A stretch of DNA of 64,000 nucleotides, from the IMG/VR virus record IMGVR_UViG_3300028805_000045, one strand, 5' to 3'. Within the stretch, counting starts at the first letter, position 1. Every line of letters begins with the position of its first letter. Origin of the DNA: a virus. Taxonomy: Duplodnaviria; Heunggongvirae; Uroviricota; Caudoviricetes. Below the pieces are notes generated by a model. The model was not told the origin of the DNA and searched no databases. It was given only the letters and a program-made list of their open reading frames with translations. The position numbers were made by a program, and so were the translations under genes. Positions 1 through 64,000 of this stretch are shown here, one piece after another.

Positions 1-446
1 ACGACATATTCTTTAAATTTAGATTGTGCTATTGCTTGAACTATATTTTTATTTCTTTGTTCTTCTAATACTTTTTTCTGTTGTTGTTCTCTTTTATATT
101 TTTTCATTCGCTCCACCATATCAGGAGTTACTAAAGTAATACTTTCACTATAAACTTTATATTTTTCTACATTATAAATGTAATCTAAACAGTCCGCGAT
201 TACTTCATCTGTATAGCCAAATTTATCTTGTATTCTTTGGCGTTCTTTCCAAATACGCGGACCTGGACTTTTCAATTTAAAAATTTCACATACCCTTTGT
301 GAGAAATAATCTCTTGATTGTCGTTCTTTTAAGCATTTCGGACAGTAATTATGTAATACTGTTGAATTTGGTGAAGAATATGAAACCAATTCTTCGCGTC
401 GAAATTCTTCTTTACAAGTATAGCATTTTAGTGTAGCTTTTGGCAA
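1..446 (-). CDS. Zn-ribbon protein (CxxC...CxxC), start probably TTG behind the SD AGGAAGTG; the 3' end runs past the window
   Basis: Open frame with no stops from about 446 down to position 1. Promoter cassette and SD lie upstream; no ATG present, so absent from the ATG-based ORF track. Confidence 0.45.
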   Translation of the reverse strand, partial: MPKATLKCYTCKEEFRREELVSYSSPNSTVLHNYCPKCLKERQSRDYFSQRVCEIFKLKSPGPRIWKERQRIQDKFGYTDEVIADCLDYIYNVEKYKVYSESITLVTPDMVERMKKYKREQQQKKVLEEQRNKNIVQAIAQSKFKEYV

Positions 447-464
447 TATTCTCACTTCCTACTT

Positions 465-506
465 TTATTCTAATAAAAGTATATCATAAATTTGACAAAA
501 AGTCAA
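465..506 (-). promoter_or_regulatory. Promoter cassette copy (TTGACT-N17-TATACT)
   Basis: Motif match; drives the gene at 1..446. Confidence 0.5.
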
Positions 507-509
507 TAA

Positions 510-535
510 AAAAGACCCCATATTAAGGGGTCTGC
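510..535 (-). terminator. Rho-independent terminator
   Basis: Minus-strand hairpin AGACCCC-TTAATAT-GGGGTCT followed by T6. Confidence 0.6.
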
Positions 536-1530
536 ATTAAGTCCTTCATTTCATCTACGAATAATTCTACCAAATCAGTTTGTGAAGGAACGGCTTGACT
601 TAATTTGAAATCTTCAGTTCCAAATACCTTTTTAATAATATCTCGCATAATATTTAGCCGCTGATCTTTTTCTTCATCAGTATTAGCTTTTTCTAAATAT
701 GTCATCCAAATAGTCTTTGCTTCTTCCATAACTTCTTGGAATGGACGAGATTTTACTTGCGCGAACTCGGTATTGTCAGTTACTTGTGCTCCATCTTTTT
801 CTACTGCCATATCAATAGCTTCACCTATTGCATCAACTAATTCTTTATATCCAAATTTAATTTTAGGAGCTAAATATTGATAACGAGAACCAGCAAATAC
901 TGTGGGAGTAGAACGTGTATATAAATACCTTTCCGTTGTACCGTCGTTATTCATTTGAACTTGAAGATAACCAATAATATCTACGATACTATTAATAATT
1001 GTATAAGCATTATTAGGTAAATCAGGAGCTACTGCGGTTATCGAATTTCCATCTTCGTCCTTCATTTCAGTTGGCTTGTCTTTACTATGAGCAATAAATA
1101 AAATACCAAATCCTAGCAAAGTAATTTCACGCCAACATTCAGAAAATTCATTTTTTACCATGCCCCAACCTTGTCCCCAGGGAATGTCTCGTAAATTATC
1201 TACGCTTTCACGCTGACAAATATATTGTTCACATAGCTGCCAAGCAATTGAAGCGGTATCTACAACGATACTATCATACATTTCTTTTGCTTGTGGCTTT
1301 CTTAATTGGCTAAGTACTTTCTTGAAATCTGTCCATCGTAAAATTGGAACACCGCGTATACCAGCCAATGCGTTTGTACCTTGTTCAAAGTTAAGGAATA
1401 ATGCTCTGGGTAACTAAGAACCAAAAGTAGATTTTCCAGTTTTTGGCTATCCATAAATTAGTAAAAATTTTCCTTTTAAATCTCTTGAAATTTTTGAAGG
1501 TTCAAGAGAAAATATATCAATGTTCGCCAT
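523..1530 (-). CDS. Sak4/RecA-like AAA ATPase (phage recombination ATPase) with 2 in-frame TAG codons
   Basis: Start MANIDIFSLEP at 1530. One in-frame TAG interrupts the Walker A segment (LLIYG-TAG-PKTGKSTFGS-TAG-LPRALF). Joins ORF 523..1368. Stop is TAA. Confidence 0.7.
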
Positions 1531-1558
1531 ATTTTACACCTCCTGGAAGTTGAGAATA

Positions 1559-2470
1559 TTATTCCCAACTATATTTACCAGGAGTAGTTGCGGCAGGAGC
1601 AGAAGCAGAAGCAGTTTTATTAGTGCTATTCTTCGCATCAAGTTGTAGCTGTTCAATCTTTGCCTTACGAACATTAAATGCTTTCTTAATTTCAGTAGGA
1701 TCATAAGCAAAATCTTCTTCCTTGCCCTGATCATCACCAGTAGTAATAATTAGTTCACGCACCATACGAGTCGTATCTTCTGGAACATCTTCACCCCAAC
1801 TACTGGTCATTTGTGGCTTAGTTTCAACAGAAGTTACACGAATACGTCCTTTTACCGTAACTGTATCATGAATTTCCCAATTACGTTCGATATATTCTAC
1901 CTTATCAGCACCTTCTACGACGAATTCAAGTACGTCTAGGTTTCCACCATATTGGACTAAACCGCCCTTTACAATTAGACGTCCGGTTGGATCTCCGTCG
2001 CGATCTACTTCGGGATGCTTGTCCATAATAAAAATGTCAAGGGTGAAAGAAGCGACATCCGCGGTAGAACCCTTACCAACGAAAGAAGCACGAACCTGCC
2101 AACCATTAATAAGTTGTCCGCTCTTGGAAACAAAGTTGTTTTCACTTAATACTGCGCCACTAAAACGAACAGTGTCAGCTTCATCAAAGCCAACATTCTG
2201 AGCAGTCTTTAAAGCCTTTAAATCTTGAATACTTTTATAAGCAGGATTCTGAGTTCCTTTTGTAGTAAATTCAGTTGCGAACATACTAACCTGAACTTCG
2301 CTTACCTCTGGAACGGTACTGCCGCCATACATCTAAGTTACACGAACAGTAGCAGTTGCTCTTTCATATGGAGTGCCGCTAGTCTTAGTCTTTCCGGTGG
2401 CAAAAGTTGTGTCTAATAGTTTTCCAACAATATTTACTTTATTTGTAGCTTGTTCATTAATACTTTTCAT
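1559..2470 (-). CDS. Hypothetical protein, possible ssDNA-binding (OB-fold) partner of the Sak4 ATPase; 1 in-frame TAG
   Basis: ATG at 2470 (MKSINEQATNKV...) reads through the TAG at 2333-2335 into ORF 1559..2332. Sits downstream of a perfect TTGACA-N17-TATAAT promoter. Confidence 0.5.
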
Positions 2471-2481
2471 ATATATTCTTT

Positions 2482-2531
2482 CTCCTATATTTTTTTCTTT
2501 TATTATACTTTAATTTCTTTATTATGTCAAA
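2482..2531 (-). promoter_or_regulatory. Promoter cassette copy (TTGACA-N17-TATAAT, perfect sigma-70 consensus)
   Basis: Minus-strand TTGACATAATAAAGAAATTAAAGTATAAT. Confidence 0.6.
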
Positions 2532-2537
2532 TTATAA

Positions 2538-2572
2538 AAGGGCGATCCCATTTGAGGGACCGCCCTCGATAA
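2538..2572 (-). terminator. Rho-independent terminator
   Basis: Minus-strand hairpin AGGGCGGTCCC...GGGATCGCCCT followed by TTTT. Confidence 0.5.
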
Positions 2573-2576
2573 TTTA

Positions 2577-2936
2577 TTAGGCGTTTTCCTTTGCGGCCTT
2601 AGCAGCAGCACGTTCTGCGGCCTTACGAGCCTTTTCTGCTTCCTTAGCAGCAAGCTTTTCAGCAGCTTCAGCAACGGGATCATAAGCTAGTCCCTTCTCA
2701 GTTAGGGTATGATATAGAACCTTCTTAATCTGAGCCTTACGAGTTTCAGTCGCAGGAGTTACAGTTACTTCCTCGGTACGAGTTGTAATTGCATATTCAT
2801 TCTTAATTAGGCCATTTAAACTACCAGTAACAGCGGGAACAGAAATATTTAGCGCATCCGCGATTTCCTACTTAGAAAATTCCTTACCATAATTCTTTTT
2901 TAGATAATTTAAAACTAATTCACTATTGGGGGTCAT
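2577..2936 (-). CDS. Small HTH (winged-helix-like) DNA-binding protein with an Ala/Lys-rich histone-like C-terminal tail; 1 in-frame TAG
   Basis: Manual translation MTPNSELVLNYLKKNYGKEFSK-TAG-EIADALNISVPAVTGSLNGL...AAKAAKENA, ending in TAA. Missed by the ORF track because of the internal TAG. Confidence 0.5.
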
Positions 2937-3257
2937 AATAATCAATCTCCTTTTTCTTTTAAAAATATTTTATTTATATTAAAGTAGTGCGTTATATTTA
3001 TTAATTTTATTTATTAGTATTTTCTTTTCGCCCCACTTTATATACTTATTATACCAAAATTTTATTCAATTGTCAAATACTTATAATTTATTTTCTCTTA
3101 AAATGAGAACTCTGAGGAGAGATTTTCTTTTTCTCTCTTTCTGTAAATATTATATCATGAATTTTTATAAAAGTCAATTATTAGTTTCTTCAATTTTAAA
3201 TAAATTTTCAACTAATAATTTGGCTTCTTCGTCAGTTTTTGTTTCATCAATAATACG

Positions 3258-3584
3258 CTATAATTTAGGAATAACATCAATTCTATAGCCTTGTACTGCT
3301 TTTTGTTCTCCCTTAATTCTATCTTCGATATTTTGAACAGCAATCATTGTACCGACTAATAATTTAGCCCAGTCATTGCGACTTAATGAAGTAAGTTCAA
3401 AATTTTCTTCTCTAATTCGATCATATAGATTAGCATAATCATCTCTCATGATTGATGCTGTTTTTTCTCCATTTTCGTCATGTTTTTCATGATTTAATTC
3501 AATTACGCGTTCTGCTAAAAGTTCATTTGTATGCGCAATCTCTTTAAATAATTTTTCATATCCAGTATTCATATTTATCCTCAC
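3258..3584 (-). CDS. Hypothetical protein
   Basis: 108-aa ORF whose start overlaps the topoisomerase subunit A stop (ATGA). Confidence 0.5.
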   Translation of the reverse strand: MRINMNTGYEKLFKEIAHTNELLAERVIELNHEKHDENGEKTASIMRDDYANLYDRIREENFELTSLSRNDWAKLLVGTMIAVQNIEDRIKGEQKAVQGYRIDVIPKL

Positions 3585-5959
3585 ATAATTTCAATTGTAG
3601 TATTTGAATCACGAGCATCTATAATACGTACTCCGGCAGTTACTCTATTTTGAACGGGAATATCCGCTGTTTCTAGCAAAACTGCTTTATTATTAGCTGA
3701 TACAAAAATATGTTCTTGAGTAATAGGAACCGCATAAACAACAGCAAGATTTTCATCTTTTAGAGCCATAACTTGCGGTCCTTTAACTGCGCGAGAGGTT
3801 TCATTAAAATCTTCAATAGCAGTAATTTTTCCGCGGCCAGAAGAAGTAATAGTTAAAATACCTTTATATTCTATATTAGTTTTAATTAAAGTGGCAGATT
3901 GAATTTTTTCTTCGTTCATAAGTTTAATAGCTTTTACGCCACGAGTAGCTCTACCAGTTTCAGATAATTCTTCTAATTTATAAAAATTATAATTACCGGA
4001 GGAACTAGCAATAAAAATTCTATCTTCATTATCCATTGATAGATAAACGCCAATTAAGGTATCATTTTCTTCAAGTTTTACTGCGGCAACGCCCTTGCGC
4101 GCGCGAGAACCATATTCTTTAATAAGTGACTTTTTAATATAACCGTTTTTGCTTACAGTTACTAAATACTTATAGGCACTAAATGTAGTTGAATCAATTA
4201 ATAAAATAACTCTTTCATTATCTTGTGGCATAATTAATTCATAAATAGAATAATCTTTTCCATATTCTAAATCACTTAGAGAAAAATTATACATTCTTCC
4301 TTTATTTGTAAAGGCAGATACAGTGCCTAAATTAGTAGTATATAAAGTATTAATTAAATTAGCATTTTTCGGAGGCTTAATATTAACTCCTTTTCGTCCT
4401 CGCTTTGCTCCTTGTAAATCTTCTTTTTTAATTAAACGAATTACATTATTATCGAATAACATAATTCCTAATTCTTCTTCTTGAATTTCTTGAGCTTCTT
4501 CTTCAGAAGGTTCAGCAATATTCATAATTTTTGTTCTACGCGTATCCCCATATTTATTAGCAACTTCTTGTAAAATTTTAATTAGTTCATTATCCAAAGC
4601 CGTACTATCATTTAATAAGTGACGATACTCTTCAATTTTTCTATTAAGTTCTTCCCGTTCGTCATTTAATTTAATAGCGTCAATTTTAGTTAATGAGGCA
4701 AGTTTCATAGCTAAAATTGCTTTAGTTTGCTCTTCATTAAAGCCAAATCGACTAATTAATTTTTGAGAAGCTTCAGAAGGGTTTTGAGAACCACGAATAA
4801 TTGCTACAACTTCATCAATAGAAGCTGCCGCCATTATAAGCCCTTCGACTACATTTAATCGCGCGAGAGCTTTATCTAAATCAAATTTAATAATGTTACG
4901 TTCACAAGAACGAATATGATTAATATAAGCATCACACGCTTCACGCCAGCCAAATACTTTTGGAAAACGGCCTTGATCCAACAAAATCATATTTACTGAA
5001 TACCAATTCTCTAATGAAGTATCTTTATAGAGTTTGGTAATCATTTTCTTTGGATTAGCTCCCTTAGAAAGATAAATACGAATATCTGCAATTTTCTTTG
5101 TATGGTCAGTTACTTTTTCAATACCATATGAAGGGTTTTCTTCCGTCAAAGCCGCTAATTGGTCGATAACAGTATTTGTAAAAACACCATAAGGTAATTC
5201 AGTTGCCTGAATCATATTCTGATCTGGATAATAGGTTAATTTCGCTTGCAGGCGAATTGATTCACCTTTTCCATAACGAAGACTTTCTTTTACTGCTTTT
5301 GCGTTTGTAATTGTGCCGCCACAAGCAAAATCAGGAGCACAATAAATATCATTGAAATCTACTGCTGGATTTTGAATAATTTTTATAAGTGCTTCATTTA
5401 CTTCTTTTAAATTAAATTGAGGAACAGAAGTAGCCATTGCTACTGCAATACCTGAACAACCATTTACAATGTTCCAAAATCCAATTGATGGAAATACAGA
5501 AGGAATAAGTTCTGTATCGTCGTAGTTTGAATACCATTGCTCTCCAATAGCATTTTTCTTTAGTCCAGTAAAGAAAAAATCTGCTATTTCACCTGCACGC
5601 ATTTCTACATAACGAGGCGCCGCATGGCTATCAGGAGAAGAAGGATTACCAAAACTACCCTGAACATCTTCTACTGGATAACGATAAGACCAGGGACGAG
5701 CGGCACGAATAAATGTATCGTACATTGCTACATCGCCATGAACATATGATTGCGCCATTGCTGCGGCGACGGATTTCTGTGCCTTCTGCATCTTATCTTT
5801 ATGGGTTAATTTATTAGTGAATTGAGCATACAGTCCTTGACGCAAGCCGATTTTGAGCATATCCCGAACATCGGGAATGGCACGTTCCTGCGCCACAGAT
5901 GCTCCATAGGTCAAGAAAGCATTTTCAATTTGTTTTTGAAAGTCGGTTTCGTAAATCAA
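3581..5959 (-). CDS. Type II DNA topoisomerase subunit A (GyrA/ParC/T4 gp52-like)
   Basis: 792 aa. Carries the GyrA N-terminal signature HGDVAMYDT...RYPVEDVQGSFGN...AAPRYVEMR, including the catalytic Tyr region. Confidence 0.85.
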   Translation of the reverse strand: MIYETDFQKQIENAFLTYGASVAQERAIPDVRDMLKIGLRQGLYAQFTNKLTHKDKMQKAQKSVAAAMAQSYVHGDVAMYDTFIRAARPWSYRYPVEDVQGSFGNPSSPDSHAAPRYVEMRAGEIADFFFTGLKKNAIGEQWYSNYDDTELIPSVFPSIGFWNIVNGCSGIAVAMATSVPQFNLKEVNEALIKIIQNPAVDFNDIYCAPDFACGGTITNAKAVKESLRYGKGESIRLQAKLTYYPDQNMIQATELPYGVFTNTVIDQLAALTEENPSYGIEKVTDHTKKIADIRIYLSKGANPKKMITKLYKDTSLENWYSVNMILLDQGRFPKVFGWREACDAYINHIRSCERNIIKFDLDKALARLNVVEGLIMAAASIDEVVAIIRGSQNPSEASQKLISRFGFNEEQTKAILAMKLASLTKIDAIKLNDEREELNRKIEEYRHLLNDSTALDNELIKILQEVANKYGDTRRTKIMNIAEPSEEEAQEIQEEELGIMLFDNNVIRLIKKEDLQGAKRGRKGVNIKPPKNANLINTLYTTNLGTVSAFTNKGRMYNFSLSDLEYGKDYSIYELIMPQDNERVILLIDSTTFSAYKYLVTVSKNGYIKKSLIKEYGSRARKGVAAVKLEENDTLIGVYLSMDNEDRIFIASSSGNYNFYKLEELSETGRATRGVKAIKLMNEEKIQSATLIKTNIEYKGILTITSSGRGKITAIEDFNETSRAVKGPQVMALKDENLAVVYAVPITQEHIFVSANNKAVLLETADIPVQNRVTAGVRIIDARDSNTTIEIM

Positions 5960-6011
5960 ATTGTTTTCACTTCCTTTTCTTATTTATTGTTAAATATATT
6001 ATTTAAGATTC

Positions 6012-6203
6012 TTAACTGTTTATTTCATTATAAAGTTCTGCTTGTTCTTTTGCCCATTCTTCATAAGGGATCTTTGCTTTTAATAAAGCAATTTCAAGAG
6101 CATATTCTTCATCTAAATAACATCCTTCTCTATTTATAGTTGATAGTCCATCATATGTACAATAAGTAGATTTATTATTTGAACAATTTTTACAATACAT
6201 CAT
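6012..6203 (-). CDS. Small Zn-ribbon protein
   Basis: 63 aa with CKNC...CTY...C motifs; lies downstream of a promoter cassette. Confidence 0.4.
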   Translation of the reverse strand: MMYCKNCSNNKSTYCTYDGLSTINREGCYLDEEYALEIALLKAKIPYEEWAKEQAELYNEINS

Positions 6204-6217
6204 TTTAGTTTTTATCC

Positions 6218-6262
6218 TTTTCTTATTTATTATATTATAACATAAATTTATGTAAAAGTCAA
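6218..6262 (-). promoter_or_regulatory. Promoter cassette copy
   Basis: TTGACT...TATAAT plus the ATATGTAAGAA-type leader. Confidence 0.5.
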
Positions 6263-7200
6263 TTAATTAACCATTTATCAGACATAATATCTTCTAAGCA
6301 TAATTTCTTTAATTGCGTATAAGGGATACGTTTTAATGGGATATTATGTTCTATTGCATAATTTGTTTTTATATCATCACATAATTTAGTATATTCAAAA
6401 TCATTTTTCCAACCAGGATTAAAATGCTGTTTCCCATCATATTCTAACAAAAATTCATTATTTATATAAAAATCATATCGTAAAACCCAATTTTTAGGAG
6501 ATTTACAATCTAAATATTTATGTTGAAATATAAAAGGAATATTGTTTTCATTTAAAATTTTTTTAATCAACTCTTCTCCTTTTGAAGAGGAAAAACAGCC
6601 ACATGAAATTGTGTCTCCTTGTAATAGACATTCAGAAGTTACTGTACATTTATTACCACAATCACATTGACAAAGCCATAAACGCTTACCATGTTTATTA
6701 GAACCAATATGCTCTAATGCAATTAATTTTCCAAATCGTTGGCCCGTTAAATCTTTTCCATTAATCATAGCTGCTTTTTCTTTTTGTAAACATCCACAAC
6801 TTTGTACATGCCCAGATTTTAATTGAAATGATGTAGCATATGCAATTTGTCCGCAATCACATAAACATTTCCATAGAATTTTTTTATCACTATTTCTACT
6901 TCCATCATCTTCTAATACAAGTAAACGATTAAATTTTTGTCCTTCTAAATGGGTATGATTATTCTTTTTTAATTGTGATAATTTATAACAACCACAAGAA
7001 ATTGTGTGTCCTTGACGAATAGATAATCCACTGACACTAAAAATTTTTCCACAATCACATTGACATTTCCAATATGCATGAGGAGCTGTAATGTGATGTA
7101 TTTTTTTATATTCTTTATCTTCTTCTATCACTGTTATATGGCTTTCTGGAACACCATGTTCTTTCATAACCCAACCAGTCATATCTATTTTTTTACCCAT
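6259..7200 (-). CDS. Multi-Zn-finger nuclease-like protein (homing-endonuclease-like, possible PD-(D/E)XK C-terminal domain)
   Basis: 313 aa with three CQCDCG...SCGC zinc-finger repeats. The C-terminal RYDFYI...LLEYDGKQH resembles Vsr/DUF559-type nuclease cores. Sits between the two topoisomerase subunit genes. Confidence 0.45.
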   Translation of the reverse strand: MGKKIDMTGWVMKEHGVPESHITVIEEDKEYKKIHHITAPHAYWKCQCDCGKIFSVSGLSIRQGHTISCGCYKLSQLKKNNHTHLEGQKFNRLLVLEDDGSRNSDKKILWKCLCDCGQIAYATSFQLKSGHVQSCGCLQKEKAAMINGKDLTGQRFGKLIALEHIGSNKHGKRLWLCQCDCGNKCTVTSECLLQGDTISCGCFSSSKGEELIKKILNENNIPFIFQHKYLDCKSPKNWVLRYDFYINNEFLLEYDGKQHFNPGWKNDFEYTKLCDDIKTNYAIEHNIPLKRIPYTQLKKLCLEDIMSDKWLIN

Positions 7201-7207
7201 AGTAACC

Positions 7208-7504
7208 TCAACTATTTAAAATACTAAAATTAATATTTCTCATATTGAAAAATTGATTATTTACTTTTCCAAGAGGCCAATAAATCCAGTCATCTTTCTT
7301 TTTATAAAATCCATGAACATAATTAGACTGATCTATAATTATATATAACTGTTGTTCTGGAAAACAATAATATTCTTTTATCTTATCTCCACAGGCAGTT
7401 TTATCATATAAATCTAAAATTTCTAAGATGTAGTTTGGATTATTTTTATTTTTATTAAGAAAAAATGAATATTCATCTAAATCAAACATTTTTATTTCAT
7501 CCAT
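7208..7504 (-). CDS. Hypothetical protein
   Basis: 98-aa ORF. Confidence 0.4.
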   Translation of the reverse strand: MDEIKMFDLDEYSFFLNKNKNNPNYILEILDLYDKTACGDKIKEYYCFPEQQLYIIIDQSNYVHGFYKKKDDWIYWPLGKVNNQFFNMRNINFSILNS

Positions 7505-9368
7505 TCAAAATACTAAAATCCACATTCTTAAATAAGAACTCACGACGGGGTTCAACATCTTCACCCATTAACATTTTAAGGCTTTCAGCTGCGGCTTCCA
7601 TATCTTTAATAGTAAGTACTTCAAGATGACGTTCAGTAGGATGAAGCATTGAATTTTCCATATCTTCCGCTGTCATTTCACCCAAGCCTTTTTGGCGCCC
7701 TTGCTCCCAATTAGGATATTTTTTACGAAGTTCAGCGAGTTCATTATCATCATAAGCAAATACCCGTTTGTCTCCTTTTGTTAAACGATATAGAGGAGCG
7801 CGTAGCCAACATAGTCTTCCTTCTTTAATAAAGTCTGGCATAAGTACATAAAACATTGTAGCAATTAAGCACATAATGTTATAGCCATCCACGTCAGCAT
7901 CAACTGCAATAGCAACTTTACCATAATTCAATTTCTTGCTGTTATAACGATTCTGAATACCACATCCAAGAGCAAGAATAATATCTGATACTTCCTGATT
8001 TTCAAGACATTCATCAAGTGGATGCTTTAATAGATTTTTAACTTTGCCACGTACAGCATAAAGGGCTTCTGTATTTACATTGCGTGCAGGCATTAGACCG
8101 CCAAGAGCTGAATTACCTTCACAAATAATTAACATTGAATCTTGTCCGTGTTTTTCGCAATCCTTAAACTTATCAGAGGAAGTAATTTTTTGCTTCTTAT
8201 GTTCTATTTCTTTTTTCTCAAAATTAAGAACACCTTGACGTGCTTTCTCGGCTGCAGCTTCAGCTTTCTTATCGCGCGTAAGTAAAGCAATAATTTTATC
8301 AAAATCTTCTCTATTTTTTACAATCCAGTCTTTAATTGCTTCAGTAAAAACAGTTTGAGTATATCCACGAAGCTCTTGATTTTGAATTTTATCTTTTACC
8401 TGATTTTGATATATTGGATGTGGATGTTTAATATTGATAATAGTTACTAACCCTTTACGAATCATATCACTATCAAATGATTCTTTAGACTGGTCATTAA
8501 TAGTGCGCGTAAAAGCAGTTTTCATACCGGTAATTGGAGTACCACCACCGCTATTTAACGCACCATTAGAAAATACATAACTCTTTTCTTTCCCCGCAGT
8601 CCATTGTGCAAAAACTTCAATATCAACATTATCTTCAAAATGTTTACTAGCATAAATATAATTTTTATGTAATGGATTTGAAATTTTCGCTGCGGCAAAA
8701 TCTTTTAAACCATTTTTTGATAAATAAGTAAAACGTTCATCATTACTACCATCAATTAGCATAAAACTAACATTAGGAATAAAATAACTAGTTAACTCTA
8801 ATTCATCTTTTATTCTATTTATATCAAAAGCAGGCGTGGCATCATCAATATGAAAAATATTTTTATCAGGCTTAAAATATATTGTAGTTCCAGTTTCTTT
8901 TGTTTTTCTTACTTGCTTAGCCACTGGATTTTGTGGAATACCGTCTATAAATGTAAGTTCCCATTCTGCTCCATCACGTCGTGTCCATACTGTAAATTGC
9001 TCTGAACAGACGCATACAGTGGAAGCACCAACACCGTGCATACCACGAACACGCGAATAATTTTTAGTATCAAATTTTCCAGAGCTGTGGGCAGAGGTAT
9101 ATAGCTCAATTAGAACTTCTTCGCAATCCTTATTGGGACCATGAGGAACGCCAGCACCTTCGTCAGAAATTGTAATTTCATTGGGCATTACAAGTACTTC
9201 AATTTTATTACCGCGTCCCATAATAGCTTCATCACAGGAATTATTTAAAATTTCAAGAAAACAATTAAAAACCGCATCTTGCCCGTCTGCGCCAATGTAC
9301 ATTCCCGGCGTTGTTCTGGCCGCAGTTCTAAAGTCTCTTATTTGAATTGAATTAGCATCATAAGCCAC
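7497..9368 (-). CDS. Type II DNA topoisomerase subunit B (GyrB/T4 gp39-like ATPase plus Toprim)
   Basis: 623 aa. Has the GHKL ATPase motif EILNNSCDEA, a GKFD motif and the Toprim motif ICEGNSALGG. Confidence 0.85.
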   Translation of the reverse strand: MAYDANSIQIRDFRTAARTTPGMYIGADGQDAVFNCFLEILNNSCDEAIMGRGNKIEVLVMPNEITISDEGAGVPHGPNKDCEEVLIELYTSAHSSGKFDTKNYSRVRGMHGVGASTVCVCSEQFTVWTRRDGAEWELTFIDGIPQNPVAKQVRKTKETGTTIYFKPDKNIFHIDDATPAFDINRIKDELELTSYFIPNVSFMLIDGSNDERFTYLSKNGLKDFAAAKISNPLHKNYIYASKHFEDNVDIEVFAQWTAGKEKSYVFSNGALNSGGGTPITGMKTAFTRTINDQSKESFDSDMIRKGLVTIINIKHPHPIYQNQVKDKIQNQELRGYTQTVFTEAIKDWIVKNREDFDKIIALLTRDKKAEAAAEKARQGVLNFEKKEIEHKKQKITSSDKFKDCEKHGQDSMLIICEGNSALGGLMPARNVNTEALYAVRGKVKNLLKHPLDECLENQEVSDIILALGCGIQNRYNSKKLNYGKVAIAVDADVDGYNIMCLIATMFYVLMPDFIKEGRLCWLRAPLYRLTKGDKRVFAYDDNELAELRKKYPNWEQGRQKGLGEMTAEDMENSMLHPTERHLEVLTIKDMEAAAESLKMLMGEDVEPRREFLFKNVDFSILNG

Positions 9369-9387
9369 TATATCAATCCTCCTTTTC

Positions 9388-9426
9388 TTTACATTTAATT
9401 ATAACATAAATTAAGAAAAAAGTCAA
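9388..9426 (-). promoter_or_regulatory. Promoter cassette copy upstream of the topoisomerase B gene
   Basis: TTGACT-N17-TATAAT. Confidence 0.55.
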
Positions 9427-9433
9427 CTTTTAA

Positions 9434-9970
9434 TTAGTTGACTTCTAATTCTTCAAATATTAAATCTTTTGGCAAAAAGTTTCTACAAAGATAAAAACTT
9501 CCAAAGCTTACCCCTTTTTGAATTTCTTTTTTTTCTACATCTGTATAATAATTAATACGTTTATCAAAGATAAGAGCTTGGCAATCTTTCATAAAAGGAA
9601 AACGTTTTTGTCCTTGTAAAGAAGGAATTGGAAGTAATAAGGCATAAGGTTTATTTAATTCATATAATCGTTTAATAATATCATCTTTAATAGAAAATGG
9701 TGGATTAGAAATAATTACATCATAATATTCTTGTGGTTCATATTCAAAAAAATTATGATTCTCTTCATCATCAATATGCGAATAAATTACTTTATTTCCA
9801 TTTTCTTGTATTAATTTTACGTATTCGCTATCCTTTTTATCAAAAGGACACCATACAATATCAGTCTATTTAATATATTTTAAAATTGGTTTAACTGCAT
9901 AAGCAGGAGTATATACTTCATCTGAAGCTTTATCTGTCTTTGCGGTTAAATATCCTTTATTTAGTGCCAT
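9434..9970 (-). CDS. N6-adenine (Dam-like) DNA methyltransferase with 1 in-frame TAG
   Basis: Manual translation MALNKGYLTAK...KYIK-TAG-TDIVWCPFD...IISNPPFS..., including the NPPF catalytic motif IV. Stop is TAA at 9434. Absent from the ORF track because of the TAG at about 9866. Confidence 0.6.
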
Positions 9971-9975
9971 TATTA

Positions 9976-10638
9976 TTACCTCGCATATTTTAATAATTCT
10001 TTTAAACCATATTTTGTTAAATAAATTGCATAACTTTGATCTGATACATATCTGTTATATTTCTTAGAAAATATCTTTCCGGTTCCGTGTCCAGCGCCCT
10101 TAGTTCGAAATTGTATATAATGTTTTCTTCCATCAGTAGTTGCAATATTTTTTCCATTATTACAATTAATTTTTATTTGAGAAATCGCAAATTGATAATC
10201 TTTATCTAATTGTTCATACCATTTTTTATATCTTGGATTATTTCTATTAATATGTATTGGAGGAAGCGTTTTCCAATTTTTTGGATCAATCGAGGATTTA
10301 TCACAAGGAAGATAAATCCAATTTTCAATTTTTTTCATTGGATAAGTTTGAGTTAAATCAATCGCGTCCATTAAAGAATCAAAAATTTCTGCGATCATAC
10401 AAATTGCCATAGTTTCGTCAGGAGTTCCATCAGATTTAACTTTATTAGTTTTTAATTCTCCGTCAGAAAAATCTAAATGGGCAGAAGATAAATTTAATTT
10501 AAGTACAATAGTTTCTATTAATTGTCCAGTTTTGCCTTTATTTTTAATAATATCTGATAAGTCTTGACCTTCAAAAATTTCAGAAAAAGGCTTATTAGGA
10601 ATTTGATTAATAATATTGTATCCTTCTTGTAAAGTCAT
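9976..10638 (-). CDS. Hypothetical protein immediately upstream of the methyltransferase (possible MutH/Sau3AI-type nuclease; weak)
   Basis: 220 aa. Contains a D...ELK segment (DFSDGELKTNK). Separated from the MTase by only a 6-nt gap. Confidence 0.45.
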   Translation of the reverse strand: MTLQEGYNIINQIPNKPFSEIFEGQDLSDIIKNKGKTGQLIETIVLKLNLSSAHLDFSDGELKTNKVKSDGTPDETMAICMIAEIFDSLMDAIDLTQTYPMKKIENWIYLPCDKSSIDPKNWKTLPPIHINRNNPRYKKWYEQLDKDYQFAISQIKINCNNGKNIATTDGRKHYIQFRTKGAGHGTGKIFSKKYNRYVSDQSYAIYLTKYGLKELLKYAR

Positions 10639-10692
10639 AATATCATCCTTTCTTTTTATAATAAATTATAATGTAATTTTAAAAATAATTAT

Positions 10693-11109
10693 TTAATTCA
10701 TTCTCCATTCACTATCCGCAATATCAATCTTCATCCAATCTTCACTTTTAATGCCACCGCACAACCATTTTTCTTTTAGATTATAATAACATATAATTCT
10801 ATAAGTATCATTCATCTTTTCTTTATAAACTTCATATAATGGCAGCAATGTCCAATCTTTCTTCAATGAAGTAATTTTATCCCAAACGCTATTCATTGTC
10901 CGGTAGCCACGCTTCGTCATTTCTTCGCGCACATAATAGGCATAAGAAATGAAATGGTCATAATCGTAGTCAAGAACAAAATTTACAAGAATGTGATTTG
11001 GAGTTCCATTTTTTTGAATTGCGCCCGCAATTGCTGATAGCTCACGCCATTGTGCTACAAGTTGTTCTCGTGGGAGTGCCGAAATTAAAGAAGTATGCCA
11101 TAACCTCAT
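10693..11109 (-). CDS. denV: Pyrimidine-dimer DNA glycosylase (T4 endonuclease V, DenV-like)
   Basis: MRLWHTSLISALPREQLVAQWRELSAIAGAIQKNG aligns with the T4 endoV N-terminus [33 protein letters not shown]. Confidence 0.75.
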   Translation of the reverse strand: MRLWHTSLISALPREQLVAQWRELSAIAGAIQKNGTPNHILVNFVLDYDYDHFISYAYYVREEMTKRGYRTMNSVWDKITSLKKDWTLLPLYEVYKEKMNDTYRIICYYNLKEKWLCGGIKSEDWMKIDIADSEWRMN

Positions 11110-11330
11110 TAATCACTATCCTCCAAAAAATCTTCAGTATGTATATCAATATTACAATTTGCAAGTTTTTCTAAAGCAGTAGCAATTCTGGCTAAAGTTT
11201 CAATTTTTAATATCTCATGCATACTATCTTGCGATTTTTTAATAATAGCTTTTTTTAAGTCGTCATTAGTTTCAAGATACATTTCTGCAAAAGTTGTATC
11301 AATTTTATGTACCATTTCATACCAAGTCAT
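11109..11330 (-). CDS. Hypothetical protein
   Basis: 73-aa ORF that overlaps the downstream gene by ATGA. Confidence 0.4.
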   Translation of the reverse strand: MTWYEMVHKIDTTFAEMYLETNDDLKKAIIKKSQDSMHEILKIETLARIATALEKLANCNIDIHTEDFLEDSD

Positions 11331-11344
11331 TTTTTTTCTCCTGT

Positions 11345-11902
11345 TTATTCTTGTATTACTTTACAACTAAAAGTAGAAGTATAATTATCTAAAATATTTG
11401 CCGCTCGAGTATTTATTCTATCTGCGAACTGTTCTCTATTCCATTCTTTCAATTCTTCAATTGCTTCTTCAAACGTACATTGATTATTCTTCATATAATC
11501 TAAAATAGATGCTTCGTCAGTTTCCCATTCATAAGTTAATGTATGTTTAATTTTAAATTTCTTTTTTACCATTTGAATTGCTTTTTCAATACATTCTGAT
11601 AATAAATAACAACGTATTGTTGTATCCATCCAGGTACAAGGATTTTTATCTGGGACATTTTTAAATGAAAATCCAAAATCATACATTGCTTCACAAGCAA
11701 GTTTAAAATTTTCACCAATCCATTTTTCACATTCTTCTTCAGTAGCATATCCAGTTTGATTTCCAGTTACTGTATCTTCATTCCAAAGAATATCATTTAA
11801 ATATTCATATAAACTTTCATTAGTTTCCCATTCTTTTAAATTAATTTCTGTACTAATATAATTTAAAATATCATTAACTTCTGCATCTTTATAATCGTAC
11901 AT
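11345..11902 (-). CDS. Hypothetical protein
   Basis: 185-aa ORF. Confidence 0.45.
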   Translation of the reverse strand: MYDYKDAEVNDILNYISTEINLKEWETNESLYEYLNDILWNEDTVTGNQTGYATEEECEKWIGENFKLACEAMYDFGFSFKNVPDKNPCTWMDTTIRCYLLSECIEKAIQMVKKKFKIKHTLTYEWETDEASILDYMKNNQCTFEEAIEELKEWNREQFADRINTRAANILDNYTSTFSCKVIQE

Positions 11903-11905
11903 AAA

Positions 11906-12190
11906 TTATTCCTCCAATGTAGCGGAAAATCCAATTAAATTTTCTCCAAAAGCCCAACGCATAAATTTATCAGCATTATGGATTACAAATTTTTTATGAG
12001 GAAGATAAAGTTCATCGACAAGTACATCATTCCAATCTATAACTTCAACATCAGGGAATCCATAGCTTTTTGCTTTTACACGAAAAGCTTCAGGATTTTC
12101 TGCGGCGATAACAGCATTATTTTCAGCTGCGTATTCAATTAATTGACGTGCTTTACCGGTTTCACGATCACGAATTATTGTTTTCATATT
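11906..12190 (-). CDS. Hypothetical protein; start reassigned to MKTIIRDRE behind the SD AAAGAGG
   Basis: The upstream extension listed in the ORF track would overlap the promoter cassette at 12196-12238. Confidence 0.45.
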   Translation of the reverse strand, partial: NMKTIIRDRETGKARQLIEYAAENNAVIAAENPEAFRVKAKSYGFPDVEVIDWNDVLVDELYLPHKKFVIHNADKFMRWAFGENLIGFSATLEE

Positions 12191-12195
12191 TTTAC

Positions 12196-12238
12196 CTCTT
12201 TTTTCTTTTATTATATCATGAATTTTATAATTTGTCAA
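12196..12238 (-). promoter_or_regulatory. Promoter cassette copy
   Basis: TTGACA-N17-TATAAT plus AAAAGAAAAAAGAGG leader. Confidence 0.55.
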
Positions 12239-12279
12239 ATTATTTATCAGCCGTGACGAAGTCGCGGCTGAAAATTTAT

Positions 12280-12425
12280 AGTTATAATTTATTATGTTTA
12301 ATTTATTATGTTAATTATTATGTTATAGGTAGTAAATTCCTACTTATCAAACCGTAAATCCCTACTTATTAATAAGTAGTAAATTCCTACTTATTAAAGA
12401 AAATTCCTACCTATTAACAGGTAGG
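12280..12425. repeat. Iteron-like direct repeats (AATTCCTACTTAT x4, TATTATGTT x3) plus the perfect palindrome CCTACCTATTAACAGGTAGG; candidate origin or operator array
   Basis: Seen directly in the sequence, immediately upstream of the winged-helix gene 12439..12771. Confidence 0.5.
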
Positions 12426-12438
12426 AATTTTAGACTTG

Positions 12439-12771
12439 TTAAAAGTCCTCAATTTTTTCTATATTTATAGTTATATTGTCATATTCTTTATAACTGATAT
12501 ACCCTAATTCACGCAAATGCTTTTTACAATTTAGATAAGTATCATGGCTCATACCTGTTCTATCAAGTATCCACTTTTCAGAAATACGAAATCCTTGGGG
12601 AGCCTGCCCTAGTAAAATTATTAATAATAATCGTTCATTTGCTTTTAATTTTTTATTAGTTCCAATAGCTTTAATTAATCTATCTGCCACAGCGATTCTT
12701 TGCTCATTATTTGTTTCCCATTTTTCTCCTAATATAATTAATTCAGGAGCATTTCTGCTAATATCTGACAT
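12439..12771 (-). CDS. Winged-helix DNA-binding protein (replication-organizer or regulator-like)
   Basis: 110 aa. GMSHDTYLNCKKHLRELGYI forms an HTH. Sits directly downstream of an iteron-like repeat block. Confidence 0.5.
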   Translation of the reverse strand: MSDISRNAPELIILGEKWETNNEQRIAVADRLIKAIGTNKKLKANERLLLIILLGQAPQGFRISEKWILDRTGMSHDTYLNCKKHLRELGYISYKEYDNITINIEKIEDF

Positions 12772-12788
12772 ACTGACATCCTCCGGGT

Positions 12789-12977
12789 TTAAAACTGTTT
12801 TGCCCGTTCTTTTGCAATAGGAATTGCCGCATGAAGAGAAGGGGAATCTTCAAACCAGTATACATCATACTGCGGTTTTTTAATATTTGGTGATACTTTT
12901 ATAATTTTAAATCCCATTTCTCGTAACGCAGCGGCAAGACGAGGCATATAAATAATATAAAGTCTATGGTCATTCAT
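12789..12977 (-). CDS. Hypothetical protein
   Basis: 62-aa ORF. Confidence 0.4.
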   Translation of the reverse strand: MNDHRLYIIYMPRLAAALREMGFKIIKVSPNIKKPQYDVYWFEDSPSLHAAIPIAKERAKQF

Positions 12978-13149
12978 TTCTCATAACCTCTTCCATTTTT
13001 GTTAACAAAGTCATAGATGGAACTCGTAATTTATTAAATATGCGTCCCAGATGAGTACGGCTACATTGTATTTTTTCAGCCGCGATTTGATAAGTCCATC
13101 CTTTTTGTTTGATAAAATTATAATATTTATCAATTATTTCTTGAATCAT
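12970..13149 (-). CDS. Small XRE-like HTH protein
   Basis: Manual ORF MIQEIIDKYYNFIKQKGWTYQIAAEKIQCSRTHLGRIFNKLRVPSMTLLTKMEEVMRNE, ending in TGA. Confidence 0.4.
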   Translation of the reverse strand: MIQEIIDKYYNFIKQKGWTYQIAAEKIQCSRTHLGRIFNKLRVPSMTLLTKMEEVMRNE

Positions 13150-13222
13150 ATGACGTATTTGGCACCTCCTCGATAAAAAGAAATATTCCTATCATATGAT
13201 AGGTAATATTTCTAAAATAATT

Positions 13223-13504
13223 TTAATTATCTTCTATTGATATTGAATATCCAATACAACTGCCAGGAAGGCTTAAAAGTAATCCTTCAATTTCATCAAT
13301 AAGAATTTTTCGATTACTATAATCATAACTATTACTAAGATATTGATGATATGAAATAATTTCTAAGTCTTTTATTCCATATTTGTTTGCTAATAATTCT
13401 ATATATTTTGGATTACAGCAAACGATTACAGCATTAGTTTCTTTAGCTAAAAGTATAAGGCGTGAAGTTTTTCCAGTAGCACGCTTATCTATTATTTTTA
13501 TCAT
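13223..13504 (-). CDS. Hypothetical P-loop-like protein (ATGKTS)
   Basis: 93-aa ORF. Confidence 0.4.
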   Translation of the reverse strand: MIKIIDKRATGKTSRLILLAKETNAVIVCCNPKYIELLANKYGIKDLEIISYHQYLSNSYDYSNRKILIDEIEGLLLSLPGSCIGYSISIEDN

Positions 13505-13525
13505 AAATAAATATTCTCCTAGTAA

Positions 13526-14842
13526 TCAATCATCTATAGGATGAATTTTTGTGCGTAATCCACAGCACTTTGGTTTTCTATTAACTATTAAGTTCATAAT
13601 AATTCCAATGATCATAGCAAGGCTAACGCCGCTAAAAGAGAAAATACCAAAGTTTGCGGCAAGTCCACCAATACCAATTGTTAAAATTGAAGCAGCGACC
13701 ATTACATTACCAGTATTACTATAATCAATATTACTATTAAGTAATGTATTAAGTCCGCTAAAAGCAATATATCCATAAGCAATTAAACTAACTCCACCAA
13801 AGATACAAGATGGAATACTTTCAAAGAGCGCCATAAGTGGACGGAAGAATGAAGCAAGAATCATCATTCCTGCAGCGACAGCAATAACATATGTACTTCC
13901 AACTTTGCTTACAGCAGTACAACTGATGCTTTCACCATAACTTGTATTTGGTTGGCCACCAATAATTGTACCTATAAAAGAGGCAAAGCCATCACCAAGT
14001 AAAGTACGATGCAAACCAGGGGTTTTAATTAAATCAGTTCCTATTACTGAACTTAAACTCTTATGATCGCCCACATGTTCAATTAAAAGAACAAGTGAAG
14101 TTGGCACAAATAAAATAATAAGTTGTGGAATCCAAGCCCAGTCAAATTCAGTTATATTAGCATTTAAGAAGGCGAACTTAGGAGCTGAGAAAAGAGTTAA
14201 ATTTTCAAAAGCAGAAAAATTAATTAAATGAATACCAAATATTTCAAGAATTAAACATACTATATATCCAGCTGCTAATGCTACTAAAAAAGGAATTGTT
14301 TTTAAAAAGCCTTTTCCATATTTAGCTGTAATTGCAGTAACAAACATAACGAATAAAGCAACAATTACTCCTATAATATTATATTCACCATTTACTTGAA
14401 CATAAGTTGGAGCAAATTTAGCAAGATTGATACCAATTACCATAATGATTGAGCCAACTACAACTGGTGGCAATAATTTATTTAACCAATCTACTCCTGC
14501 ATGTTTAATTGCAATAGCTACTATACAATAAAGTAAAGCAACAATTGCTCCACCAATTATAATGGAAAGATAATTTCCGCCGCTTAGAGCAATTGCTCCC
14601 ATTACAGCAGAAACAGTTCCGCCCGCATTTGAAACAAACATAGGACTTTTAAAGCCAGTTAAAATCAAATATACTAATGTGCCTAATCCCGCGGCCGCCA
14701 TACCCGCGTCAAGCGGAGTACCGCAAATTGTTGAAATTAAAAGTGTTGCGGTTAAAACCGCAAATACCTGTTGAATTGGATATAAAATCCATTCTTTTAA
14801 AGTTTTAGGTTTATCCTAAATATTATAAATCAAATTACTCAT
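13526..14842 (-). CDS. Uracil/xanthine permease (NCS2 family nucleobase transporter) with 1 in-frame TAG near the N-terminus
   Basis: MSNLIYNI-TAG-DKPKTLKEWILYPIQQVFAVLTATLL joins ORF 13526..14701. About 12 predicted TM segments. Carries the NCS2 family-signature LIEHVGDHK...GQPNTSYGE. Confidence 0.7.
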
Positions 14843-15152
14843 TATTAGTATCTCCTATTTTTATTTTTGGTAAAAGAATAGCGGAAAATTCATGTAATTC
14901 TGGTATAGATACTACATATATTCTTTTATATTTACCTATCCATCCTCTTTTTTGTTCTTGTTCTTGTATTTGTTCTTGTCTAGGTGAAACAAATGGATTA
15001 ATAAGAATAGAGTTAATTATTTCCGCTGCAAATTGTGGAGTACAGTATAATATTCCTTCAGTATTATATGTATCCTAAATATAAGCATTTGCATCATGTA
15101 TTAATTCACTATTAAAATGAGAAAAAATGAAAGGAGGAAATTTATTGTTCAT
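14835..15152 (-). CDS. Hypothetical protein with 1 in-frame TAG
   Basis: Manual translation MNNKFPPFIFSHFNSELIHDANAYI-TAG-DTYNTEGILYCTPQFAAEII..., ending in TAA. Confidence 0.4.
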
Positions 15153-15744
15153 TTTTAAATTTCTCCTTTAGAATAGGAATGATTTCATCAAATGAATTGT
15201 GTAACATATGATCTTCCGTTGCCGCTAAAATCATTCCATACAACATCTGGTTGATACTAAAGCTACGACGCCAATCTTTTTCATTTAAATGATTTGTACG
15301 AATGTCAAAATAGTGAGCATAATTTTTTTTATTTAATTGATTATCAATGATAGCTTGCATTTCTTCAAACATTTCTTTATAATCAAAATTACCTTCATAT
15401 TCATGTTCTTCATAAATTTTATTAAGTTTATCAGCCATATATTTCCATCCATAAAGAACTCCCATTTCGCACATCGTACCAATAGCGGATTGTTCAGGAC
15501 ACAATACGGTATAATCACTATTCCAAAGACGCTCAATATCAGCTTCACAAATTTTTTCTGCCAAATGATTATTTTCTTCTTCTGTCATATTGGACTTATC
15601 ATTAATGGATTTATTCTAAACTGGACTATATACTTCACCAGGTATTCCTGCCGCCTTAAACTTATCATATTCTTCTTGGCGCGCAAGGTTTGAGCCATGC
15701 GTCATAATATCGCCGCCTAAGTATCCAAGAGGTCTCTTATTCAT
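15142..15744 (-). CDS. Hypothetical protein with 1 in-frame TAG
   Basis: MNKRPLGYLGGDIMTHGSNLARQEEYDKFKAAGIPGEVYSPV-TAG-NKSINDKSNMTEEENN joins ORF 15142..15588. Confidence 0.45.
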
Positions 15745-15928
15745 CTTTATTCTCCTTATTATTTAAAAATGTCCAAATAATATCATACATATGTGCTTTA
15801 AATTCTTCGGGCTGCTCTTTTAATGGAAGCTGCCACCAAGCAAGGCCAGCATCTGGATGTTGATTAAAATATTCAGTTATTATATCTTCCCAGACCTATG
15901 CTTTATCATATTTTTGTTTGTTCATCAT
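15737..15928 (-). CDS. Small hypothetical protein with 1 in-frame TAG
   Basis: Manual ORF MMNKQKYDKA-TAG-VWEDIITEYFNQHPDAGLAWWQLPLKEQ... Confidence 0.3.
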
Positions 15929-16106
15929 TTTTACTCCTTTTACTAAATATTTGTTCAATACGTAAATCATTGTATTCTTTACGTATTTTTTCTGCCTTTT
16001 CTAAATATTTTACCATACATTCTGGTATAATTATAGGGCCTTTAAAATCTTTATCAGGAATTGATTTTACTTTAAATCCCTGAAACATTCCAATATAATT
16101 ATTCAT
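15906..16106 (-). CDS. Hypothetical protein
   Basis: 66-aa ORF. Confidence 0.4.
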   Translation of the reverse strand: MNNYIGMFQGFKVKSIPDKDFKGPIIIPECMVKYLEKAEKIRKEYNDLRIEQIFSKRSKNDEQTKI

Positions 16107-16279
16107 AGTCTACGTATTCCTGCTTCAACCGCAATATTTATGCATTTCATAACTTTTTCTTGGTATTCTTCAGGCAAAGATTCAATAGTTTTAAAAACAT
16201 AATGAAATTCTTCATATATCATTTCAGCAGCAATTGTTTCTAAAGATTGTAGATATTTTTCAGATATTTGTTTATTCAT
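16103..16279 (-). CDS. Small hypothetical protein
   Basis: Manual ORF MNKQISEKYLQSLETIAAEMIYEEF... sitting downstream of the promoter cassette at 16290-16329. Confidence 0.35.
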   Translation of the reverse strand: MNKQISEKYLQSLETIAAEMIYEEFHYVFKTIESLPEEYQEKVMKCINIAVEAGIRRL

Positions 16280-16289
16280 TTTATTCTCC

Positions 16290-16329
16290 TTTTTCTTTTA
16301 TTATATCATAAAATTTAAAAAAAGTCAAA
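16290..16329 (-). promoter_or_regulatory. Promoter cassette copy
   Basis: Motif match. Confidence 0.5.
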
Positions 16330-16332
16330 AAG

Positions 16333-16360
16333 AAAAGAGGGAGACTTTTGTCTCCCTTAA
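16333..16360 (-). terminator. Rho-independent terminator
   Basis: Minus-strand hairpin AGGGAGAC-AAAA-GTCTCCCT followed by a T-rich run. Confidence 0.55.
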
Positions 16361-17601
16361 TCTAATAAGTCTGCCATCGCAGCAACTTGGCTACGTTCAG
16401 TTTTTAATAAACGTACCATTCCAAATTTATCTTCGCCCGCAAGGCATCTAATCATTTTAGGAATACCGCTCATTGTTTCTTCTTTATAATCACATTGCTT
16501 AACGTCGGCGCAGAAAATTACTTCGCTTCCGCTTGCTATACGACTTAAAATTAATTGAATATTAGAGGCAAGTAAATTTTCTGCTTCATCAACTATAATA
16601 CAAGCATTTTTTAAATCTCTGCCACGAATACTGGTTAAGTGCGCAGGTTCAATTCTACCATCATTTAAATATTCTTCAAACTTTTGAATACCGATATGAT
16701 CTTCAATTTGACGGAGCCATGGCATCTATTTAGCAATTTCATCGCCAGGTAAGGTTCCAAGTTTTCCGGCCCCTTTTACCTCTAAGTTATTTTTAATAAA
16801 AATAATTTTATCAAATCGTCCACACTGTAAGGCATTTAAAGCATAACTTAAAGCTAAATAACTTTTACCAGTACCAAATTTAGCAATACATAATTTTACT
16901 GGTATATCTTGATTTTGTAATAAATCTAAATACATTTTTTGTTCTAAGTTACGTGGCTTAATACGCTCTCCTAATACAGAAACAAATTCTTTATATTTTA
17001 ATGGGCGATAATTTTTTCCAGTCCAGAATAATACGTCTCTTAAATTAGATCCTTCATATATTTCAGCAAATTCATTAGTCTTTGCGTTTAAAATATTCAT
17101 TTCTGGATTAGAATATAATAAAGCGAATTGTTCTTCTGTTGGATAATATTTAGACCATCCACTATAACTATCCTCATAACTATTTTCATTAATTTTATTA
17201 GAATGAAATATTGCATTTAATTCCTTAAAGCGTTTAGCAAATAAATATAAACATACATCACTAGTAATAAAATTAACTTCTACATTATAGGTGGTATTAA
17301 GTAAAATAGCTTCACATAGCAAACGATGGTCATTTATATCAGATAAAAAATTATATTTTTTTAATAGTTTATTTATTTTTCTCTAATCAGCGATTCCATA
17401 AGAAATACTTTTAGATTCTAATATTGTTCTTGCGGCTTTTCTAGCTTTAAATTTAGTTTCTTCATCTTTATTTGCACTAGTTTTAATATTTTCTAATTCG
17501 TTTAAAACTATCATGCTTATATATGAATCAGAGTAATCATTTAATGCGCCATTTAAAACAGCGGAGGTATCTAAAAAATTATACATTTTCGTCACTTCCA
17601 A
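16357..17601 (-). CDS. phoH: PIN-PhoH (YlaK-like) ATPase with 2 in-frame TAG codons
   Basis: ORFs 17383..17601 (PIN N-terminus MEVTKMYNFLDTSAV), 16726..17322 and 16357..16725 join in one frame across 2 TAGs. Walker A is FGTGKSYLAL, Walker B is IIVDEAENL. One TAG sits between GTLPGDEIAK and MPWLRQIEDH. Confidence 0.8.
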
Positions 17602-18187
17602 TTATTACATCTATTAGATTCAACTCTTTCATTTCTTTTGCGGTTAAAAACCATTGATGACGGGTTTTTGAATCATATTGTTCTGCTGTAATATTAGTAT
17701 TTTCAATCATGAAGTTTCTAATATCATTATCAACCTAATCATTAAAAGCCATAATATCGGATGCAGTTTTTGATTCATTGGTAGAAAGAGTAATATATCC
17801 ATCATGAATTAGTCCATATGAAGATGGATAACAATAGCGTGTAATATTCGGATTTTTTCCGCCGGCACATAAAATAACTGCGGCCATTGAAGCCGCATAA
17901 CCTGTTACTATAATATTTATTTTTTTCTTAAAGTTTTTAAGGTAATGTGCTAAGAAGAATCCATTTGATACAGAACCACCAACAGAATTTAAAATTATTG
18001 TAATTGGTTCATCGGAATCATCTTCTTCAAAATCTTTTAGTGGTAAATATACCATTTCTACAATACTATCAGTAATTTCTTGATTTAATAAAATAGTTCT
18101 TTTTTCAAATAGCTAATGATAATATTGATAGGTAATAGGATTCAAATCATTTGGCTATAATAGAGTCAATAGTTCTTCTAAGTCCAT
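17579..18187 (-). CDS. clpP: ClpP-like serine protease (S14) with 3 in-frame TAG codons
   Basis: MDLEELLTLL-TAG-PNDLNPITYQYYH-TAG-LFEKRTILLNQEI...NSVGGSVSNG...GYAASMAAVIL...IMAFND-TAG-VDNDIRN... SD AGGAGG lies upstream. Joins ORF 17735..18055. Confidence 0.75.
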
Positions 18188-18216
18188 AGAGCCTCCTCGT
18201 TGTTCGAGGAACAACT

Positions 18217-19362
18217 TTAATTAATAATTTTTTCTAAAGTACAATCTTCAATATTTAGATCGCCCTTTCTAATTGATTTAATATATGGATGACGAATACT
18301 AAGGCCAATACCATTTTCATCTGCTTGTGCAGTTGAAACCATCATGCCGCCAATTGTCAGTGGGCACATTTTCCATTCTTCAAAATTAGTGGCAAGTTCT
18401 TGTTTCATTTGATCGGTTAAGCCGGCAACTTTACATAATGGAATAATATTTTTATTCTTATCAAATACGCCAACAAAAATTGCACCAGGCCAATGATTCC
18501 AATAGTTTTTAGTTACTGGTTCATAGGCTCCACCAATTTGATATTCTCCAAAATATTCTCCATATAAAAATTCACCAGTACGAGAATTAATCCAATAAGG
18601 CCAATTATTTAATTCTTTTCCAGTATAAGTTTTAGTTGCAGCTTCGACTCCGGTAATAAAACAATCTATATCATTGGAAATTTCTTGTTTTACTTTACAT
18701 GTCTCCCAAGCCGAAGGGCCGCGTTTTCCTGGAATATAAATAGAGGTTTTTTTATAACAAACTGCACCTTCTCCGCCCTTTGAAAAAATATCATTTAAGT
18801 CATCAAAAAAATTATTATCCATTTCATGATATTTAATTTCATAAACGTAAGGAGAATTAATTCGTTTAACTACTTTTGGAATATAAGTAATGCGTTCTTC
18901 TAATGGTACATTCATCATATCTTTTCCATCAAGAGCTAACACATCAAAAATACGCCATTCTAGTTTTTGATCTTTTTGACGAGCAATTGCTTTAGCGTCA
19001 AGACACCGTAGAATTGCGCCAACATCCTTATCAATGCCGCCAGGTAAATAAATTTCTCCAAGAATAACAGTTGTACCATTATTAAAAGCTTTTACCACAT
19101 TATCCCAAAAGAAAACTTTATTTTGAATTTCACCATAAGTTCCAGTTTTCTTGCTAATTCCACGAGTTTGAAGTGCATTTCTTTTAGAAGTAATAACAGC
19201 ACGAGACCAATTGCCATCAAATTTTTCTGACCATAAATAAGTGCCTTGTTCAATCATTTGTTCAAGATGTTGACGTTTAGATTCAGCAGACATTGAGGCT
19301 GCTGGCGCCCAGTATTTCATAGGTTCGCTCGTGAAATAATCAATCATTTTTTTCTCCTTCAT
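18217..19362 (-). CDS. ATP-dependent polynucleotide ligase (nucleotidyltransferase motif I KFDG)
   Basis: 381 aa. Carries SEKFDGNWSRA (KxDG) and the downstream ligase motifs. Confidence 0.65.
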   Translation of the reverse strand: MKEKKMIDYFTSEPMKYWAPAASMSAESKRQHLEQMIEQGTYLWSEKFDGNWSRAVITSKRNALQTRGISKKTGTYGEIQNKVFFWDNVVKAFNNGTTVILGEIYLPGGIDKDVGAILRCLDAKAIARQKDQKLEWRIFDVLALDGKDMMNVPLEERITYIPKVVKRINSPYVYEIKYHEMDNNFFDDLNDIFSKGGEGAVCYKKTSIYIPGKRGPSAWETCKVKQEISNDIDCFITGVEAATKTYTGKELNNWPYWINSRTGEFLYGEYFGEYQIGGAYEPVTKNYWNHWPGAIFVGVFDKNKNIIPLCKVAGLTDQMKQELATNFEEWKMCPLTIGGMMVSTAQADENGIGLSIRHPYIKSIRKGDLNIEDCTLEKIIN

Positions 19363-19918
19363 CTAAAAGTCCAGTTAGTTTAAGAATTATTTCAACTGAT
19401 TCTTCGAGTTCTTTTAAACCAATATTATCGACACAATAATCAAATTCACAATAGTCATCTAGAGAAGTTTCGCTAGGATGATTTAATTGTTCTTCACTAA
19501 AAGCAGGATTAACATATTCTGTTTTATCTTCATTTAAACGTCTAATGCGAATAGAAATAGCATTTGGAAGCCAGTATTTAACTGTTTCAATTTCATTTTC
19601 AAATCGAGCATCTGGAATTAATGCACAATCAAATTCTTCGTAATGATTCATTACTGCTAAAAACTTGGCAATAGTCTCAGCCCAATAGTCAGGAAATTGT
19701 TCTCTGACCAAATTGGTGCCGAGTTTTTGAAGAAGATTTCTCCCGGCTTCATCCTTAATTCCATTCCAATTATAATATTCTTTTGCGTAAAATTTTACAA
19801 GGTCCGCAAAATGAATAATTAAAACATTACAACCAACCGCTTCTAACTTATCTTTAATCATATTAGCAAAAGTATCTTTACCAGAAGCACTTTTACCGCT
19901 TATCAAAATCGTTTCCAT
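19340..19918 (-). CDS. Deoxynucleoside monophosphate kinase (T4 gp1-like P-loop kinase)
   Basis: METILISGKSASGKDTFANMI resembles the T4 dNMP kinase N-terminus. Confidence 0.65.
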   Translation of the reverse strand: METILISGKSASGKDTFANMIKDKLEAVGCNVLIIHFADLVKFYAKEYYNWNGIKDEAGRNLLQKLGTNLVREQFPDYWAETIAKFLAVMNHYEEFDCALIPDARFENEIETVKYWLPNAISIRIRRLNEDKTEYVNPAFSEEQLNHPSETSLDDYCEFDYCVDNIGLKELEESVEIILKLTGLLDEGEKND

Positions 19919-20111
19919 TTAACATTTGCTCCATTCTCATATTAAAATAAAAATTTACAAAATCTCTTTCTTCCTCATCTATACAGGTATTAGTATAATC
20001 ATTTAATATTTTTACTATTGTAGGAAGACTAGAATGTCTTATTGCCATATCAAATATAAATTCCGCCTATTTTTTGGCTCTCTCTGGAACATTTTCAAAA
20101 ATTTCAATCAT
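19917..20111 (-). CDS. Small hypothetical protein with 1 in-frame TAG
   Basis: Manual ORF MIEIFENVPERAKK-TAG-AEFIFDMAIRHSS... Confidence 0.3.
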
Positions 20112-20443
20112 TCTTATGCTCCTTATTATTTTGCGAAATAGCGTTAAAAAAAGCTTGAACTTCTTCTTTTGTTTCCAAAACTAATTTCATTTTTGGTATA
20201 GGAAGACGACGTTCATCATTATCAGGAAATTCATAAATATAATATTTTTCAGGATGCTTTTTATGAGAAGATTCTCCTATAAAAGTACGCTTTCCGCATA
20301 ATTTTTTATTGGTCTTTTTACTATAAATATAAGTAAAGTGATAAATTCCACTCCTTACATTCTCTATTCTTCCGCATCCAGGAATTATCTATTCTATAAA
20401 ACTTTTATAATCCTCTCGGGTTACTTCATAGATACTATTATCC
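20108..20443 (-). CDS. Hypothetical protein with 1 in-frame TAG
   Basis: Manual ORF MDNSIYEVTREDYKSFIE-TAG-IIPGCGRIENVRSGIYHF..., ending in TGA. Confidence 0.35.
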
Positions 20444-20950
20444 ATCTTGACCTCGCCAATTAATTCTTAGTTGTTCTGCGCTATGCTGTGCTAATTCATC
20501 ACATCTTTCATTCCAGTAATCTCCAGAATGTCCAGCAACTTTTTTAAAATCATACCAAAAATTATCAAAGTAAGGAATAATATCGTACCATAAATCTTGA
20601 TTCGCGACTGGTTGTTTATTGGCATTTTTCCAACCATTTGCCATCCAATTTATATACCATTCTTGTAAATAACAATTGACTGCATAAGCAGAATCACTAT
20701 GAATTATTACTTTTTCGCTAGGGCGGCGGATAGAAGACGCATATTTTAAGGCTTCGCGAATTGCTATAAGTTCCATTCGCTGATTTGTGGTTCCATATTC
20801 GCTTCCCGCCGCCTCTTGTAATATTTCTCGATCGCGTATAACAACAAATGCCCACCCTCCAAAAGTCATTGCCTTTCCTACTTTTTTAAGTGAGCCATCA
20901 GTATAAACGTCTAAATTTATAATTCGTTCTTTGCTACGTTTTTCTTCCAT
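20438..20950 (-). CDS. rnhA: Ribonuclease HI
   Basis: Start reassigned to MEEKRSKER behind the SD GGGAGG. Carries the DVYTDGS...TNQRMEL...HSDSAY...HSGDYWNERCDELA catalytic motifs. Confidence 0.85.
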   Translation of the reverse strand: MEEKRSKERIINLDVYTDGSLKKVGKAMTFGGWAFVVIRDREILQEAAGSEYGTTNQRMELIAIREALKYASSIRRPSEKVIIHSDSAYAVNCYLQEWYINWMANGWKNANKQPVANQDLWYDIIPYFDNFWYDFKKVAGHSGDYWNERCDELAQHSAEQLRINWRGQDG

Positions 20951-20961
20951 CTTAATCCTCC

Positions 20962-21004
20962 CTTTTCTTAATATAATTATATCATAAAAAAGAGAGGAAG
21001 TCAA
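20962..21004 (-). promoter_or_regulatory. Promoter cassette copy upstream of rnhA
   Basis: TTGACT-N17-TATAAT. Confidence 0.55.
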
Positions 21005-21007
21005 ATA

Positions 21008-21244
21008 TTATTCTTTATTTTCTTCTTCTTCTTCTTCTAATTTTTCTTCTAGTTTAATTTCAGGTAATCCACCAATAGAAGTTAATAAAGAATATATTGC
21101 TGCAACGCCAGCAGAGCTAAATACCATAGCCCAATTAATTTCACTCATAATTGCTCCTACAGTAATAAGAGAAGCAGCAGTTTGAGCAAAAGTTTTTAGT
21201 GCGCGAACGCCTGCAGCAGCAATCCATTTCTTAAATTTTTCCAT
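21008..21244 (-). CDS. Small membrane protein (holin-like: 2 TM plus an acidic C-terminus)
   Basis: 78 aa with a hydrophobic core and an EEKLEEEEEENKE tail. Confidence 0.45.
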   Translation of the reverse strand: MEKFKKWIAAAGVRALKTFAQTAASLITVGAIMSEINWAMVFSSAGVAAIYSLLTSIGGLPEIKLEEKLEEEEEENKE

Positions 21245-21253
21245 AATATCACC

Positions 21254-21703
21254 TCATTGTTTAGCTCTTAACTCTTCTTCGCTTTCTGGTAAAGCCATTA
21301 TTTCATTATAATAGCGTTCACCCTGTCCATTGCCGCCGAGTTCTTTATGATATACTTCCCATATATTTTCAACTTCTTTTTTTTCGGCAACGGAGGCCCA
21401 TTTCTTTTCAGCTACTAAAATAACTCTCCAATTATGGAGAGTATCGAATAGTTCCATTTTAGTTCCACGCCCTAGAGTTGCTATACGTCCATTAATTTGG
21501 TCTACTCTATTTTCTAAAGAACCAACCTATTTTTTTATAGTGCCAACTTCTGTTTCTAAATTAGTAACGGTAGCATCTATATGATTTATTTGTTCATGGT
21601 TTTTAGTAGAATTTTGAAGAAAAGCTTCAAGTTGTTCATTACGATTTTTCCATTTGTAATAAGCATTAGGAATTTTTTTGAAGAATTCAAGTACCTTGTT
21701 CAT
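21254..21703 (-). CDS. Coiled-coil hypothetical protein with 1 in-frame TAG
   Basis: ORFs 21527..21721 and 21254..21457 join across a TAG. Start is MNKVLEFF behind the SD AGGAGGGG. Confidence 0.4.
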
Positions 21704-21794
21704 ATAATCCCCTCCTAGCAAGGTTATTTCCTTCCTATAAAAAGTAATAATACTGGGGGAGAATTTTGATAAAAAGTTTTTATTAATATTATTA

Positions 21795-21840
21795 AAAATT
21801 TTATAAAAAAATAAAGTGAGTATTTAACTCACTTTATGAT
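21795..21840 (-). terminator. Rho-independent terminator
   Basis: Minus-strand hairpin AAAGTGAGTTAAATACTCACTTT followed by a T-run. Confidence 0.55.
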
Positions 21841-22288
21841 TAGATATTATATAAATAACAGTAGTGTCAATAATATTAGGAATATAAAATATAACATTAC
21901 CTTTTTCAGTTACAGTTCCACATTTTACATAACATTGTTCTTCTGTAGTAATAAAAATTCCATAGACGAAATCTTCATAATCATTATATTTAATTGGCAA
22001 ATTCATTTCTATTGATTCATAGTTTTTTGTTATATATAAAATTAGACTTTCATCAATAGAATAATTATTTCTCCAATTAATTTCAGGCATTGTTTCTTCT
22101 AAAATTTTATAGGGTTCCCAGTATTGTAAATCTAAATTAATTAATTTCTAATCTAAAAAATCAAATTCAATTTCTGGCTAGAAATGATATAATGATCTTA
22201 TAGAAGGAGAAAGAGTTCCTGCAGCATAAGCGTTAAAAGGTATAAATAAAGTAATTAATAATAACATTAAAATAATTAATTTTTTCAT
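21824..22288 (-). CDS. Secreted protein or lipoprotein (signal peptide) with 2 in-frame TAG codons
   Basis: MKKLIILMLLLITLFIPFNAYAAGTLSPSIRSLYHF-TAG-PEIEFDFLD-TAG-KLINLDLQYWEPYKILEETMPEINW joins ORF 21824..22090. Confidence 0.5.
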
Positions 22289-22291
22289 AAA

Positions 22292-23197
22292 TTAATCCTC
22301 CTTGATAATATTATAGGTTTCTTCAACTGTAATTGGTGAATTAGCAATTCCAGTTCTAATGCCAGGAGCATCAAATCGAGTTACATTCATAGTTAAACAA
22401 TTAAGTACGAAGGCGCGTCCAACAAAAGTTATGCCCGTGTCCATATCAATTTTTAACCCACCACGCTTTTCTTTTGCTCCTAGTTTTTCTCCCCAACAAC
22501 ATGGATGAATATTTTTTTCACTTAAATCATTGCCATAAATACCTTTTGGAAGATAAATTGTTGGGGTATGACCATGAATACAAATTCTATCATTAGCCCA
22601 TCCATAGGCAAAATGTTCTCTATCCCAAATTAATTCACGCTCATAAAATATGTCACGGGGCTTGTCGTTATATTCAGCATTATACACTTTTTCAAAAGCT
22701 TCTATTGAACCACCTGCATGACTGAAATCTAAATTTTCATATTTAAAAGTTCGAGGTAAATCTCTTATTTTATCAATAATTTCTTCATCTGCACCATCTA
22801 ATAACCATTCCATTAGAGTAGGTTCACCGCCATTAGATAGATGTAATAGCACCGCTTCATTGCATATATCATTCATAGTACGAATAATTGATTTAGCTCT
22901 ATTTTCATTGCAGGAATGAAGATAATAATATAGTTCATCATTAGCAGAATAACGGCCAATAATAGCGTCAGCAGCATTAACAAACATATCCTCATGATTT
23001 CCATATAGATATACTATCATAGGATCATTAAGTAGTTCTTTCATTATAGTATAACCCTTTGGCCCACGATCAATAGCATCGCCGCCATAAATAATGGTGC
23101 AATTTTCATCTTGTTCTCGACACCATTTACGAATTGCATTAAATAATTCAAGGCGTCCATGAATATCAGTAAAATAAAATACATCGTGCATATCTTT
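22292..23197 (-). CDS. Ser/Thr protein phosphatase (PPP-family metallophosphoesterase, lambda-PPase-like)
   Basis: Start reassigned to MKDMHDVFYFTDIHG. Carries the DIHG...GDAIDRG...GNHE motifs. Confidence 0.75.
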   Translation of the reverse strand, partial: KDMHDVFYFTDIHGRLELFNAIRKWCREQDENCTIIYGGDAIDRGPKGYTIMKELLNDPMIVYLYGNHEDMFVNAADAIIGRYSANDELYYYLHSCNENRAKSIIRTMNDICNEAVLLHLSNGGEPTLMEWLLDGADEEIIDKIRDLPRTFKYENLDFSHAGGSIEAFEKVYNAEYNDKPRDIFYERELIWDREHFAYGWANDRICIHGHTPTIYLPKGIYGNDLSEKNIHPCCWGEKLGAKEKRGGLKIDMDTGITFVGRAFVLNCLTMNVTRFDAPGIRTGIANSPITVEETYNIIKED

Positions 23198-23207
23198 CAT
23201 TCCTTTC

Positions 23208-23244
23208 TTTTTTATTATTATATCATAATTTTTATAGAAAGTCA
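23208..23244 (-). promoter_or_regulatory. Promoter cassette copy upstream of the phosphatase gene
   Basis: Motif match. Confidence 0.5.
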
Positions 23245-23252
23245 AGGAATAA

Positions 23253-25298
23253 TTATAATGAACTTAATTTATTAATAAATTGCTAAAAAGCTGCTAAAAA
23301 GATAATAGTAACTTTTGTCTATGAAGCGCTTTCTGAACCAACAGCTTGCCAGTGTTCTGGTCGAAGTTCTTCGCGATAATATGTTCTGCCAGAGTCTCCA
23401 TGTAGTTTTCCTTCTTTATATTTATTATAAGCTTCATTAGAACTCGGGACATGGATGCTTGCCCTCGCCGCAATTCCAGATTCTACATACTAAGAGGCAG
23501 CGGAAACCGCGTCAGAAACATATGATAATAACATTGAAGCAGGTACGTAAATACCATTTAAATTATATAAATGTATTTGTTTAATATGTGTATTTTTCTA
23601 CGCAACCTAAGCGGCTTCTAGAGCTATGTTATGAACATCATCAAACATTAATAATCCTGCAAATATAGAAAAATAGTCTTCTAATGGGCCCTTGGCTGAT
23701 GCGGCGGCAGCATTAGGAGAAAGGTTAAGAGCTAAGAAATTTAGTAAATCTCTATTAATTACTAATGAAAAATCTTCAATAGAAGCAGTATCCATATAAT
23801 CAATAAAAGAAAGTATATTCATATTTCTCCCATGGAAAGCTCCATCTTTACTTTTCCCTGTTTCAACAGAACTATATAATTTTAAAGTTTCATGGTAAAC
23901 AAATAATTGTTCAGTATCTGAATTTTTTTCTTTTTCAAGTTGTTTTTCTGCTTCTTCAATTAACTAATTAATATTGTTATTCATATCTAATAAGGTTTTT
24001 CTTATATCTCTTAAATTAGACTCAGAATCATCTTTTTTATCTAAAATAACAGAGGATAATTCTTGTCCTATATCTGATATAAGTTGATCATAAAATTCAT
24101 CATTTTGTTCTAATTTATAACCAAAATCATATGTAATTACATCGACAGCAACATTACCTTTAACATTTCTTCCTAAAAGACTTTCAATTAATTCATATAT
24201 GGTTCCATGTTTAGTTTGGGTAGAACCAGATATAGAAAAATTAACTGTCTATAAATCACTATTTAATTTCGTATTTCTTTTTAGACTCTATCTCATTTCT
24301 TTTATTACATTACGAGCGCTTTTTTGTTTTTTATTTCTTGCTGTATAAAGTTTCTAAATTTTTTCCGCTCGCTTATTTAATTCATTAATTTCTGAGGTTT
24401 TGTTAATTCCCAATAATTCTTTAGCATTCTAAACAACTCGTAAAAAATCTATTCCTGCTATATCATTAATGGCTTTTTGAACAGGAGATCGATCCTATTC
24501 TTGCTTTTCTAATTGGTTTATATACTTTTTTTCTATTTCTTCTAATGCAGTATCGGCAATCGTAGATATATCTTTTTTCTTATCATTGAGTTTAATTTCT
24601 TTATCAATTTCTTCTTGTACTCGTGCTTCAATATCTGCTAAAGTAACGGCAGCGATTGCCGCAAAATCTTCCCCTGATTGTATACGAGATGGAATATTCA
24701 TTTTATCTAATATTCTCATAACCATTTGCTATATTTTAACAGAATATTTTTCTTCTGATATATTTTCACTTAAGTTAAAATTACCAGTTAAACGATGTAA
24801 AAACGATTCAATATCTCCAGATAATCTAAACCTATAATCATCTTTTTTATAATTTTCCAAAGTACGTTCATGCTCAAGTATATTAGAGCGAATACGATAT
24901 AATTCTTTTAAATATTTTTCTGTACCACGTCTAGCTTCATTAATTGCAGCAGTAAGCTATGCATAAAATTCATCTGGGTTATTTAAAATTTCTTCTGGGC
25001 CAAATTTATCTAAAAAAGGAAAATCTTTATTAATTTTTTTACTATAAGCTTTTACTACCATAATTTCTTTTTCTCGTTCAGAAACAGCAATATTATAGAG
25101 AAAATCTTTAGCTTGCTTTAATGATTCAACATTTGAAAGGGCTTCTATACCGCCTTTCGCAGCGCTAGTAGCACTATTCCATAAACTTTCTTTTTTTATA
25201 CGAGCTTTTTCAACATTATGACTAGTATTTGTTAAATCGTTAAAATAAGTAAAACCCTGTGCCAAAGCAAAATCAGGTATTCCAAATAACCACGCCAT
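23253..25298 (-). CDS. Large hypothetical protein (about 680 aa, coiled-coil rich) with about 12 in-frame TAG codons
   Basis: Hand-traced frame from MAWLFGIPDFALAQ (SD GGAGGTGA) runs through ORF fragments 24957..25382, 24495..24725 and 23607..23822 to a TAA at 23253. No TAA or TGA occurs in frame. Frame continuity should be rechecked by computer. Confidence 0.4.
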
Positions 25299-25317
25299 AG
25301 CTTCACCTCCAATAAAA

Positions 25318-25342
25318 AAAACGAGCTTATGCTCGTTAAGTA
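25318..25342 (-). terminator. Rho-independent terminator
   Basis: Minus-strand hairpin AACGAGCATAAGCTCGTT followed by T8. Confidence 0.55.
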
Positions 25343-25453
25343 TTTTCAAGTTTATGAATTTTACGCATAATTTTTGCCGCAATTTTCATATTATGAGGAC
25401 CACGACTTAGTAATAGATTATAACGTTGCCGCAGAATGGCGGCTTTTACTTCA

Positions 25454-26401
25454 TTAGTCATCTTTTAATACTCCTTCCATATTTAATAGAGGCATTACAT
25501 TATCAGTACTTACAGTAGGAAGTTTTCCATTCCATTGTTTAATCCAGTAATAATTAATTAGTCCATCGGTTAGAGACTCTGAAATACGCTTATTCATTTC
25601 AGCTTCTTTTTCACCGGCATATAAAGCGGCTTCAGCTTGAATTTTTACTACTTCAAGTTCTGCTTGAGCGGCAATTTTAGCCTTTTCGGCTTCTGCATTA
25701 GCAATAATAACCGCGCGCTTACCAGCAGCTTCTTCTTCCATAGTCATACGTTCTTGTTCAGTTTGCGCTCGCTGCTTTTCTTGAGTAGCTACTTGTTTAG
25801 CTTCAACTGCGGCTTCAAAAGCATCAGTAAAATCTACATTTTCAAGGGCAAGAGAAATTACATTAATACCCTTATCAGTAAGTTCTGTTTTTATAAGTTC
25901 ATAAATTGCGTCAGAAGCAGCTTGACGATTTTCGATTAGATTTTCGGCGGTATAGCGTGCAATTACAATTTTTACATCTTCTTGAATACGAGGAGTTACA
26001 AAAATATTTACATAATCCGTACCAACTTCACGATATAGAATCATAGCAGTAGGCTTATTGATATTAATATTAATTGAGCCTTGAATATCTACTTGCTGAA
26101 TATCTCTGGAAAAAGCTTGTAGACTGAAAGGAACACGCTGTTCACGATTATCCATTTTAATAATATTTTCCCAAGGGGCATGAACGGCTAATCCGGCGTC
26201 GCGAGTTTCATCGTGTACCTTACCAAAGGTGGTTACGATACCAGTATGTCCAGTAGGTACATATGATATGCAAGAAACTACAATTAAAACTATAGATAGA
26301 ACAATTGAGATTGTGCTAATAATACCCTTATATTCTTCAGACATTATTGCGCAAAATAAACCACCTAGTAAAATTAGAACACCAATAACAAATAAAATCA
26401 T
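25454..26401 (-). CDS. SPFH/band-7 (prohibitin/HflC-like) membrane protein
   Basis: N-terminal TM segment plus an SPFH core (TGIVTTFGKVHDE...) and a C-terminal coiled coil. Confidence 0.75.
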   Translation of the reverse strand: MILFVIGVLILLGGLFCAIMSEEYKGIISTISIVLSIVLIVVSCISYVPTGHTGIVTTFGKVHDETRDAGLAVHAPWENIIKMDNREQRVPFSLQAFSRDIQQVDIQGSINININKPTAMILYREVGTDYVNIFVTPRIQEDVKIVIARYTAENLIENRQAASDAIYELIKTELTDKGINVISLALENVDFTDAFEAAVEAKQVATQEKQRAQTEQERMTMEEEAAGKRAVIIANAEAEKAKIAAQAELEVVKIQAEAALYAGEKEAEMNKRISESLTDGLINYYWIKQWNGKLPTVSTDNVMPLLNMEGVLKDD

Positions 26402-26413
26402 TTTAGTCCTCCT

Positions 26414-26788
26414 TTACATACAATCAACAGAATAAGTATCACGAATTTCTTCCCAATCCATTTCTGATAACCCTGAATAGTCGAAATCTGGACGAAGTTC
26501 ATAAATTTGATATTCGCAAGCTTCATTAAGAGCCTCGGCAACCCTGTCTTCATAGATATCATCATAATCTGGATCGTCCGAAGTAATTCCTTCCTCTTGC
26601 ATCTGTTCCCAAACGTCGTTTTCAATTGCTTCCATTATACTACTATATGATTCTATTACTTCGAGTGCAAGTTCAATACCAATACCTTCTGCTTCTTCAT
26701 AGTCAGTACAGTCATGAATTTCCCAATCATACATTCCATGATTAGGACCGTAATTAGCATCATAGCCTACAATTAAATAAGTTTTCAT
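26414..26788 (-). CDS. Acidic hypothetical protein
   Basis: 124-aa ORF. Confidence 0.45.
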   Translation of the reverse strand: MKTYLIVGYDANYGPNHGMYDWEIHDCTDYEEAEGIGIELALEVIESYSSIMEAIENDVWEQMQEEGITSDDPDYDDIYEDRVAEALNEACEYQIYELRPDFDYSGLSEMDWEEIRDTYSVDCM

Positions 26789-26824
26789 ATTTATCTCCTT
26801 AAATGTAAGTAATATTATTATAGA

Positions 26825-27151
26825 TTATTTAATATTTTTTATTTCTCCATAATGTTGAATTTCTTTTTCTATGGTTTTTAAATATTCTTCCTCAACTTTT
26901 TTACTTATAAAATTAAAAAAATTATTTTTTAAACAATAAAGTTCATAAGGACTATTGCAGCCCGCACTTCCATCATTGTTGAAATAGAAGTGCGAGCAAT
27001 TAATACAACCTTTAACTGGCTTTTCTAAAAACTTGTCTCTTTTTTGAATAGCTTCTATATTAGGATGTGTAAAATTATACCAAGAAATTTCAGGAGTCTT
27101 CAATTTCCTGTGCCTCCTCAATATCAGGGGCGGTTGCTTCATCCTTGGCAA
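26825..27151 (-). CDS. Cys-rich hypothetical protein
   Basis: 108-aa ORF. Confidence 0.4.
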   Translation of the reverse strand: MPRMKQPPLILRRHRKLKTPEISWYNFTHPNIEAIQKRDKFLEKPVKGCINCSHFYFNNDGSAGCNSPYELYCLKNNFFNFISKKVEEEYLKTIEKEIQHYGEIKNIK

Positions 27152-28487
27152 TACCTTCCAACACCTTGAAAGAGAAGTTCTTGTGCTTGTACACAGCGAA
27201 GTTAGAACGGTTAAGGATACGGGCCACTACACCTTCGCGCACATGGGTCTTACCGATAGGATCAGGGCCATCGAAATACTTTTCTACCATACGGAGTACG
27301 TATTCACCGGCAGTCATGTTTACAATATCGCCATTATCATCGAGCTTACGCATTTCCTGAGGAATTATGAAAGTCTCAAATTCCATGACGGTATGCACGC
27401 CCATCTGCTCACAACGCTCCTTAATTTGAGTAGGAGAATATTCTACCACGTCGCCATCTTCATTAACCATAGTCATACGATAAACATATACTTCACAACA
27501 AGGAGCCTTGTTAAATTCTACGCCAGGATCAAGGATGTTCTTGGCTTCGTAGCTACCATCCTGCTCACAACCATAAGAGAAAGTAGTTACTGAACCATAT
27601 TGCTTAGTAAATTCAGGGTCTTTTACCTTAGAGTTCTGAACCTGACCCATAATAGGAGCACCATTAGGTCCCTGGAAACCAACGATTTCATAATAAGCAA
27701 CTTCGCCCTTGCGGAGCTTACCATCGAACTTAGCAGCCATAGCTTCACGGAAATCATCAGAGTCATAGAAACCACCAGTACGTTTTCCATCCAGGACTAC
27801 ACGACGAGTACCAGTGATATAACCATACTCCTTATATTCCTTACCATGACGATGGAACAACTTATCAAACCAAGTTTGCTTTACATGCACCAGAGGCAGA
27901 TACCCAGTACGACCAGAAGTGCCGTGCATCTTCAAAGTCAGCTGAACAGTATCACCAGGCTTAAAAGCATTAAGGTTATAAGCCAATTGAGCAGTATCAA
28001 CGTGTTCATAGAAGGTAGGTGCGATGTTGGCCTTAGCCTTCTTAGCAGCCTTAGATCCAGGTGCACCAGGAGTACGAGTCATCTTAGGGATATACTTCTG
28101 GCAGATCAGTTCTCCATTCAGAGTATCAATAGTGTCTCCAACCTTCAGATCAGAAATCTTGCAGAAATCAGCTAAAGAAGTCAATGGCATATAAAGTCCA
28201 TCAGACTTTTCACCGCGAAGCTTAAGAGCCTTAATATTACGCTTATCGGGATCAAGATAACCGCCGCATTGCTTGCCATTTTCATCCTTGCGACGAACAA
28301 GGTCATTTACTTGGCAATAGCGTTCAGATAACTGCCCATCAACAGGAAAATAAATTCCGATGTCTCCAACTTTAGTATTTAAGCTAACGATGGTATCATT
28401 TCCAAAGAAAGTTGCTATTTGTAGACGATCAGCATTAGAATGCTTACGTAGATGTTCAACTCTTACAACAAAACCAGTATAAGACAT
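27090..28487 (-). CDS. ATP-dependent RNA ligase-like protein (N-terminal OB-like domain plus nucleotidyltransferase with a KxHG motif; Rnl2/Rnl5-like)
   Basis: 465 aa. LKMHGTSGRTG is motif I of the KxHG type. An upstream KSDGL segment and a C-terminal NTase fold are also present. Confidence 0.55.
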   Translation of the reverse strand: MSYTGFVVRVEHLRKHSNADRLQIATFFGNDTIVSLNTKVGDIGIYFPVDGQLSERYCQVNDLVRRKDENGKQCGGYLDPDKRNIKALKLRGEKSDGLYMPLTSLADFCKISDLKVGDTIDTLNGELICQKYIPKMTRTPGAPGSKAAKKAKANIAPTFYEHVDTAQLAYNLNAFKPGDTVQLTLKMHGTSGRTGYLPLVHVKQTWFDKLFHRHGKEYKEYGYITGTRRVVLDGKRTGGFYDSDDFREAMAAKFDGKLRKGEVAYYEIVGFQGPNGAPIMGQVQNSKVKDPEFTKQYGSVTTFSYGCEQDGSYEAKNILDPGVEFNKAPCCEVYVYRMTMVNEDGDVVEYSPTQIKERCEQMGVHTVMEFETFIIPQEMRKLDDNGDIVNMTAGEYVLRMVEKYFDGPDPIGKTHVREGVVARILNRSNFAVYKHKNFSFKVLEGIAKDEATAPDIEEAQEIEDS

Positions 28488-28504
28488 ATTTTTTCATTCC
28501 TTTC

Positions 28505-28687
28505 TTAACTATATAAGTCATATCCACTTAATTCGATATCTCCATAAATATCATAACCAATATGTTCTATTTCTGCGCGACCATTAATAGGATAGCCTAC
28601 ACTATCTAGAATATATTCAATGAAAATTTCAACTTTTTTATCATCCGGATAGTGATTAAGCTGTTCACGTAATTCTTTTACAGTCAT
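28505..28687 (-). CDS. Hypothetical protein
   Basis: 60-aa ORF downstream of a promoter cassette. Confidence 0.4.
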   Translation of the reverse strand: MTVKELREQLNHYPDDKKVEIFIEYILDSVGYPINGRAEIEHIGYDIYGDIELSGYDLYS

Positions 28688-28699
28688 TATTATTTCCTC

Positions 28700-28738
28700 T
28701 TTATGAAATAATTATAGCATAATTTTAATTTTAAGTCA
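28700..28738 (-). promoter_or_regulatory. Promoter cassette copy
   Basis: TTGACT-N17-TATAAT. Confidence 0.55.
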
Positions 28739-28978
28739 ATTTTCTGAAGAAATAAACTTTATTATTTTAGAATTATAATATTTATAATTCCAATCTAAAG
28801 TATTAATAATTTGTTTTTCATTTAATTTAATTGGAATCCATTGTGCTGGTTTGCCACATTTTGGACATAAAATTTCTTTAATATAATATTGATTAGACTT
28901 CAATGAATTTATAACTCCATCCACAATCTTCGTCGTTCCATACAAAATATGCTCCTTTTGAATGATCGGCATGTTCAC
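28736..28978 (-). CDS. Hypothetical Zn-ribbon protein (overlaps the next ORF)
   Basis: 80-aa ORF with CPKCGK. Confidence 0.3.
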   Translation of the reverse strand: MNMPIIQKEHILYGTTKIVDGVINSLKSNQYYIKEILCPKCGKPAQWIPIKLNEKQIINTLDWNYKYYNSKIIKFISSEN

Positions 28979-29099
28979 AAATCATTAAATATCCATCATT
29001 AAATGAAGTTGTCCATTCTATTCTTTCAATCATATATACTTCATTTAATAGATAATCTTGCGCGGTATCTAGAAGCCAATCTTTATATTCGTTAGACAT
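28893..29099 (-). CDS. Hypothetical protein
   Basis: 68-aa ORF. Confidence 0.4.
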   Translation of the reverse strand: MSNEYKDWLLDTAQDYLLNEVYMIERIEWTTSFNDGYLMICEHADHSKGAYFVWNDEDCGWSYKFIEV

Positions 29100-29318
29100 T
29101 TATTTCTCCTTAATATAATCTAAAATAGTTTTTAAAGCCTTGCCTAATTCAACATATTCTTCGGTTTGCTTAATATAAGTTGAATCGCGGCCAGCCGCTT
29201 GTTTTAGAATAGCATATTCTTTTTCGACTGTATTCAATCTATCAAAGAGTTCTCGCTGTTGCTTAAGATATTTATCTTTAGCATCGTTATAACCAACAAT
29301 ATAGTTATCATCATCCAT
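29100..29318 (-). CDS. Hypothetical protein
   Basis: 72-aa ORF. Confidence 0.4.
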   Translation of the reverse strand: MDDDNYIVGYNDAKDKYLKQQRELFDRLNTVEKEYAILKQAAGRDSTYIKQTEEYVELGKALKTILDYIKEK

Positions 29319-29587
29319 TAATACAAATCCTCCGAAAATAATTCAGTCGGTAAATTAGTTTTAGGAACAATTTGATTACAATTACAAGCTTCATTATAGG
29401 CTTGAATTCGTGTCATAAATTCATCATGTTCATTTAAAAAACCTTGCTGTAAAATATTATAATCTTTATTTAGCTTATAACCAAATTCTTTTAAAATATA
29501 AAAAGCATCACAATGTCGATGGACAGGAATAATTATTTCTTTATTTTGACGTAAATCCTCAATTTTTACTGCCGCCCGCGTTATCAT
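29318..29587 (-). CDS. Hypothetical protein
   Basis: 89-aa ORF. Confidence 0.4.
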   Translation of the reverse strand: MITRAAVKIEDLRQNKEIIIPVHRHCDAFYILKEFGYKLNKDYNILQQGFLNEHDEFMTRIQAYNEACNCNQIVPKTNLPTELFSEDLY

Positions 29588-29834
29588 TTAATACTCCTTT
29601 CAGAAGGAAAAATTCAGAATGACTACCTACATCATACCAAGTAACATTTTCTTTAAACTGTTCATCAAAATCAGTCCAAGTACGAGTATAATGTACTTTA
29701 AATTTTTTATCTTCTGGTTTTCCTTTATTACAAGTACGAATAAAGGCATCAATAGCAGTATGAACTTCTTTAGAGTTTTTACACCGAGCAATTTCACGGC
29801 GGTCTCCATAGCGATTTTCAAAATATAGAACCAT
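29559..29834 (-). CDS. Hypothetical protein
   Basis: 91-aa ORF. Confidence 0.4.
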   Translation of the reverse strand: MVLYFENRYGDRREIARCKNSKEVHTAIDAFIRTCNKGKPEDKKFKVHYTRTWTDFDEQFKENVTWYDVGSHSEFFLLKGVLNDNAGGSKN

Positions 29835-29843
29835 ACTTACACC

Positions 29844-30197
29844 TCACTTTAATTCACGATTAACGTTATTTAAATGATCACCAATTTTTATTTTATCATA
29901 AATTAGTGGAGTAACATTATACCAAGCTTGATGCTGTCCATCATCACTTTTTACTAATATTGTATAAGAAGCTCCATGATATACAGGGACAGAAATTGAT
30001 TTTCCATTAACTGTTTGAGAACTATAAGAAGTATAAGGAGCATTATAATCTTTATCAATAACATAGCCACTTGTGATAGCAAGTTGTTCTTGATGATTAT
30101 GATAGGCTCCGTAAATAAGAAGGAAGAAAAGTCCAATAACTAAAATTATTCCAATAATAAAGATAAATTCTGGTTTAAAGTGAAATCGTTTTTTCAT
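29844..30197 (-). CDS. Membrane-anchored hypothetical protein
   Basis: 117 aa with an N-terminal TM helix. Confidence 0.45.
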   Translation of the reverse strand: MKKRFHFKPEFIFIIGIILVIGLFFLLIYGAYHNHQEQLAITSGYVIDKDYNAPYTSYSSQTVNGKSISVPVYHGASYTILVKSDDGQHQAWYNVTPLIYDKIKIGDHLNNVNRELK

Positions 30198-30206
30198 TAT
30201 CTCTCC

Positions 30207-30665
30207 TTATTCTTCATCAAATATAAATAATTCAATACCACGGTTTATAAGCGTTTGCCGCTGAGCATCAGTTAAAAAGCCTTCATGATAATAAGTTAAT
30301 TCATCATTGTCTTTATAAACTTTTACATATCCGGTTTGTTCGGCCACACCTTCATAAATTCCAAAACAAGCTAATGCGCAATCGTTATGTTCAAAGTAGC
30401 TGCATCCATAGAATATTCCATCCTTATCTATCCATCCATATGGAGAGTCAGATTTACTTAGATAATATTTTCGTTCAACAGTTTTCCAATCAGATTCTAT
30501 AATCCCATCATCTTCTGTAATAGTGTGAAAATTCCAACCACCAGAACTATTCTCTATTTTAACACGACATCCTGGTTCATATGGCGGATCGTCTATAATT
30601 TCCCAGTAGCCATTGTCCCAAATATGTCCATTGTCACGTTTTTCTAATATATGTAAAAATTTCAT
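30207..30665 (-). CDS. Hypothetical protein
   Basis: 152-aa ORF. Confidence 0.45.
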   Translation of the reverse strand: MKFLHILEKRDNGHIWDNGYWEIIDDPPYEPGCRVKIENSSGGWNFHTITEDDGIIESDWKTVERKYYLSKSDSPYGWIDKDGIFYGCSYFEHNDCALACFGIYEGVAEQTGYVKVYKDNDELTYYHEGFLTDAQRQTLINRGIELFIFDEE

Positions 30666-31514
30666 TTACTTCACCTTACAATAGTATACAACAGTTTGCT
30701 TTACGCCTTTATATTCTTTATGGTCTTTAACTTTCATCCGAAGATGAATAGTTTTTCCTTCTTCAAAACTCTTGCTTGCAGTAGTCCAAACATACACATT
30801 ACCTTCAGCATCTTCCATAATATGCATATGAGACTCACCGTAAGAAGAAGAAACCGCAATATTGCGTTTAATTATTACGTCATGTTCGAGCCAGCTATCT
30901 TTTTCTCCCTGATATTGGCTTTTGCTTTCTCCATAAAGCATAGTATAAACAAGTTTACGAACTTCTTCTTTATCACGAATTTGAAGATCTTCTTTATCTT
31001 CTTCATCGCGCACTTGTTCCCATTTAAGGACATGAAGATAAATTTCGTCAGGAATGTTTGCGGGTTCGCGTCCTGCGGGAATAAACCAACCAAAAAGTTC
31101 GTTATACCATATAGTATGTTCAGGAAGTTCAGTACGCCATTCCTGAATTTTATCATTATCGCCCTGAACAATGGTAATATACCCAAGTTCACCGAACCCC
31201 AAACTATTACGAGCGGCAAATTTAATACGACGAGCTTCATCTTTTTCTGCTTTTGCGGCAGCTCGCTTTTCAGCTGCACGGTCCATATTGGCACGCTGAG
31301 CGTCAGTGTACCAACGCACATTCATTGCTTGAATGCCAGAGCCGCGACATTGAAAGCAAATAGTACCATCCATGGGATTATAAGAATAGTGACCAGAACC
31401 GCCACATCGAGGGCACTTGCCTTTTACGCGCACATACATTTTGCCTTCGGATTCAAAAGGTTCACCAACTTGTTCCATGTTTTCATAAGATTTAGCAACT
31501 GCCATCCTAATCAC
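30666..31514 (-). CDS. Zn-ribbon hypothetical protein
   Basis: 282 aa with CPRCGGSG...CFQCRGSG. Confidence 0.45.
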   Translation of the reverse strand: MIRMAVAKSYENMEQVGEPFESEGKMYVRVKGKCPRCGGSGHYSYNPMDGTICFQCRGSGIQAMNVRWYTDAQRANMDRAAEKRAAAKAEKDEARRIKFAARNSLGFGELGYITIVQGDNDKIQEWRTELPEHTIWYNELFGWFIPAGREPANIPDEIYLHVLKWEQVRDEEDKEDLQIRDKEEVRKLVYTMLYGESKSQYQGEKDSWLEHDVIIKRNIAVSSSYGESHMHIMEDAEGNVYVWTTASKSFEEGKTIHLRMKVKDHKEYKGVKQTVVYYCKVK

Positions 31515-31524
31515 TTTCCTTTCC

Positions 31525-31566
31525 CTTTTCTATAAATATTATATCATAATTTTTATAAAAAGACAA
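31525..31566 (-). promoter_or_regulatory. Promoter cassette copy (-35 variant TTGTCT)
   Basis: Motif match. Confidence 0.5.
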
Positions 31567-31584
31567 GTGATTAATTTTTTAAAA

Positions 31585-31800
31585 TTAATCACTTTCTAGT
31601 TTCCACAAATAAAATTCTTTAATTGACTTTAAAATTTCATCGGGATATTGATCAAAATTATTTGGAGAAGCAATATATATAATATTATCTTTTTTAAAAC
31701 TAGTCATAAAATATGGTTCAGCATTAATAGCTATAATATCTCTAAAATTTTCATAAATTTGATCTAATGTACGCGAACTATTTGCACATTCCCAACTCAT
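31585..31800 (-). CDS. Hypothetical protein
   Basis: 71-aa ORF. Confidence 0.4.
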   Translation of the reverse strand: MSWECANSSRTLDQIYENFRDIIAINAEPYFMTSFKKDNIIYIASPNNFDQYPDEILKSIKEFYLWKLESD

Positions 31801-32375
31801 TTATTAGCCTCCCAAACTTGTTGAATATAACCTGATTTAATTAATTTTTCAGGAGAATTTAAAATTAAATCATTTTCTGCCGCGGCAAGGTCGTGTAAAA
31901 TAATATCTACCATTCGTTTATTAATGGGATTCATAGCTTTATTTCCTTTTTCTCTATCTTTTTCCCACCATTGTAATTCATTATAATAAGAGAAATTTTC
32001 TTCTGAATAGGCGTGAGCGGCCCCAAGAAAATCACATATTAATTCTACAAAATCATTTTTAGGCATAGGATAAATTACAGTTCCTTCGCTAAATTTATCA
32101 GACCAATATGCCCAATGATGACGATTTCGTCCTTTATGATGCAACCAAGCTTCAGAATATCCTTTATCTTGTTTTGCTGCATCAATTGGAGAACTTGTGC
32201 CAACATAGTAGCGAGCAGATTCAAAAAATTCAGTTGGACTATATTTTGATAAATCATGAGTAATTCCTCGCCATGGGATACCTGCAAGAAAGCAATAATG
32301 GCGAACCCATTTGCGGTGTAAACGAATTTTTTTCCAATGTTTTAAAATATTTTTAAAAGTTAATTTCTGGCTCAT
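31797..32375 (-). CDS. HD-domain phosphohydrolase
   Basis: 192 aa with ...HDLSKY... and a run of His residues HHKGRNRHH. Confidence 0.55.
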   Translation of the reverse strand: MSQKLTFKNILKHWKKIRLHRKWVRHYCFLAGIPWRGITHDLSKYSPTEFFESARYYVGTSSPIDAAKQDKGYSEAWLHHKGRNRHHWAYWSDKFSEGTVIYPMPKNDFVELICDFLGAAHAYSEENFSYYNELQWWEKDREKGNKAMNPINKRMVDIILHDLAAAENDLILNSPEKLIKSGYIQQVWEANK

Positions 32376-33246
32376 AGGCTCTCCTTAATCCATTTAAAAA
32401 AAAATAAACTTCAAAAATTTTATATTCAAAACGATTAATGTCATACTTTGCTACATATTCAACTTCTTTTTCTACTTCTGAAACTTTATATTCTTTACCA
32501 AAGTTATTCATATGTTGGCGAATAAATTCATATTGTTTACGACATTCTTCATTATTTGGATACTCGATTTTAGCCTTTCGAGCGATTTGTAAGTCATGTT
32601 CTCGCATATGAAGATATTCAGACACAGGAGCCTGTGGATCCAAATAGCGGTAAAGCATATGTTGTAACCGCAAAGCATGAGCATATTTTTTGCCTTCAGT
32701 CATATTACGTCCATGTAATTGATAAACTGTGCCAACAATAGCATCTACCATATTTTTATAATTAGCATGAGTTAGATAATAAAGCATTACATTATTATCA
32801 TATTCTTTAAAAACATTATAAAAATCTGGTTCATATACTTTATAGTCACTTAAAAAACATTCTACAATATTAGGAGAAGGTTTACGAAGAAGATTTAAAG
32901 CAAGTCGAATGTCCTTAATGTTTAAATGGCTTCCATCTTTCATTTCAACTGTGGTACTTACCATAGGAACACCGGAAATAAAGTCCATATAAGATGGAAG
33001 AACAAATGAATAAGTATCAACATCGCTAGAATCAGTTTCTAGACCATAATTTTGACTGCCTACTAAACATGTCATTAATACAAATTGATAATGATGTTTT
33101 TCTGCCATTAACTTAACTAATTCATGATTAGCTTGTACAGCTTTCATAGTTTCCATATTAGATTCCCTCTTTCTTTTCAAAACGCCACATAAATGTTCCG
33201 TAAGGAGTATTCTTTCTAATAGCGCGAGCAATATGACAGAAAACAT
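32353..33246 (-). CDS. Pol-beta superfamily nucleotidyltransferase (GS-x10-DVD motif)
   Basis: LVGSQNYGLETDSSDVDTY carries the canonical NTase GS...DxD signature. Lies immediately upstream of the HD protein. Confidence 0.55.
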   Translation of the reverse strand: MFSVILLALLERILLTEHLCGVLKRKRESNMETMKAVQANHELVKLMAEKHHYQFVLMTCLVGSQNYGLETDSSDVDTYSFVLPSYMDFISGVPMVSTTVEMKDGSHLNIKDIRLALNLLRKPSPNIVECFLSDYKVYEPDFYNVFKEYDNNVMLYYLTHANYKNMVDAIVGTVYQLHGRNMTEGKKYAHALRLQHMLYRYLDPQAPVSEYLHMREHDLQIARKAKIEYPNNEECRKQYEFIRQHMNNFGKEYKVSEVEKEVEYVAKYDINRFEYKIFEVYFFLNGLRRAYEPEINF

Positions 33247-33781
33247 CTTTTTTAAGAGGAGTTTTCCCGCCAGGTTTAATTGCTTTTAAAATATCTTGAT
33301 ATTCATTAACTAACGTGTCATTATAAAAAAGATTAATTTTATTTTCTGTAAATAATTTTAATAAAATACTTCCTGATTTATTAGGATCGCTGTTAAATTT
33401 TTCAATAAAATCTTCTGTTTGTTCGACACTTTCGATAGAATCTGTTTCTAAATCTGTTTGAGTATATTTGGCATAATCAGTATTTAATTGAACTTCAATC
33501 CAACGTAAATTTTTGATTGAATTATCACGTTTATTACTATTAATATGGTCGATATTATATTTTTCATTTCGTTTTCCGCCGAGCCAAGTATAAGCAACTA
33601 GTCGATGAACGAGCTGCGGGCCTTTATTAGTAAAAACTGTACAATAACCTTTTTTATCTATCCTAATATTTAGGAACTCTTTATTCTGAATAAGCCGTAC
33701 TCGTCCTTGTGTGCTAACCCAGACACCATATTCTTCGTTCTTACGCCAACGTTCGATAGAGAAATGAAAATTAGGAAACAT
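33158..33781 (-). CDS. HNH homing endonuclease
   Basis: HRLVAYTWLGG...IDHINSNKRDNSIKNLRW carries the HNH motif. Confidence 0.7.
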   Translation of the reverse strand: MFPNFHFSIERWRKNEEYGVWVSTQGRVRLIQNKEFLNIRIDKKGYCTVFTNKGPQLVHRLVAYTWLGGKRNEKYNIDHINSNKRDNSIKNLRWIEVQLNTDYAKYTQTDLETDSIESVEQTEDFIEKFNSDPNKSGSILLKLFTENKINLFYNDTLVNEYQDILKAIKPGGKTPLKKDVFCHIARAIRKNTPYGTFMWRFEKKEGI

Positions 33782-33799
33782 AATATCAATCCTTTCATT

Positions 33800-33843
33800 C
33801 TTTCTTACATATATATTATATCAAAAATTTTAAAAAAAATCAA
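33800..33843 (-). promoter_or_regulatory. Promoter cassette copy (-35 variant TTGATT) upstream of the HNH gene
   Basis: Motif match. Confidence 0.5.
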
Positions 33844-33851
33844 GGGTTAGA

Positions 33852-33876
33852 CTTTCATCTAACCCTATATTTTATA
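33852..33876 (-). terminator. Rho-independent terminator
   Basis: Minus-strand hairpin GGGTTAGATGAAAGTCTAACCC followed by a T-run. Confidence 0.5.
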
Positions 33877-33878
33877 AA

Positions 33879-35423
33879 TTATAGAACTGAGTGAATTTCT
33901 TTATATCGCTCACTTAGGAGTTTGTCCATCATGAGGTCAATAGAAGTCTTTCCGCTCATAATCATTTCAAAAGTTACAGGAGAGGCACCGGATACGTAAG
34001 TTACTCCTTGCTTGTCTTGCATAGGCATATTACCATTGGTAACAGTAGCATTGACATTCCAGTAAACTAGCTTAGGCATTTTATAGCCGTAGCTGTTCCA
34101 CTTACGTTCAATGTTTTCCATTAGAGAGCCACTGCCGTTACGGGCATAATAACCACGGCCAACATCAAACTGCATATCACTGATTACGATGATATTTTTA
34201 GGTAAATCTTCTTGACGTAGGTGATTCTTTACCGCAGTATTTAGAATTAAGTCAAAGGTTGCTTCAATGTTAGTATTCTCGCAAAGATTTTGACGATAAA
34301 TACGACTCACCTTATCGCAGAAGTCTACACCAACGGTTTCAATTAGCTGAGGACGAGAACTAAAAGAAATAAAGTGGTTCTTGAAAGGCCCGTTCGCACG
34401 TTCAGCACAGTATAGACCAAGAGAAATAGCAATATCCATAGGACACACGCCACTATTCATCACTGGGGTTGTCATACTGCCACTCGTGTCGATTACGGCA
34501 AGAGCATTAAGAGTAGCTTTATGGAAATAATCAGTTAGATTATCCCAATACTTATTGACGGCTAGACGATTTACATCATTGACTCCGACTTTAAGATCAT
34601 AGTTATTATATCCCCACCAGCCATTGCAGCCATTATGTCCCCATAGTTTGGTTACTTCATGTACTACATCATAAGGATATAGAGTTCCTGCATTAACCTT
34701 AGTGGTTTCATCCTTCATGAATTTCTCATAACGAGCCTTAGTTACGTCATGGCGTGCAAAGGCATTCTTATAAATTAGACCAGCGCGAGAAGGTAGTTTA
34801 TCGAACTCAATTTCATCCCAACGATTTTGAGACATTAGAGTTTCAACAATATTGATACGGGCGCGAAGAGCAGAAAGCATCTTACGATATTCGCGAGGAG
34901 ATAGCCCAAAAGCTTCACGAGTTTTAGTTGCAAGGTCGCGGCTTTCTTGAGAAGAAGTATTCTCACTCTTTAGCCACTTGGCGAGTAGAGAAGGAGTTTT
35001 ACAAGATACGTCAAGCACAGCCTGATTATACATAAACTTAAACATATCCTTTTCTACGCTGGTTCCTACTAGAGAATATAGATCATCCCAACGACCAAAT
35101 TCAGGAATCTGCTTGATTAGGTTCTGCATTTCACGAGGATAATGCTTACCTAGCCAATTAATACAAGCACGGAAGAAATGACGTTCGCCTTGGCCTCCGC
35201 GCACGTCACGAAGATAAAATACGCATTTCAAAGCAAGAGACTTATCTTCTTCATAAGCATTTTTAAATAGTAAGATACAATCTTCTTCAGAAGCATTGCG
35301 CATTGCAGCGCCAGTAGCAAATAGGTCATAGACCTTATTCATGGTGGATTTATAAGTAGTAGCTCCATTGGCGGTAGTAGTAACGTTAGAAACAGTTTTT
35401 AGACCCTTTAGTAATTCATTCAT
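33879..35423 (-). CDS. vWA-domain protein with an N-terminal TROVE-like region (Ro60/Rsr-like)
   Basis: 514 aa. MIDAS motif VIDTSGSM. Size and domain order match Ro60 orthologues. The N-terminal region is unverified. Confidence 0.5.
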   Translation of the reverse strand: MNELLKGLKTVSNVTTTANGATTYKSTMNKVYDLFATGAAMRNASEEDCILLFKNAYEEDKSLALKCVFYLRDVRGGQGERHFFRACINWLGKHYPREMQNLIKQIPEFGRWDDLYSLVGTSVEKDMFKFMYNQAVLDVSCKTPSLLAKWLKSENTSSQESRDLATKTREAFGLSPREYRKMLSALRARINIVETLMSQNRWDEIEFDKLPSRAGLIYKNAFARHDVTKARYEKFMKDETTKVNAGTLYPYDVVHEVTKLWGHNGCNGWWGYNNYDLKVGVNDVNRLAVNKYWDNLTDYFHKATLNALAVIDTSGSMTTPVMNSGVCPMDIAISLGLYCAERANGPFKNHFISFSSRPQLIETVGVDFCDKVSRIYRQNLCENTNIEATFDLILNTAVKNHLRQEDLPKNIIVISDMQFDVGRGYYARNGSGSLMENIERKWNSYGYKMPKLVYWNVNATVTNGNMPMQDKQGVTYVSGASPVTFEMIMSGKTSIDLMMDKLLSERYKEIHSVL

Positions 35424-35489
35424 ATCCTTTTATCTCCTTTTCATCTTAGTCGTTGTCACGACCGTAGGTTTTCTTCTTTATATATTTAT

Positions 35490-35537
35490 TATGCTATTTT
35501 ATATATTTATTATACTATAATTTTTATCTAAAGTCAA
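35490..35537 (-). promoter_or_regulatory. Promoter cassette copy (-10 region partly duplicated) upstream of the vWA gene
   Basis: Motif match. Confidence 0.5.
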
Positions 35538-35839
35538 ATATTATTTTCTACGGGTTCTGGATCTGGAATATCAGCAATTGCTCCGATAGATCTATACTCT
35601 AACGTTAATCCATCTGAGCGTAAAAGTATTACTGTCTGTAACTGTCTATCTTCGCGCTTATATAATGTTCCTAATGTAGTATAATATTCTCCATATGCGC
35701 GAGATAATGCGGTTGAAATGTTATTATTAAATAACTTACTATCAAATACTTTAGGATAACCGGATAAAGTACTATAATTTCCATTAGCATCTACAATTTT
35801 AGCTGATACTTCAAAAATTTCTCGTTTCATAATAAACAC
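35534..35839 (-). CDS. Hypothetical protein
   Basis: 101-aa ORF. Confidence 0.4.
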   Translation of the reverse strand: MFIMKREIFEVSAKIVDANGNYSTLSGYPKVFDSKLFNNNISTALSRAYGEYYTTLGTLYKREDRQLQTVILLRSDGLTLEYRSIGAIADIPDPEPVENNI

Positions 35840-35842
35840 CTC

Positions 35843-36049
35843 TTATATAGTTTTAAAACATAAACATTCAGTTTTTTCAATGTTTGTTTTACAAGTTTTA
35901 TCTTTTAATTTACATTTATAATATCCAGGTTCTTCAATAAATGGAGGATTGGGAATCCATTTACTATACGGACATTCGCTAGGTTTAATTACGTCAACAT
36001 ATTCTTTCATATTAATCTCCTTCAAATGCTGCGGCAAGGCGACCGCCAA
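35843..36049 (-). CDS. Hypothetical protein
   Basis: 68-aa ORF. Confidence 0.35.
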   Translation of the reverse strand: MAVALPQHLKEINMKEYVDVIKPSECPYSKWIPNPPFIEEPGYYKCKLKDKTCKTNIEKTECLCFKTI

Positions 36050-36578
36050 TTAAGTTTCCTGCGGCTATAATTAAAATTTTTAAAAGTGATATGGGGCCAT
36101 GACCGAGAGCCACAAAATAGAAGTAGTCAGCAATAGAGTGATTAAATCCTGCTAGAATAAATGCGGCTACGGCTAATGTGCTAATCCATAATGGAGTTAA
36201 CCTATATGTAGCGATTGTCATTAAAGCTCCACACATAATGCTATTAAATATTAAAGTATCAATTGGAATAGCATCTTTTATCATACCAATCTTTTGTGCG
36301 CCAACAAGTATATTTGGAGAAAAAAACATAACTAAGAGAAAAATAAAATTTACTCCAAGACAGTTATCAATAAAAATCCAAAAGATTTTCATTGGTTTAT
36401 ATGGTGAATTCTTTTTTAAAAAGAATTGAGTTTTTCCTGTATATAAGTCTAGTTGGAATAATCGTATAGCAAGCAAGCCTAATGAAAAACAAATGGCTCC
36501 AATTGTTTTATCTGGAATAGCAACATACATACAGCACCCGAGTCCAATTAGCATTCCAGCAAGGAATGGATTTTTCAT
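36012..36578 (-). CDS. Polytopic membrane protein (FNT-transporter-like segment)
   Basis: 188 aa with 5-6 TM segments and an NHSIADYFYF motif. Confidence 0.45.
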   Translation of the reverse strand: MKNPFLAGMLIGLGCCMYVAIPDKTIGAICFSLGLLAIRLFQLDLYTGKTQFFLKKNSPYKPMKIFWIFIDNCLGVNFIFLLVMFFSPNILVGAQKIGMIKDAIPIDTLIFNSIMCGALMTIATYRLTPLWISTLAVAAFILAGFNHSIADYFYFVALGHGPISLLKILIIAAGNLIGGRLAAAFEGD

Positions 36579-36961
36579 TCAGTTTCAAGCTCCTTTAAGG
36601 CGTTTAAATCATGCTGAAGATTTTGAATATAATGCTTTACTGAGAATACATTATAATCATCCTCATAATCACCGCCATCATGCCGAATAGCAATATACCA
36701 TCCAGGACCATCATAATGATAATAAGCATTTCGAAGCCATGTCTTTTGTTGAAGATATTTTAAATCATCCTCAGATTCTATTTTATAACAATATTCGTAA
36801 TCTTCTGTTGTTAGTAATTCAATATAACACTTTGGAATTTGTTTTTCTGGCATAAGTTCTACTTCATGCTTTTCTGCATCTCGTTTACTTGTAAATGTTT
36901 TTCCATCACTAGTAATATAAACTTTGTATTCTTGTGAACGAACTCGAATTTCCTCTTTCAT
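36575..36961 (-). CDS. Hypothetical protein
   Basis: 128-aa ORF. Confidence 0.45.
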   Translation of the reverse strand: MKEEIRVRSQEYKVYITSDGKTFTSKRDAEKHEVELMPEKQIPKCYIELLTTEDYEYCYKIESEDDLKYLQQKTWLRNAYYHYDGPGWYIAIRHDGGDYEDDYNVFSVKHYIQNLQHDLNALKELETE

Positions 36962-36962
36962 A

Positions 36963-37589
36963 TTATTCTCCTTTCATTGGATAGGTGTATAAATCTTCAA
37001 TTGGAATTTTTAACGATTGTAAATCAAACCAACGTTGACGTATTTCTCCAATAATTTCTTCAATGTTTACTGGTTTACAATCATGACTATCCATTCCTAC
37101 ATGATAACAGAATGGATTGTTAGGATATAAAAAGTTAGCTTGTTGATGAGTATGCCCATGTAAAGCGATTACATGTTGATTAAAATGCTTTTCATCATAA
37201 TTAGCTGTCAATGTTGGATAGTGAGAAAGATAACATGTAATTTTATTGTTATATTTAAACATAGTTGCCCAAGAAGCTTCTGGATTACTAATTAATGAAA
37301 CATTTTTACATTCTTTAGTAATTTCTTCTACTTTCGACCTTGAATCGTGGTTTCCTCGAATCCACCAAATAAAACCATTTAATTTTTTAATATATGCAAT
37401 TGCATCCGCAGTATCTGTCAAAGCCATATCACCAAGATGATAAACAATATCATCTGATTTTACTATACTATTCCATTTTTCTACAATTATTTCATTCATT
37501 TCTCTTACAGAAGAAAATCCGCGGGGACTCCACAAAAATTCTGGCTTATGAGAAAAATGTGTATCACTCGTTAGATAGATTTCACTCAT
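36963..37589 (-). CDS. Calcineurin-like metallophosphoesterase
   Basis: Carries DTHFSH...GDMALTD...GNHD...HGHTHQ motifs. Confidence 0.7.
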   Translation of the reverse strand: MSEIYLTSDTHFSHKPEFLWSPRGFSSVREMNEIIVEKWNSIVKSDDIVYHLGDMALTDTADAIAYIKKLNGFIWWIRGNHDSRSKVEEITKECKNVSLISNPEASWATMFKYNNKITCYLSHYPTLTANYDEKHFNQHVIALHGHTHQQANFLYPNNPFCYHVGMDSHDCKPVNIEEIIGEIRQRWFDLQSLKIPIEDLYTYPMKGE

Positions 37590-38065
37590 ATTTCCAATTC
37601 TCCATCAATAGTAACCATTCCAATTTCACGTTTGTCTTCGTGATTAGGAATAGTAAGCGAAGCGCGCATACGATGAATAACGTTTTCTGGAACTAACGCG
37701 CGGCCTTCACGATTTTTATTATGTTCAATGCAAGTCTCAGCAGAAGCCGTAAAAATTACATAAACAATATTATATTCAGTAAAATCAAGATCAATCGCTG
37801 CGGTTAGCTTTTTACGCGAAGCTGCATTAAGTTGGGTTGCATCAGCAAGTACGTGCTTACCTTCGCTAAGAGCCTGTGCAATTAATTTAGAATAGTGCCG
37901 AAATACTTCTTTTTCGTGAGAAAAATAATCTTCATCTGATTTAATAAACCGAAAACGAATTTCGTCACGAGAAATCCATTTTACAGAATCAGAAGTAAAT
38001 TGCTTCGCAAAGGTAGATTTGCCGCACCCAGGAGCACCGCAAAGAATATATAAAGTAGGCTTCAT
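37586..38065 (-). CDS. P-loop kinase (polynucleotide kinase-like)
   Basis: LYILCGAPGCGKSTFAKQF forms a Walker A. Overlaps the phosphoesterase gene by 4 nt. Confidence 0.6.
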   Translation of the reverse strand: MKPTLYILCGAPGCGKSTFAKQFTSDSVKWISRDEIRFRFIKSDEDYFSHEKEVFRHYSKLIAQALSEGKHVLADATQLNAASRKKLTAAIDLDFTEYNIVYVIFTASAETCIEHNKNREGRALVPENVIHRMRASLTIPNHEDKREIGMVTIDGELEI

Positions 38066-38075
38066 ACTTAATCTC

Positions 38076-38122
38076 CTTTTCTTTTATATAAATATTATAT
38101 AATAATTTATATAATAAGTCAA
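38076..38122 (-). promoter_or_regulatory. Promoter cassette copy upstream of the kinase gene
   Basis: Motif match. Confidence 0.5.
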
Positions 38123-38140
38123 ATAAAAAAGAAGAGGAAA

Positions 38141-38410
38141 TTATTCAATTTCCTCTTCTTCATCGTAATTCATTTCGTCTAATTGACGGCGATCTCGCGG
38201 ACTCCAATTCATTCTTGGCCCATAATGTCCACGATTATTAGTTTTAGTCGCGCATAAATGGCAGGAACAATGAATCTTATTTTTACTGTATTGATGAAGG
38301 TTATCATACCAATCATGTTCCCAACCTTGTGGGGCAGTTTCACGATCAATTCTACGTTTACGAATTGCTTTTTTAAAATCATTATGACGTTTTTCGGCAG
38401 TTGGACGCAT
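38141..38410 (-). CDS. Hypothetical basic protein (start reassigned to MRPTAEKRH so that it does not overlap the tRNA-Ser)
   Basis: The N-terminal 40 aa of ORF-track entry 38141..38533 is a translated tRNA gene. Confidence 0.4.
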   Translation of the reverse strand: MRPTAEKRHNDFKKAIRKRRIDRETAPQGWEHDWYDNLHQYSKNKIHCSCHLCATKTNNRGHYGPRMNWSPRDRRQLDEMNYDEEEEIE

Positions 38411-38435
38411 AGATAACACTTCCTTTATATACAAT

Positions 38436-38524
38436 TGGCGGGCAGAGTAGGATTTGAACCCACGGACGCTCGTCACGCCAACGGTTTTCAAGACCGCCGC
38501 CTTAAGCCACTCGGCCATCTGCCC
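38436..38524 (-). tRNA. tRNA-Ser (anticodon TGA), type II
   Basis: Hand-folded cloverleaf: acceptor GGGCAGA/TCTGCCC, anticodon loop CTTGAAA, long variable arm, T-loop TTCAAAT, G73, CCA encoded. Confidence 0.8.
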
Positions 38525-38533
38525 ATAAAACAA

Positions 38534-38638
38534 GATAGTTATGGAAGGGATTCGAACCCTTGTCTCTTACTTTTTACGGTAAGTGTCTTAGTCCCCTAGA
38601 CAACCTCGGCTAGTATTTGCTGTAAGAGCCGAATAACT
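38534..38638 (-). tRNA. Atypical tRNA-like element
   Basis: D, anticodon (loop CGTAAAA) and T arms are recognisable. It is flanked by the 9-bp inverted repeat GATAGTTAT/ATAACTATC and carries an extra 5' hairpin containing CTCTTACAGCAAA. There is no canonical acceptor stem. Confidence 0.25.
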
Positions 38639-38646
38639 ATCTTAAT

Positions 38647-38721
38647 TGGAGCCGCCGATAGGATTTGAACCTACAACATCTCGCTTACAAGGCGAGCCCA
38701 CTACCATTGTGATACGACGGC
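38647..38721 (-). tRNA. tRNA-Thr (TGT)
   Basis: Acceptor GCCGTCG/CGGCGGC, loop CTTGTAA, CCA encoded. Confidence 0.8.
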
Positions 38722-38797
38722 ATATTTCTAGACTCTTCCATATTAACCATATATGTAATAAAATGTCGGTAAGTATATTGCTGTAAGAGTCATAATT

Positions 38798-39235
38798 TTA
38801 TTTATAAAGTTGAAATTTTTTTGAAATTTTCCAAGCAACTTCATCTGGAAGCGGCTTAAATCCAATACATGTCAATGTTCTTCCAATTCCATTTTCATCA
38901 ATTTTTTCAGGAGTAAGCTCAGTTAAACAAGCATCCCAAATTAAAAAATAATCTTTATTTTCTTTTAATCCAAGTTCTTTTGCTATATTTGTAGCTTTCA
39001 TTAGTTGATTATAATTTTTAGCTTCACATACTGTTTTTGTAAAAACTCCTTTAAACCATTGATCCATTACTTCTTTATCTAATAAAACTGAAACATTATA
39101 TCCAGTTTCATTTTCAATTGCGGGAGTATTACGAATTTGATTTGATATAAAAGCAAAAGAAGCATGTGCTACTTGCGCGGCTAATTTTCCTGCACTCATA
39201 TTTAAATCTTTACGCGCAATAATTATTTGTCTCAT
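38798..39235 (-). CDS. Peptidyl-tRNA hydrolase, PTH2 family
   Basis: IIARKDLNMSAGKLAAQVAHAS matches the PTH2 consensus (VRTDLGMGKGKIAAQCSHAA). Confidence 0.65.
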   Translation of the reverse strand: MRQIIIARKDLNMSAGKLAAQVAHASFAFISNQIRNTPAIENETGYNVSVLLDKEVMDQWFKGVFTKTVCEAKNYNQLMKATNIAKELGLKENKDYFLIWDACLTELTPEKIDENGIGRTLTCIGFKPLPDEVAWKISKKFQLYK

Positions 39236-39424
39236 AAAATCACCATAAGTTCTAGGCTCGTAATTAATTATTAATTTAAAACGCTATCTCTAAGTATTTC
39301 ATAAAATAATTTTTATTACATTTGCTGTAATGAGCCTATGTTTATTTATAAGCAAGATCGTTATATATAATTTATTATCGCCCATCAAATTATCTCCAAT
39401 ATTAATTGCTGTAACGATCTTGAA

Positions 39425-39499
39425 TGGCAGGCGAGGTAGGAATCGAACCTACGTTAGCGGAGTCAAAGTCCGTTGCCTTAGCCGCTTGGCTACTCGCCT
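39425..39499 (-). tRNA. tRNA-Gln (TTG)
   Basis: Acceptor AGGCGAG/CTCGCCT, loop CTTTGAC, T-loop TTCGATT, CCA encoded. Confidence 0.75.
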
Positions 39500-39507
39500 A
39501 TAAGTAA

Positions 39508-39581
39508 TGGGCAAGAAGGGAGTTGAACCCTCAAAACCCAGATTCTTAGTCTGGTACCTATGCCAATTCGGTTACTCGCCC
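39508..39581 (-). tRNA. tRNA with anticodon loop CTAAGAA (anticodon AAG, a Leu codon family; short variable arm, A73)
   Basis: Acceptor GGGCGAG/CTTGCCC and a perfect anticodon stem CCAGA/TCTGG. Position 34 is an unusual A. Confidence 0.55.
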
Positions 39582-39788
39582 TCACTCTCGAACATATCAA
39601 GTAGTTCTTCTTCAGAAAGAACTTGTTCAAGCTCAGAAAGCTGAATATCTACTACGTTTTTAGTCCCATAATATTCAGTAGCTCGCTGAGCGGCTTCTCC
39701 ATAAGAAGTTGCGGCGACAATGCCAGAATCAGTACGAGGTTCATTGTCAATTTCATCCCAGTAATTAATAACGTAGTAATACATTTTC
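39572..39788 (-). CDS. Small acidic hypothetical protein (start reassigned to MKMYYYV so that it does not overlap a tRNA)
   Basis: The N-terminus of ORF-track entry 39572..39931 is a translated tRNA. Confidence 0.4.
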
Positions 39789-39868
39789 ATTCTCCTTTCA
39801 ATACAAGTCACATTTAAAATAGCTGCATTTTTTAGTGCGGTTTTTGTTAAGATTGCTGTTAATGACTT

Positions 39869-39959
39869 TGGCGGGGAGGGTGGGATTCGAACCCACGCAC
39901 CAGTTACCTGGCCTAATTGCTTAGTAGGCAACCCCCTTCAACCACTTGGGTACCTCCCC
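39869..39959 (-). tRNA. Type II (Ser-like, G73) tRNA with anticodon loop CTACTAA (formal anticodon ACT; the loop contains CTA)
   Basis: Acceptor GGGGAGG/CCTCCCC is a perfect stem. Long variable arm. CCA encoded. The acceptor closely resembles that of the CTA tRNA at 43958. Confidence 0.55.
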
Positions 39960-40471
39960 ATATAAGCCGATGTATTAATATTGCGGCAACATTAATACTT
40001 TCTGTATATGCTATATAAAGCCGCGCAATGTATAGGCTATCGGCTTAGCCCATTATAATACGGTTTCGAGGTCGTACACCGAAAACCCCAACATGTTGTT
40101 AGCGTTTTTTATTTTACTCTCACGCTGTTGCGATCGCTATATACCGCACTACGTCTTAGAGGACTTTATTTTGCCGCATTCGGGGCATGAAGTGTTCCGT
40201 TCTAAGAATCTTCTCTCCGCGAATTATGTTCTTTTTATATACCGCAGGAACATAGCTAATTAGCGGTTTCTCCCCTATCTTTCAGCGGCCGACCTACTCA
40301 ATAGGCAAGAAATATATATAAGAAGCGGTGACGTATACTTTGGCCGCAATTTGTTTCTAACAAGAGATTACGTCTCACACTGCCAGTCATCAAGTTCTTT
40401 AGCTTGCTTGACACGGCTCCAAGAGGAAGAAAACACAGTACGACTCATTTTACGCATAATCATCACTTTCC

Positions 40472-40522
40472 TTTCTCTCTTTCTTACATATATATTATAC
40501 TATAAATTTTATTTATAGTCAA
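40472..40522 (-). promoter_or_regulatory. Promoter cassette copy driving an ORF-poor segment and the downstream tRNAs
   Basis: Full cassette including the CTTTCTTACATATATATTATAC leader. Confidence 0.5.
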
Positions 40523-40839
40523 ATATTAATTCCATGAGATTTCATTGCGGATTTTAAAGAATTATTTGTAAGAGTTGTATTAACACTACTACAAGTGGTA
40601 GTAGCTGTATCTCCAGATTTGCATGTTACTTGATTCCACCAAGGATTAGGATCTCCAGTAGATTGCCATGTAATACTAGGAGTAGCAGTAATTTGTGTGC
40701 CGATGCAGTTAATACAAGAGTTCTGCCAAGGAGCCATAATTGCTCCACAAGAAGGGCATTTCCAGCCATATTGAATCGGTAATGAAACTGGTTTATCAGA
40801 ATTAGATTTAACAGTATATGTTGTTGAAGTACTATCCAT
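40519..40839 (-). CDS. Cys-rich small protein
   Basis: 106-aa ORF. Confidence 0.4.
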   Translation of the reverse strand: MDSTSTTYTVKSNSDKPVSLPIQYGWKCPSCGAIMAPWQNSCINCIGTQITATPSITWQSTGDPNPWWNQVTCKSGDTATTTCSSVNTTLTNNSLKSAMKSHGINI

Positions 40840-40841
40840 TT

Positions 40842-41357
40842 TTAATTCTCCTTTAAAAATTTATCTAAAATAGGAACATTGACATTAGAATTAATTACTG
40901 AACCCACTTTTCGTGGTTGATATAAAGCAATAGTTTGTAGAAGATTACGATCAATTCCATAAATTAAGTCATTAATTTCATCTTCAACTTCTGCACGAGG
41001 TCTACAAAAATCTTTATATTCTTCTTTTCGTTTTTCGATTTCAATTAAAGCATTATTTCGAGTTATATCTTCTATTTCAATTGTATATAAGACTTCATCG
41101 TTACGTTGTTTACATTTACAACAAATATAAGTTTCATAGATTTTTATAACTAAACGACCAAGCTGTTTTTCTTTTTCTCGTTTTTTATTAGCTTCATTAT
41201 AATAAACATTCCAAGAAAATATAAAATATGGTGAAGAATCCCACCAAAAATGCTCACATTCTTTTGGAACATAAAGTGTTGGAACTTCTTCTACTTTATT
41301 ATTGTTTTTCTTTTTTGTAAACCAGCTCATTTTATTCTCCTTTAAATGGTAGGGCAT
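40842..41357 (-). CDS. Hypothetical protein
   Basis: 171-aa ORF. Confidence 0.45.
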   Translation of the reverse strand: MPYHLKENKMSWFTKKKNNNKVEEVPTLYVPKECEHFWWDSSPYFIFSWNVYYNEANKKREKEKQLGRLVIKIYETYICCKCKQRNDEVLYTIEIEDITRNNALIEIEKRKEEYKDFCRPRAEVEDEINDLIYGIDRNLLQTIALYQPRKVGSVINSNVNVPILDKFLKEN

Positions 41358-41423
41358 GGTGGAATCGAACCATCCTGACCAGTTTATAAGACTGGCGTAA
41401 TCATACCAATATACGAATGCCCC
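41347..41423 (-). tRNA. tRNA-Ile (TAT)
   Basis: Acceptor GGGGCAT/ATGCCCT, loop CTTATAA, CCA encoded. Confidence 0.7.
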
Positions 41424-41434
41424 ATATAGAGGAA

Positions 41435-41620
41435 TTAATCCTCTTCGCCAAAATAGTCATCTATAGTTTTAGGACTAAAACTTAAAGCAATTGCGAATCG
41501 CCGAAAAAAACTCACTAATTCACTCATAGTTAAATCTTCTGAACAGTGAAAGGTTAAATCTACATCAGGATAATTTTCTGGATAAAATGAAAAACTTAAA
41601 GTTGCATTTTTTTCTTCCAT
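41435..41620 (-). CDS. Hypothetical protein
   Basis: 61-aa ORF. Confidence 0.35.
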   Translation of the reverse strand: MEEKNATLSFSFYPENYPDVDLTFHCSEDLTMSELVSFFRRFAIALSFSPKTIDDYFGEED

Positions 41621-41627
41621 TTTATTT

Positions 41628-41675
41628 CTCCTTTCTTACATATATATTATAACATAATTTTAAATTAAAGTCAAT
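41628..41675 (-). promoter_or_regulatory. Promoter cassette copy
   Basis: Motif match. Confidence 0.5.
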
Positions 41676-41709
41676 TATTTATACGTTCTTCAATTAATAT
41701 AACTTCATT

Positions 41710-41880
41710 CAGACATATGTTCTCCAAAATAATCATACACTATTTGTAAACAATTATCAAACATATCGTTTGCTTTTTCATAGGCACATTGAGTAGTATA
41801 ATCTTTCCCAAAAAAATCGTCATCAGAAATACGTAAATTTTCTAAACGGTCTAATAAATCTGTTACAAACATCATAGCAA
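41710..41880 (-). CDS. Small hypothetical protein
   Basis: Manual 56-aa ORF MMFVTDLLDRLENLRISDDD... Confidence 0.3.
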
Positions 41881-41889
41881 TAATTCTCC

Positions 41890-42210
41890 TTAATAAGAAA
41901 AATGTTTAAAGCATTCTGGTTCTTCTTTTTCAAAAAATCCACCGCGTTCTTCATTCCATTCAAAATAGGTACGACGATCTTTTGTTGCACTATCATAACA
42001 GCCGGGATATAAAGTTAAAATAAATCCGGCTTTAAACATATACTCATGAATATCACACCAATTTTCATGCATAGCGCGAACTGCGGTTTCATATTCATAG
42101 TAAAAGCCTACGTCATCTTGTGTGCCACAATCAGGCCAGCCGCATTCATTTGGTGCAGGAATTTTTGAGAATAAAAGAATACGATAAATGGGCTTTTGAT
42201 CTTTATACAT
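41890..42210 (-). CDS. Hypothetical protein
   Basis: 106-aa ORF. Confidence 0.45.
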   Translation of the reverse strand: MYKDQKPIYRILLFSKIPAPNECGWPDCGTQDDVGFYYEYETAVRAMHENWCDIHEYMFKAGFILTLYPGCYDSATKDRRTYFEWNEERGGFFEKEEPECFKHFSY

Positions 42211-42227
42211 ATTATCACCTTTCTTGA

Positions 42228-42298
42228 AGCTTCATAGAGGAATTGAACCTCTATATAGTGTTTACGAAACACTTATGTTGCCATTACATTAATGAAGC
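42228..42298 (-). tRNA. tRNA-Thr (CGT)
   Basis: Acceptor GCTTCAT/ATGAAGC, loop TTCGTAA, T-loop TTCAATT. CCA is not encoded. Confidence 0.7.
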
Positions 42299-42299
42299 G

Positions 42300-42627
42300 T
42301 TTGATGGCTGATTTTTCTGCTGTCCGCCAGCCATCGGCACATACGTCCGATAAGAACACAGGTTTTTCCGTTGCCTGCCAACCGCCGGCACATTCGTCCG
42401 GTAAGTCTGTCGGATTTTAGGTGTCAGCCCACCGGTAATAATTGTTACCTCAAAATAAGCCAGATATACCAATAACATTTGTATATCTTTAACGACCGGG
42501 CTCACGGCGACCACCTCCTTAAGATTCCCTAGTGGTTCGTCTGGGATACGAGAATTTTCCTTTCCGATTTGGTTCGCGACCCGCTTCGGCGGCAACACCT
42601 TTATACATTCCCATTCTCAAAGGTTAC
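42300..42627 (-). ncRNA. GC-enriched ORF-free segment between two tRNAs, candidate structured RNA
   Basis: Contains a tandem pair of roughly 48-nt repeats (GCCAGCCATCGGCACATACGTCCGATAAG / GCCAACCGCCGGCACATTCGTCCGGTAAG) and a CCGC-UUCG-GCGG tetraloop hairpin. The overlapping ORF 42284..42598 is judged spurious. Confidence 0.3.
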
Positions 42628-42703
42628 TGGTCGGAGTGGTGGGACTTGAACCCACGACTTCTTGATCCCAAATCAAGCACGCTACCAACTGCGCTACACC
42701 CCG
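42628..42703 (-). tRNA. tRNA-Pro (TGG)
   Basis: Acceptor CGGGGTG/CACTCCG, loop TTTGGGA, CCA encoded. Fused directly to the promoter leader. Confidence 0.8.
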
Positions 42704-42736
42704 TTCTTTACATATCTATTATACTATAATTTTAAC
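42702..42736 (-). promoter_or_regulatory. Promoter cassette copy fused directly to tRNA-Pro
   Basis: The leader ...ATATGTAAAGAA runs straight into the tRNA 5' end CGGGGTG. Confidence 0.5.
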
Positions 42737-42743
42737 TAAAAGT

Positions 42744-42814
42744 CAAATATTAAAGCGTCCAGTTGGAGTTGAACCAACTAACAAGGATTTTGCAGACCCT
42801 CTCCCGACCGACGA
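42744..42814 (-). tRNA. tRNA-Cys (GCA)
   Basis: Acceptor GCGTCCA/TGGACGC, loop CTGCAAA, T-loop TTCAACT. Confidence 0.75.
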
Positions 42815-42942
42815 GAATTGGACGCATATGCACAAGATAATAAGCAGTTGACAATCTGCATCTCTTATATTAGTGATAGCTGCCTGTTCTATCCTTTATT
42901 ATCTTATGCTCCGCTCTTTCTACACATGGCAGATGAGTTAAA

Positions 42943-43014
42943 CAGGAAGGTAGGGACTCGAACCCCAATCAACGGTTTTGGAGACCGTCATGCTACCAAT
43001 TGCACCACCGACCT
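42943..43014 (-). tRNA. tRNA-Trp (CCA), imperfect acceptor
   Basis: Perfect anticodon stem ACGGT/ACCGT with loop CTCCAAA. T-loop TTCGAGT. The acceptor has 2 mismatches. Confidence 0.55.
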
Positions 43015-43251
43015 ATGATATGATAGGTTGATCCTGGTGTTTCCTCTTTTAAATACGACAAACTTGAATAAAATTTCCAGTTTCTATTCTTAAAAATTAC
43101 CGTATCCCTATCTAACGACATTTCAGCCGCTGTTTACAGTTCTACTGCCTTTCGGAATAAACAGCAATCCCCTGGTGGCATGGGTTGGTAACGATCCAAC
43201 CTATGTGGATTTTCAGTCCACTGCTAATCCGTCTCAGCTACCGTGCCATAA

Positions 43252-43339
43252 TGGGTGGAAAGACAGGACTTGAACCTGCACTTCTCTAATGAGAAATCGG
43301 GGCCACAACCCGACGCGTATACCATTTCGCCACTTACCA
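43252..43339 (-). tRNA. Type II tRNA with anticodon loop TTGTGGC (anticodon GTG, His-type; C73)
   Basis: Acceptor TGGTAAG/CTTTCCA (1 mismatch). Long variable arm TTCTCATTAGAGAA. CCA encoded. Confidence 0.45.
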
Positions 43340-43350
43340 CATATATCTAA

Positions 43351-43422
43351 TGCGAGTGGTGGGAATTGAACCCACTGTACCTTGATTAAAAGTCAAGTGC
43401 CTTACCGGTTGGCTACACTCGC
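43351..43422 (-). tRNA. tRNA-Lys (TTT)
   Basis: Acceptor GCGAGTG/CACTCGC, loop CTTTTAA. Confidence 0.8.
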
Positions 43423-43425
43423 ATA

Positions 43426-43501
43426 TGGAGCTGAGGACGGGACTTGAACCCGTGGTCTTGCGCTTACCAAGCGCACGCTTTACCAACTAAGCTACGACAG
43501 C
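43426..43501 (-). tRNA. tRNA-Thr (GGT)
   Basis: Loop TTGGTAA and T-loop TTCAAGT. The acceptor has 2 internal mismatches. CCA encoded. Confidence 0.65.
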
Positions 43502-43503
43502 AT

Positions 43504-43620
43504 TGGAGCAAGTACACGGATTTGAATCGCGGATACTGTGATTAATGGTGGAAGACCCAAGATTCAAACTTGGCCCTACTTGCGCGAGTATGTGCCTTCA
43601 CTACACCAATCTCCCAAGTC
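43504..43620 (-). tRNA. Degenerate tRNA-like sequence
   Basis: Acceptor GCAAGTA/TACTTGC and a T-loop TTCAAAT are present but no anticodon arm can be folded. Confidence 0.2.
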
Positions 43621-43785
43621 ACATGCTTTTCCAACTAAACTAATGGCGCATATAAATCACATCCATTCTCCCGATTCTCCAAATGGAACCTATCCACCGT
43701 AATTAACTTTTCATTAATTACCCTTATAGCGTCAACGAAGGATATAGACTATTTTATTGATCGTACTTTTATCTCATGTGATTAA

Positions 43786-43859
43786 TGGAGCAAGTAGCGG
43801 GAATTGAACCCGCGACGTCTGCATGGCAAGCAGAAGTTTTACCGCTAAACTATACCTGC
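43786..43859 (-). tRNA. tRNA-Gly (GCC)
   Basis: Acceptor GCAGGTA/TACTTGC, loop TTGCCAT, CCA encoded. Confidence 0.8.
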
Positions 43860-43865
43860 ATAAAC

Positions 43866-43955
43866 TAGACCATTTAATTTATAGGAATCGAACCTATTCA
43901 AAAATTTTTTACAGAAATTTTTTTTAACCAAAATTAATTGCCGAAATGGTCTATA
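43866..43955 (-). tRNA. AT-rich tRNA-like element (loop CTGTAAA, i.e. GTA)
   Basis: Outer stem TAGACCATTT/AAATGGTCTA and T-arm ATAGG-TTCGATT-CCTAT, with an AATTT/AAATT stem bearing a CTGTAAA loop. The spacing is non-canonical. Confidence 0.2.
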
Positions 43956-43957
43956 AT

Positions 43958-44047
43958 TGGCGGGGGAGCTCGGATTTGAACCGAGAATGACGCCCTCAGA
44001 AGGCCCAGGTTTTAGAGACCTGCGTGTTGCCGTTACACCACTCCCCT
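43958..44047 (-). tRNA. Amber suppressor tRNA, anticodon CTA; type II scaffold (long variable arm), Ser-like
   Basis: Anticodon stem CAGGT/ACCTG with loop CTCTAAA (CTA = revcomp of plus 44013-44015). T-arm CTCGG-TTCAAAT-CCGAG. 3' end is ...CTCCCCCGCCA. The loop flanks GGTCT.CTAAAACC resemble this phage's tRNA-Ser(TGA) (GGTCTTGAAAACC) and the E. coli serU/supD Ser tRNA. Confidence 0.75.
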
Positions 44048-44050
44048 TTA

Positions 44051-44184
44051 TGGTGGGCGAGGACAGGATTTGAACCTGCGAAGCTTTCGCCTTGGATTTA
44101 CAGTCCATTAAGTAGCTGTTAGAACCTCAATTACTAGATTCATTTTATCGGTTCCAATGTCTTTGACCACTTGACTACTCGCCC
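44051..44184 (-). tRNA. tRNA-Tyr (GTA)-like gene interrupted by a roughly 48-nt insertion at the 5' side of the anticodon loop
   Basis: Perfect acceptor GGGCGAG/CTCGCCC, A73, CCA. Loop CTGTAAA. The insert ACCGATAAAATGAATCTAGTAATTGAGGTTCTAACAGCTACTTAA is flanked by the direct repeat TGGA. Confidence 0.45.
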
Positions 44185-44263
44185 ATATGAGAGTTTTGAA
44201 CACCAAACTCACAACGGTTGCCTTAGGGTAGTAACTTTCCTGCGACTCAGCTCGCAACACTAT

Positions 44264-44349
44264 TGGTGGGCCGCGGTGGAATCGAACCACCTGAGTCATT
44301 GACAGCTGATTTACAGTCAGCGCCGCTTCCATATACGGTATACCGACCC
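44264..44349 (-). tRNA. tRNA-Tyr (GTA), type II
   Basis: Anticodon stem GCTGA/TCAGC, loop CTGTAAA, long variable arm, T-loop TTCGATT, A73, CCA encoded. Confidence 0.75.
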
Positions 44350-44422
44350 ATAAATAACACGACGACTTCTAACTAAATAAATCCCTAATTTATTGTTAAA
44401 ATTATTGCTGTAATCGTCGTAA

Positions 44423-44498
44423 TGGTCTCCCGTGAAGGATTTGAACCCTCATTAATAGATCCGTAGTCTATTGTCCTATTCCGTTAGACGAACGGGAG
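44423..44498 (-). tRNA. tRNA-Arg (ACG)
   Basis: Acceptor CTCCCGT/ACGGGAG, stem ATAGA/TCTAT, loop CTACGGA. Confidence 0.8.
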
Positions 44499-44744
44499 AT
44501 ACAAGAAGCGTTTTTACGCTTCTAGAAACTTTTTGCACGCTAGTGCATAAGATGTTATTGGGCCACGCGCGTCCCACCGCCCTGTTTTAAATTGATTATT
44601 GGTTATCATTCGATCTTTCGATCTCCCAAGTTCTCAATTTAATCATGCGCCAAAGCCTTGTCCGCCCTAGTTAATGTTGAGAATCGCCGTATATAGTACT
44701 GTTCGTGGTGGCGCCTTACATCCATATAACTATATATCCCACGC

Positions 44745-44787
44745 TCTCAACATATTTATTATACTATAATTTTAGAATAAAGTCAAA
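44745..44787 (-). promoter_or_regulatory. Promoter cassette copy
   Basis: Motif match. Confidence 0.5.
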
Positions 44788-44789
44788 TA

Positions 44790-45104
44790 TCAGTATTCTT
44801 TGTATCCATAATGAGTAAGTAATTGCCGCATATTCTGCACACCAACAGGATTCATGCTATGAATATGAAAACCAACAAGTGGAATTTGATGTTCTACAAT
44901 ATATTTACAAATATCATATCCAGAACCATCAAGTCCAATATCATGGTCAAGGTCAATGAAAATTTCATCATTTTTCGTACAACAATCTAATATATCAATT
45001 GTACTATGATAATCTCGGCATACCTGAACTTGGTATTGATTACTTTTTAATATGTTAGCCCAAGTACATTCACGAATATCATCTATATAAATGTAAATTT
45101 TCAT
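44790..45104 (-). CDS. Hypothetical protein
   Basis: 104-aa ORF. Confidence 0.45.
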   Translation of the reverse strand: MKIYIYIDDIRECTWANILKSNQYQVQVCRDYHSTIDILDCCTKNDEIFIDLDHDIGLDGSGYDICKYIVEHQIPLVGFHIHSMNPVGVQNMRQLLTHYGYKEY

Positions 45105-45109
45105 ATTAT

Positions 45110-46270
45110 ATTCTCCTTTAATTTATAAAATGCCAAGCGTTTCAGGCTCTTTTTAACGGTTTCTGTGTTTCCGTATTCACGCATAGTCCATTAGTACCAT
45201 GGGCTTTTGGACTCACCCTATGTAGCTGACAGTATTTCAACTTCCCCACTCATAAGGGATGGTCGATATTTTTATACCGCATCATCCACTCTGCGGTTTA
45301 AATTTTTGCGGGTGTAGATTTTCACTACACATGATAAATAAGTGAATTGGCCGAGTTCTTCTTATTTATCATAGTTACTTTTTGAAGCATTTGCTCTTAT
45401 CTTCTGGAGAAGCACCCTAACACTATGTGTCTACTGATACAATGCACTTTGCATTAACATTGCCACTGTATCCGCTACAGATTATTGAACAATCAAATGA
45501 TTGTTTTTTAATTCTGCTTGCGTTTATTCCACCACCGCAAATATTATTTATATAGCACAAAACCTAAGACACCAAAGATTAGAAAAACGCATCCGCATCA
45601 TCCACTCTGCGGTTTGACGAGAAATTCTTCCCATCTGCTAAAATGCCCCTTACTCTTATTTCTTTAGTATAAAAGACACTTTGTTTAACAATTACTGCGA
45701 CCTTCGCCGTACCTCATAATTCTTCTTGAATATTATGCTACTATTGAAAACCGGGCTGTGGCATAAGTAGCGACCTTATACCATCCGATTCCCGCGCCTA
45801 GCGCCGAGAATAGAGAGGATTGTTTACCTCTAAGTTTCACCCAAACCATTCAGCAGAAATTCATATCTGTATTTGTATTTCTATTTACATACAAATTTCT
45901 GTCTTGGGCTACTCCAACCGCAAACCTTACTTATATGCCATTTCTGGCTTTCATCGACATAGCGACTTGTGGTTTTTCCAGAGTTTGTATTGGCTACCAC
46001 CCCAATACCTTATCTGGATTTGGCCTGGCTCTTAACCTGGCTTCCTATTGTGTCGCCGTAAGGAATCGTGCATTTTCAAGCGAATTACTTGGCGCATACT
46101 CTTAACATTTGGAGTTTCTCCGCTATCGCTAACTATTACTAGTTTTGCGGCCGCACTTGCCTAGTATCCCGGGCAGTAGTGTATGGCTGTTATTCAAGTA
46201 TCCCAAGCTGCGTGGTTAGCGCATCTTCACTTGGTTCATAATTGCTAAACAAAATGTCTTTTACATTTCG
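45110..46270 (-). ncRNA. About 1.15 kb of GC-enriched, ORF-free sequence downstream of a promoter cassette: candidate long structured RNA(s) or an acquired element
   Basis: No ORF of at least 60 aa on the minus strand. A duplicated 23-mer CCGCATCATCCACTCTGCGGTTT occurs twice. Two hairpins covary: GTGTAG-ATTTTCA-CTACAC versus GTGTGG-ATTTTCA-CCACAC. Confidence 0.3.
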
Positions 46271-46274
46271 TTTT

Positions 46275-46319
46275 CCTTTCTTACATATTTATTATATCAT
46301 AGATTTTGAAGAAAGTCAA
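46275..46319 (-). promoter_or_regulatory. Promoter cassette copy driving the 1.15-kb ORF-free region
   Basis: Motif match. Confidence 0.5.
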
Positions 46320-46507
46320 ATATTTAGGTGTGGATTTTCACCACACATACGAGCTTTATTCTCCATGATTCCAAGTTTTATGTCCTCTCCGACTGGAACC
46401 GCTTTTTCGGCGCGTAGTCTCAACCCTCGCATGCTCGCCAACCGTCAACTGCTGCATCCTCATGGATTTGTATTTACGTCTACATATTCCGCCACTAAAT
46501 ATTTGAA

Positions 46508-46585
46508 TGGTGTCCAGTAAAGGATTTGAACCTTCAAAAACATGGGCCTAAACCATGCGCGTCTGCCAAATTGCGCCAACTGGAC
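46508..46585 (-). tRNA. tRNA-Leu (TAG), short variable arm, A73
   Basis: Acceptor GTCCAGT/ACTGGAC, stem CATGG/CCATG, loop TTTAGGC. Confidence 0.65.
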
Positions 46586-46664
46586 ATAATTCGCTTCTAT
46601 TCAGTTTTTCTTTTTTTTCCACAATTTGCTAAAAGAGTCGTATGAAGCGATAACAGTAGACTTT

Positions 46665-46740
46665 GGTATCCTCGGTGGGAGTCGGACCCACAGAACTTCG
46701 GGTTTGAGCCGAATACATATGCCAATTCTGTTACGAGGAC
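46665..46740 (-). tRNA. tRNA-Leu (CAA), short variable arm, A73
   Basis: Acceptor GTCCTCG/CGAGGAT, loop CTCAAAC, T-loop TCCGACT. Confidence 0.65.
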
Positions 46741-46746
46741 ATAAAA

Positions 46747-46824
46747 TGGTAGCGAGAATGGGATTCGAACCCACACTACAGAGATTTTAAGTCTCTTGAC
46801 TCTGCCAAATTGGTCTACCTCGCC
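46747..46824 (-). tRNA. tRNA-Leu (TAA), short variable arm, A73
   Basis: Stem AGAGA/TCTCT, loop CTTAAAA. The acceptor has 2 G-U pairs. Confidence 0.65.
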
Positions 46825-47000
46825 ATATTGCTACTATTAACCGTCGTAGCCACGTGCTCCCCAGGTACGCATTATTAAGAGGCGCGGGCAAGTCTATTAA
46901 AACTAGACACGCTTATCTTCCCGGAGCCGACCCGGTGCCTTTTTACTGCAATTCCAAAAATAGCTTGTTCTTTAAGAAAATTTGCTGACGTGTCTCGGCT

Positions 47001-47074
47001 TGGAGCGATATGCGGGACTCGAACCCGCGTCACCGGCTTGGAAGGCCAGGGCACTACCGCTATACCAATACCGC
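47001..47074 (-). tRNA. tRNA-Gly (TCC)
   Basis: Acceptor GCGGTAT/ATATCGC, loop CTTCCAA, T-loop TTCGAGT. Confidence 0.75.
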
Positions 47075-47105
47075 ATTTGCCTATTTAACCCAATAGGCCA
47101 AGAAA

Positions 47106-47182
47106 GTGGTCGCAACACCTGGACTTGAACCAGGGACTTTCATCTTATCAGGATGACACGCTGACCAACTGCGTCATGTTGC
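47106..47182 (-). tRNA. tRNA-Ile (GAT)
   Basis: Acceptor CGCAACA/TGTTGCG, loop CTGATAA. Confidence 0.8.
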
Positions 47183-47183
47183 G

Positions 47184-47411
47184 TTAAGATTTTTTAGCAA
47201 TAAATTTCATTTCAATTTTAGTATTAGCAGGAATAGAATATGAAAGAAAATAATTGTCGGGAAGAGAACACATAATGCTAGAACCTTCAATTGTAAAACA
47301 ATTAATACAATCTTCATGGCCTCGCTGTTTCAAAGTATCTATTAACCAATTATAAATAGACTTAACAAATTCAGTTTTCGTGGCTTGAATAGATAATTCT
47401 TTCTTTTCCAT
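47184..47411 (-). CDS. Hypothetical protein
   Basis: 75-aa ORF downstream of a promoter cassette. Confidence 0.4.
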   Translation of the reverse strand: MEKKELSIQATKTEFVKSIYNWLIDTLKQRGHEDCINCFTIEGSSIMCSLPDNYFLSYSIPANTKIEMKFIAKKS

Positions 47412-47429
47412 AAAATCATTTCCTTTCTC

Positions 47430-47469
47430 TTGATATATTTATTATATCAAAAAATCTTAAAAAAGTCAA
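47430..47469 (-). promoter_or_regulatory. Promoter cassette copy
   Basis: Motif match. Confidence 0.5.
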
Positions 47470-47475
47470 ATATAC

Positions 47476-47530
47476 AAGACCCGCTATAAACGCGCCCGGC
47501 CATCGGGCATCTTTCCCCATAATGGGGAAA
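47476..47530 (-). terminator. Tandem hairpins (terminator-like) that follow a truncated T-arm-like sequence
   Basis: Minus-strand hairpins CTTTCCCC-ATTAT-GGGGAAAG and GCCCG-ATGGC-CGGGC. The upstream GTTAG-TTCGATT-CTAAC looks like an orphan T-arm. Confidence 0.35.
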
Positions 47531-47594
47531 GGTTAGAATCGAACTAACTATCACGTGCTCTCTATGCAAAAGAAGAATTGCTGACAGGTCTTAA

Positions 47595-47668
47595 TGGCGG
47601 CCGATGAGAGAATTGAACTCCCCTGGGGTGGTTAACAGCCACCTGCCAAACCACTTGGCGAATCGGCC
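47595..47668 (-). tRNA. tRNA-Asn (GTT)
   Basis: Acceptor GGCCGAT/ATCGGCC, stem GGTGG/CCACC, loop CTGTTAA. Confidence 0.8.
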
Positions 47669-47689
47669 ATACGAAAGGGATTTCTCCCT

Positions 47690-47730
47690 TTCAACATATT
47701 TATTATAGCATAATTTTAAATAAGAGTCAA
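47690..47730 (-). promoter_or_regulatory. Promoter cassette copy upstream of tRNA-Asn
   Basis: Motif match. Confidence 0.5.
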
Positions 47731-47733
47731 ATA

Positions 47734-48288
47734 TTAGGGCCACTCGCCTAATGGCTTACCAAGATTTGCACGCTCAACATTAGTATTATAGAAAACACCT
47801 TCTGTTGCTGGGCCAGTTAGAACTTCTTCTGCAATATCTTGATATAGAGTACTAATAATACCATGACAATCGTTTAGATTATCTGCGGCAAACTGCACTA
47901 CGCAATTATTAAATACGACGTAAGTTGTACCAATCCACTGATAACCTTCTTCAGCAGGACAAACAGAGTATGCATAAGCAGGATTACCTTTGAATGCAGT
48001 ATCAAATAGTTCAACCTTACTGGTAAAGGCGCGATTAGTTGGAGTTCCATCAATCATAATTTTTAGTTTAACATTGCCAAAACCTACTTCTTCTGGCAAA
48101 ATTTGCTGTAAAGCCGCGACTTTATCGCCGTTATTACAAGCAAGAACTACTGTTGGATGTTCGCCACTAAAATCAACATTGAAAGCAATTAGAGGATCTC
48201 CGTCAAATAGAGCTTCTAATTTTCTTACTGTAATCGTCCAAGGTGGTAGAATTTTTAATCTTACATTATTCATTTCAGTATACCTCAT
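47734..48288 (-). CDS. Hypothetical protein
   Basis: 184-aa ORF. Confidence 0.45.
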   Translation of the reverse strand: MRYTEMNNVRLKILPPWTITVRKLEALFDGDPLIAFNVDFSGEHPTVVLACNNGDKVAALQQILPEEVGFGNVKLKIMIDGTPTNRAFTSKVELFDTAFKGNPAYAYSVCPAEEGYQWIGTTYVVFNNCVVQFAADNLNDCHGIISTLYQDIAEEVLTGPATEGVFYNTNVERANLGKPLGEWP

Positions 48289-48299
48289 AAATTAGAATA

Positions 48300-50440
48300 G
48301 CAGTAGGTTGCTAGCCACACATCAGAGTCAAATAAAAACTAGACAGACTTATATACATTCTATCCATTGAACTATTAGCCGCGTAAGCGACTAAGTGAGA
48401 TTCGAACTCACATCCCTTGTTATACAGACAAATTAAGAAAATATTGCTGACCTGTCTAAATGGTGCGGCAAATAGCACTCTAAGCTATACATCATTATAG
48501 GGACGTCTCCGTAAACTATAAGGTGTCTCTCACGTAAGCATTACTTTGGTCGCTTACTGGTTGCCACATATAAAGCCGAGCACACCCTCGGCGTGGGTTA
48601 TTAGGGCTGTTATCCTTATAAGGGATACATTTTTTCAACTCCATTACAGGCACCCTACTATTAGAGATTATAGTGTGTAACCGCACACTTACTTACTTCG
48701 CCTGTCTTTTTATTATAGTCTGCCGCTAAGCCGCATGCTACATATCATATTTGATTATGAAGTATTGCTTAGAAAGTTCATTCATAAGCACTTCTCCCAA
48801 ATACGCCAGTAGTAGTTTAGTAAAAATCCGTGTTTTCCGCAGACTTGCATCGTAAAGGAGGCGATGCGAATGGCGGCCCCAGCGGGTTATGATCCCGCGA
48901 TCTCGGCGGTGACAGCGCCGTATTCTAACCAGCTGAACTATGGGGTCATATAGATAGTCTTTAAAGCTAAAGGCTTACGTCATAATCTCACATTGGCATT
49001 ACATATTTATACTGCTGAAGCCACATTTGATCTCAAAGCACGATGGTACCCACATCCGGGAACGATCCGGAATTTTCACCTTGAAAGGGTGACGAACTAA
49101 CCAATTATTCGATGCGGGCATAATTCCAGTGTTGGCGCACCGGAACGACGAGATGCAGTTGACTAGTTATTATTGCGCCAACAATAATAACAACGAATTT
49201 TTAATTTCTATGTTTGTCTTTCATCAACTTTATCTCTCACGTTTTTACACAGATACGTGTCAACTGTTTGCTCTTCATTGGAATCGAACCAATCCTACTC
49301 GGTGGTATATCCGGGCGTGCCTTCCACTACACTATCAGGGCATATAGGCGTTTGATAACCCAGGTTGCGCCCAAACTCTGGGCATGTGTTGTACTTTCAC
49401 ATGATGAAAATGCGGCGACCACATAAACCGCGTTCAAGAGATTCAGGTCATGACTCCCTTCTCTTGGAAGAGCACTAGGATTCCCTTCCCATTTTCATTT
49501 TACTATACTGCGTCAGAATGCTGTTCCTACATTCATTGTTAAGGGTTAGCTTTCACCCTAACCGTTTACAGCGGTCGCATTTTAGCCTACACAATGTGAC
49601 GGGTGCGGAGGGCCCTTCCACCGCTTTTCTGATTTGTTAACAATCAGTAAGGACTTCACCCATTACTTTCCTTCCATCCCGTTTTTCGGCCGTTGTACTT
49701 CTTACGTGGTACATCACGCTTGCCTGATATTCTTCCAATTTAACGCGCAAGTCCGCTAAATTTCCTATTGGTCTCAGTGGAATAGGACGCTGCTTCGATT
49801 TTTTGTTTAGGCCAGAAATCAAGACAACTGGCACTTTTGACTATCGAGGTGGCCCATATATTAGAAACCTGCACTAATATGGCGATTCTTCTAATATACG
49901 TATCTCAATCTGGTCTTCGTCCATCCCCACTTCCCGTTTCCGAAGTGTAGCGCACCATCAACTACGAGTGTGACGGAAACTCACATTTCTTCTTTTACGT
50001 CCTTACTGTTTGGACTTGGCTGTTCTTCAAACTCCATTTAACCCATTCTTCCTAGCGTGTGGTCTAAAGCTTCTTAACCTTAGTTTTTCAAAACTTACAC
50101 GCTAATTACGGCATTTGGGCACCTAATAGGCGCAATGATTTGCGCATTGCTTTAAGCTCCCTTAGCACCGATGCTCTGCCTGACTACCAGAGCTACAGCA
50201 GTCTGGCCCTGCTTGCCGACATCGTTATTTTATATACCGCGAACGATGTGCGGTTGCGCTCTCCAGTGGCCGCCTTCGAGCGGGGCTAGATTCTAAGTGC
50301 ATCAGAGTTTTTTGACACCGTGGCCTTCCTCCGCCACCGCCGGGAGTCGAACCCGGGCAGCGTCGTTACCTTTTCGCCCTAACATCACTACGTCGATGTT
50401 TCTCACCTTGAACGAATACCTTCTAACGGTCTGGTATCAA
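48300..50440 (-). ncRNA. About 2.1 kb GC-enriched, essentially ORF-free island holding one tRNA-Asp, orphan tRNA-like arms and repeated hairpins
   Basis: Only scattered short ORFs. The 14-mer GGTCATGACTCCC(T/G) recurs at 49441 and 50791. An orphan T-arm lies at about 48409-48425 and a GCCC..-type 5' half at about 49262-49345. Confidence 0.3.
48871..48947 (-). tRNA. tRNA-Asp (GTC)
   Basis: Stem CGGCG/CGCCG, loop CTGTCAC, T-arm GCGGG-ATCATAA-CCCGC. The acceptor has 1 mismatch. CCA encoded. Confidence 0.6.
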
Positions 50441-50444
50441 CCGT

Positions 50445-50520
50445 TGGTCGCGGGCCTGGGAGTCGAACCCAGTCCTTGAGGCTTATGAGGCCCATGACTT
50501 AACCGCTTGTCCTGTCCGCG
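50445..50520 (-). tRNA. tRNA-Met (CAT), or Ile2
   Basis: Loop CTCATAA, T-arm CTGGG-TTCGACT-CCCAG. The acceptor has 1 mismatch. Fused to the promoter leader. Confidence 0.65.
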
Positions 50521-50524
50521 ATAC

Positions 50525-50573
50525 TCTCTCTTTCTTACATAATTATTATATCATAATTTTTGTTTTAAGTCAA
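50525..50573 (-). promoter_or_regulatory. Promoter cassette copy fused to tRNA-Met
   Basis: Minus-strand TTGACTTAAAACAAAAATTATGATATAATAATTATGTAAGAAAG. Confidence 0.55.
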
Positions 50574-50584
50574 ATAACTAGACT

Positions 50585-50625
50585 CGAAATTTCATGCTCT
50601 ACCTCTTGAGCTACTCACGCTATTG
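50585..50625 (-). pseudogene. 5' tRNA fragment (acceptor plus D-arm) abutting a promoter cassette
   Basis: GCGTGAG-TA-GCTC-AAGAGGTA-GAGC... is followed directly by the TTGACT -35 element. Confidence 0.35.
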
Positions 50626-50684
50626 CATAAGATGGGAGTTGAACCCACGACACTGAAAGTGTTGTTTGCTGTAAGAGTCTATAA

Positions 50685-50757
50685 TGCGCACTGCTGGACT
50701 CGAACCAACGACGTCTTGCTTGTAAGGCAAGCCTTCTCCCAACTGAAGTAAGCGCGC
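50685..50757 (-). tRNA. tRNA-Val (TAC)
   Basis: Acceptor GCGCGCT/AGTGCGC, stem CTTGC/GCAAG, loop CTTACAA. Confidence 0.7.
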
Positions 50758-50900
50758 ACGCGTGCAACATCCATATTACGGTCATGTTTCAACCTTTAAC
50801 GAGTTGATGCTGCCAGTATCTCGGGAAAGAGATCGGGTCATGACTCCCGTTTTTCAGATTTCTCCTACTTTGTCGTCTCCCAGTCATCCTCGCGACATTC

Positions 50901-50975
50901 TGGTACTCCACCAGGGAATCGAACCCTGAATCCACTGATTAAGAGTCAGTTGCATTACCATTGTGCTAGTGGAAT
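50901..50975 (-). tRNA. tRNA-Lys (CTT)
   Basis: Stem ACTGA/TCAGT, loop CTCTTAA, T-arm CAGGG-TTCGATT-CCCTG, CCA encoded. Confidence 0.75.
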
Positions 50976-51232
50976 ATAAATCTCACAATTTACCATTCCA
51001 TATGCCCTTATGTTCTGGTCGTAGGGAATTGGTGAGTTTCTACCCTACTGTTTCCTCCTCAACGGGCGAGGTGTCCGGCGTACTCTCTGGTGGCCGCGTT
51101 TCACCTTTTGGGAGTTGCCGCTCCCGCACTACTTGCGGCAACAAGTAGATTGGCATATAAAGACTTCTTGCGTTTAGGGACTCCAAGGCTTGCGCATCGC
51201 CGGTTTACAGTCCGTTCAGTCATTCGGACAAA

Positions 51233-51308
51233 TGGTGGAGCTAATGAGATTCGAACTCACTACTTCTTCCTTGCAAGGGAAGCACTCTACCAACTGAGTT
51301 ATAGCCCC
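51233..51308 (-). tRNA. tRNA-Ala (TGC) with a G3-U70 pair
   Basis: Acceptor GGGGCTA/TAGCTCC, loop CTTGCAA, CCA encoded. Confidence 0.8.
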
Positions 51309-51526
51309 ATTTTATAAATTATCATTCTTTTATTGTCAATTTGACCTGGATTATATTTACGAAGAAAGTTTCCAAACTCATAATCATAGAATAAATAATT
51401 ACAAGTAGGACAACGAAAAGAATAATAATCTCCATCACGGTCGAGGCGATTTGAAGTCTTAACTTCAGTTTTAGACTTTACAATTACATGTAGACATTGC
51501 GGGCACCGAAACGGATACATTTTCAT
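51299..51526 (-). CDS. Small Zn-ribbon protein
   Basis: 75 aa with CPQC...CPTC. Confidence 0.45.
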   Translation of the reverse strand: MKMYPFRCPQCLHVIVKSKTEVKTSNRLDRDGDYYSFRCPTCNYLFYDYEFGNFLRKYNPGQIDNKRMIIYKMGL

Positions 51527-51534
51527 TTCTTTCC

Positions 51535-51582
51535 CTTCTTTCTTACATATTTATTATATCATAATTTTTAAGAGAAGTCAAA
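51535..51582 (-). promoter_or_regulatory. Promoter cassette copy
   Basis: Motif match. Confidence 0.5.
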
Positions 51583-51587
51583 TTCTT

Positions 51588-51761
51588 ATTATTTTAATGT
51601 TTACAATTTCAACCCTGGTCAAGTCAAAACCAATATTACGAATATAATTAAAAACTTCTTTTTTTGAAGGTTTTTTAGAATAGAGAACTACAAAATCTCG
51701 GGTCATTTCTCCATATTTCAATGATACTATACACCGCCAGTTCTCTTTCTGCATTTTTCTT
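51588..51761 (-). CDS. Small hypothetical protein
   Basis: Manual 57-aa ORF MQKENWRCIVSLKYGEM... Confidence 0.3.
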
Positions 51762-51808
51762 CCCCTTTCTTACATAAAAATTATAACATAATTTTATTTT
51801 TAAGTCAA
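51760..51808 (-). promoter_or_regulatory. Promoter cassette copy
   Basis: Motif match. Confidence 0.5.
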
Positions 51809-51812
51809 ATAA

Positions 51813-52010
51813 TTATTTTTTTGAAGTTCGATAATCTTCACGAGAATGAATGGTGTTTTGATATTTACATTCGGGACAATAAATATATTGTTCATAATCC
51901 CATTGACAATGATTATTCTGAATATCACTATCTTCAAAAGTAAAAACGCATTCACAATTCTTACAAGTCATTTGGTAAGGAGCATGCCCATGTTTAATAA
52001 CTTTAATCAT
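51813..52010 (-). CDS. Small Zn-ribbon protein
   Basis: 65 aa with CKNC...CPEC. Confidence 0.45.
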   Translation of the reverse strand: MIKVIKHGHAPYQMTCKNCECVFTFEDSDIQNNHCQWDYEQYIYCPECKYQNTIHSREDYRTSKK

Positions 52011-52153
52011 CGTAACATTCTACCTCGATTCCCATCTGTTCACAAAAAGTACTTTCAACTTCATACCAGGTATCACGAGAAATATACTCTTCTTCCATTT
52101 CTTCAATAGTACGATCACAAAGGAAATCATCAAGATAATCAGGCATTTTCTCA
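52010..52153 (-). CDS. Small acidic hypothetical protein
   Basis: Manual 47-aa ORF MPDYLDDFLCDRTIEEMEEEY... that overlaps the next gene by ATGA. Confidence 0.3.
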
Positions 52154-52159
52154 TCCTCC

Positions 52160-52203
52160 CTCTTTACATAAAAATTATATCATAATTTTAGTACAAAGTC
52201 AAG
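52160..52203 (-). promoter_or_regulatory. Promoter cassette copy
   Basis: Motif match. Confidence 0.5.
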
Positions 52204-52214
52204 AAAAAATCCAT

Positions 52215-52650
52215 ACTAAATTTCAAGTAAATCGACTATATAAGATTGGGTGTCTTTAATCTCTCACTATCAATTTAGTATGGATAGTGCAATTAATATT
52301 CGCGTAATATCAATTGCGGCCGCATATCTCACAGTTGCCGCGACTGGCAATAGTGCTTATATCGAAAGCAATCCGAGCGGATTCTCGCGCCGTATTCTCC
52401 GCGCCCACTTGGTTAAGGTAGTCAGCTCCTTCCAACTTTCATTCTCGAAAAAGTTGGCCTACGTCGTAGTATTACTCCGGATTAATTTACATGGCTACGA
52501 GCTCATGGCGGTTATTAACGCAAACCAAGCCCCGGCGCTTACTTTATTCTCCGCTCCCCTCGCTAGCAGGTTCGCGGGCGGGATGAAATAAGAAAACCCT
52601 TAGTTGTAAAAAGTCCTATCGGGTTGCGCATTGTAAAGAGGCGTGATAGG
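52215..52650 (-). ncRNA. GC-enriched ORF-free segment, candidate structured RNA
   Basis: Begins with the 12-bp inverted repeat CCATACTAAATT...AATTTAGTATGG. The plus-strand ORF 52250..52591 is judged spurious. Confidence 0.25.
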
Positions 52651-52656
52651 CTCTTA

Positions 52657-52733
52657 CTGGTACTCCCTCTGGGATTCTAACCCAGGACACCGGACTTAGA
52701 AGGACCGTGCTCTATACAACTGAGCTAAGGGAG
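52657..52733 (-). tRNA. tRNA-Arg (TCT)
   Basis: Acceptor GCTCCCT/AGGGAGT, loop CTTCTAA, T-arm CTGGG-TTAGAAT-CCCAG, CCA encoded. Confidence 0.7.
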
Positions 52734-52773
52734 CATATAAAAGGGTTGATTACGGCTCAACCCAAGCCATCAA

Positions 52774-53118
52774 TTAAAGAAAATTTTTGAAGAAAGGATC
52801 AAAAATATCAAATAAAGCGGGTACGTTCTTTACCCCATCGGTTGAAAAATGGAAAGTACCGTACTTTTTACAGAAAGCTTCAAGTTTTTCTCTATAAGCT
52901 GACTGTGCTTTATTAGCCGCTTCTAGCGCTGCGGTAACTTCTGCCGCCATAGCCTTACGCTCTGCGGCTTCCTTTTCTTTCTTTTCCTTTTCTTCTGCGG
53001 CTTTACGTTCTGCACGAATACGCTGACGATTTTCTTCTTCTTTTGCTTCGAATTCTGCTTGCTGGCAAGCTTCAACAGAATCAAATAGTTTGTTTAATTT
53101 TTCGCTATAAAACTTCAT
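52774..53118 (-). CDS. Lys/Glu-rich coiled-coil protein
   Basis: 114-aa ORF downstream of a promoter cassette. Confidence 0.45.
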   Translation of the reverse strand: MKFYSEKLNKLFDSVEACQQAEFEAKEEENRQRIRAERKAAEEKEKKEKEAAERKAMAAEVTAALEAANKAQSAYREKLEAFCKKYGTFHFSTDGVKNVPALFDIFDPFFKNFL

Positions 53119-53189
53119 ATAAGTTCCTCTCCTTATAATTTATGTAGTTCCTATCCTACATATTTAATATTATTAGAATGGGATTTTCC

Positions 53190-53234
53190 CTTTCTAACAA
53201 TATTATTATATCATAAAAAATTAAAAAAGTCAAA
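53190..53234 (-). promoter_or_regulatory. Promoter cassette copy
   Basis: Motif match. Confidence 0.5.
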
Positions 53235-53239
53235 TATTT

Positions 53240-53636
53240 ATTTCAACCCATCCATAAACACCTGGTTCCCATACATTATTTGCGATAGTATTTTCCCAAG
53301 TTTTTCCATTATGAGTTACTTTATCTCCAATCTAATATGGATTTGTGCTATCTGGCTATTCCCATTCAGGAATTACATTTTCATCTGGAATTAGTACTTT
53401 AGCCCATAGGCTTGGAGCAGAAAGTGGGTCCCAATTTGGTTGTGGTATATGTGTCTATAAACATTTGTATAAAATACCATTATATCGAACTCGTGTATCT
53501 TTTTCATAATTATCTTCATTTGCGTGCCACTCTGGAAATAATTGTACGGCTTCAATTGCATCAGCATCATCTAAAGAAATAGCGGCTTTTTCAATATAAG
53601 GGCGCAATTTACGAGCAAGTTCTATTAAGGTCATAG
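53240..53636 (-). CDS. Hypothetical protein with 3 in-frame TAG codons
   Basis: Manual ORF MTLIELARKLRPYIEKAAISLDDADA...KCL-TAG-THIPQPNWDPL... that overlaps the upstream gene by ATGA. Confidence 0.35.
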
Positions 53637-53637
53637 G

Positions 53638-53904
53638 TTACTCCACCCCCAATAAAATTTTTGCCGCGGTGAGTTCTTCTTGTAAATTAGCAATAGCTTT
53701 AGAATTTTCTTCATTCATTAATTGAATGTATTCGTCTTTAGTATATCCAGTATAATCATATTCAAACCCGTTAATTACATGTTCATCTATTTCTTTTTCA
53801 AAAGGAATAATGTTTTTTGCAGTAAAAACCATAGAATCAGTTATTTCAATTTCTTGAGGATATTCAAATGATTGAATTTTACCATAATTAATCATACTAA
53901 TCAC
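53638..53904 (-). CDS. Hypothetical protein
   Basis: 88-aa ORF. Confidence 0.4.
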   Translation of the reverse strand: MISMINYGKIQSFEYPQEIEITDSMVFTAKNIIPFEKEIDEHVINGFEYDYTGYTKDEYIQLMNEENSKAIANLQEELTAAKILLGVE

Positions 53905-53957
53905 CCCTCAAATTTTGCTTTCCATTTATTTATATTTGCAGTATAAATATCATTTTT

Positions 53958-55946
53958 CTAAGGAATATACATTAAATTCGCGCCAAAGGAATATTTAGAA
54001 TATGTAATTTCTCGATCGCATCCATAATAAAATGGCCCTGCGCTATCTTCACTTTCCCAAGTTCCGCCAATCACTACACAATTAGTTCCATTTAAATTTG
54101 CTTTAGACCAAAAGTTATCTCCTACTGGCAAAGCACTATTGGCAGAAGCACATTCAGCTGGCATAAATACCCAATCATACTTATCATTGCCATATCCCAT
54201 TGCAGAAACCCATGAATGCATAGTAGGAAGTTTAAATCCTACACTTTCATAATTATTATCTACAGTAGTATAGTTATAATTAAAGTTTTTACAAATATAT
54301 GGATATCCGCCTTCATCATTGCCTTGTCCATAAATATTGATTCCGCCAATAAAATGCCAAATGTTACCCCAAGGATTTTCTATGCCACGATAAGATATTG
54401 CTCTTTTTCCAGAAGTATCATAAGAAGTATATTCACCATTTATTTCAGAAATGGTTGTTTGGGCTACTCCGGTATTATTGCCAAGTGATGCGGTTGAACC
54501 TGTCAATGAAGCACAATTTGTATTATAAACAGCTGGAATATTTATTATTCCAGACTCTATTCCATTTTGAATATTTAATTGTCCAAATTCTACCATTTCT
54601 AACATTTGATTTGCGCTTTCAACTGCCATATTTGTTATATGCCATCCATTTCCTCGATTTTTTGCTAATTGTTCAGCATTAATTATTGTAAGACTACTAG
54701 TAGAATTACTACTAACTGGTTTAGCATTAGCAACTGATGAAAGCTTATCATTAGCAAAATCAATAGTTATAGTAGAAGTAGTATTATAATTATTATTGGA
54801 AAAATCATAAACACTTCCTTGATAAGCTGGTAATAATACATAATCAACTTCAACATTGTCTTCATTTATAAATAAAGGATGTACTTTAAAACCCGATTTT
54901 TTTTGAGTAGATAAAATTATATTTTCTTTTTTAATAATATTACCACTTTCAAGTCCGGTCATATTAATTGGGATTCTCTAGTAATAAAATTTTGGTTGAT
55001 ATACCATAACTTGTCCATTACTTCCATCATCAGCATAATTAGAATCTCCATAAAATGCGGTTATTGTTCCATCGTCTGTTACGTTACAACGCATACGTCC
55101 GCCATACATGGAATAAGAATCGAAATTAGCTCCTGCTGTTTTATTTTCTGCGTCCTATATTCTAGTAAAGGATTTATTTACATAGTCTATCTATAATCCT
55201 ATTGTTCCACTTATATTATATGTACCAGTATTAATAAGTGCCGCAATAATATCCTATTCTGAGGTTGAACCTGCAATTGGTTTACCATCTGGGCCAATAA
55301 TTATAATATTACCTGCGTCATCAATTGAGAAACTTCCAATTGTTCCGCCGCCAGTGGAAGGGATTTGTGCAATTTTATTTTCAAGTTCAGTTTTTATTGA
55401 AGTTATATATTCTTTGATAGCTTTTTGTGTCATTGAACCATCTTCATTGTTTCCTGAACTAGTATAATTTTTTTCTATATCATATGAAGTAGAGCTACCA
55501 TTTTTAGTAATGGTCGCACGTTTAATTTTGGCATTACTTGTATTAGCATCTGATATAGTTACATTTGCGGCAGTATTTTGAATTGCCGTAGATAATTCAG
55601 TATAATTGTCTGCCATTGTAGTTTCTAAAGAATCAATATCTGTCTGTACTGGAACTAATGCTTCTTGAATTTTATCTTCAACAATTTCATTAGTAAGAGC
55701 CGCGGCGGCAGACGTAAAATCTGTTTTTAAATTATCGAAGTCATCTGCAATTGCTTCTGCCCTTGTCTAAGCTTCTTGTGCGGCTTCATTTGCGGCTTGA
55801 GCGGCAGCATTAGCATCCTAAGCATCTTGTAGAATTGCAGCCACTTCATTGGCTTGCGCCATAGCAGCTTTAGCTTGTCGTACAAGTGTTTCGGTTTCTC
55901 CTGTAAATGACTTTTTTGAGGCTAAAATAATATCAATAATATCCAT
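53958..55946 (-). CDS. Tail fibre protein (N-terminal coiled coil, Ser/Thr/Asn/Gly-rich C-terminus) with about 8 in-frame TAG codons
   Basis: Hand-traced single frame from MDIIDIILASKK (SD AAGGAGG) joins ORFs 55254..55616 and 53958..54962 across TAGs. The stop is TAA. Confidence 0.5.
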
Positions 55947-55960
55947 TATTCAATACCTCC

Positions 55961-56173
55961 TTATACTCGTTTCCAAGTCTTATTGCTTTTTCCTAAATAA
56001 AACGTTAATTCATTGTTATTATCTTCATCTTCTAATACAACGCAGACTGAACCTAAAGTAATATATCTAGGATCAATTCGTTTTTTATCTTCTGCGGTGT
56101 CACAAAAATGTGTATATGTTATAACATTATCTTGTGAACCGCGCTGTGTCATAATATTTGCCATATCTATCAC
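55961..56173 (-). CDS. Hypothetical protein
   Basis: 70-aa ORF. Confidence 0.4.
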   Translation of the reverse strand: MIDMANIMTQRGSQDNVITYTHFCDTAEDKKRIDPRYITLGSVCVVLEDEDNNNELTFYLGKSNKTWKRV

Positions 56174-56212
56174 CTCAAAAGAAAAGGAGCGAAATTAATC
56201 GCTCCTTATCAT

Positions 56213-56557
56213 TTATTCTTCACTTTGTTCAGGTTCTACTCTTTTATTAATTTTATTTATGTTAATATAAGCAGTAGAATTATTATTATTGTATATATTA
56301 GAATTAAGACTGGTGATGTATAAATCTTCTGCGAAGGTTAAAGTAACTATTTCTTCATCTTGTCCGTTTAGAATTTTTAGACTTTCAATACGGACATTTT
56401 CAAAGAATTTTGCGCTTGATAGTGAGCTTAAAGAAACGTTTAATCCAATTGATTCAGAATGTTGAGAATAATTATCAATTCCCATTGTTGCTGAATAATT
56501 CATTTCATTAGCTTCAATAAGATGGGTGTCGTCGTTGTTTAAAATAATTTTAATCAT
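56213..56557 (-). CDS. Hypothetical protein (tail-associated by context)
   Basis: 114-aa ORF behind the SD AGGAGG. Confidence 0.45.
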   Translation of the reverse strand: MIKIILNNDDTHLIEANEMNYSATMGIDNYSQHSESIGLNVSLSSLSSAKFFENVRIESLKILNGQDEEIVTLTFAEDLYITSLNSNIYNNNNSTAYININKINKRVEPEQSEE

Positions 56558-56570
56558 AATAAATTCCTCC

Positions 56571-57805
56571 TATTATTGTGGTTTATATATTGCTCTGACA
56601 TTGAAAGCAGAGTAACTGTTTGCATTAGAAGCACTTCTAGTGCCACTACACCAGCAACCACCAAAAATATTTCCACTATACCAATATGGCGTTCTATGAC
56701 TCCAAATAGTTTGTCCTTCAATTTTAGTATACTGAAAACCTGAATAAGTTTGATTAGTATATTCATATGGGGTTGGATCACTATAATAACCTACATTCGA
56801 ACTATAAGGAAAAAATATATAATCATTTTGTGCAGATGCAGATGTATTTATTATATTATAATGATATGTTACTTGTCCAGGAATGATGTCATTTGGAATC
56901 GTATGCTATTCAAGAATTGTATATCCTTGAAGTTCACTGGTACTAGCGGGAATGGTATTAGTAATAGCTTGCTTAAAAGAATGATTTGTTGATTTTTTAT
57001 CTATATAAAAATAAGAGTGCGCAAGGCAAGTACTAAATGGAGAAGTAAATAGTCCTTCAATACCATAATAATATAAAATATTATTAGCTTTAAAACAAGA
57101 TAAAAATCCGTTTTGTACAGCACTTTGGTTAGTACATCCAGTTGTATACTGAGTAATATAGCTATCTGTACTATTACTATTATTCCATTTATCAGTTCCT
57201 TGTTCTATTAAAAAAAGTAATTGTAAAGCACTATATACTTCTATAGACATAACTTCATAATTATTGCTAAGTCCAGTAATTGCATCATTAATTGTTTTTC
57301 CATTAGTATAATTGTAGTTATCAACTGTATTATACTTTATTTGTAATCCACTACTTGATTTATTATTACTGTTTAAATAATATTTAGAAATATATACTCC
57401 TGAACCAGGATGTAATTTAAATCCAGGATATTTTGAAGAAGGAGGCTTTCTATTTGCTATGTACATATAGTAATCCTAACCTTCTTTTATTGCTTTATAA
57501 TAAAACTTTGGTAAATAAACATAAAGATTGTTATTTGCATTATCAAGGTCATCTCTACTATTAACTCTAGTAATATTATTCTATTCATTAATATTATAAG
57601 TTAGCATTTTTTTCCATGGAGAAAAGTTTTTATATATAGTTGTATCATCAGCGTCACCGGCATTAACATAATTATTTGGATCCTAATTATTAGTATTGGA
57701 AGAATTGGGTAAAAGTTTAAAATAATTACTACTACTAGTATTCCATTTTATTCCAAATATACTTAATTCTTCTGTACTTAAAGTTGAAAATAAATTTAAA
57801 ATCAT
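56571..57805 (-). CDS. Tail-associated protein with about 4 in-frame TAG codons
   Basis: Hand-traced frame from MILNLFSTLST joins ORF 56906..57466 and ends ...AIYKPQ followed by TAA. Confidence 0.45.
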
Positions 57806-59572
57806 TAACTTACTTGAACTCCTTTTATCTAAACTATTGTTATGGGAATATTCTCAGTAGGAGGTTCTCCAAATGCTGTTGCAACAATAGTTGTTCCATT
57901 TGATCGTGTAAATTCTAACCCTGCAGAAACAATAGCGGTATGAACGCCTTCAGTAGCAGTACCTTGCGGGCCAATTATTAAAGTGTCAGTTGCGTCACTA
58001 TTAATTGTAATATTCTATGTATATATACCGTTAGTAGCATTCCAACCACTACTAGTTAATGTTTTATTATAACTTTTTATATTTGCAGCCTCTAAATCTT
58101 TACTTGCATGGCCTGTAACGTTTGCTTCAATTCCACCAGGAACTTTCATTAAACCAGTTGAAGGATTAAGAGTTGGAACTTTGGTGATATCATCCCATAC
58201 AACACCATATATAGTATTAGTAGAGCTGCCATCCGTTTCAGTAGTTCCTATACCGCCCGTGGTTGTTATTTTTGTACGACTTACTAATAATGGATAATCC
58301 CCATTATATCCACTCTTTTGCCTATAAACACGAAGTCCATAATTAATACCTGAATCATACTATGTAATTAGACGCCAGCATCCATGTGCTGTTGCACGAG
58401 CATTAGAAGCGATTATACTAGTACCACTTACTGCGCCATATACACTACATGTTGCGGCACTATCATATCTTAATGTAATAGACATGTTGTTATTAAACCA
58501 GTTCTATAATCTTGAGCCATTACTATGAATGATTGGATGATATGTAGTACCATTGTCTAATGATAACCAAGTACCATAGTCATGTGCGGCACTAGGGATT
58601 TTAACAGTAACTATATCTCCATCTATTGGTTCTATACCAGCATTATATTTCCAGGATGCAGGACGATAACGTGGGTTTGCTGAGGCACCTAAGTCTGATG
58701 CAGTAACACCAGTACCATCAGTTATTGTCGGAGAATTAATAGCTTTTGCAGAAAGTTGAATCGCGCCATTTAGATACTAAATATATGCTTTTTCTGTTGT
58801 TATATTTGTATTAAAAGCCAACTTACCAGTTAAACCAATTGCGCCCGCGGCGTATAATTTATAAGTATTCTATGTTGCATTTGTATCGCCGAGCTATAAA
58901 TTATTGTACTAATTAAAACGAGCAATTTCAGCACTCGCTTGCTAAATGACTATACTCGCACCACTCGCCCTATTTAAAAATAGTGTGCTACCGCTACTAA
59001 TTGTTAATGTCTTTCCCGCAGTATCTGGAGAAAGAGTAATATCAGCTCCAACGGCGCCAGTAACTTTTAAGCCGCGAGAAGCCATTGCACCTGTACCATT
59101 ACCCACAATAACACAATCAGCTGTAAAAGTTGTCGCCCCAGTGCCACCGCGTCCAACTCCTAATGTACCAGAAGTTAGCTTACTTGTTGATAAATTAGGA
59201 ATGTCATCTGCAGTTAAACTACGAAATGTTGGGGCGGCATTCGAGTCAGAGGTTCCTGCTGGCCCAGCGAGCACTGTATTATGGGTCTAAGCTACAAATG
59301 AAATAGTTGTATTTAATGAAGAGGTTTGAGCAGTATTTACACTAGACTAAAGTGGAGAGGCGGCCTGTACTCGTACACTAGTTACACCAGAATTACCCCA
59401 AAATATATTAGTGCCATTTGTTTTTAAAACCTATCCATTAGTTCCCGCCCCATAAACTGCTTCAGTATCAGAAGTAGAAGCAATTATTGTCTAAATTCGT
59501 GCTGATTCTGAAAGAATAGTATTAGTTACCTAAAGATTACCAGTAACCAATGTATCTTTTAACTAAGCCATA
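57805..59572 (-). CDS. Tail fibre protein with about 13 in-frame TAG codons
   Basis: Hand-traced frame from MA-TAG-LKDTLVTGNL joins ORF 58942..59274 and ends in TAA, overlapping the next start (TAATG). Confidence 0.45.
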
Positions 59573-59583
59573 TATTCACCTCC

Positions 59584-61647
59584 TTACATTTCTATAAAAT
59601 CTTTGGCGATTATTTGACCGTCGCGTACAAAAGATACTTTTTGATTTATCCATGAGTTTGAATCTATAATTCGATTATAAAATTGTCCTTTTCGAGTTAT
59701 TTTAACTGGAGAAGGGGTCATTAATGGGGTGGAATTAATTGAAAATACTTTATTTTGATTATTAGTATCATTAGGTAAATCAGAATAACGATATGATATT
59801 ACAATCATTCCATAAGCAGCATTTTTAGCTTCATATGGTATTACTAATGTTTTTTCAGTAGCCTCACAAATTTTAGGAGAAGTAATACTACTCTATGTAA
59901 GAGTATCATTAAGTATTGACAATGATTGCAATGAAATTGTTTTTATTAAATTATCATTGTTATCATAAATTTCTAAATAACTTTGATAATAATAGTTTTT
60001 AACAAAATGAGTAGTGCTAACTTGACGATAATAGTTACCTGTCCTACTCCATTTTGAACTGGTGTATTGAGCATCTATAGGTATAATTGAAATAGCAGGA
60101 GAATGTATAATATATTCATTTGCTCCCTGAAAATAAAATTTATTATATTTTTTAGTATATTCTACGACAGATAAATACTTAGTTTTTTGACTTGGAGCAA
60201 TAGTGCCAACGACGGAATATTCTGTTACGATACCACTAGAACTAGTAATATCAGCAGTATCATTTACTTGATAAGATTGATTAAATTGAGTTCCTTGAGT
60301 ATTTTCATTCTATTCTATAAATTCAACCGCATGAATATTATTCAAATTATCTATTCTCATACTATTATTATACAACAATTTTATGTCATTGTCAAGTAAT
60401 GGAGTACAATAAATTCTGACATCACTTATATTGCCCACTTGATCAGTACTCTGTGGTTCATTTTGACTTGCCTTTGCTTCTCCTGAAATTACTAAAGGAG
60501 TATTATTTGCATATTTAATTGTATCTAATGAAAAAGTAACTTCCGTACTAGTTTTTTCTATTCCATCTATATAAATTTTAACGGAAGTTCCATCAAAGAC
60601 TCCAGTAAACATATGCCAACCATTTGTTAAACTAGTATGATCTATTGCGCTACGCGCTATTTTGTAACCACCTATATTTGTTAAATATACTGGGAATTGT
60701 ATTCCATATGTAGTGCCGCCATATTCAAAATTCCATCCTCCGCCTTGTGTACAAGAAATGGGATTTCCCCATGTAGTCCATTTTGTCCATAAGTTTACTG
60801 TCATCTATTCTTTAGGTAGCCAGTCTCCACTCTATCTTGGAGAAATTGCATACTATTCATTAGTAAAATTTGTAGAAGTTGAATATCGTGCGGTATTAGT
60901 ATCTGTTGTGCCGCCGATAATATTTAAGTAATTCCCATATCCACTTGCGTCAGAAACTCGCCCGTCCATAATAGATTCTTTAGTAAAAGTCCAATGAGCA
61001 ATTAATCCTTGTGATATTTCTTTTACTTCAAGTGGACTTAGACAATGATCATAAATGCGGACGTCATTTAATGAACAAGCTGGTTTATAGTTGTTATTTG
61101 TTCCCGGTACATCCCAATTAAATATAGATATTTTTGTAGCTATTGCATGATTTGTATAACTCTAAGTTAATTCTGATTTTCCGTCTACCCATAACTAGAA
61201 TTCTTTTTTAGTATTATCATATGTTAAAGCTAAATGATGCCATTCATTTTTTATATTAGTAGTACCATAATAAGTATAATATGTACGAGAGCTTCCATTT
61301 CCTGTACTGCAACATATACGATAATCATCCGTAGAAATCTATTTGACATTAATGCCAAATCCAGATTTATTTGCTGTAGAATGATTGCTGACTAATCCGT
61401 TAGCAGTATTCCCAACCGTTTCTGTAACTTTTGCCCAGCAACAAATAGATAAATCCTTATCGAGTAAAACAGTAGCATCTGAAGAAATATCTCCTGCAGT
61501 TTTTATATTGGGTCTACAATAACAGTTTCCAATTTTCCCTTCATTATTAATTATAATAGTAGAAGAATTAGAATTAATAAATTGTAAATTTGAACACCCT
61601 AAATTCCTTAAATCCCCATTTAAAGGAAGCCAAACCTGTAAACTCAT
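59584..61647 (-). CDS. Tail fibre or receptor-binding protein with a lectin/LamG-like domain and about 8 in-frame TAG codons
   Basis: Start MSLQVWLPLNGDL behind the SD AGGAGG. Joins ORFs 61339..61647, 60310..60804 and 59584..59808 across TAGs. Confidence 0.45.
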
Positions 61648-61717
61648 TTATTTTCCTCCTTTTACTCATATATATTAAAAATATGAGAGATATAAAATAT
61701 ATCTCTCATATTTATTA

Positions 61718-64000
61718 CTAAAATATAAAATCTAAACAGTTATCTGTTTCATTATATTCTATTGATACATGTTCATTTACTATATGAGTCTCTGCATGTA
61801 AAGTATGTGCATATAAATTTCCTTGTCCCATAATATAAGCGTTAGTAGTACCCCCAGCAGTAACTGCGACGTTAGCACTTGTAGGTTCATTCTGAGAGCC
61901 CATCAAATAATATTGAGTTGTAGTATCAGAAATTAATTTATAATCTACTTTTGTATTAGTATTAATCCAAGGAACGTTTACAAATGGCACTCCATTTATA
62001 TCTGTCTCAATTGCATAATAACGTCCCGGAGTGCTAGTTCTACTTTGAATTGCAGGAGGAGTGGTTGCGTAAGTACTATGAGAAGCTGTAATTTTTCCAG
62101 TTGTAGAATATAACGGATTAATTCCACCGAGTGTTGTTGAAGAGGCTTCATTTAGAGTTACATTACCTGATGATACTGATAATCCAGTTCCAAAACTTGC
62201 TACACCTAAAGCTGAAGCAGTAGCAGTAGGTAAATCTTCTGCTGTCGGTTTCGCCATTGCTTTAACCTTAACTGCAGAGCCATTTATCGTTAATATGGTT
62301 GCTTCCGCGCCCCATGATAAGGTCGGGACAGTGTTTGGAATTGTTGTATTCCCGGTATCTAATATGACTCTCCAGTCTTTTGCACTATTATTCACAACTG
62401 AACGGTGTAATAAATTTTCATTATTAGGAGACATAAAAATATCATGGAAGTATGTTGAACTCCAATAAACACGTATTGTCTAGATATTCGCTTTTGTTGT
62501 ATGAGAAGTATAATCCGCTGGATAACTCCATAATTTATAACTATTACTGGATCCCTCATAAGCATTCCCATCCGCAGAACCAACCGTTGGCTAACCCGAA
62601 TAATACTATAAACCACTTGTATTTTCTGTTGCGCTAGACGCGAGTAAATTTGCTTTAGTCGCTGTTGTAGCATTACCACTAAATGTTGTAGCAACAACAG
62701 TACCATTATCTTTAATAGTGAATAAATCTGTATATGAAGTACCACCATTAGTAGACTACTAGAATGTAAATACAGCAGTATTCGTTGTACTATCATCTGT
62801 GATTGTTATACGTTGTCTATATGTATCACTATTCCAATCTAAAATATTTGCGGTTGGAAATATTAAATTACCATTTATTGTTGTCGCGCCGTTTAAACGT
62901 GAAGCTCCTTTAACATCCAATACATAATTTGTTAAATCTGCATCACTATATTTGGAATTTAAACCTAAACGACTAAAGTATCCTGGAATGCTTGTGCCAC
63001 TAGAGGAAAGAAAGTAAAACCCATCAATATCTTGTTTTGCATAGATTCTGTCAACATTTCTTAAATATCCATTGTCATCTATACTTATTGAACTGGTTTG
63101 AATAGTTCTTCCGTTTGTCCCATTAAATCTCACAATTGCATTATTAGTAGAAGTTGTAGAAGAACTAGTCACATATCCTGAGTTATTATTAAACTCATTT
63201 AAATCAGTTGGGCGTCCAGATATATTTTCCCATGCTACACTTGTAGCACTACCAGCAGAAGTAGCATAAGGTACAGTAAAAGCACTACTAGTTTTCCCAC
63301 CGGCAGTAATAGTTACCTAATTGGCATTACTGGTGCTTGCCTAGATAGATGGATTATTTGCTAAATTGGTCGCGGTAGTAGCTGTATCAGCATTACCTTT
63401 AAAAGCTGCAGCGTATACATTCCCTTCAACTTCTAGCCATGCGGGAGAAGCACTAGTTCCACCTATAAGTTTTAACCCCGCGGGGTAACGATAACTATCC
63501 AAATCAGTATAAATTAAATGTACTGGTTGTGTTCCTGTATTTTCCTAAAATGTAATACGTGGATTTGTACTTGCTGCAGTCATTGTAGCTGTTGTTTCTC
63601 CGCCCAATACAATATTATGGAATGGGTTAGCAGTAGTACCAAGAGCAACAGTTTGATTACCTTTAATATCTCCAGTCATCGTTCCACCTGATAGAGGAAG
63701 CGCATACGAAGAATAATTGGTCGCGTTTAGAACAATACTGCCATTAATTTTTACATGATTATCATCTTTTGCTCTAAAACTTAGCCCCCAATAATTTGAT
63801 AAACAAATCCATTGACGTGTAACGGTAGAACCCCCACTAGTTTCCTCCACATCAAAGCCACCAAGTCCATACCAGCTAGCTCCATCAGAATTGTTGTCAT
63901 TATCTGAAGTAGTCCATTGTAATTTTCTCGCGGCTGAAGAATAAATTTTACCAGTCATATTGCCGCCTGCAAGTGGCAAGTAATCACCTAATGCTGCCTA
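61718..64000 (-). CDS. Tail fibre protein with a repeated LPLSGGTMTG motif; 5' end upstream of the window; multiple in-frame TAG codons
   Basis: ORFs 63545..63979, 62759..63172 and 61718..62434 join in one frame across TAGs. LPLAGGNMTG and LPLSGGTMTG are the conserved phage tail-fibre motif. Confidence 0.5.

Follow-up and report, generated by a model that had tools for sequence, protein, structure and literature searches.

GC-rich, gene-free stretches between the tRNA genes of a rumen phage are probable non-coding RNA genes

Results

The GC-rich, gene-free stretches that lie between tRNA genes in the 64,000-nucleotide stretch of DNA analysed here (the window) are most likely non-coding RNA genes of a rumen phage. 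In agreement with the large structured ncRNAs proposed in the first-pass annotation, one of these islands is a ROOL RNA, whereas the largest, about 1.1 kb long, is a conserved RNA with covariation; its proposals of introns and of host DNA were not supported, and its description of the islands was right in substance and off in several details.

When composition was measured, the eight segments showed a G+C content of 0.40-0.51 vs 0.34 for the whole window, so the claimed enrichment is real; higher G+C is normal for tRNAs and base-paired RNAs. The islands also lack long ORFs, as had been claimed, their longest minus-strand open frames spanning 36-105 codons, or at most 106 when TAG counts as sense. 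Because composition-matched shuffles of the 1.1-kb island reach a mean longest frame of 105 codons, the ORFs of the islands are not above chance. One GTG frame of 104 codons (42284-42598, minus strand) had no Pfam match. ARAGORN detected 31 tRNAs in the window and two more were found by Rfam only; the segment 48300-50440, thought to contain one tRNA, holds two (Glu and Asp) and abuts the tRNA-Met.

The promoter cassettes noted near the islands are genuine, with an exact TTGACT-N17-TATAAT match at 21 sites, every one on the minus strand, where 0.08 were expected, and 13 of the 21 within 38-53.3 kb. Among them are the promoters of two units:

46291-46319, minus strand: promoter of ROOL (TTGACT-N17-TATAAT), with ROOL model position 1 lying 33 nt downstream
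50545-50573, minus strand: promoter of the tRNA-Met/LR/tRNA-Glu/tRNA-Asp unit, from the same motif search

The ROOL island comprises the following elements:

45678-46258, minus strand: full-length ROOL RNA (Rfam RF03087)
45582-45615, minus strand: hairpin CCGCA..UGCGG and a U-run, read from the sequence; probable terminator of ROOL
45105-45581, minus strand: stretch 3' of this terminator that runs up to the cREC gene as its 5' leader and also holds the hairpin 45312-45330 and a weak promoter-like site

ROOL matched model positions 1-574 of 574 with 323.2 bits (gathering score 99.1; E 1e-73), has a folding z-score of -5.86 and is found at the corresponding position in relatives L001, L005, L014 and L017. 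The 23-mer reported as duplicated, which forms the terminator-like hairpin, indeed occurs exactly twice (45277 and 45593), its second copy (45277-45299) lying inside the spacer of the weak promoter-like site. The hairpin pair with a compensatory change was equally real, since the copies at 45312 and 46328 are distinguished by a single compensatory pair; only three copies exist among all sequences compared. None or very few homologues of the 45105-45581 stretch were found among related loci, and the ORF downstream of it (44790-45104) matches PF20274 cREC_REC (E 4e-18).

The largest island and its flanks are as follows:

50448-50520, minus strand: tRNA-Met (CAU), missed by ARAGORN (Rfam tRNA, 43.5 bits)
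49342-50447, minus strand: LR RNA (a name given here), ncRNA of about 1.1 kb between tRNA-Met and the tRNA-like element
49269-49341, minus strand: degenerate tRNA-like element directly 3' of LR (Rfam tRNA, 19.7 bits, sub-threshold)

LR begins directly after tRNA-Met, at its CCA, and its end lies 5 nt ahead of the tRNA-like element, whose L048 homologue scores 32.4 bits; tRNA-Met precedes LR in most relatives. As a whole, LR had no Rfam match at E<=10, and its identification as GOLLD was rejected. LR is a previously uncatalogued, conserved RNA matching no catalogued family. Its conserved blocks recur in constant order, with variable inserts between them, in about 25 distinct related rumen-phage loci or contigs, and a profile search recovered about 30 distinct versions of its 5' domain. 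In a covariation test of the 5' domain, with a structure predicted from the same alignment as was tested, the 63 pairs were 93% paired vs 35-47% in slid controls, and 20 of them showed double changes vs 3-8 in the controls (0 of 500 shuffles). The 3' half has covarying helices as well; all LR homologues belong to one rumen phage contig clade, and the divergence behind this covariation is limited. The parts recognized within LR are:

50415-50445, minus strand: 5' H-type pseudoknot, ACGGU/ACCGU crossing AUACC/GGUAU, from alignments of relatives
50340-50356, minus strand: T-loop-type hairpin CCGGGUUCGACUCCCGG in the 5' domain (helix 6 of the covariation test)
50284-50305, minus strand: invariant block CUGAUGCACUUAGARUCUAGCC, from the alignment with relatives
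50018-50051, minus strand: B6, the most widely conserved block, GAAGAAUGGGUUAAAUGGAGUUUGAAGAACAGCC
49584-49691, minus strand: domain closed by an A-rich-bulge helix, GGCC-GAAAAA-CGGG ... CCCG-UCAC..GGCU
49347-49382, minus strand: 3' H-type pseudoknot CCCAG..GGCG..CUGGGUUAUCAAACGCC, 5 nt ahead of the tRNA-like element

In relatives, the 5' pseudoknot keeps its topology with at least 8 different pairs in stem 1 and 4 in stem 2. Two of the five pairs of the T-loop-type hairpin covary and its loop is invariant; it is the sole part of LR noticed by Rfam (mascRNA-like T arm, 25 bits). The invariant block, which served as bait for additional LR loci, is the same in all 12 aligned relatives. The GUUUGA of B6 is complementary to UCAAAC in the loop of the 3' pseudoknot, both being invariant, and the two form a candidate pairing. 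In the 49584-49691 domain, three pairs of the helix formed by GUGA-AAAA-CGGGA and UCCCG-UCAC covary in relatives, and the outer stem, as read from alignments, is GGCU/AGCC in some sequence types and UAGG/CCUA in others. Of 28 distinct instances of the 3' pseudoknot, 26 have the exact stem-1 partner, with three pair types, and stem 2 averages 4.79 bp vs 3.72 +/- 0.18 in permutations, with about 10 different sequences.

An element resembling part of LR was detected outside it:

50827-50864, minus strand: small A-rich-bulge hairpin GAAAAA-CGGG[AGUCAUGA]CCCG in the tRNA-Lys/tRNA-Val spacer

Its loop GGGAGUCAUGACC is found again at 49435-49466 within LR, its folding z-score is not significant, and six distinct relatives, L011 and L019 among them, have the spacer at 77-87% identity. 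The repeated GGTCATGACTCCC does have two copies, at 49446 and 50836 instead of 49441 and 50791.

LR shows no excess folding energy, its z-score being -0.15 in the 5' domain, -1.07 in the 3' domain and -0.98 over the full-length homologue from L029, in contrast to the ROOL of the same window (-0.15 to -1.1 vs -5.86), and may therefore be a chain of modules instead of one ornate fold. Moreover, as block content varies among relatives, with only the 5' domain and one module in L086, B2-B3 missing in L048 and L043, and B4-B6 missing in L005, LR may not be one obligate unit. Carried further, this would make the island a series of small structured modules, each independent of the others (pseudoknots, hairpins of the A-rich-bulge and T-loop types, tRNA remnants), shuffled among phages and working or decaying separately, which we consider possible but doubtful. 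The mosaic sharing of blocks, their rearranged order in L048, L043 and L033, the minimal form in L086 and the ordinary folding energy of the whole RNA would agree with it, as would the GAAAAA-CGGG hairpin outside LR, the 3' pseudoknot, which also ends other RNAs and recurs in unrelated viral contigs, and the tRNA, tRNA-like element or DUF3800-I motif embedded in some relatives, which would split the transcript. However, B2-B3-B4 and B6 occur together and in identical order at over 20 distinct loci even though the inserts vary, neither promoter nor terminator lies between the blocks, tRNAs flank the LR unit only as a whole, and GOLLD also tolerates a variable 5' region and linker tRNAs (PMC12286853). 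From tRNA-Met to the 3' pseudoknot at the end of LR, no promoter was found in the 12 loci checked.

Further RNAs, and one protein given for context, are:

42836-42903, minus strand: skipping-rope RNA (RF02924, 53.8 bits, gathering score 36.7)
52614-52650, minus strand: abiF RNA motif, directly 3' of tRNA-Arg(UCU) (RF03085, 44.2 bits, gathering score 37)
50568-50668, minus strand: YrlA-like permuted tRNA mimic 1 (RF02553, 35.3 bits, gathering score 69, E 2e-5)
48334-48434, minus strand: YrlA-like permuted tRNA mimic 2 (RF02553, 22.3 bits)
33879-35423, minus strand: Ro60-like protein, TROVE plus vWA (Pfam DUF2828 plus DUF7788)

The abiF motif has the stem CCUAUC/GAUAGG followed by a U-run. Mimic 1 consists of a T arm, a closed 7-bp acceptor-like stem and a D arm, with a 3' tail that enters the -35 box; mimic 2, which precedes the promoter of gene 47734-48288, has a closed 8-bp stem (UUAGUCGC/GCGGCUAA) and a poor basal stem. 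Five such modules were found in three phages at 22-35 bits each, and their closed stem covaries. The decoy tRNA-like RNAs suggested earlier are thus weakly borne out, by two permuted mimics that resemble the YrlA tRNA-like domain under the Rfam threshold. The Ro60-like protein belongs to PHROG 850 ('RNA-binding protein'); its AF2 model has a pLDDT of 76.8, and the top 11 Foldseek PDB matches are all Ro60/TROVE (E 8e-8 to 5e-5). No YrlA-like match was found in the neighbourhood of its gene.

The remaining small islands are poorly conserved leaders, spacers and terminators:

52204-52317, minus strand: two long hairpins, the second followed by UUUUUU (z-score -6.1); predicted terminator of the 52.6-kb unit, just ahead of the promoter at 52202
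50976-51232, minus strand: spacer RNA of 257 nt, tRNA-Ala to tRNA-Lys
48435-48870, minus strand: trailer 3' of tRNA-Asp with an intrinsic terminator at 48575-48592
44499-44750, minus strand: leader RNA of about 250 nt, placed by its promoter (44786-44758), to tRNA-Arg(ACG)
42312-42405, minus strand: two 43-nt direct repeats in the tRNA-Pro/tRNA-Thr spacer
39960-40487, minus strand: leader RNA of about 530 nt, placed by its promoter (40522-40494), to tRNA-Ser

Most of them are neither conserved among relatives nor distinctive in folding z-scores. The 39960-40487 leader is common to few relatives (z-scores -0.4 to -1.9), and the 44499-44750 leader, with a z-score of -1.9 over its last 100 nt, is barely conserved. 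The 50976-51232 spacer is found in L007 at 92% and in L006, L040 and L044 at 77-79% (z-scores about 0); pieces of the trailer, which reaches a z-score of -3.1 at 48740-48870, are common to relatives such as L001, L005 and L048. What had been called a tandem 48-nt repeat does exist in two copies, of 43 nt each, 79% identical and spaced by 51 nt; it was not called by TRF, shows no conservation in relatives and no significant z-score, and each copy can be read as a hairpin together with a pseudoknot-like unit rich in A. The supposed UUCG tetraloop is, from its sequence, one strand of a 6-bp stem, CACUUC/GAAGUG.

Could the small islands and tRNA-like pieces be harmless, non-functional debris, the remains of tRNA genes and of promoter cassettes in a region often reshuffled by recombination? 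We regard this as conceivable, though rather unlikely. Small islands occur in 0-6 of 73 related loci vs all for the neighbouring protein gene, their z-scores are close to zero, orphan T arms and half-tRNAs are common, and tandem tRNA junctions are a known origin of false YrlA matches (PMC4201824). In any case, debris does not account for ROOL, skipping-rope, abiF and LR, which are conserved or over curated thresholds, and the closed 7-8 bp stems of the mimics are intact and covary over five copies, which is unexpected from random two-tRNA junctions.

Discussion

The non-coding islands are probably the non-tRNA portions of a phage ncRNA production region. As read only from the positions of promoters, terminators and tRNAs, near-identical strong sigma-70-type promoters would govern short units of alternating tRNAs and other RNAs, and host RNase P at tRNA 5' ends together with RNase Z or trimming at 3' ends would free the interspersed RNAs with defined ends. 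The contents of the region are a canonical ROOL RNA, served by a promoter and a probable terminator of its own; LR as the largest, with conserved blocks in fixed order, variable inserts and covarying helices; and the skipping-rope RNA, the abiF motif and the two permuted tRNA mimics. The terminal H-type pseudoknots of LR would plausibly shield the freed RNA from exonucleases. In relatives, the corresponding region carries ROOL with LR, plus drum, DUF3800-I and group I introns. As the region adjoins RNA-repair and quality-control genes (RNA ligase, polynucleotide kinase, phosphoesterase, nucleotidyltransferase, cREC receiver domain, Ro60-like protein), its location suggests that its RNAs act in a contest, fought during infection, over the integrity of tRNA and RNA.

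By analogy with phage pseudo-antitoxin RNAs, the mimics, skipping-rope RNA and abiF motif might be anti-defence decoys, the mimics acting as Y RNAs bound by the phage Ro60-like protein or distracting host tRNA-targeting nucleases, and the motif RNAs imitating RNA partners of host abortive-infection proteins. The recurrence of the YrlA-like modules, the Ro60-fold protein encoded in the window and the adjoining RNA-repair genes are in line with this, and no long ORF lies 3' of the abiF motif or beside the skipping-rope RNA, a class associated in bacteria with specific proteins nearby (PMC5737381). We nevertheless find it unlikely, since the YrlA matches are far under the gathering score, and the modules lack the GNCGAAN0-1G motif and lie 13-17 kb from the Ro60-like gene, with no YrlA-like match beside it, whereas YrlA RNAs are recognized by that motif and a distance of <4 kb from the Ro60 gene (PMC4201824).

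That the islands are TAG-recoded protein genes, ORF-less group I/II introns or recently captured host DNA is very improbable, and these readings are jointly largely refuted: the phage does reassign TAG (4-15 in-frame TAGs in ORFs at 53.9-64 kb and 23253-25385) and has a suppressor tRNA(CUA), but the longest TAG-as-sense frames of LR and nine homologues equal the shuffled expectation and are not conserved, and indels between LR blocks are not multiples of three; tRNA islands of relatives do carry group I introns, but no intron family matched in the window at E<=1; and the islands' G+C exceeds that of the flanks, as base-paired RNAs do anyway, but in comparisons of limited breadth they had no similarity among 50,697 phage records, and an LR motif scan of 185,579 species genomes gave one match, unconfirmed by the LR profile.

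Calling such a density of RNAs unusual in a phage was an overstatement: ROOL and GOLLD are known neighbours of tRNA islands in phages (PMC5737381, PMC12286853).

Composition and coding capacity of the islands

The eight segments lying among the tRNA genes between 39960 and 52650 were found to be 40–51% G+C, against 34% for the window, and their longest open frames were no longer than those of composition-matched shuffles, which bears out the first-pass annotation in describing them as GC-enriched and free of ORFs and led us to reject a coding reading of the islands, TAG-as-sense included. Among the short ORFs in or beside them, Pfam recognised only the cREC domain at 44790-45104. The promoter cassettes that had been proposed were recovered as TTGACT-N17-TATAAT, present 21 times and always on the minus strand, where 0.08 occurrences would be expected; 13 of them fall within 38-53.3 kb.

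Individual elements fared unevenly. The duplicated 23-mer and the two hairpins agreed with their description. The tandem repeat announced as 48 nt is a genuine duplication of a different size, made of two 43-nt copies with 79% identity on which TRF makes no call, and the coordinates reported for GGTCATGACTCCC, the number of tRNAs counted inside the largest segment and the description of a UUCG tetraloop were in error. Neither ARAGORN nor Rfam supported a tmRNA (permuted forms included), RNase P, 6S or introns, and no group I or II intron core was matched by Rfam in 38000-53500 at E<=1. Queried by BLASTN against 50,697 phage records, the stretches 49120-50447 and 45000-46500 returned zero matches. 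The overall finding is nevertheless real, and the explanation first offered for it, large structured non-coding RNAs, turned out to be right.

Phage setting, genetic code and RNA repair genes

The window belongs to an uncultivated phage, and all of its genes, together with all 31 tRNAs detected by ARAGORN (38436-52734), lie on the minus strand. Rfam adds two tRNAs to these, one being the tRNA-Met(CAU) at 50448-50520. A tRNA located between tRNA-Ser and tRNA-Thr (38537-38610, minus strand) was detected by Rfam only, at 34.2 bits, and the anticodons of several tRNAs begin with A (Ser ACU, Leu AAG, Arg ACG). A GyrA protein search of deposited phages gave a best identity of 31%, so the phage has no cultured relative. 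Comparisons drew on 73 related IMG/VR loci retrieved with the protein encoded at 47734-48288, inside the tRNA region; their contigs reach about 190 kb.

On sequence grounds, TAG is reassigned to sense in this phage. In-frame TAGs number 4–15 in each of the ORFs at 53901-64000 and 23253-25385 (minus strand) and are absent from ORFs such as those for gyrase, the Ro60-like protein and the RNA ligase. A suppressor tRNA is encoded within the tRNA region:

43958-44047, minus strand: suppressor tRNA(CUA), 90 nt

It is closest to the phage's own tRNA-Ser(UGA), with 71% identity, a likeness that hints at decoding of TAG as Ser rather than Gln.

Six genes for RNA repair and quality control lie alongside the tRNA island and extend into it. 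The phage also encodes two proteins that are uncommon in phages, a xanthine/uracil-family permease at 13526-14701 and an SPFH/Band 7 protein at 25454-26401 (minus strand).

RNA repair and quality-control genes
27090-28487, minus strand: RNA ligase
32353-33246, minus strand: nucleotidyltransferase
33879-35423, minus strand: Ro60-like (Ro60-fold) protein
36963-37589, minus strand: phosphoesterase
37586-38065, minus strand: polynucleotide kinase
44790-45104, minus strand: cREC receiver domain (cyclic-phosphate processing)

One island is a ROOL RNA

Membership in the ROOL family was judged by a score at or above the gathering threshold over the whole model, a length of about 580 nt and a position near tRNAs in a phage or prophage, and each of these was found for the element at 45678-46258 (minus strand). 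It scored 323.2 bits with RF03087 (gathering 99.1) over model positions 1-574 of 574, is 581 nt long, and has a tRNA-Leu 250 nt upstream in a phage context. Moreover, its folding-energy z-score of -5.86 means that it folds far better than shuffled sequence. It has a promoter of its own:

46319-46291, minus strand: ROOL promoter

The duplicated 23-mer, 3' of ROOL, consists of a hairpin followed by a U-run and is most simply the ROOL terminator. As ROOL is already known beside phage tRNA islands (PMC5737381, PMC12286853), this island is explained and ordinary.

Two smaller catalogued RNAs were also detected, a skipping-rope RNA at 42836-42903 (RF02924, 53.8 bits; gathering 36.7) and an abiF motif at 52614-52650 (RF03085, 44.2 bits; gathering 37). 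No candidate partner gene adjoins the skipping-rope RNA among the adjacent ORFs, and downstream of the abiF motif, a family defined by its position upstream of the abiF gene, the same strand holds no ORF of at least 60 codons. Bacterial skipping-rope RNAs sit beside specific protein genes (PMC5737381); here, by contrast, tRNAs flank both RNAs and neither has a long ORF next to it.

A large conserved RNA downstream of tRNA-Met

The RNA of the largest island, here called LR, runs on the minus strand from the CCA end of tRNA-Met (50447) to a degenerate tRNA that comes directly after 49342. In the relatives a genuine tRNA, usually tRNA-Glu, takes the place of the degenerate one. The conserved blocks of LR keep one order across about 25 distinct loci, with variable inserts between them, and a profile search with the 5' domain recovered about 30 distinct homologues, some of them quite divergent. 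Rfam searches at E<=1 (38-53.5 kb) and E<=10 (48.3-50.7 kb) matched nothing in LR except a T-arm. No promoter was found between tRNA-Met and the LR 3' cap in any of 12 loci, and LR and ROOL occur together in the same phages.

An alignment of 11 sequences of the 5' domain gave a 63-pair structure that was 93% paired, compared with 35–47% when the partners were slid; as the structure was predicted from this same alignment the paired fraction is inflated, and the count of double changes is more robust. Twenty pairs had changed on both sides, against 3–8 in the slid controls, and none of 500 shuffles reached the observed values. Helices of the 3' half covary as well, for instance UUGCUC/GAGCAA to UUACUC/GAGUAA, as does a helix with an A-rich bulge that pairs GUGA-AAAA-CGGGA with UCCCG-UCAC.

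The variable regions of the homologues harbour other elements, namely a tRNA or tRNA-like element (contigs L011/L017 and L019) and a DUF3800-I motif (L048). In a divergent LR variant (L019 8131-8338, L026 6875-7082, L092 and L093) the otherwise invariant CUGAUGCACUUAGAGUCUAGCC is replaced by UUUUAGCAUUUGAU-[hairpin]-AUAGCC; the variant also holds an embedded tRNA-like element (L019 8333-8402) and would be useful in covariation tests.

We conclude with fair confidence that LR is a conserved structured RNA. That it constitutes one large functional unit is held less firmly, at slightly better than even, because it has no excess folding energy (z = -0.15, -1.07 and -0.98, unlike ROOL), its block content is not fixed, with a minimal form and forms that have a different 5' part, and two viral and one metagenome motif scans placed all homologues in the same rumen phage clade. 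The alternative is a chain of semi-independent modules; the block order kept in about 25 loci agrees with LR as a single unit. A genome scan with the LR motif gave one Polyangiales match, which the LR profile did not confirm, and a literature search turned up no account of another large RNA from the tRNA islands of rumen phages.

Pseudoknots at the two ends of LR

At the 5' end of LR, the loop of a hairpin located directly 3' of the tRNA pairs with downstream sequence, and the topology of this pseudoknot is kept by at least eight stem-1 and four stem-2 sequences. The 3' pseudoknot follows the motif C[C/U/G]CAG..S2..CUG[G/A/C]GUUAUCAAA-S2', of which 28 distinct instances were collected, 26 with an exact stem-1 partner. 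Its stem 2 is formed by about ten different sequences and significantly exceeds permuted controls in length; the motif nearly always ends 4–8 nt 5' of a tRNA.

A scan of viral contigs for the pseudoknot produced 69 matches, about a third with a convincing second stem; many of the 69 are probably chance matches, tens being expected by a rough estimate. Copies of the form CCCAG-S2-CUGGGUUAUCAAA-S2' with good second stems were seen in viral contigs outside the comparative set of 73 loci (L120, L121, L143, L149, L155, L157, L176, L185 and others), many of them under different IMG sample numbers and often with no tRNA following. Several of these copies have a recurrent GGCAYCYUAUCCCGAGC string on their 3' side.

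Permuted tRNA mimics and a Ro60-like protein

Two modules resembling the tRNA-like domain of YrlA RNAs were recognised at 50568-50668 and 48334-48434 (minus strand; modules 1 and 2), with RF02553 scores of 35.3 and 22.3 bits, below the gathering threshold of 69. In the cmscan alignments both are laid out as T arm, loop-closed acceptor-like stem and D arm, which is the permuted order of the YrlA domain. Three similar modules are present in relatives; the closed stem covaries across all five, and in three of the five a conserved GUCUAGUU 3' tail leads into a -35 box.

The protein encoded at 33879-35423 matched only DUF2828 and DUF7788 by sequence and had no PDB sequence match. The top 11 Foldseek PDB matches of its predicted structure were all Ro60/TROVE proteins, over the full length and with a TM of about 0.5, and Thermus phage Ro60 was among the matches. 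It thus models as a Ro60 fold (TROVE ring plus vWA).

YrlA RNAs are defined by a GNCGAAN0-1G motif, a Ro60-binding helix and a distance of no more than about 4 kb from a Ro60 gene (PMC4201824). The modules share with YrlA a Ro60-fold protein in the same genome, and their loop-closed stem of 7-8 bp is similar to that of M. smegmatis YrlA (PMC4201824). A basal stem, of 8 bp and with a single mismatch, is present in module 1. They differ from YrlA in that module 2 lacks a basal stem and a clear Ro-binding helix, and in that the 3' tail runs into a promoter. As the motif is absent from both modules, they lie 13-17 kb from the Ro60-like gene, and no YrlA-like match was found near that gene in 31500-38500, their reading as Y RNAs of the Ro60-like protein is no more than a lead.

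The remaining islands

The rest of the ORF-free sequence was assigned as listed below, the leaders from promoter and tRNA positions.

Remaining islands
39960-40487 and 44499-44750, minus strand: promoter-to-tRNA leaders
42299-42627, 50760-50900 and 50976-51232, minus strand: inter-tRNA spacers
48435-48870 and 52204-52613, minus strand: trailers ending in terminators
45105-45581, minus strand: stretch 3' of the ROOL terminator, into the cREC-domain gene

These islands are common to few relatives and their folding energy is mostly not distinctive, with hairpins at 52204-52317 reaching a z of -6.1; some carry small modules of the LR type, such as A-rich-bulge hairpins and a palindromic GUCAUGAC loop. 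The non-tRNA content of the tRNA region is freely swapped between close relatives, and a fair alternative is that the remaining islands are debris of the recombination evident there.

Two hairpins, at 49435-49466 and 50827-50864 (minus strand), differ in their stems but share the loop GGGAGUCAUGACC, in which the palindrome GUCAUGAC is embedded. In OLE and GOLLD assemblies, loops that are palindromic make kissing contacts (PMC12286853), and the shared loop is the one hint of a possible self-assembly into a closed multimer of the GOLLD and ROOL kind.

The tRNA islands of the relatives were seen to hold drum RNAs, group I introns, cow-rumen-3 with scores below threshold and, within the LR-like RNA that L048 carries, DUF3800-I.

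Other Rfam RNAs in the tRNA islands of related contigs
L041: 5097-5208
L014: 6320-6413, 11589-11872, 14500-14814 and 15168-15291
L048: 7642-7747
L001: 11049-11233
L019: 11142-11241

Proposed biogenesis and comparison with known RNAs

Taking as observed the promoters, tRNAs and terminators, the ROOL identity, and the fact that LR and its caps are conserved and covary, we infer that the units are transcribed as tRNA-punctuated precursors, from which RNase P and RNase Z would release the interspersed RNAs, and that the terminal pseudoknots would protect the ends of LR. Both of these ends would be set by tRNA processing sites, which predicts how LR is made and offers a testable biogenesis route. 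More speculatively, the RNAs might work together with the neighbouring genes for repair and quality control in a conflict over tRNA integrity, and LR might form assemblies like those of ROOL and GOLLD. Co-location with the Ro60-like protein, RNA ligase, kinase, cREC domain and tRNA mimics would link the RNAs to a phage-host conflict of RNA damage and repair, and gives a direction for functional study.

The 3' cap resembles H-type pseudoknots with an A-rich 3' strand in its two short crossing stems and the conserved UUAUCAAA strand after stem 1, an architecture that may be similar to that of the preQ1-I and SAM-II riboswitch pseudoknots. It differs from these in having no Rfam match and in lying at the 3' end of non-coding RNAs instead of in an mRNA leader. 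This recurrent pseudoknot could be a reusable RNA-stabilising module.

Of the bacterial and phage RNAs whose function is unknown, ROOL and GOLLD rank with the largest, and both have recently been shown to form RNA-only nanocages. With less than even confidence, we propose that LR may be a third giant RNA class of phage tRNA islands beside them, 0.7–1.3 kb long, excised by RNase P and RNase Z from a tRNA operon, capped by pseudoknots at both ends, co-resident with ROOL, and perhaps self-assembling or acting on tRNAs or ribosomes, as is suspected of GOLLD and ROOL, with a 3' cap (CCCAG..CUGGGUUAUCAAA..) that would be a general, undescribed end-protection module present in other samples too. ROOL, skipping-rope, abiF and the extra tRNAs were already known; the large RNA family, which no catalogue lists, and the motif that caps its end are new, and they do not amount to a new category.

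LR was ruled out as a member of the GOLLD family, since the RF02032 model gave zero matches over the 2.4 kb of 48290-50700 at E<=10 while three true GOLLDs (phiCbK, PG07 and PegLeg) scored 165–216 bits, and none of the conserved strings of these GOLLDs is present in LR. These controls are named in the alignment of PMC12286853, and comparison with them and with the model consensus gave no motif in common with LR. In addition, six LR motifs had no match in the published GOLLD and ROOL alignment text. The likeness lies in the context, which alone does not establish family membership: both RNAs occur in phages near tRNA islands, exceed 800 nt and mix conserved with variable regions (PMC12286853). 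LR is located directly downstream of tRNA-Met, as is GOLLD env-38, and the tRNA or tRNA-like element in the variable region of its homologues L011/L017 and L019 recalls the tRNAs that the GOLLD variable region can hold (PMC12286853). The best conserved parts of LR are the 5' and central ones, whereas GOLLD has a universally conserved 3' domain. LR has a GOLLD-like setting and is not of the GOLLD family.

The element at 45678-46258 differs in nothing notable from the ROOL family, sharing its full-length match, phage tRNA neighbourhood and rumen-type lineage (PMC5737381). LR, by comparison, does not match the ROOL model and is devoid of ROOL's strong folding-energy signal. A phage lineage in which ROOL shares its tRNA operons with another, unrelated large RNA provides a natural comparison, in which shared features, redundancy or cooperation between the two can be sought.

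Follow-up and report, generated by a model that had tools for sequence, protein, structure and literature searches.

As far as we are aware, self-splicing (group I) introns are the only kind attributed to the tRNA genes of bacteria and their viruses, and tRNA splicing by proteins is regarded as a feature of archaea and eukaryotes. The tRNA introns of archaea and eukaryotes are marked by a bulge-helix-bulge (BHB), defined as two 3-nt bulges with a 4-bp helix between them and the splice sites in the bulges; they are cut by the EndA/Sen endonuclease, and the exons are joined by RtcB or Trl1 in heal-and-seal ligation. Group I introns interrupt the anticodon loop of bacterial-type tRNAs, for example at 34/35 of tRNA-Leu(UAA). 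tRNA-like modules are also released by RNase P and RNase Z, as in mitochondrial tRNA punctuation, MALAT1 mascRNA and the dimeric tRNA precursors of T4. Phage T4 repairs the anticodon-loop breaks made by PrrC with Pnkp and Rnl1, and in the split and permuted tRNA genes of Nanoarchaeum and Cyanidioschyzon the halves are joined after transcription by means of a BHB and archaeal or eukaryal enzymes.

Here, we describe a tRNA-Tyr(GUA) gene of a rumen bacteriophage that is interrupted by a 49-nt insert, which is too small to self-splice. The gene resembles those of archaea and eukaryotes in that its anticodon arm contains a short, non-self-splicing insert, whose position is non-canonical in the manner of Crenarchaeota. 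The phage also encodes a kinase, a phosphoesterase and an ATP ligase, which parallel the activities combined in fungal Trl1, three in number. It differs from them in the absence of a canonical BHB, in its bacterial-type tRNA and bacterial host, and in the absence of an EndA homologue from the ORFs scanned. Like group I introns, the insert interrupts a bacterial-type tRNA at the anticodon loop, but 49 nt is too little for a group I core, none of the possible boundaries combines a U at position −1 with a terminal G, and Rfam gave no match. In related phages, many short tRNA inserts have boundaries that appear to be set by a tRNA-like stem and an NCCA tail, unlike the BHB-set sites of archaea and eukaryotes. 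The ends of these inserts (nucleotide +1 and the NCCA end) are those of modules released by RNase P and RNase Z; unlike such modules, they lie inside the anticodon loop of another tRNA, so that release would break the outer tRNA and a ligation step would be needed. The Tyr insert departs from these modules in having a 12-nt rather than a 4-nt tail. The T4 repair system is similar in combining a phage kinase-phosphatase and an RNA ligase at a break in the anticodon arm, but the T4 break is host-inflicted damage, whereas here it would be programmed by the gene insert, and the T4 ligase is Rnl1, whereas that of the present phage is Rnl5-like (nick-sealing). As for split and permuted tRNA genes, the halves would be joined after transcription, although here they are contiguous in the gene.

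Structure of the interrupted tRNA-Tyr gene

The gene lies in a stretch of viral DNA of 64,000 nucleotides (hereafter the window), and all of the genes and elements for which window positions are given below are on its minus strand, which holds nearly all window ORFs of at least 100 aa and all tRNA genes. The window has a G+C content of ~32%, and its phage genes include those for HNH endonucleases, a tail protein and a topoisomerase II of the T4 type. Between 38.4 and 52.7 kb, 31 tRNA genes form a cluster of 14 kb, and ROOL, skipping-rope, abiF and YrlA-like RNAs are interspersed among the tRNA genes, as detected in an Rfam scan. A search of INPHARED found no cultured phage close to the window; relatives were found among contigs from IMG/VR and from rumen-type metagenomes, with lengths reaching 185 kb. 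The phage belongs to a large clade of rumen bacteriophages with an intron-rich tRNA cluster.

The interrupted gene (44051–44184) comprises 134 nt, corresponding to an 85-nt tRNA and a 49-nt insert, and is called as tRNA-Tyr(gta) with a 49-nt intron (score 104.9) by ARAGORN when introns are allowed. It is called neither by standard ARAGORN nor by an Rfam scan of the window at E ≤ 1, and the Rfam tRNA model aligns four homologues of the gene end to end with 28–30 bits. No call of any kind was obtained in 3000 shuffles of the 134 nt, and no intron-type call in 49 kb of non-tRNA window, which excludes a chance origin of the interrupted-tRNA call. Read on the minus strand, the gene begins GGGCGAG UA GUC AAGUGGUCAAA GAC A UUGGA, is followed by the insert ACCGAUAAAAUGAAUCUAGUAAUUGAGGUUCUAACAGCUACUUAAUGGA and continues CUGUAAA UCCAA GGCGAAAGCUUCGC ... 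CUCGCCC A CCA. With the boundary chosen by ARAGORN, exon 1 (44153–44184) consists of the acceptor 5′ strand, the D arm and the anticodon-stem strand UUGGA, the intervening sequence occupies 44104–44152 at the 5′ edge of the anticodon loop, and exon 2 (44051–44103) consists of the loop CUGUAAA (anticodon 44099–44101), UCCAA, a long variable arm, the T arm, the acceptor 3′ strand and ACCA. An initial annotation made from the sequence had described an interrupted tRNA-Tyr of this length with acceptor stem, D arm, T arm, A73 and CCA, and the ARAGORN call confirms it; the insert, which had been given as about 48 nt, is at the position described and is 49 nt in length.

The tRNA is of bacterial class II type, with a 7-bp acceptor stem, a 3-bp D stem closing the loop AAGUGGUCAAA, A73 and CCA. 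It shows the features of a functional bacterial tRNA-Tyr, namely a class II cloverleaf, G1-C72, A73, a GUA anticodon, U33 and a purine at position 37, and its leader ends in UAU, as in most tRNAs of the cluster. One oddity that was absent from the earlier description is a C that separates the T stem from the acceptor stem without pairing, in all copies. The direct repeat TGGA reported to bound the insert is there, at the end of exon 1 (44153–44156) and at the end of the insert (44104–44107). Because TGGA ends both exon 1 and the insert, the boundary can slide by up to 4 nt toward the 5′ end, and the five resulting boundary choices yield an identical mature RNA. Excision of exactly 49 nt restores a 5-bp stem and a 7-nt loop (Y32-U33-GUA-A37-A38), and the spliced junction would be GACAUUGGACUGUAAAUCC, also written GGTCAAAGRCATTGGAYTGTAAATCCAAGG. 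In the unspliced RNA, the second TGGA copy can pair with UCCA as an anticodon stem.

An uninterrupted tRNA-Tyr(GUA) paralogue (44264–44348) is located 79 nt upstream, where the initial annotation had placed an intact copy 80 nt away; it is a weak tRNA, with at least three divergent versions in relatives. Because this intact gene adjoins it, the interrupted copy is not obviously needed, which is a counterweight to reading the insert as a maintained intron.

Part of the insert, CUAACAGCUAC (44112–44122), resembles the (U)UACAGCAA element that follows many tRNAs of the cluster. This CAGCAA-type trailer element occurs in 12 copies on the minus strand versus one on the plus strand between 38 and 53 kb, usually in a hairpin loop 10–25 nt 3′ of a tRNA. 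A weight matrix built from eight trailer elements places the intron in the top 0.013% of window positions, so that the resemblance proposed earlier holds, although it is modest; the further suggestion that the insert illustrates how these elements spread is a weak lead, with the matrix score as its sole basis.

Several other assignments were considered and rejected. A 49-nt insert cannot hold the P3–P9 core of a group I intron (in practice at least ~140 nt), Rfam Intron_gpI was not matched, and the exon/intron end nucleotides at the five boundaries are A/A, G/G, G/G, U/U and U/A, with none of the U/G type. A tmRNA-like or tag RNA was suggested by an 11-codon frame, AUG...UAA (MNLVIEVLTAT), whose start is ACG in two of the contigs (L084 and L091) and in which six of seven changes are non-synonymous; ARAGORN finds no tmRNA. 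Within the insert, nothing above expectation was found for a sigma-70 promoter or a terminator. A MITE or IS derivative is contradicted by the insert being single-copy and confined to the Tyr gene. No other copy was found in 410 kb of relatives, and in IMG/VR a tRNA context was found only in L001 and L002: the 15-mer GGTTCTAACAGCTAC matched 80 IMG/VR loci, 78 of which are chance matches outside any tRNA. A collection of 185,579 species genomes gave one 20-mer match to the insert, also by chance. The proposal of a miniature insertion element with a TGGA target duplication is therefore not supported; the repeat does flank the Tyr insert, no such duplication borders the remaining short tRNA inserts of the clade, and a structural explanation for the repeat also exists.

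Conservation of the gene and predicted folds of its precursor

Exact-pattern scans located the interrupted gene in 13 independent contigs (two from IMG/VR and 11 from metagenomes), which come from several projects and from independent JGI and ENA assemblies. The insert is present in every copy that reaches the site, with a length of 47–50 nt. A pattern for the intron-less junction had no match in IMG/VR, a pattern for the 3′ exon retrieved only interrupted copies from the metagenome contigs (except in L082, which ends before the insert) and no match from the 185,579 species genomes, and no uninterrupted orthologue was found in 410 kb of related loci.

The mean column identity is 96% over the eight distinct Tyr-gene sequences. 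One D-stem pair is U11-A24 in three and C11-G24 in five of the eight distinct full-length sequences and is broken in none. All four combinations of the D-stem states with the intron variants occur, which implies that the change recurred or recombined without the pair ever being broken. As variation among the 13 copies is small, the covariation support comes from this one pair. Variation in the anticodon loop is limited to position 32 (C or U) and position 34, the latter being a change from GUA to UUA in one 5′-truncated contig, and U33 and A37 are retained in every variant. In the insert, length changes are confined to an A-rich linker and most substitutions fall in one 8-nt stretch; the blocks AAAUGAAUCUAG and GGUUCUAACAGCUACUUAAUGGA are nearly invariant and as conserved as the exons, and ~35 intron nucleotides are conserved at the level of primary sequence. 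In the same contigs, the spacers on both sides of the gene are replaced or contain insertions of 80–150 nt, and the neighbouring intact Tyr gene is diverged or unalignable. The pattern fits a selected gene, and the interrupted Tyr gene appears from these alignments to be under purifying selection. The compensatory D-stem change, together with intron blocks that are conserved like exons, argues that it is neither an artefact nor a decaying pseudogene.

Folding of the insert together with the tRNA, which had been proposed as a check, gave two precursor folds that fit the eight distinct sequences. In the first, the cloverleaf is accompanied by a hairpin internal to the intron, GAAUCU-(8 nt)-AGGUUC (44122–44141), whose loop contains the variable positions; 100% of the cells are paired, and the sole informative change, in L089, converts U.G to U-A. 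In the second, a candidate terminal stem of the insert is formed by UGGAACC (44150–44156) and GGUUCUA (44120–44126), which is followed by the 12-nt tail ACAGCUACUUAA, and the anticodon hairpin is built with the UGGA of the insert. Here, 99.6% of the cells are paired over the precursor and 98% over the terminal stem, where the L089 change that gives U-A in the first fold gives the one C.A mismatch. RNAalifold prefers the second fold, with an additional helix (ACAGCUA/UGG(A)CUGU) that covers the anticodon. A 7-bp terminal stem with free tail length was matched by 282 of 5000 shuffles (5.6%) and is not significant on its own. The sequences are compatible with both predicted folds and do not choose between them. 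The second fold would give the TGGA repeat a structural reason. With the insert then located within the 5′ strand of the anticodon stem, its removal would produce a nicked helix.

Short inserts in other tRNA genes of related phages

Many further interrupted tRNA genes were found in the relatives using ARAGORN with introns allowed. Leu(UAA) and CUA-suppressor genes contain inserts of group I size (174–271 nt), with U as the last exon nucleotide and G as the last intron nucleotide. For the short inserts (44–116 nt), inspection suggested a rule, namely a stem of at least 5 bp that starts from intron nucleotide 1 and a 4-nt single-stranded tail that closes the insert. This rule describes 14 of the 15 short inserts, with stems of 6–8 bp and the tails ACCA (nine), GCCA (two), UCCA (one) and ACAA (two). 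Each of these 14 inserts was matched or exceeded by 5–57 of 2000 shuffles in a test that covered the stem and left the tail sequence aside.

In eight cases, boundaries set by the rule reproduce the anticodon loops of uninterrupted orthologues. The 49-nt insert of Asn(GUU) in L001 separates exons that are 100% identical to the window tRNA-Asn over 74 nt, and the exons of Lys(UUU) in L082 are likewise 100% identical to the uninterrupted gene over 74 nt; the rule also recovers the loops of the uninterrupted orthologues for Trp(CCA) in L081, Ile(UAU) in L099, L102 and L111, Asn(GUU) in L092 and Leu(UAA) in L108. Filled and empty alleles thus occur among the relatives for Asn, Lys, Trp, Ile and Leu. 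In five of the eight cases checked, the default boundary of ARAGORN leads to a wrong anticodon.

Several inserts are cloverleaves that score at 85–90% of the ARAGORN threshold, a level reached by 0–1 of 300 shuffles. The clearest example is a nested pair in L111 (L111:1706–1857), in which the insert (L111:1741–1817) is a complete CUA-suppressor tRNA (ARAGORN score 109.5; Rfam 50.1 bits, E = 1e-10) that sits between U34 and A35 of tRNA-Ile(UAU) and extends from its own nucleotide 1 to its CCA. One family of 70-nt inserts is present in both Lys and Thr tRNA genes, and a family can also occupy different loop positions, as do the Leu inserts found at 32|33 and at 35|36 (alignment z = 7.1). The clade carries mobile, tRNA-mimicking intervening sequences with tRNA-type ends. 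Most of the short inserts resemble a tRNA, or an acceptor/T-arm minihelix, and have NCCA as their last nucleotides; this points to cleavage of the RNase P type at one end and of the tRNA 3′-end type at the other. In the full-text literature that was searched, neither short introns outside group I nor tRNA-like introns nor nested tRNAs are described from phages.

The Tyr insert departs from the rule: a 4-nt tail leaves it with at most 2 bp, and its 7-bp stem requires a tail of 12 nt. Membership through its terminal stem was rejected, since the stem is lost if the tail is set at 4 nt and lacks significance once the tail length is allowed to vary. Homology to the 49-nt Asn insert, which is plausible by eye (GAUARAAU...CUAG), was rejected because the alignment score is not above that of shuffles, and sequence similarity to the other inserts is not significant. 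Nor is there an empty allele for the Tyr gene in IMG/VR, the metagenome contigs, the genome collection or the 410 kb of related loci. We infer that the Tyr insert is an atypical relative of the tRNA-mimicking inserts of the clade.

Proposed processing of the insert and alternative readings

The window encodes enzymes that could rejoin a cut tRNA. A candidate exon sealer is an ATP-dependent RNA ligase (27090–28487) related to DraRnl/DRB0094 (Rnl5), which belongs to phrog_968 and shows a PHA02142 OB domain and an RNA_ligase domain; its profile matches (PF21189, PF09414 and TIGR02306, the last with E = 4e-14) are all below the curated cut-offs. A calcineurin-type phosphoesterase (36963–37589) and a P-loop polynucleotide-kinase-like protein (37586–38065), which resembles the kinase domain of bacterial Pnkp, form a putative RNA end-healing pair (36963–38065). 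A cREC_REC (cyclic-phosphate-processing receiver) protein (44790–45104) is encoded 600 nt upstream of the Tyr genes and is 94% identical in relatives, and RlaP, a DUF2828/DUF7788 protein and PTH2 are also encoded in the window. Among the ~30 of ~89 window ORFs that were scanned, no candidate endonuclease was found, and no tRNA_int_endo (EndA/Sen) domain was found among these ~30 using Pfam, PHROGs and NCBIfam. A conserved, very widespread 184-aa ORF of the cluster gave a confident structure model with no fold match. Ligases of the DRB0094 type seal 3′-OH/5′-P nicks in duplex RNA, and RNase P and RNase Z/BN leave 3′-OH/5′-P ends; RNase BN and Thermotoga RNase Z are able to cut after CCA. In phages with theta ribozymes after tRNAs, DRB0094-type ligases are reported to be 140-fold enriched (PMC10879173).

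We consider that the Tyr insert is a maintained intron that is excised by protein or RNP nucleases and resealed by the phage ligase, with a probability of roughly one half. The initial annotation had offered an unusual intron as one possibility, and this is the reading best supported by an insert that is fixed in 13 contigs, by tRNA-like exons with a compensatory D-stem change and by the interrupted genes of relatives. Endonucleolytic cuts at both ends would free 49 nt from the precursor, the cloverleaf would hold the two tRNA halves together and the phage RNA ligase would rejoin them, with the kinase and phosphoesterase assisting if the ends needed healing. The most economical boundary would be 4 nt upstream of that of ARAGORN (CAU|UGGAACC ... 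CUUAA|UGGACUG). The insert would then consist of a stem-loop (UGGAACC:GGUUCUA) and a 12-nt tail between tRNA positions 27 and 28, the precursor would retain an entire anticodon hairpin, and what remained after excision would be a nicked helix, as sealed by ligases of the Rnl2/Rnl5 type.

A broader and more tentative version of the maintained intron would assign the inserts to a clade-wide class of tRNA introns that is so far undescribed, in which a tRNA, a tRNA-like cloverleaf or a minihelix is nested within the anticodon arm of another tRNA. The ordinary nucleases of tRNA end processing would cut them out, with RNase P acting at +1 and a 3′-end nuclease after NCCA, and the outer tRNA would be rebuilt by the Rnl5-type ligase. 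The Tyr insert would be a derived member that had moved into the anticodon stem, where the nick left by its excision could be sealed.

Two readings in which the insert is not spliced are each unlikely. According to one, the insert is never removed and the 134-nt RNA works unspliced. It might be a tRNA whose expansion arm bulges out of the anticodon stem, or else a tRNA-like regulator or decoy; for instance, it may be a decoy against host nucleases directed at tRNA-Tyr or a partner of the Ro-like and RNA-repair proteins of the phage. In favour of this reading, the TGGA duplication allows the insert stem and a complete anticodon hairpin to form simultaneously, which would give it a structural role only if the RNA is of importance in its unspliced state; the intron sequence is conserved beyond what a simple spacer needs, and the cluster is full of other non-coding RNAs (ROOL, skipping-rope and YrlA-like matches). 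We know of no natural tRNA with a 49-nt bulge in the anticodon stem, and the other inserts of the clade interrupt the anticodon itself, so that function demands their removal; a decoy, moreover, would not require a canonical loop with U33 and A37 in every variant. In favour of the decoy, tRNA-Tyr is a known target of Septu and of the retron Ec78, and phage copies of tRNA-Tyr rescue infection (PMC11555353, PMC13096335).

According to the other, which we regard as equally doubtful, a DNA insertion inactivated a redundant Tyr gene, which persists, with its RNA playing no part, by hitch-hiking or because the insertion removes the site cut by a homing endonuclease of the tRNA cluster. The intact Tyr(GUA) gene 79 nt upstream, the HNH, GIY-YIG and PD-(D/E)XK endonuclease genes scattered through these tRNA clusters, the odd unpaired C in the tRNA body and the low overall divergence of the copies would all suit such a dead gene. 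Against it, the exons and insert are nearly invariant in a setting where flanking sequence and the adjacent intact Tyr gene show divergence or replacement, which also speaks against the possibility, raised with the initial annotation, that the transcript might simply be a dead pseudogene; in addition, the change in the D stem is compensatory and is found with the intron variants in each of the four combinations, and indels are restricted to the A-rich linker.

It is improbable that the insert and the tRNA scaffold form a new small self-cleaving or self-splicing ribozyme. The ~35 conserved intron nucleotides would be in keeping with one, as would the kinase, phosphoesterase and cREC protein, which suit cyclic-phosphate chemistry, and small ribozymes do adjoin tRNAs in these phages (an HDV-like Rfam match at L002:9273–9327; theta ribozymes, PMC10879173). 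Nevertheless, 49 nt is too short for two cleavage sites, and neither a pseudoknot nor covariation of a catalytic core can be seen. For known self-cleaving ribozymes (hammerhead, twister, pistol, hatchet and HDV-like), cmscan gave no match in the region at E ≤ 1 or with the insert alone at E ≤ 10, for which the sole Rfam match was a meaningless one to HOTAIR (E = 7).

An archaeal/eukaryal BHB intron cut by a splicing endonuclease, for which the shortness of the insert, its non-canonical place in the anticodon arm and the RNA ligation enzymes of the phage might speak, is refuted on its defining RNA motif and has almost no remaining probability, as the tRNA is bacterial in type (class II Tyr, G1-C72, A73), the tRNA_int_endo domain is absent from the ORFs scanned, and a brute-force search (five boundaries, bulges of 2–4 nt, helices of 3–5 bp) found the canonical motif at none of the boundaries, its single relaxed match being spurious with a broken D arm, and no match in the other short inserts.

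With a conserved insert that cannot self-splice and a ligase, a kinase and a phosphoesterase encoded by the same phage, enzyme-dependent splicing of tRNA becomes open to direct test in a bacterial system. If the broader, clade-wide version is correct, it would add a third route of tRNA splicing to self-splicing and BHB/EndA, and the widespread DRB0094-type RNA ligases of phages would gain a physiological substrate. The nested tRNAs and tRNA mimics with tRNA-type boundaries suggest a simple mechanism that uses ubiquitous enzymes. They also suggest what nick-sealing RNA ligases, strongly enriched in phages rich in tRNAs, might do there (PMC10879173). Analyses of codon usage and recoding in phage genomes are affected, as standard tRNA finders miss interrupted genes or misassign their anticodons. 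Finally, as bacterial immunity is known to target tRNA-Tyr (PMC11555353, PMC13096335), a Tyr tRNA that is interrupted and matures late could serve the phage against host defences, which is a lead rather than a result.

Inserts in tRNA genes of related phages

One tRNA gene is nested within another in a related phage (IMGVR_UViG_3300021399_000003), the tRNA-Ile(UAU) gene of which (L111:1706-1857, where L numbers denote loci of related phages) holds a complete CUA-suppressor tRNA gene (1741-1817) at the junction of U34 and A35. The ends of the insert coincide exactly with those of the inner tRNA, from nucleotide 1 to CCA. Shorter inserts of 44-116 nt, which are tRNA-like or minihelix-like and have NCCA or ACAA tails, occur in Asn, Lys, Thr, Leu, Ile and Trp tRNA genes of the relatives (L001:639-761 and 9989-10179, L002:3923-4056, L081:2508-2656, L082:607-751, L090:7957-8099, L092:8711-8876, L099:7168-7317, L102:6448-6568, L107:3786-3919, L108:7237-7360, L115:10751-10884 and L116:8898-9017). 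For several of these genes the default ARAGORN boundaries give a wrong anticodon.

Inserts of group I size (174-271 nt) are carried by tRNA-Leu(UAA) and CUA-suppressor genes of the relatives (L001:1845-2120, L002:744-1010, L083:2776-3042, L099:14526-14878 and L102:7069-7348), with U as the last exon nucleotide and G as the last intron nucleotide. The copies in L001, L002 and L083 gave no match to Intron_gpI in Rfam at E<=1.

Trailer element and other non-coding RNAs

A recurrent element, (U)UACAGCAA(U/A), is found on the minus strand of window 38600-50700 (for example at 44411, 47584, 46988, 50672, 39412 and 38623), 10-25 nt 3' of at least nine tRNAs and often preceded by AAGAC or UAGAC. It usually lies within the loop of a hairpin with a variable stem. 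In this region CAGCAA occurs 12 times on the minus strand versus once on the plus strand.

The tRNA cluster also contains, on the same minus strand, a ROOL RNA (45678-46258; 323 bits), a skipping-rope RNA (42836-42903), an abiF RNA (52614-52650) and two weak YrlA-like matches (50568-50668 and 48334-48434). In L002 (1010-1160, minus strand), the interval separating the interrupted Tyr gene from the following tRNA holds a conserved RNA of roughly 150 nt that appears to be structured. This RNA is also present in L081, L083, L089 and L090, is absent from the window and L001, and has no listed Rfam match in the scanned loci. An HDV-like ribozyme match in L002 (9273-9327, minus strand; 37.8 bits, under the gathering score) directly adjoins the 3' end of a tRNA-Ala, the same placement as that of published theta ribozymes.

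Proteins of the window

An RNA-repair gene set (22292-38065, minus strand) comprises an Rnl5-like ligase, an RlaP nucleotidyltransferase, DUF5662, metallophosphoesterases and a Pnkp-like kinase, with PTH2 (38798-39235) and cREC (44790-45104) further on. A DUF2828/DUF7788 protein gene (33879-35423) lies near the RNA-bearing tRNA cluster. Close homologues of a 184-residue ORF within the cluster (47734-48288, minus strand) number over 1,200, with 841 clusters at 50% identity. The AF2 model of this ORF is confident (pLDDT 92); family, PDB and fold searches returned no match.

tRNA variants and suppressors around the interrupted Tyr gene

The Tyr(GTA) paralogue (44264-44348, minus strand), termed intact in the initial annotation, is a weak tRNA in the window, with acceptor mismatches and tRNA-Sec as its top Rfam match (26.6 bits). 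The relatives have three or more divergent versions of this paralogue, whereas the interrupted Tyr gene is nearly invariant. Also on the minus strand of the window are an 88 nt tRNA-His(GUG) whose extra arm is long (43252-43339) and a 65 nt tRNA-Tyr(GTA)-like element (43873-43937) with 17% G+C and no D arm. Several tRNA-like matches without an acceptor (Rfam model positions 7-64) were also observed in the relatives.

In L082 (1-53), where the contig end truncates the interrupted Tyr gene, this copy has the loop CUUUAAA and a UUA anticodon, and is possibly an ochre-suppressor derivative. In the window, an amber-suppressor tRNA (anticodon CUA; 43958-44047, minus strand) with G73 and a long variable arm starts 3 nt past the interrupted Tyr gene, a sign that TAG may be recoded in part of the phage.
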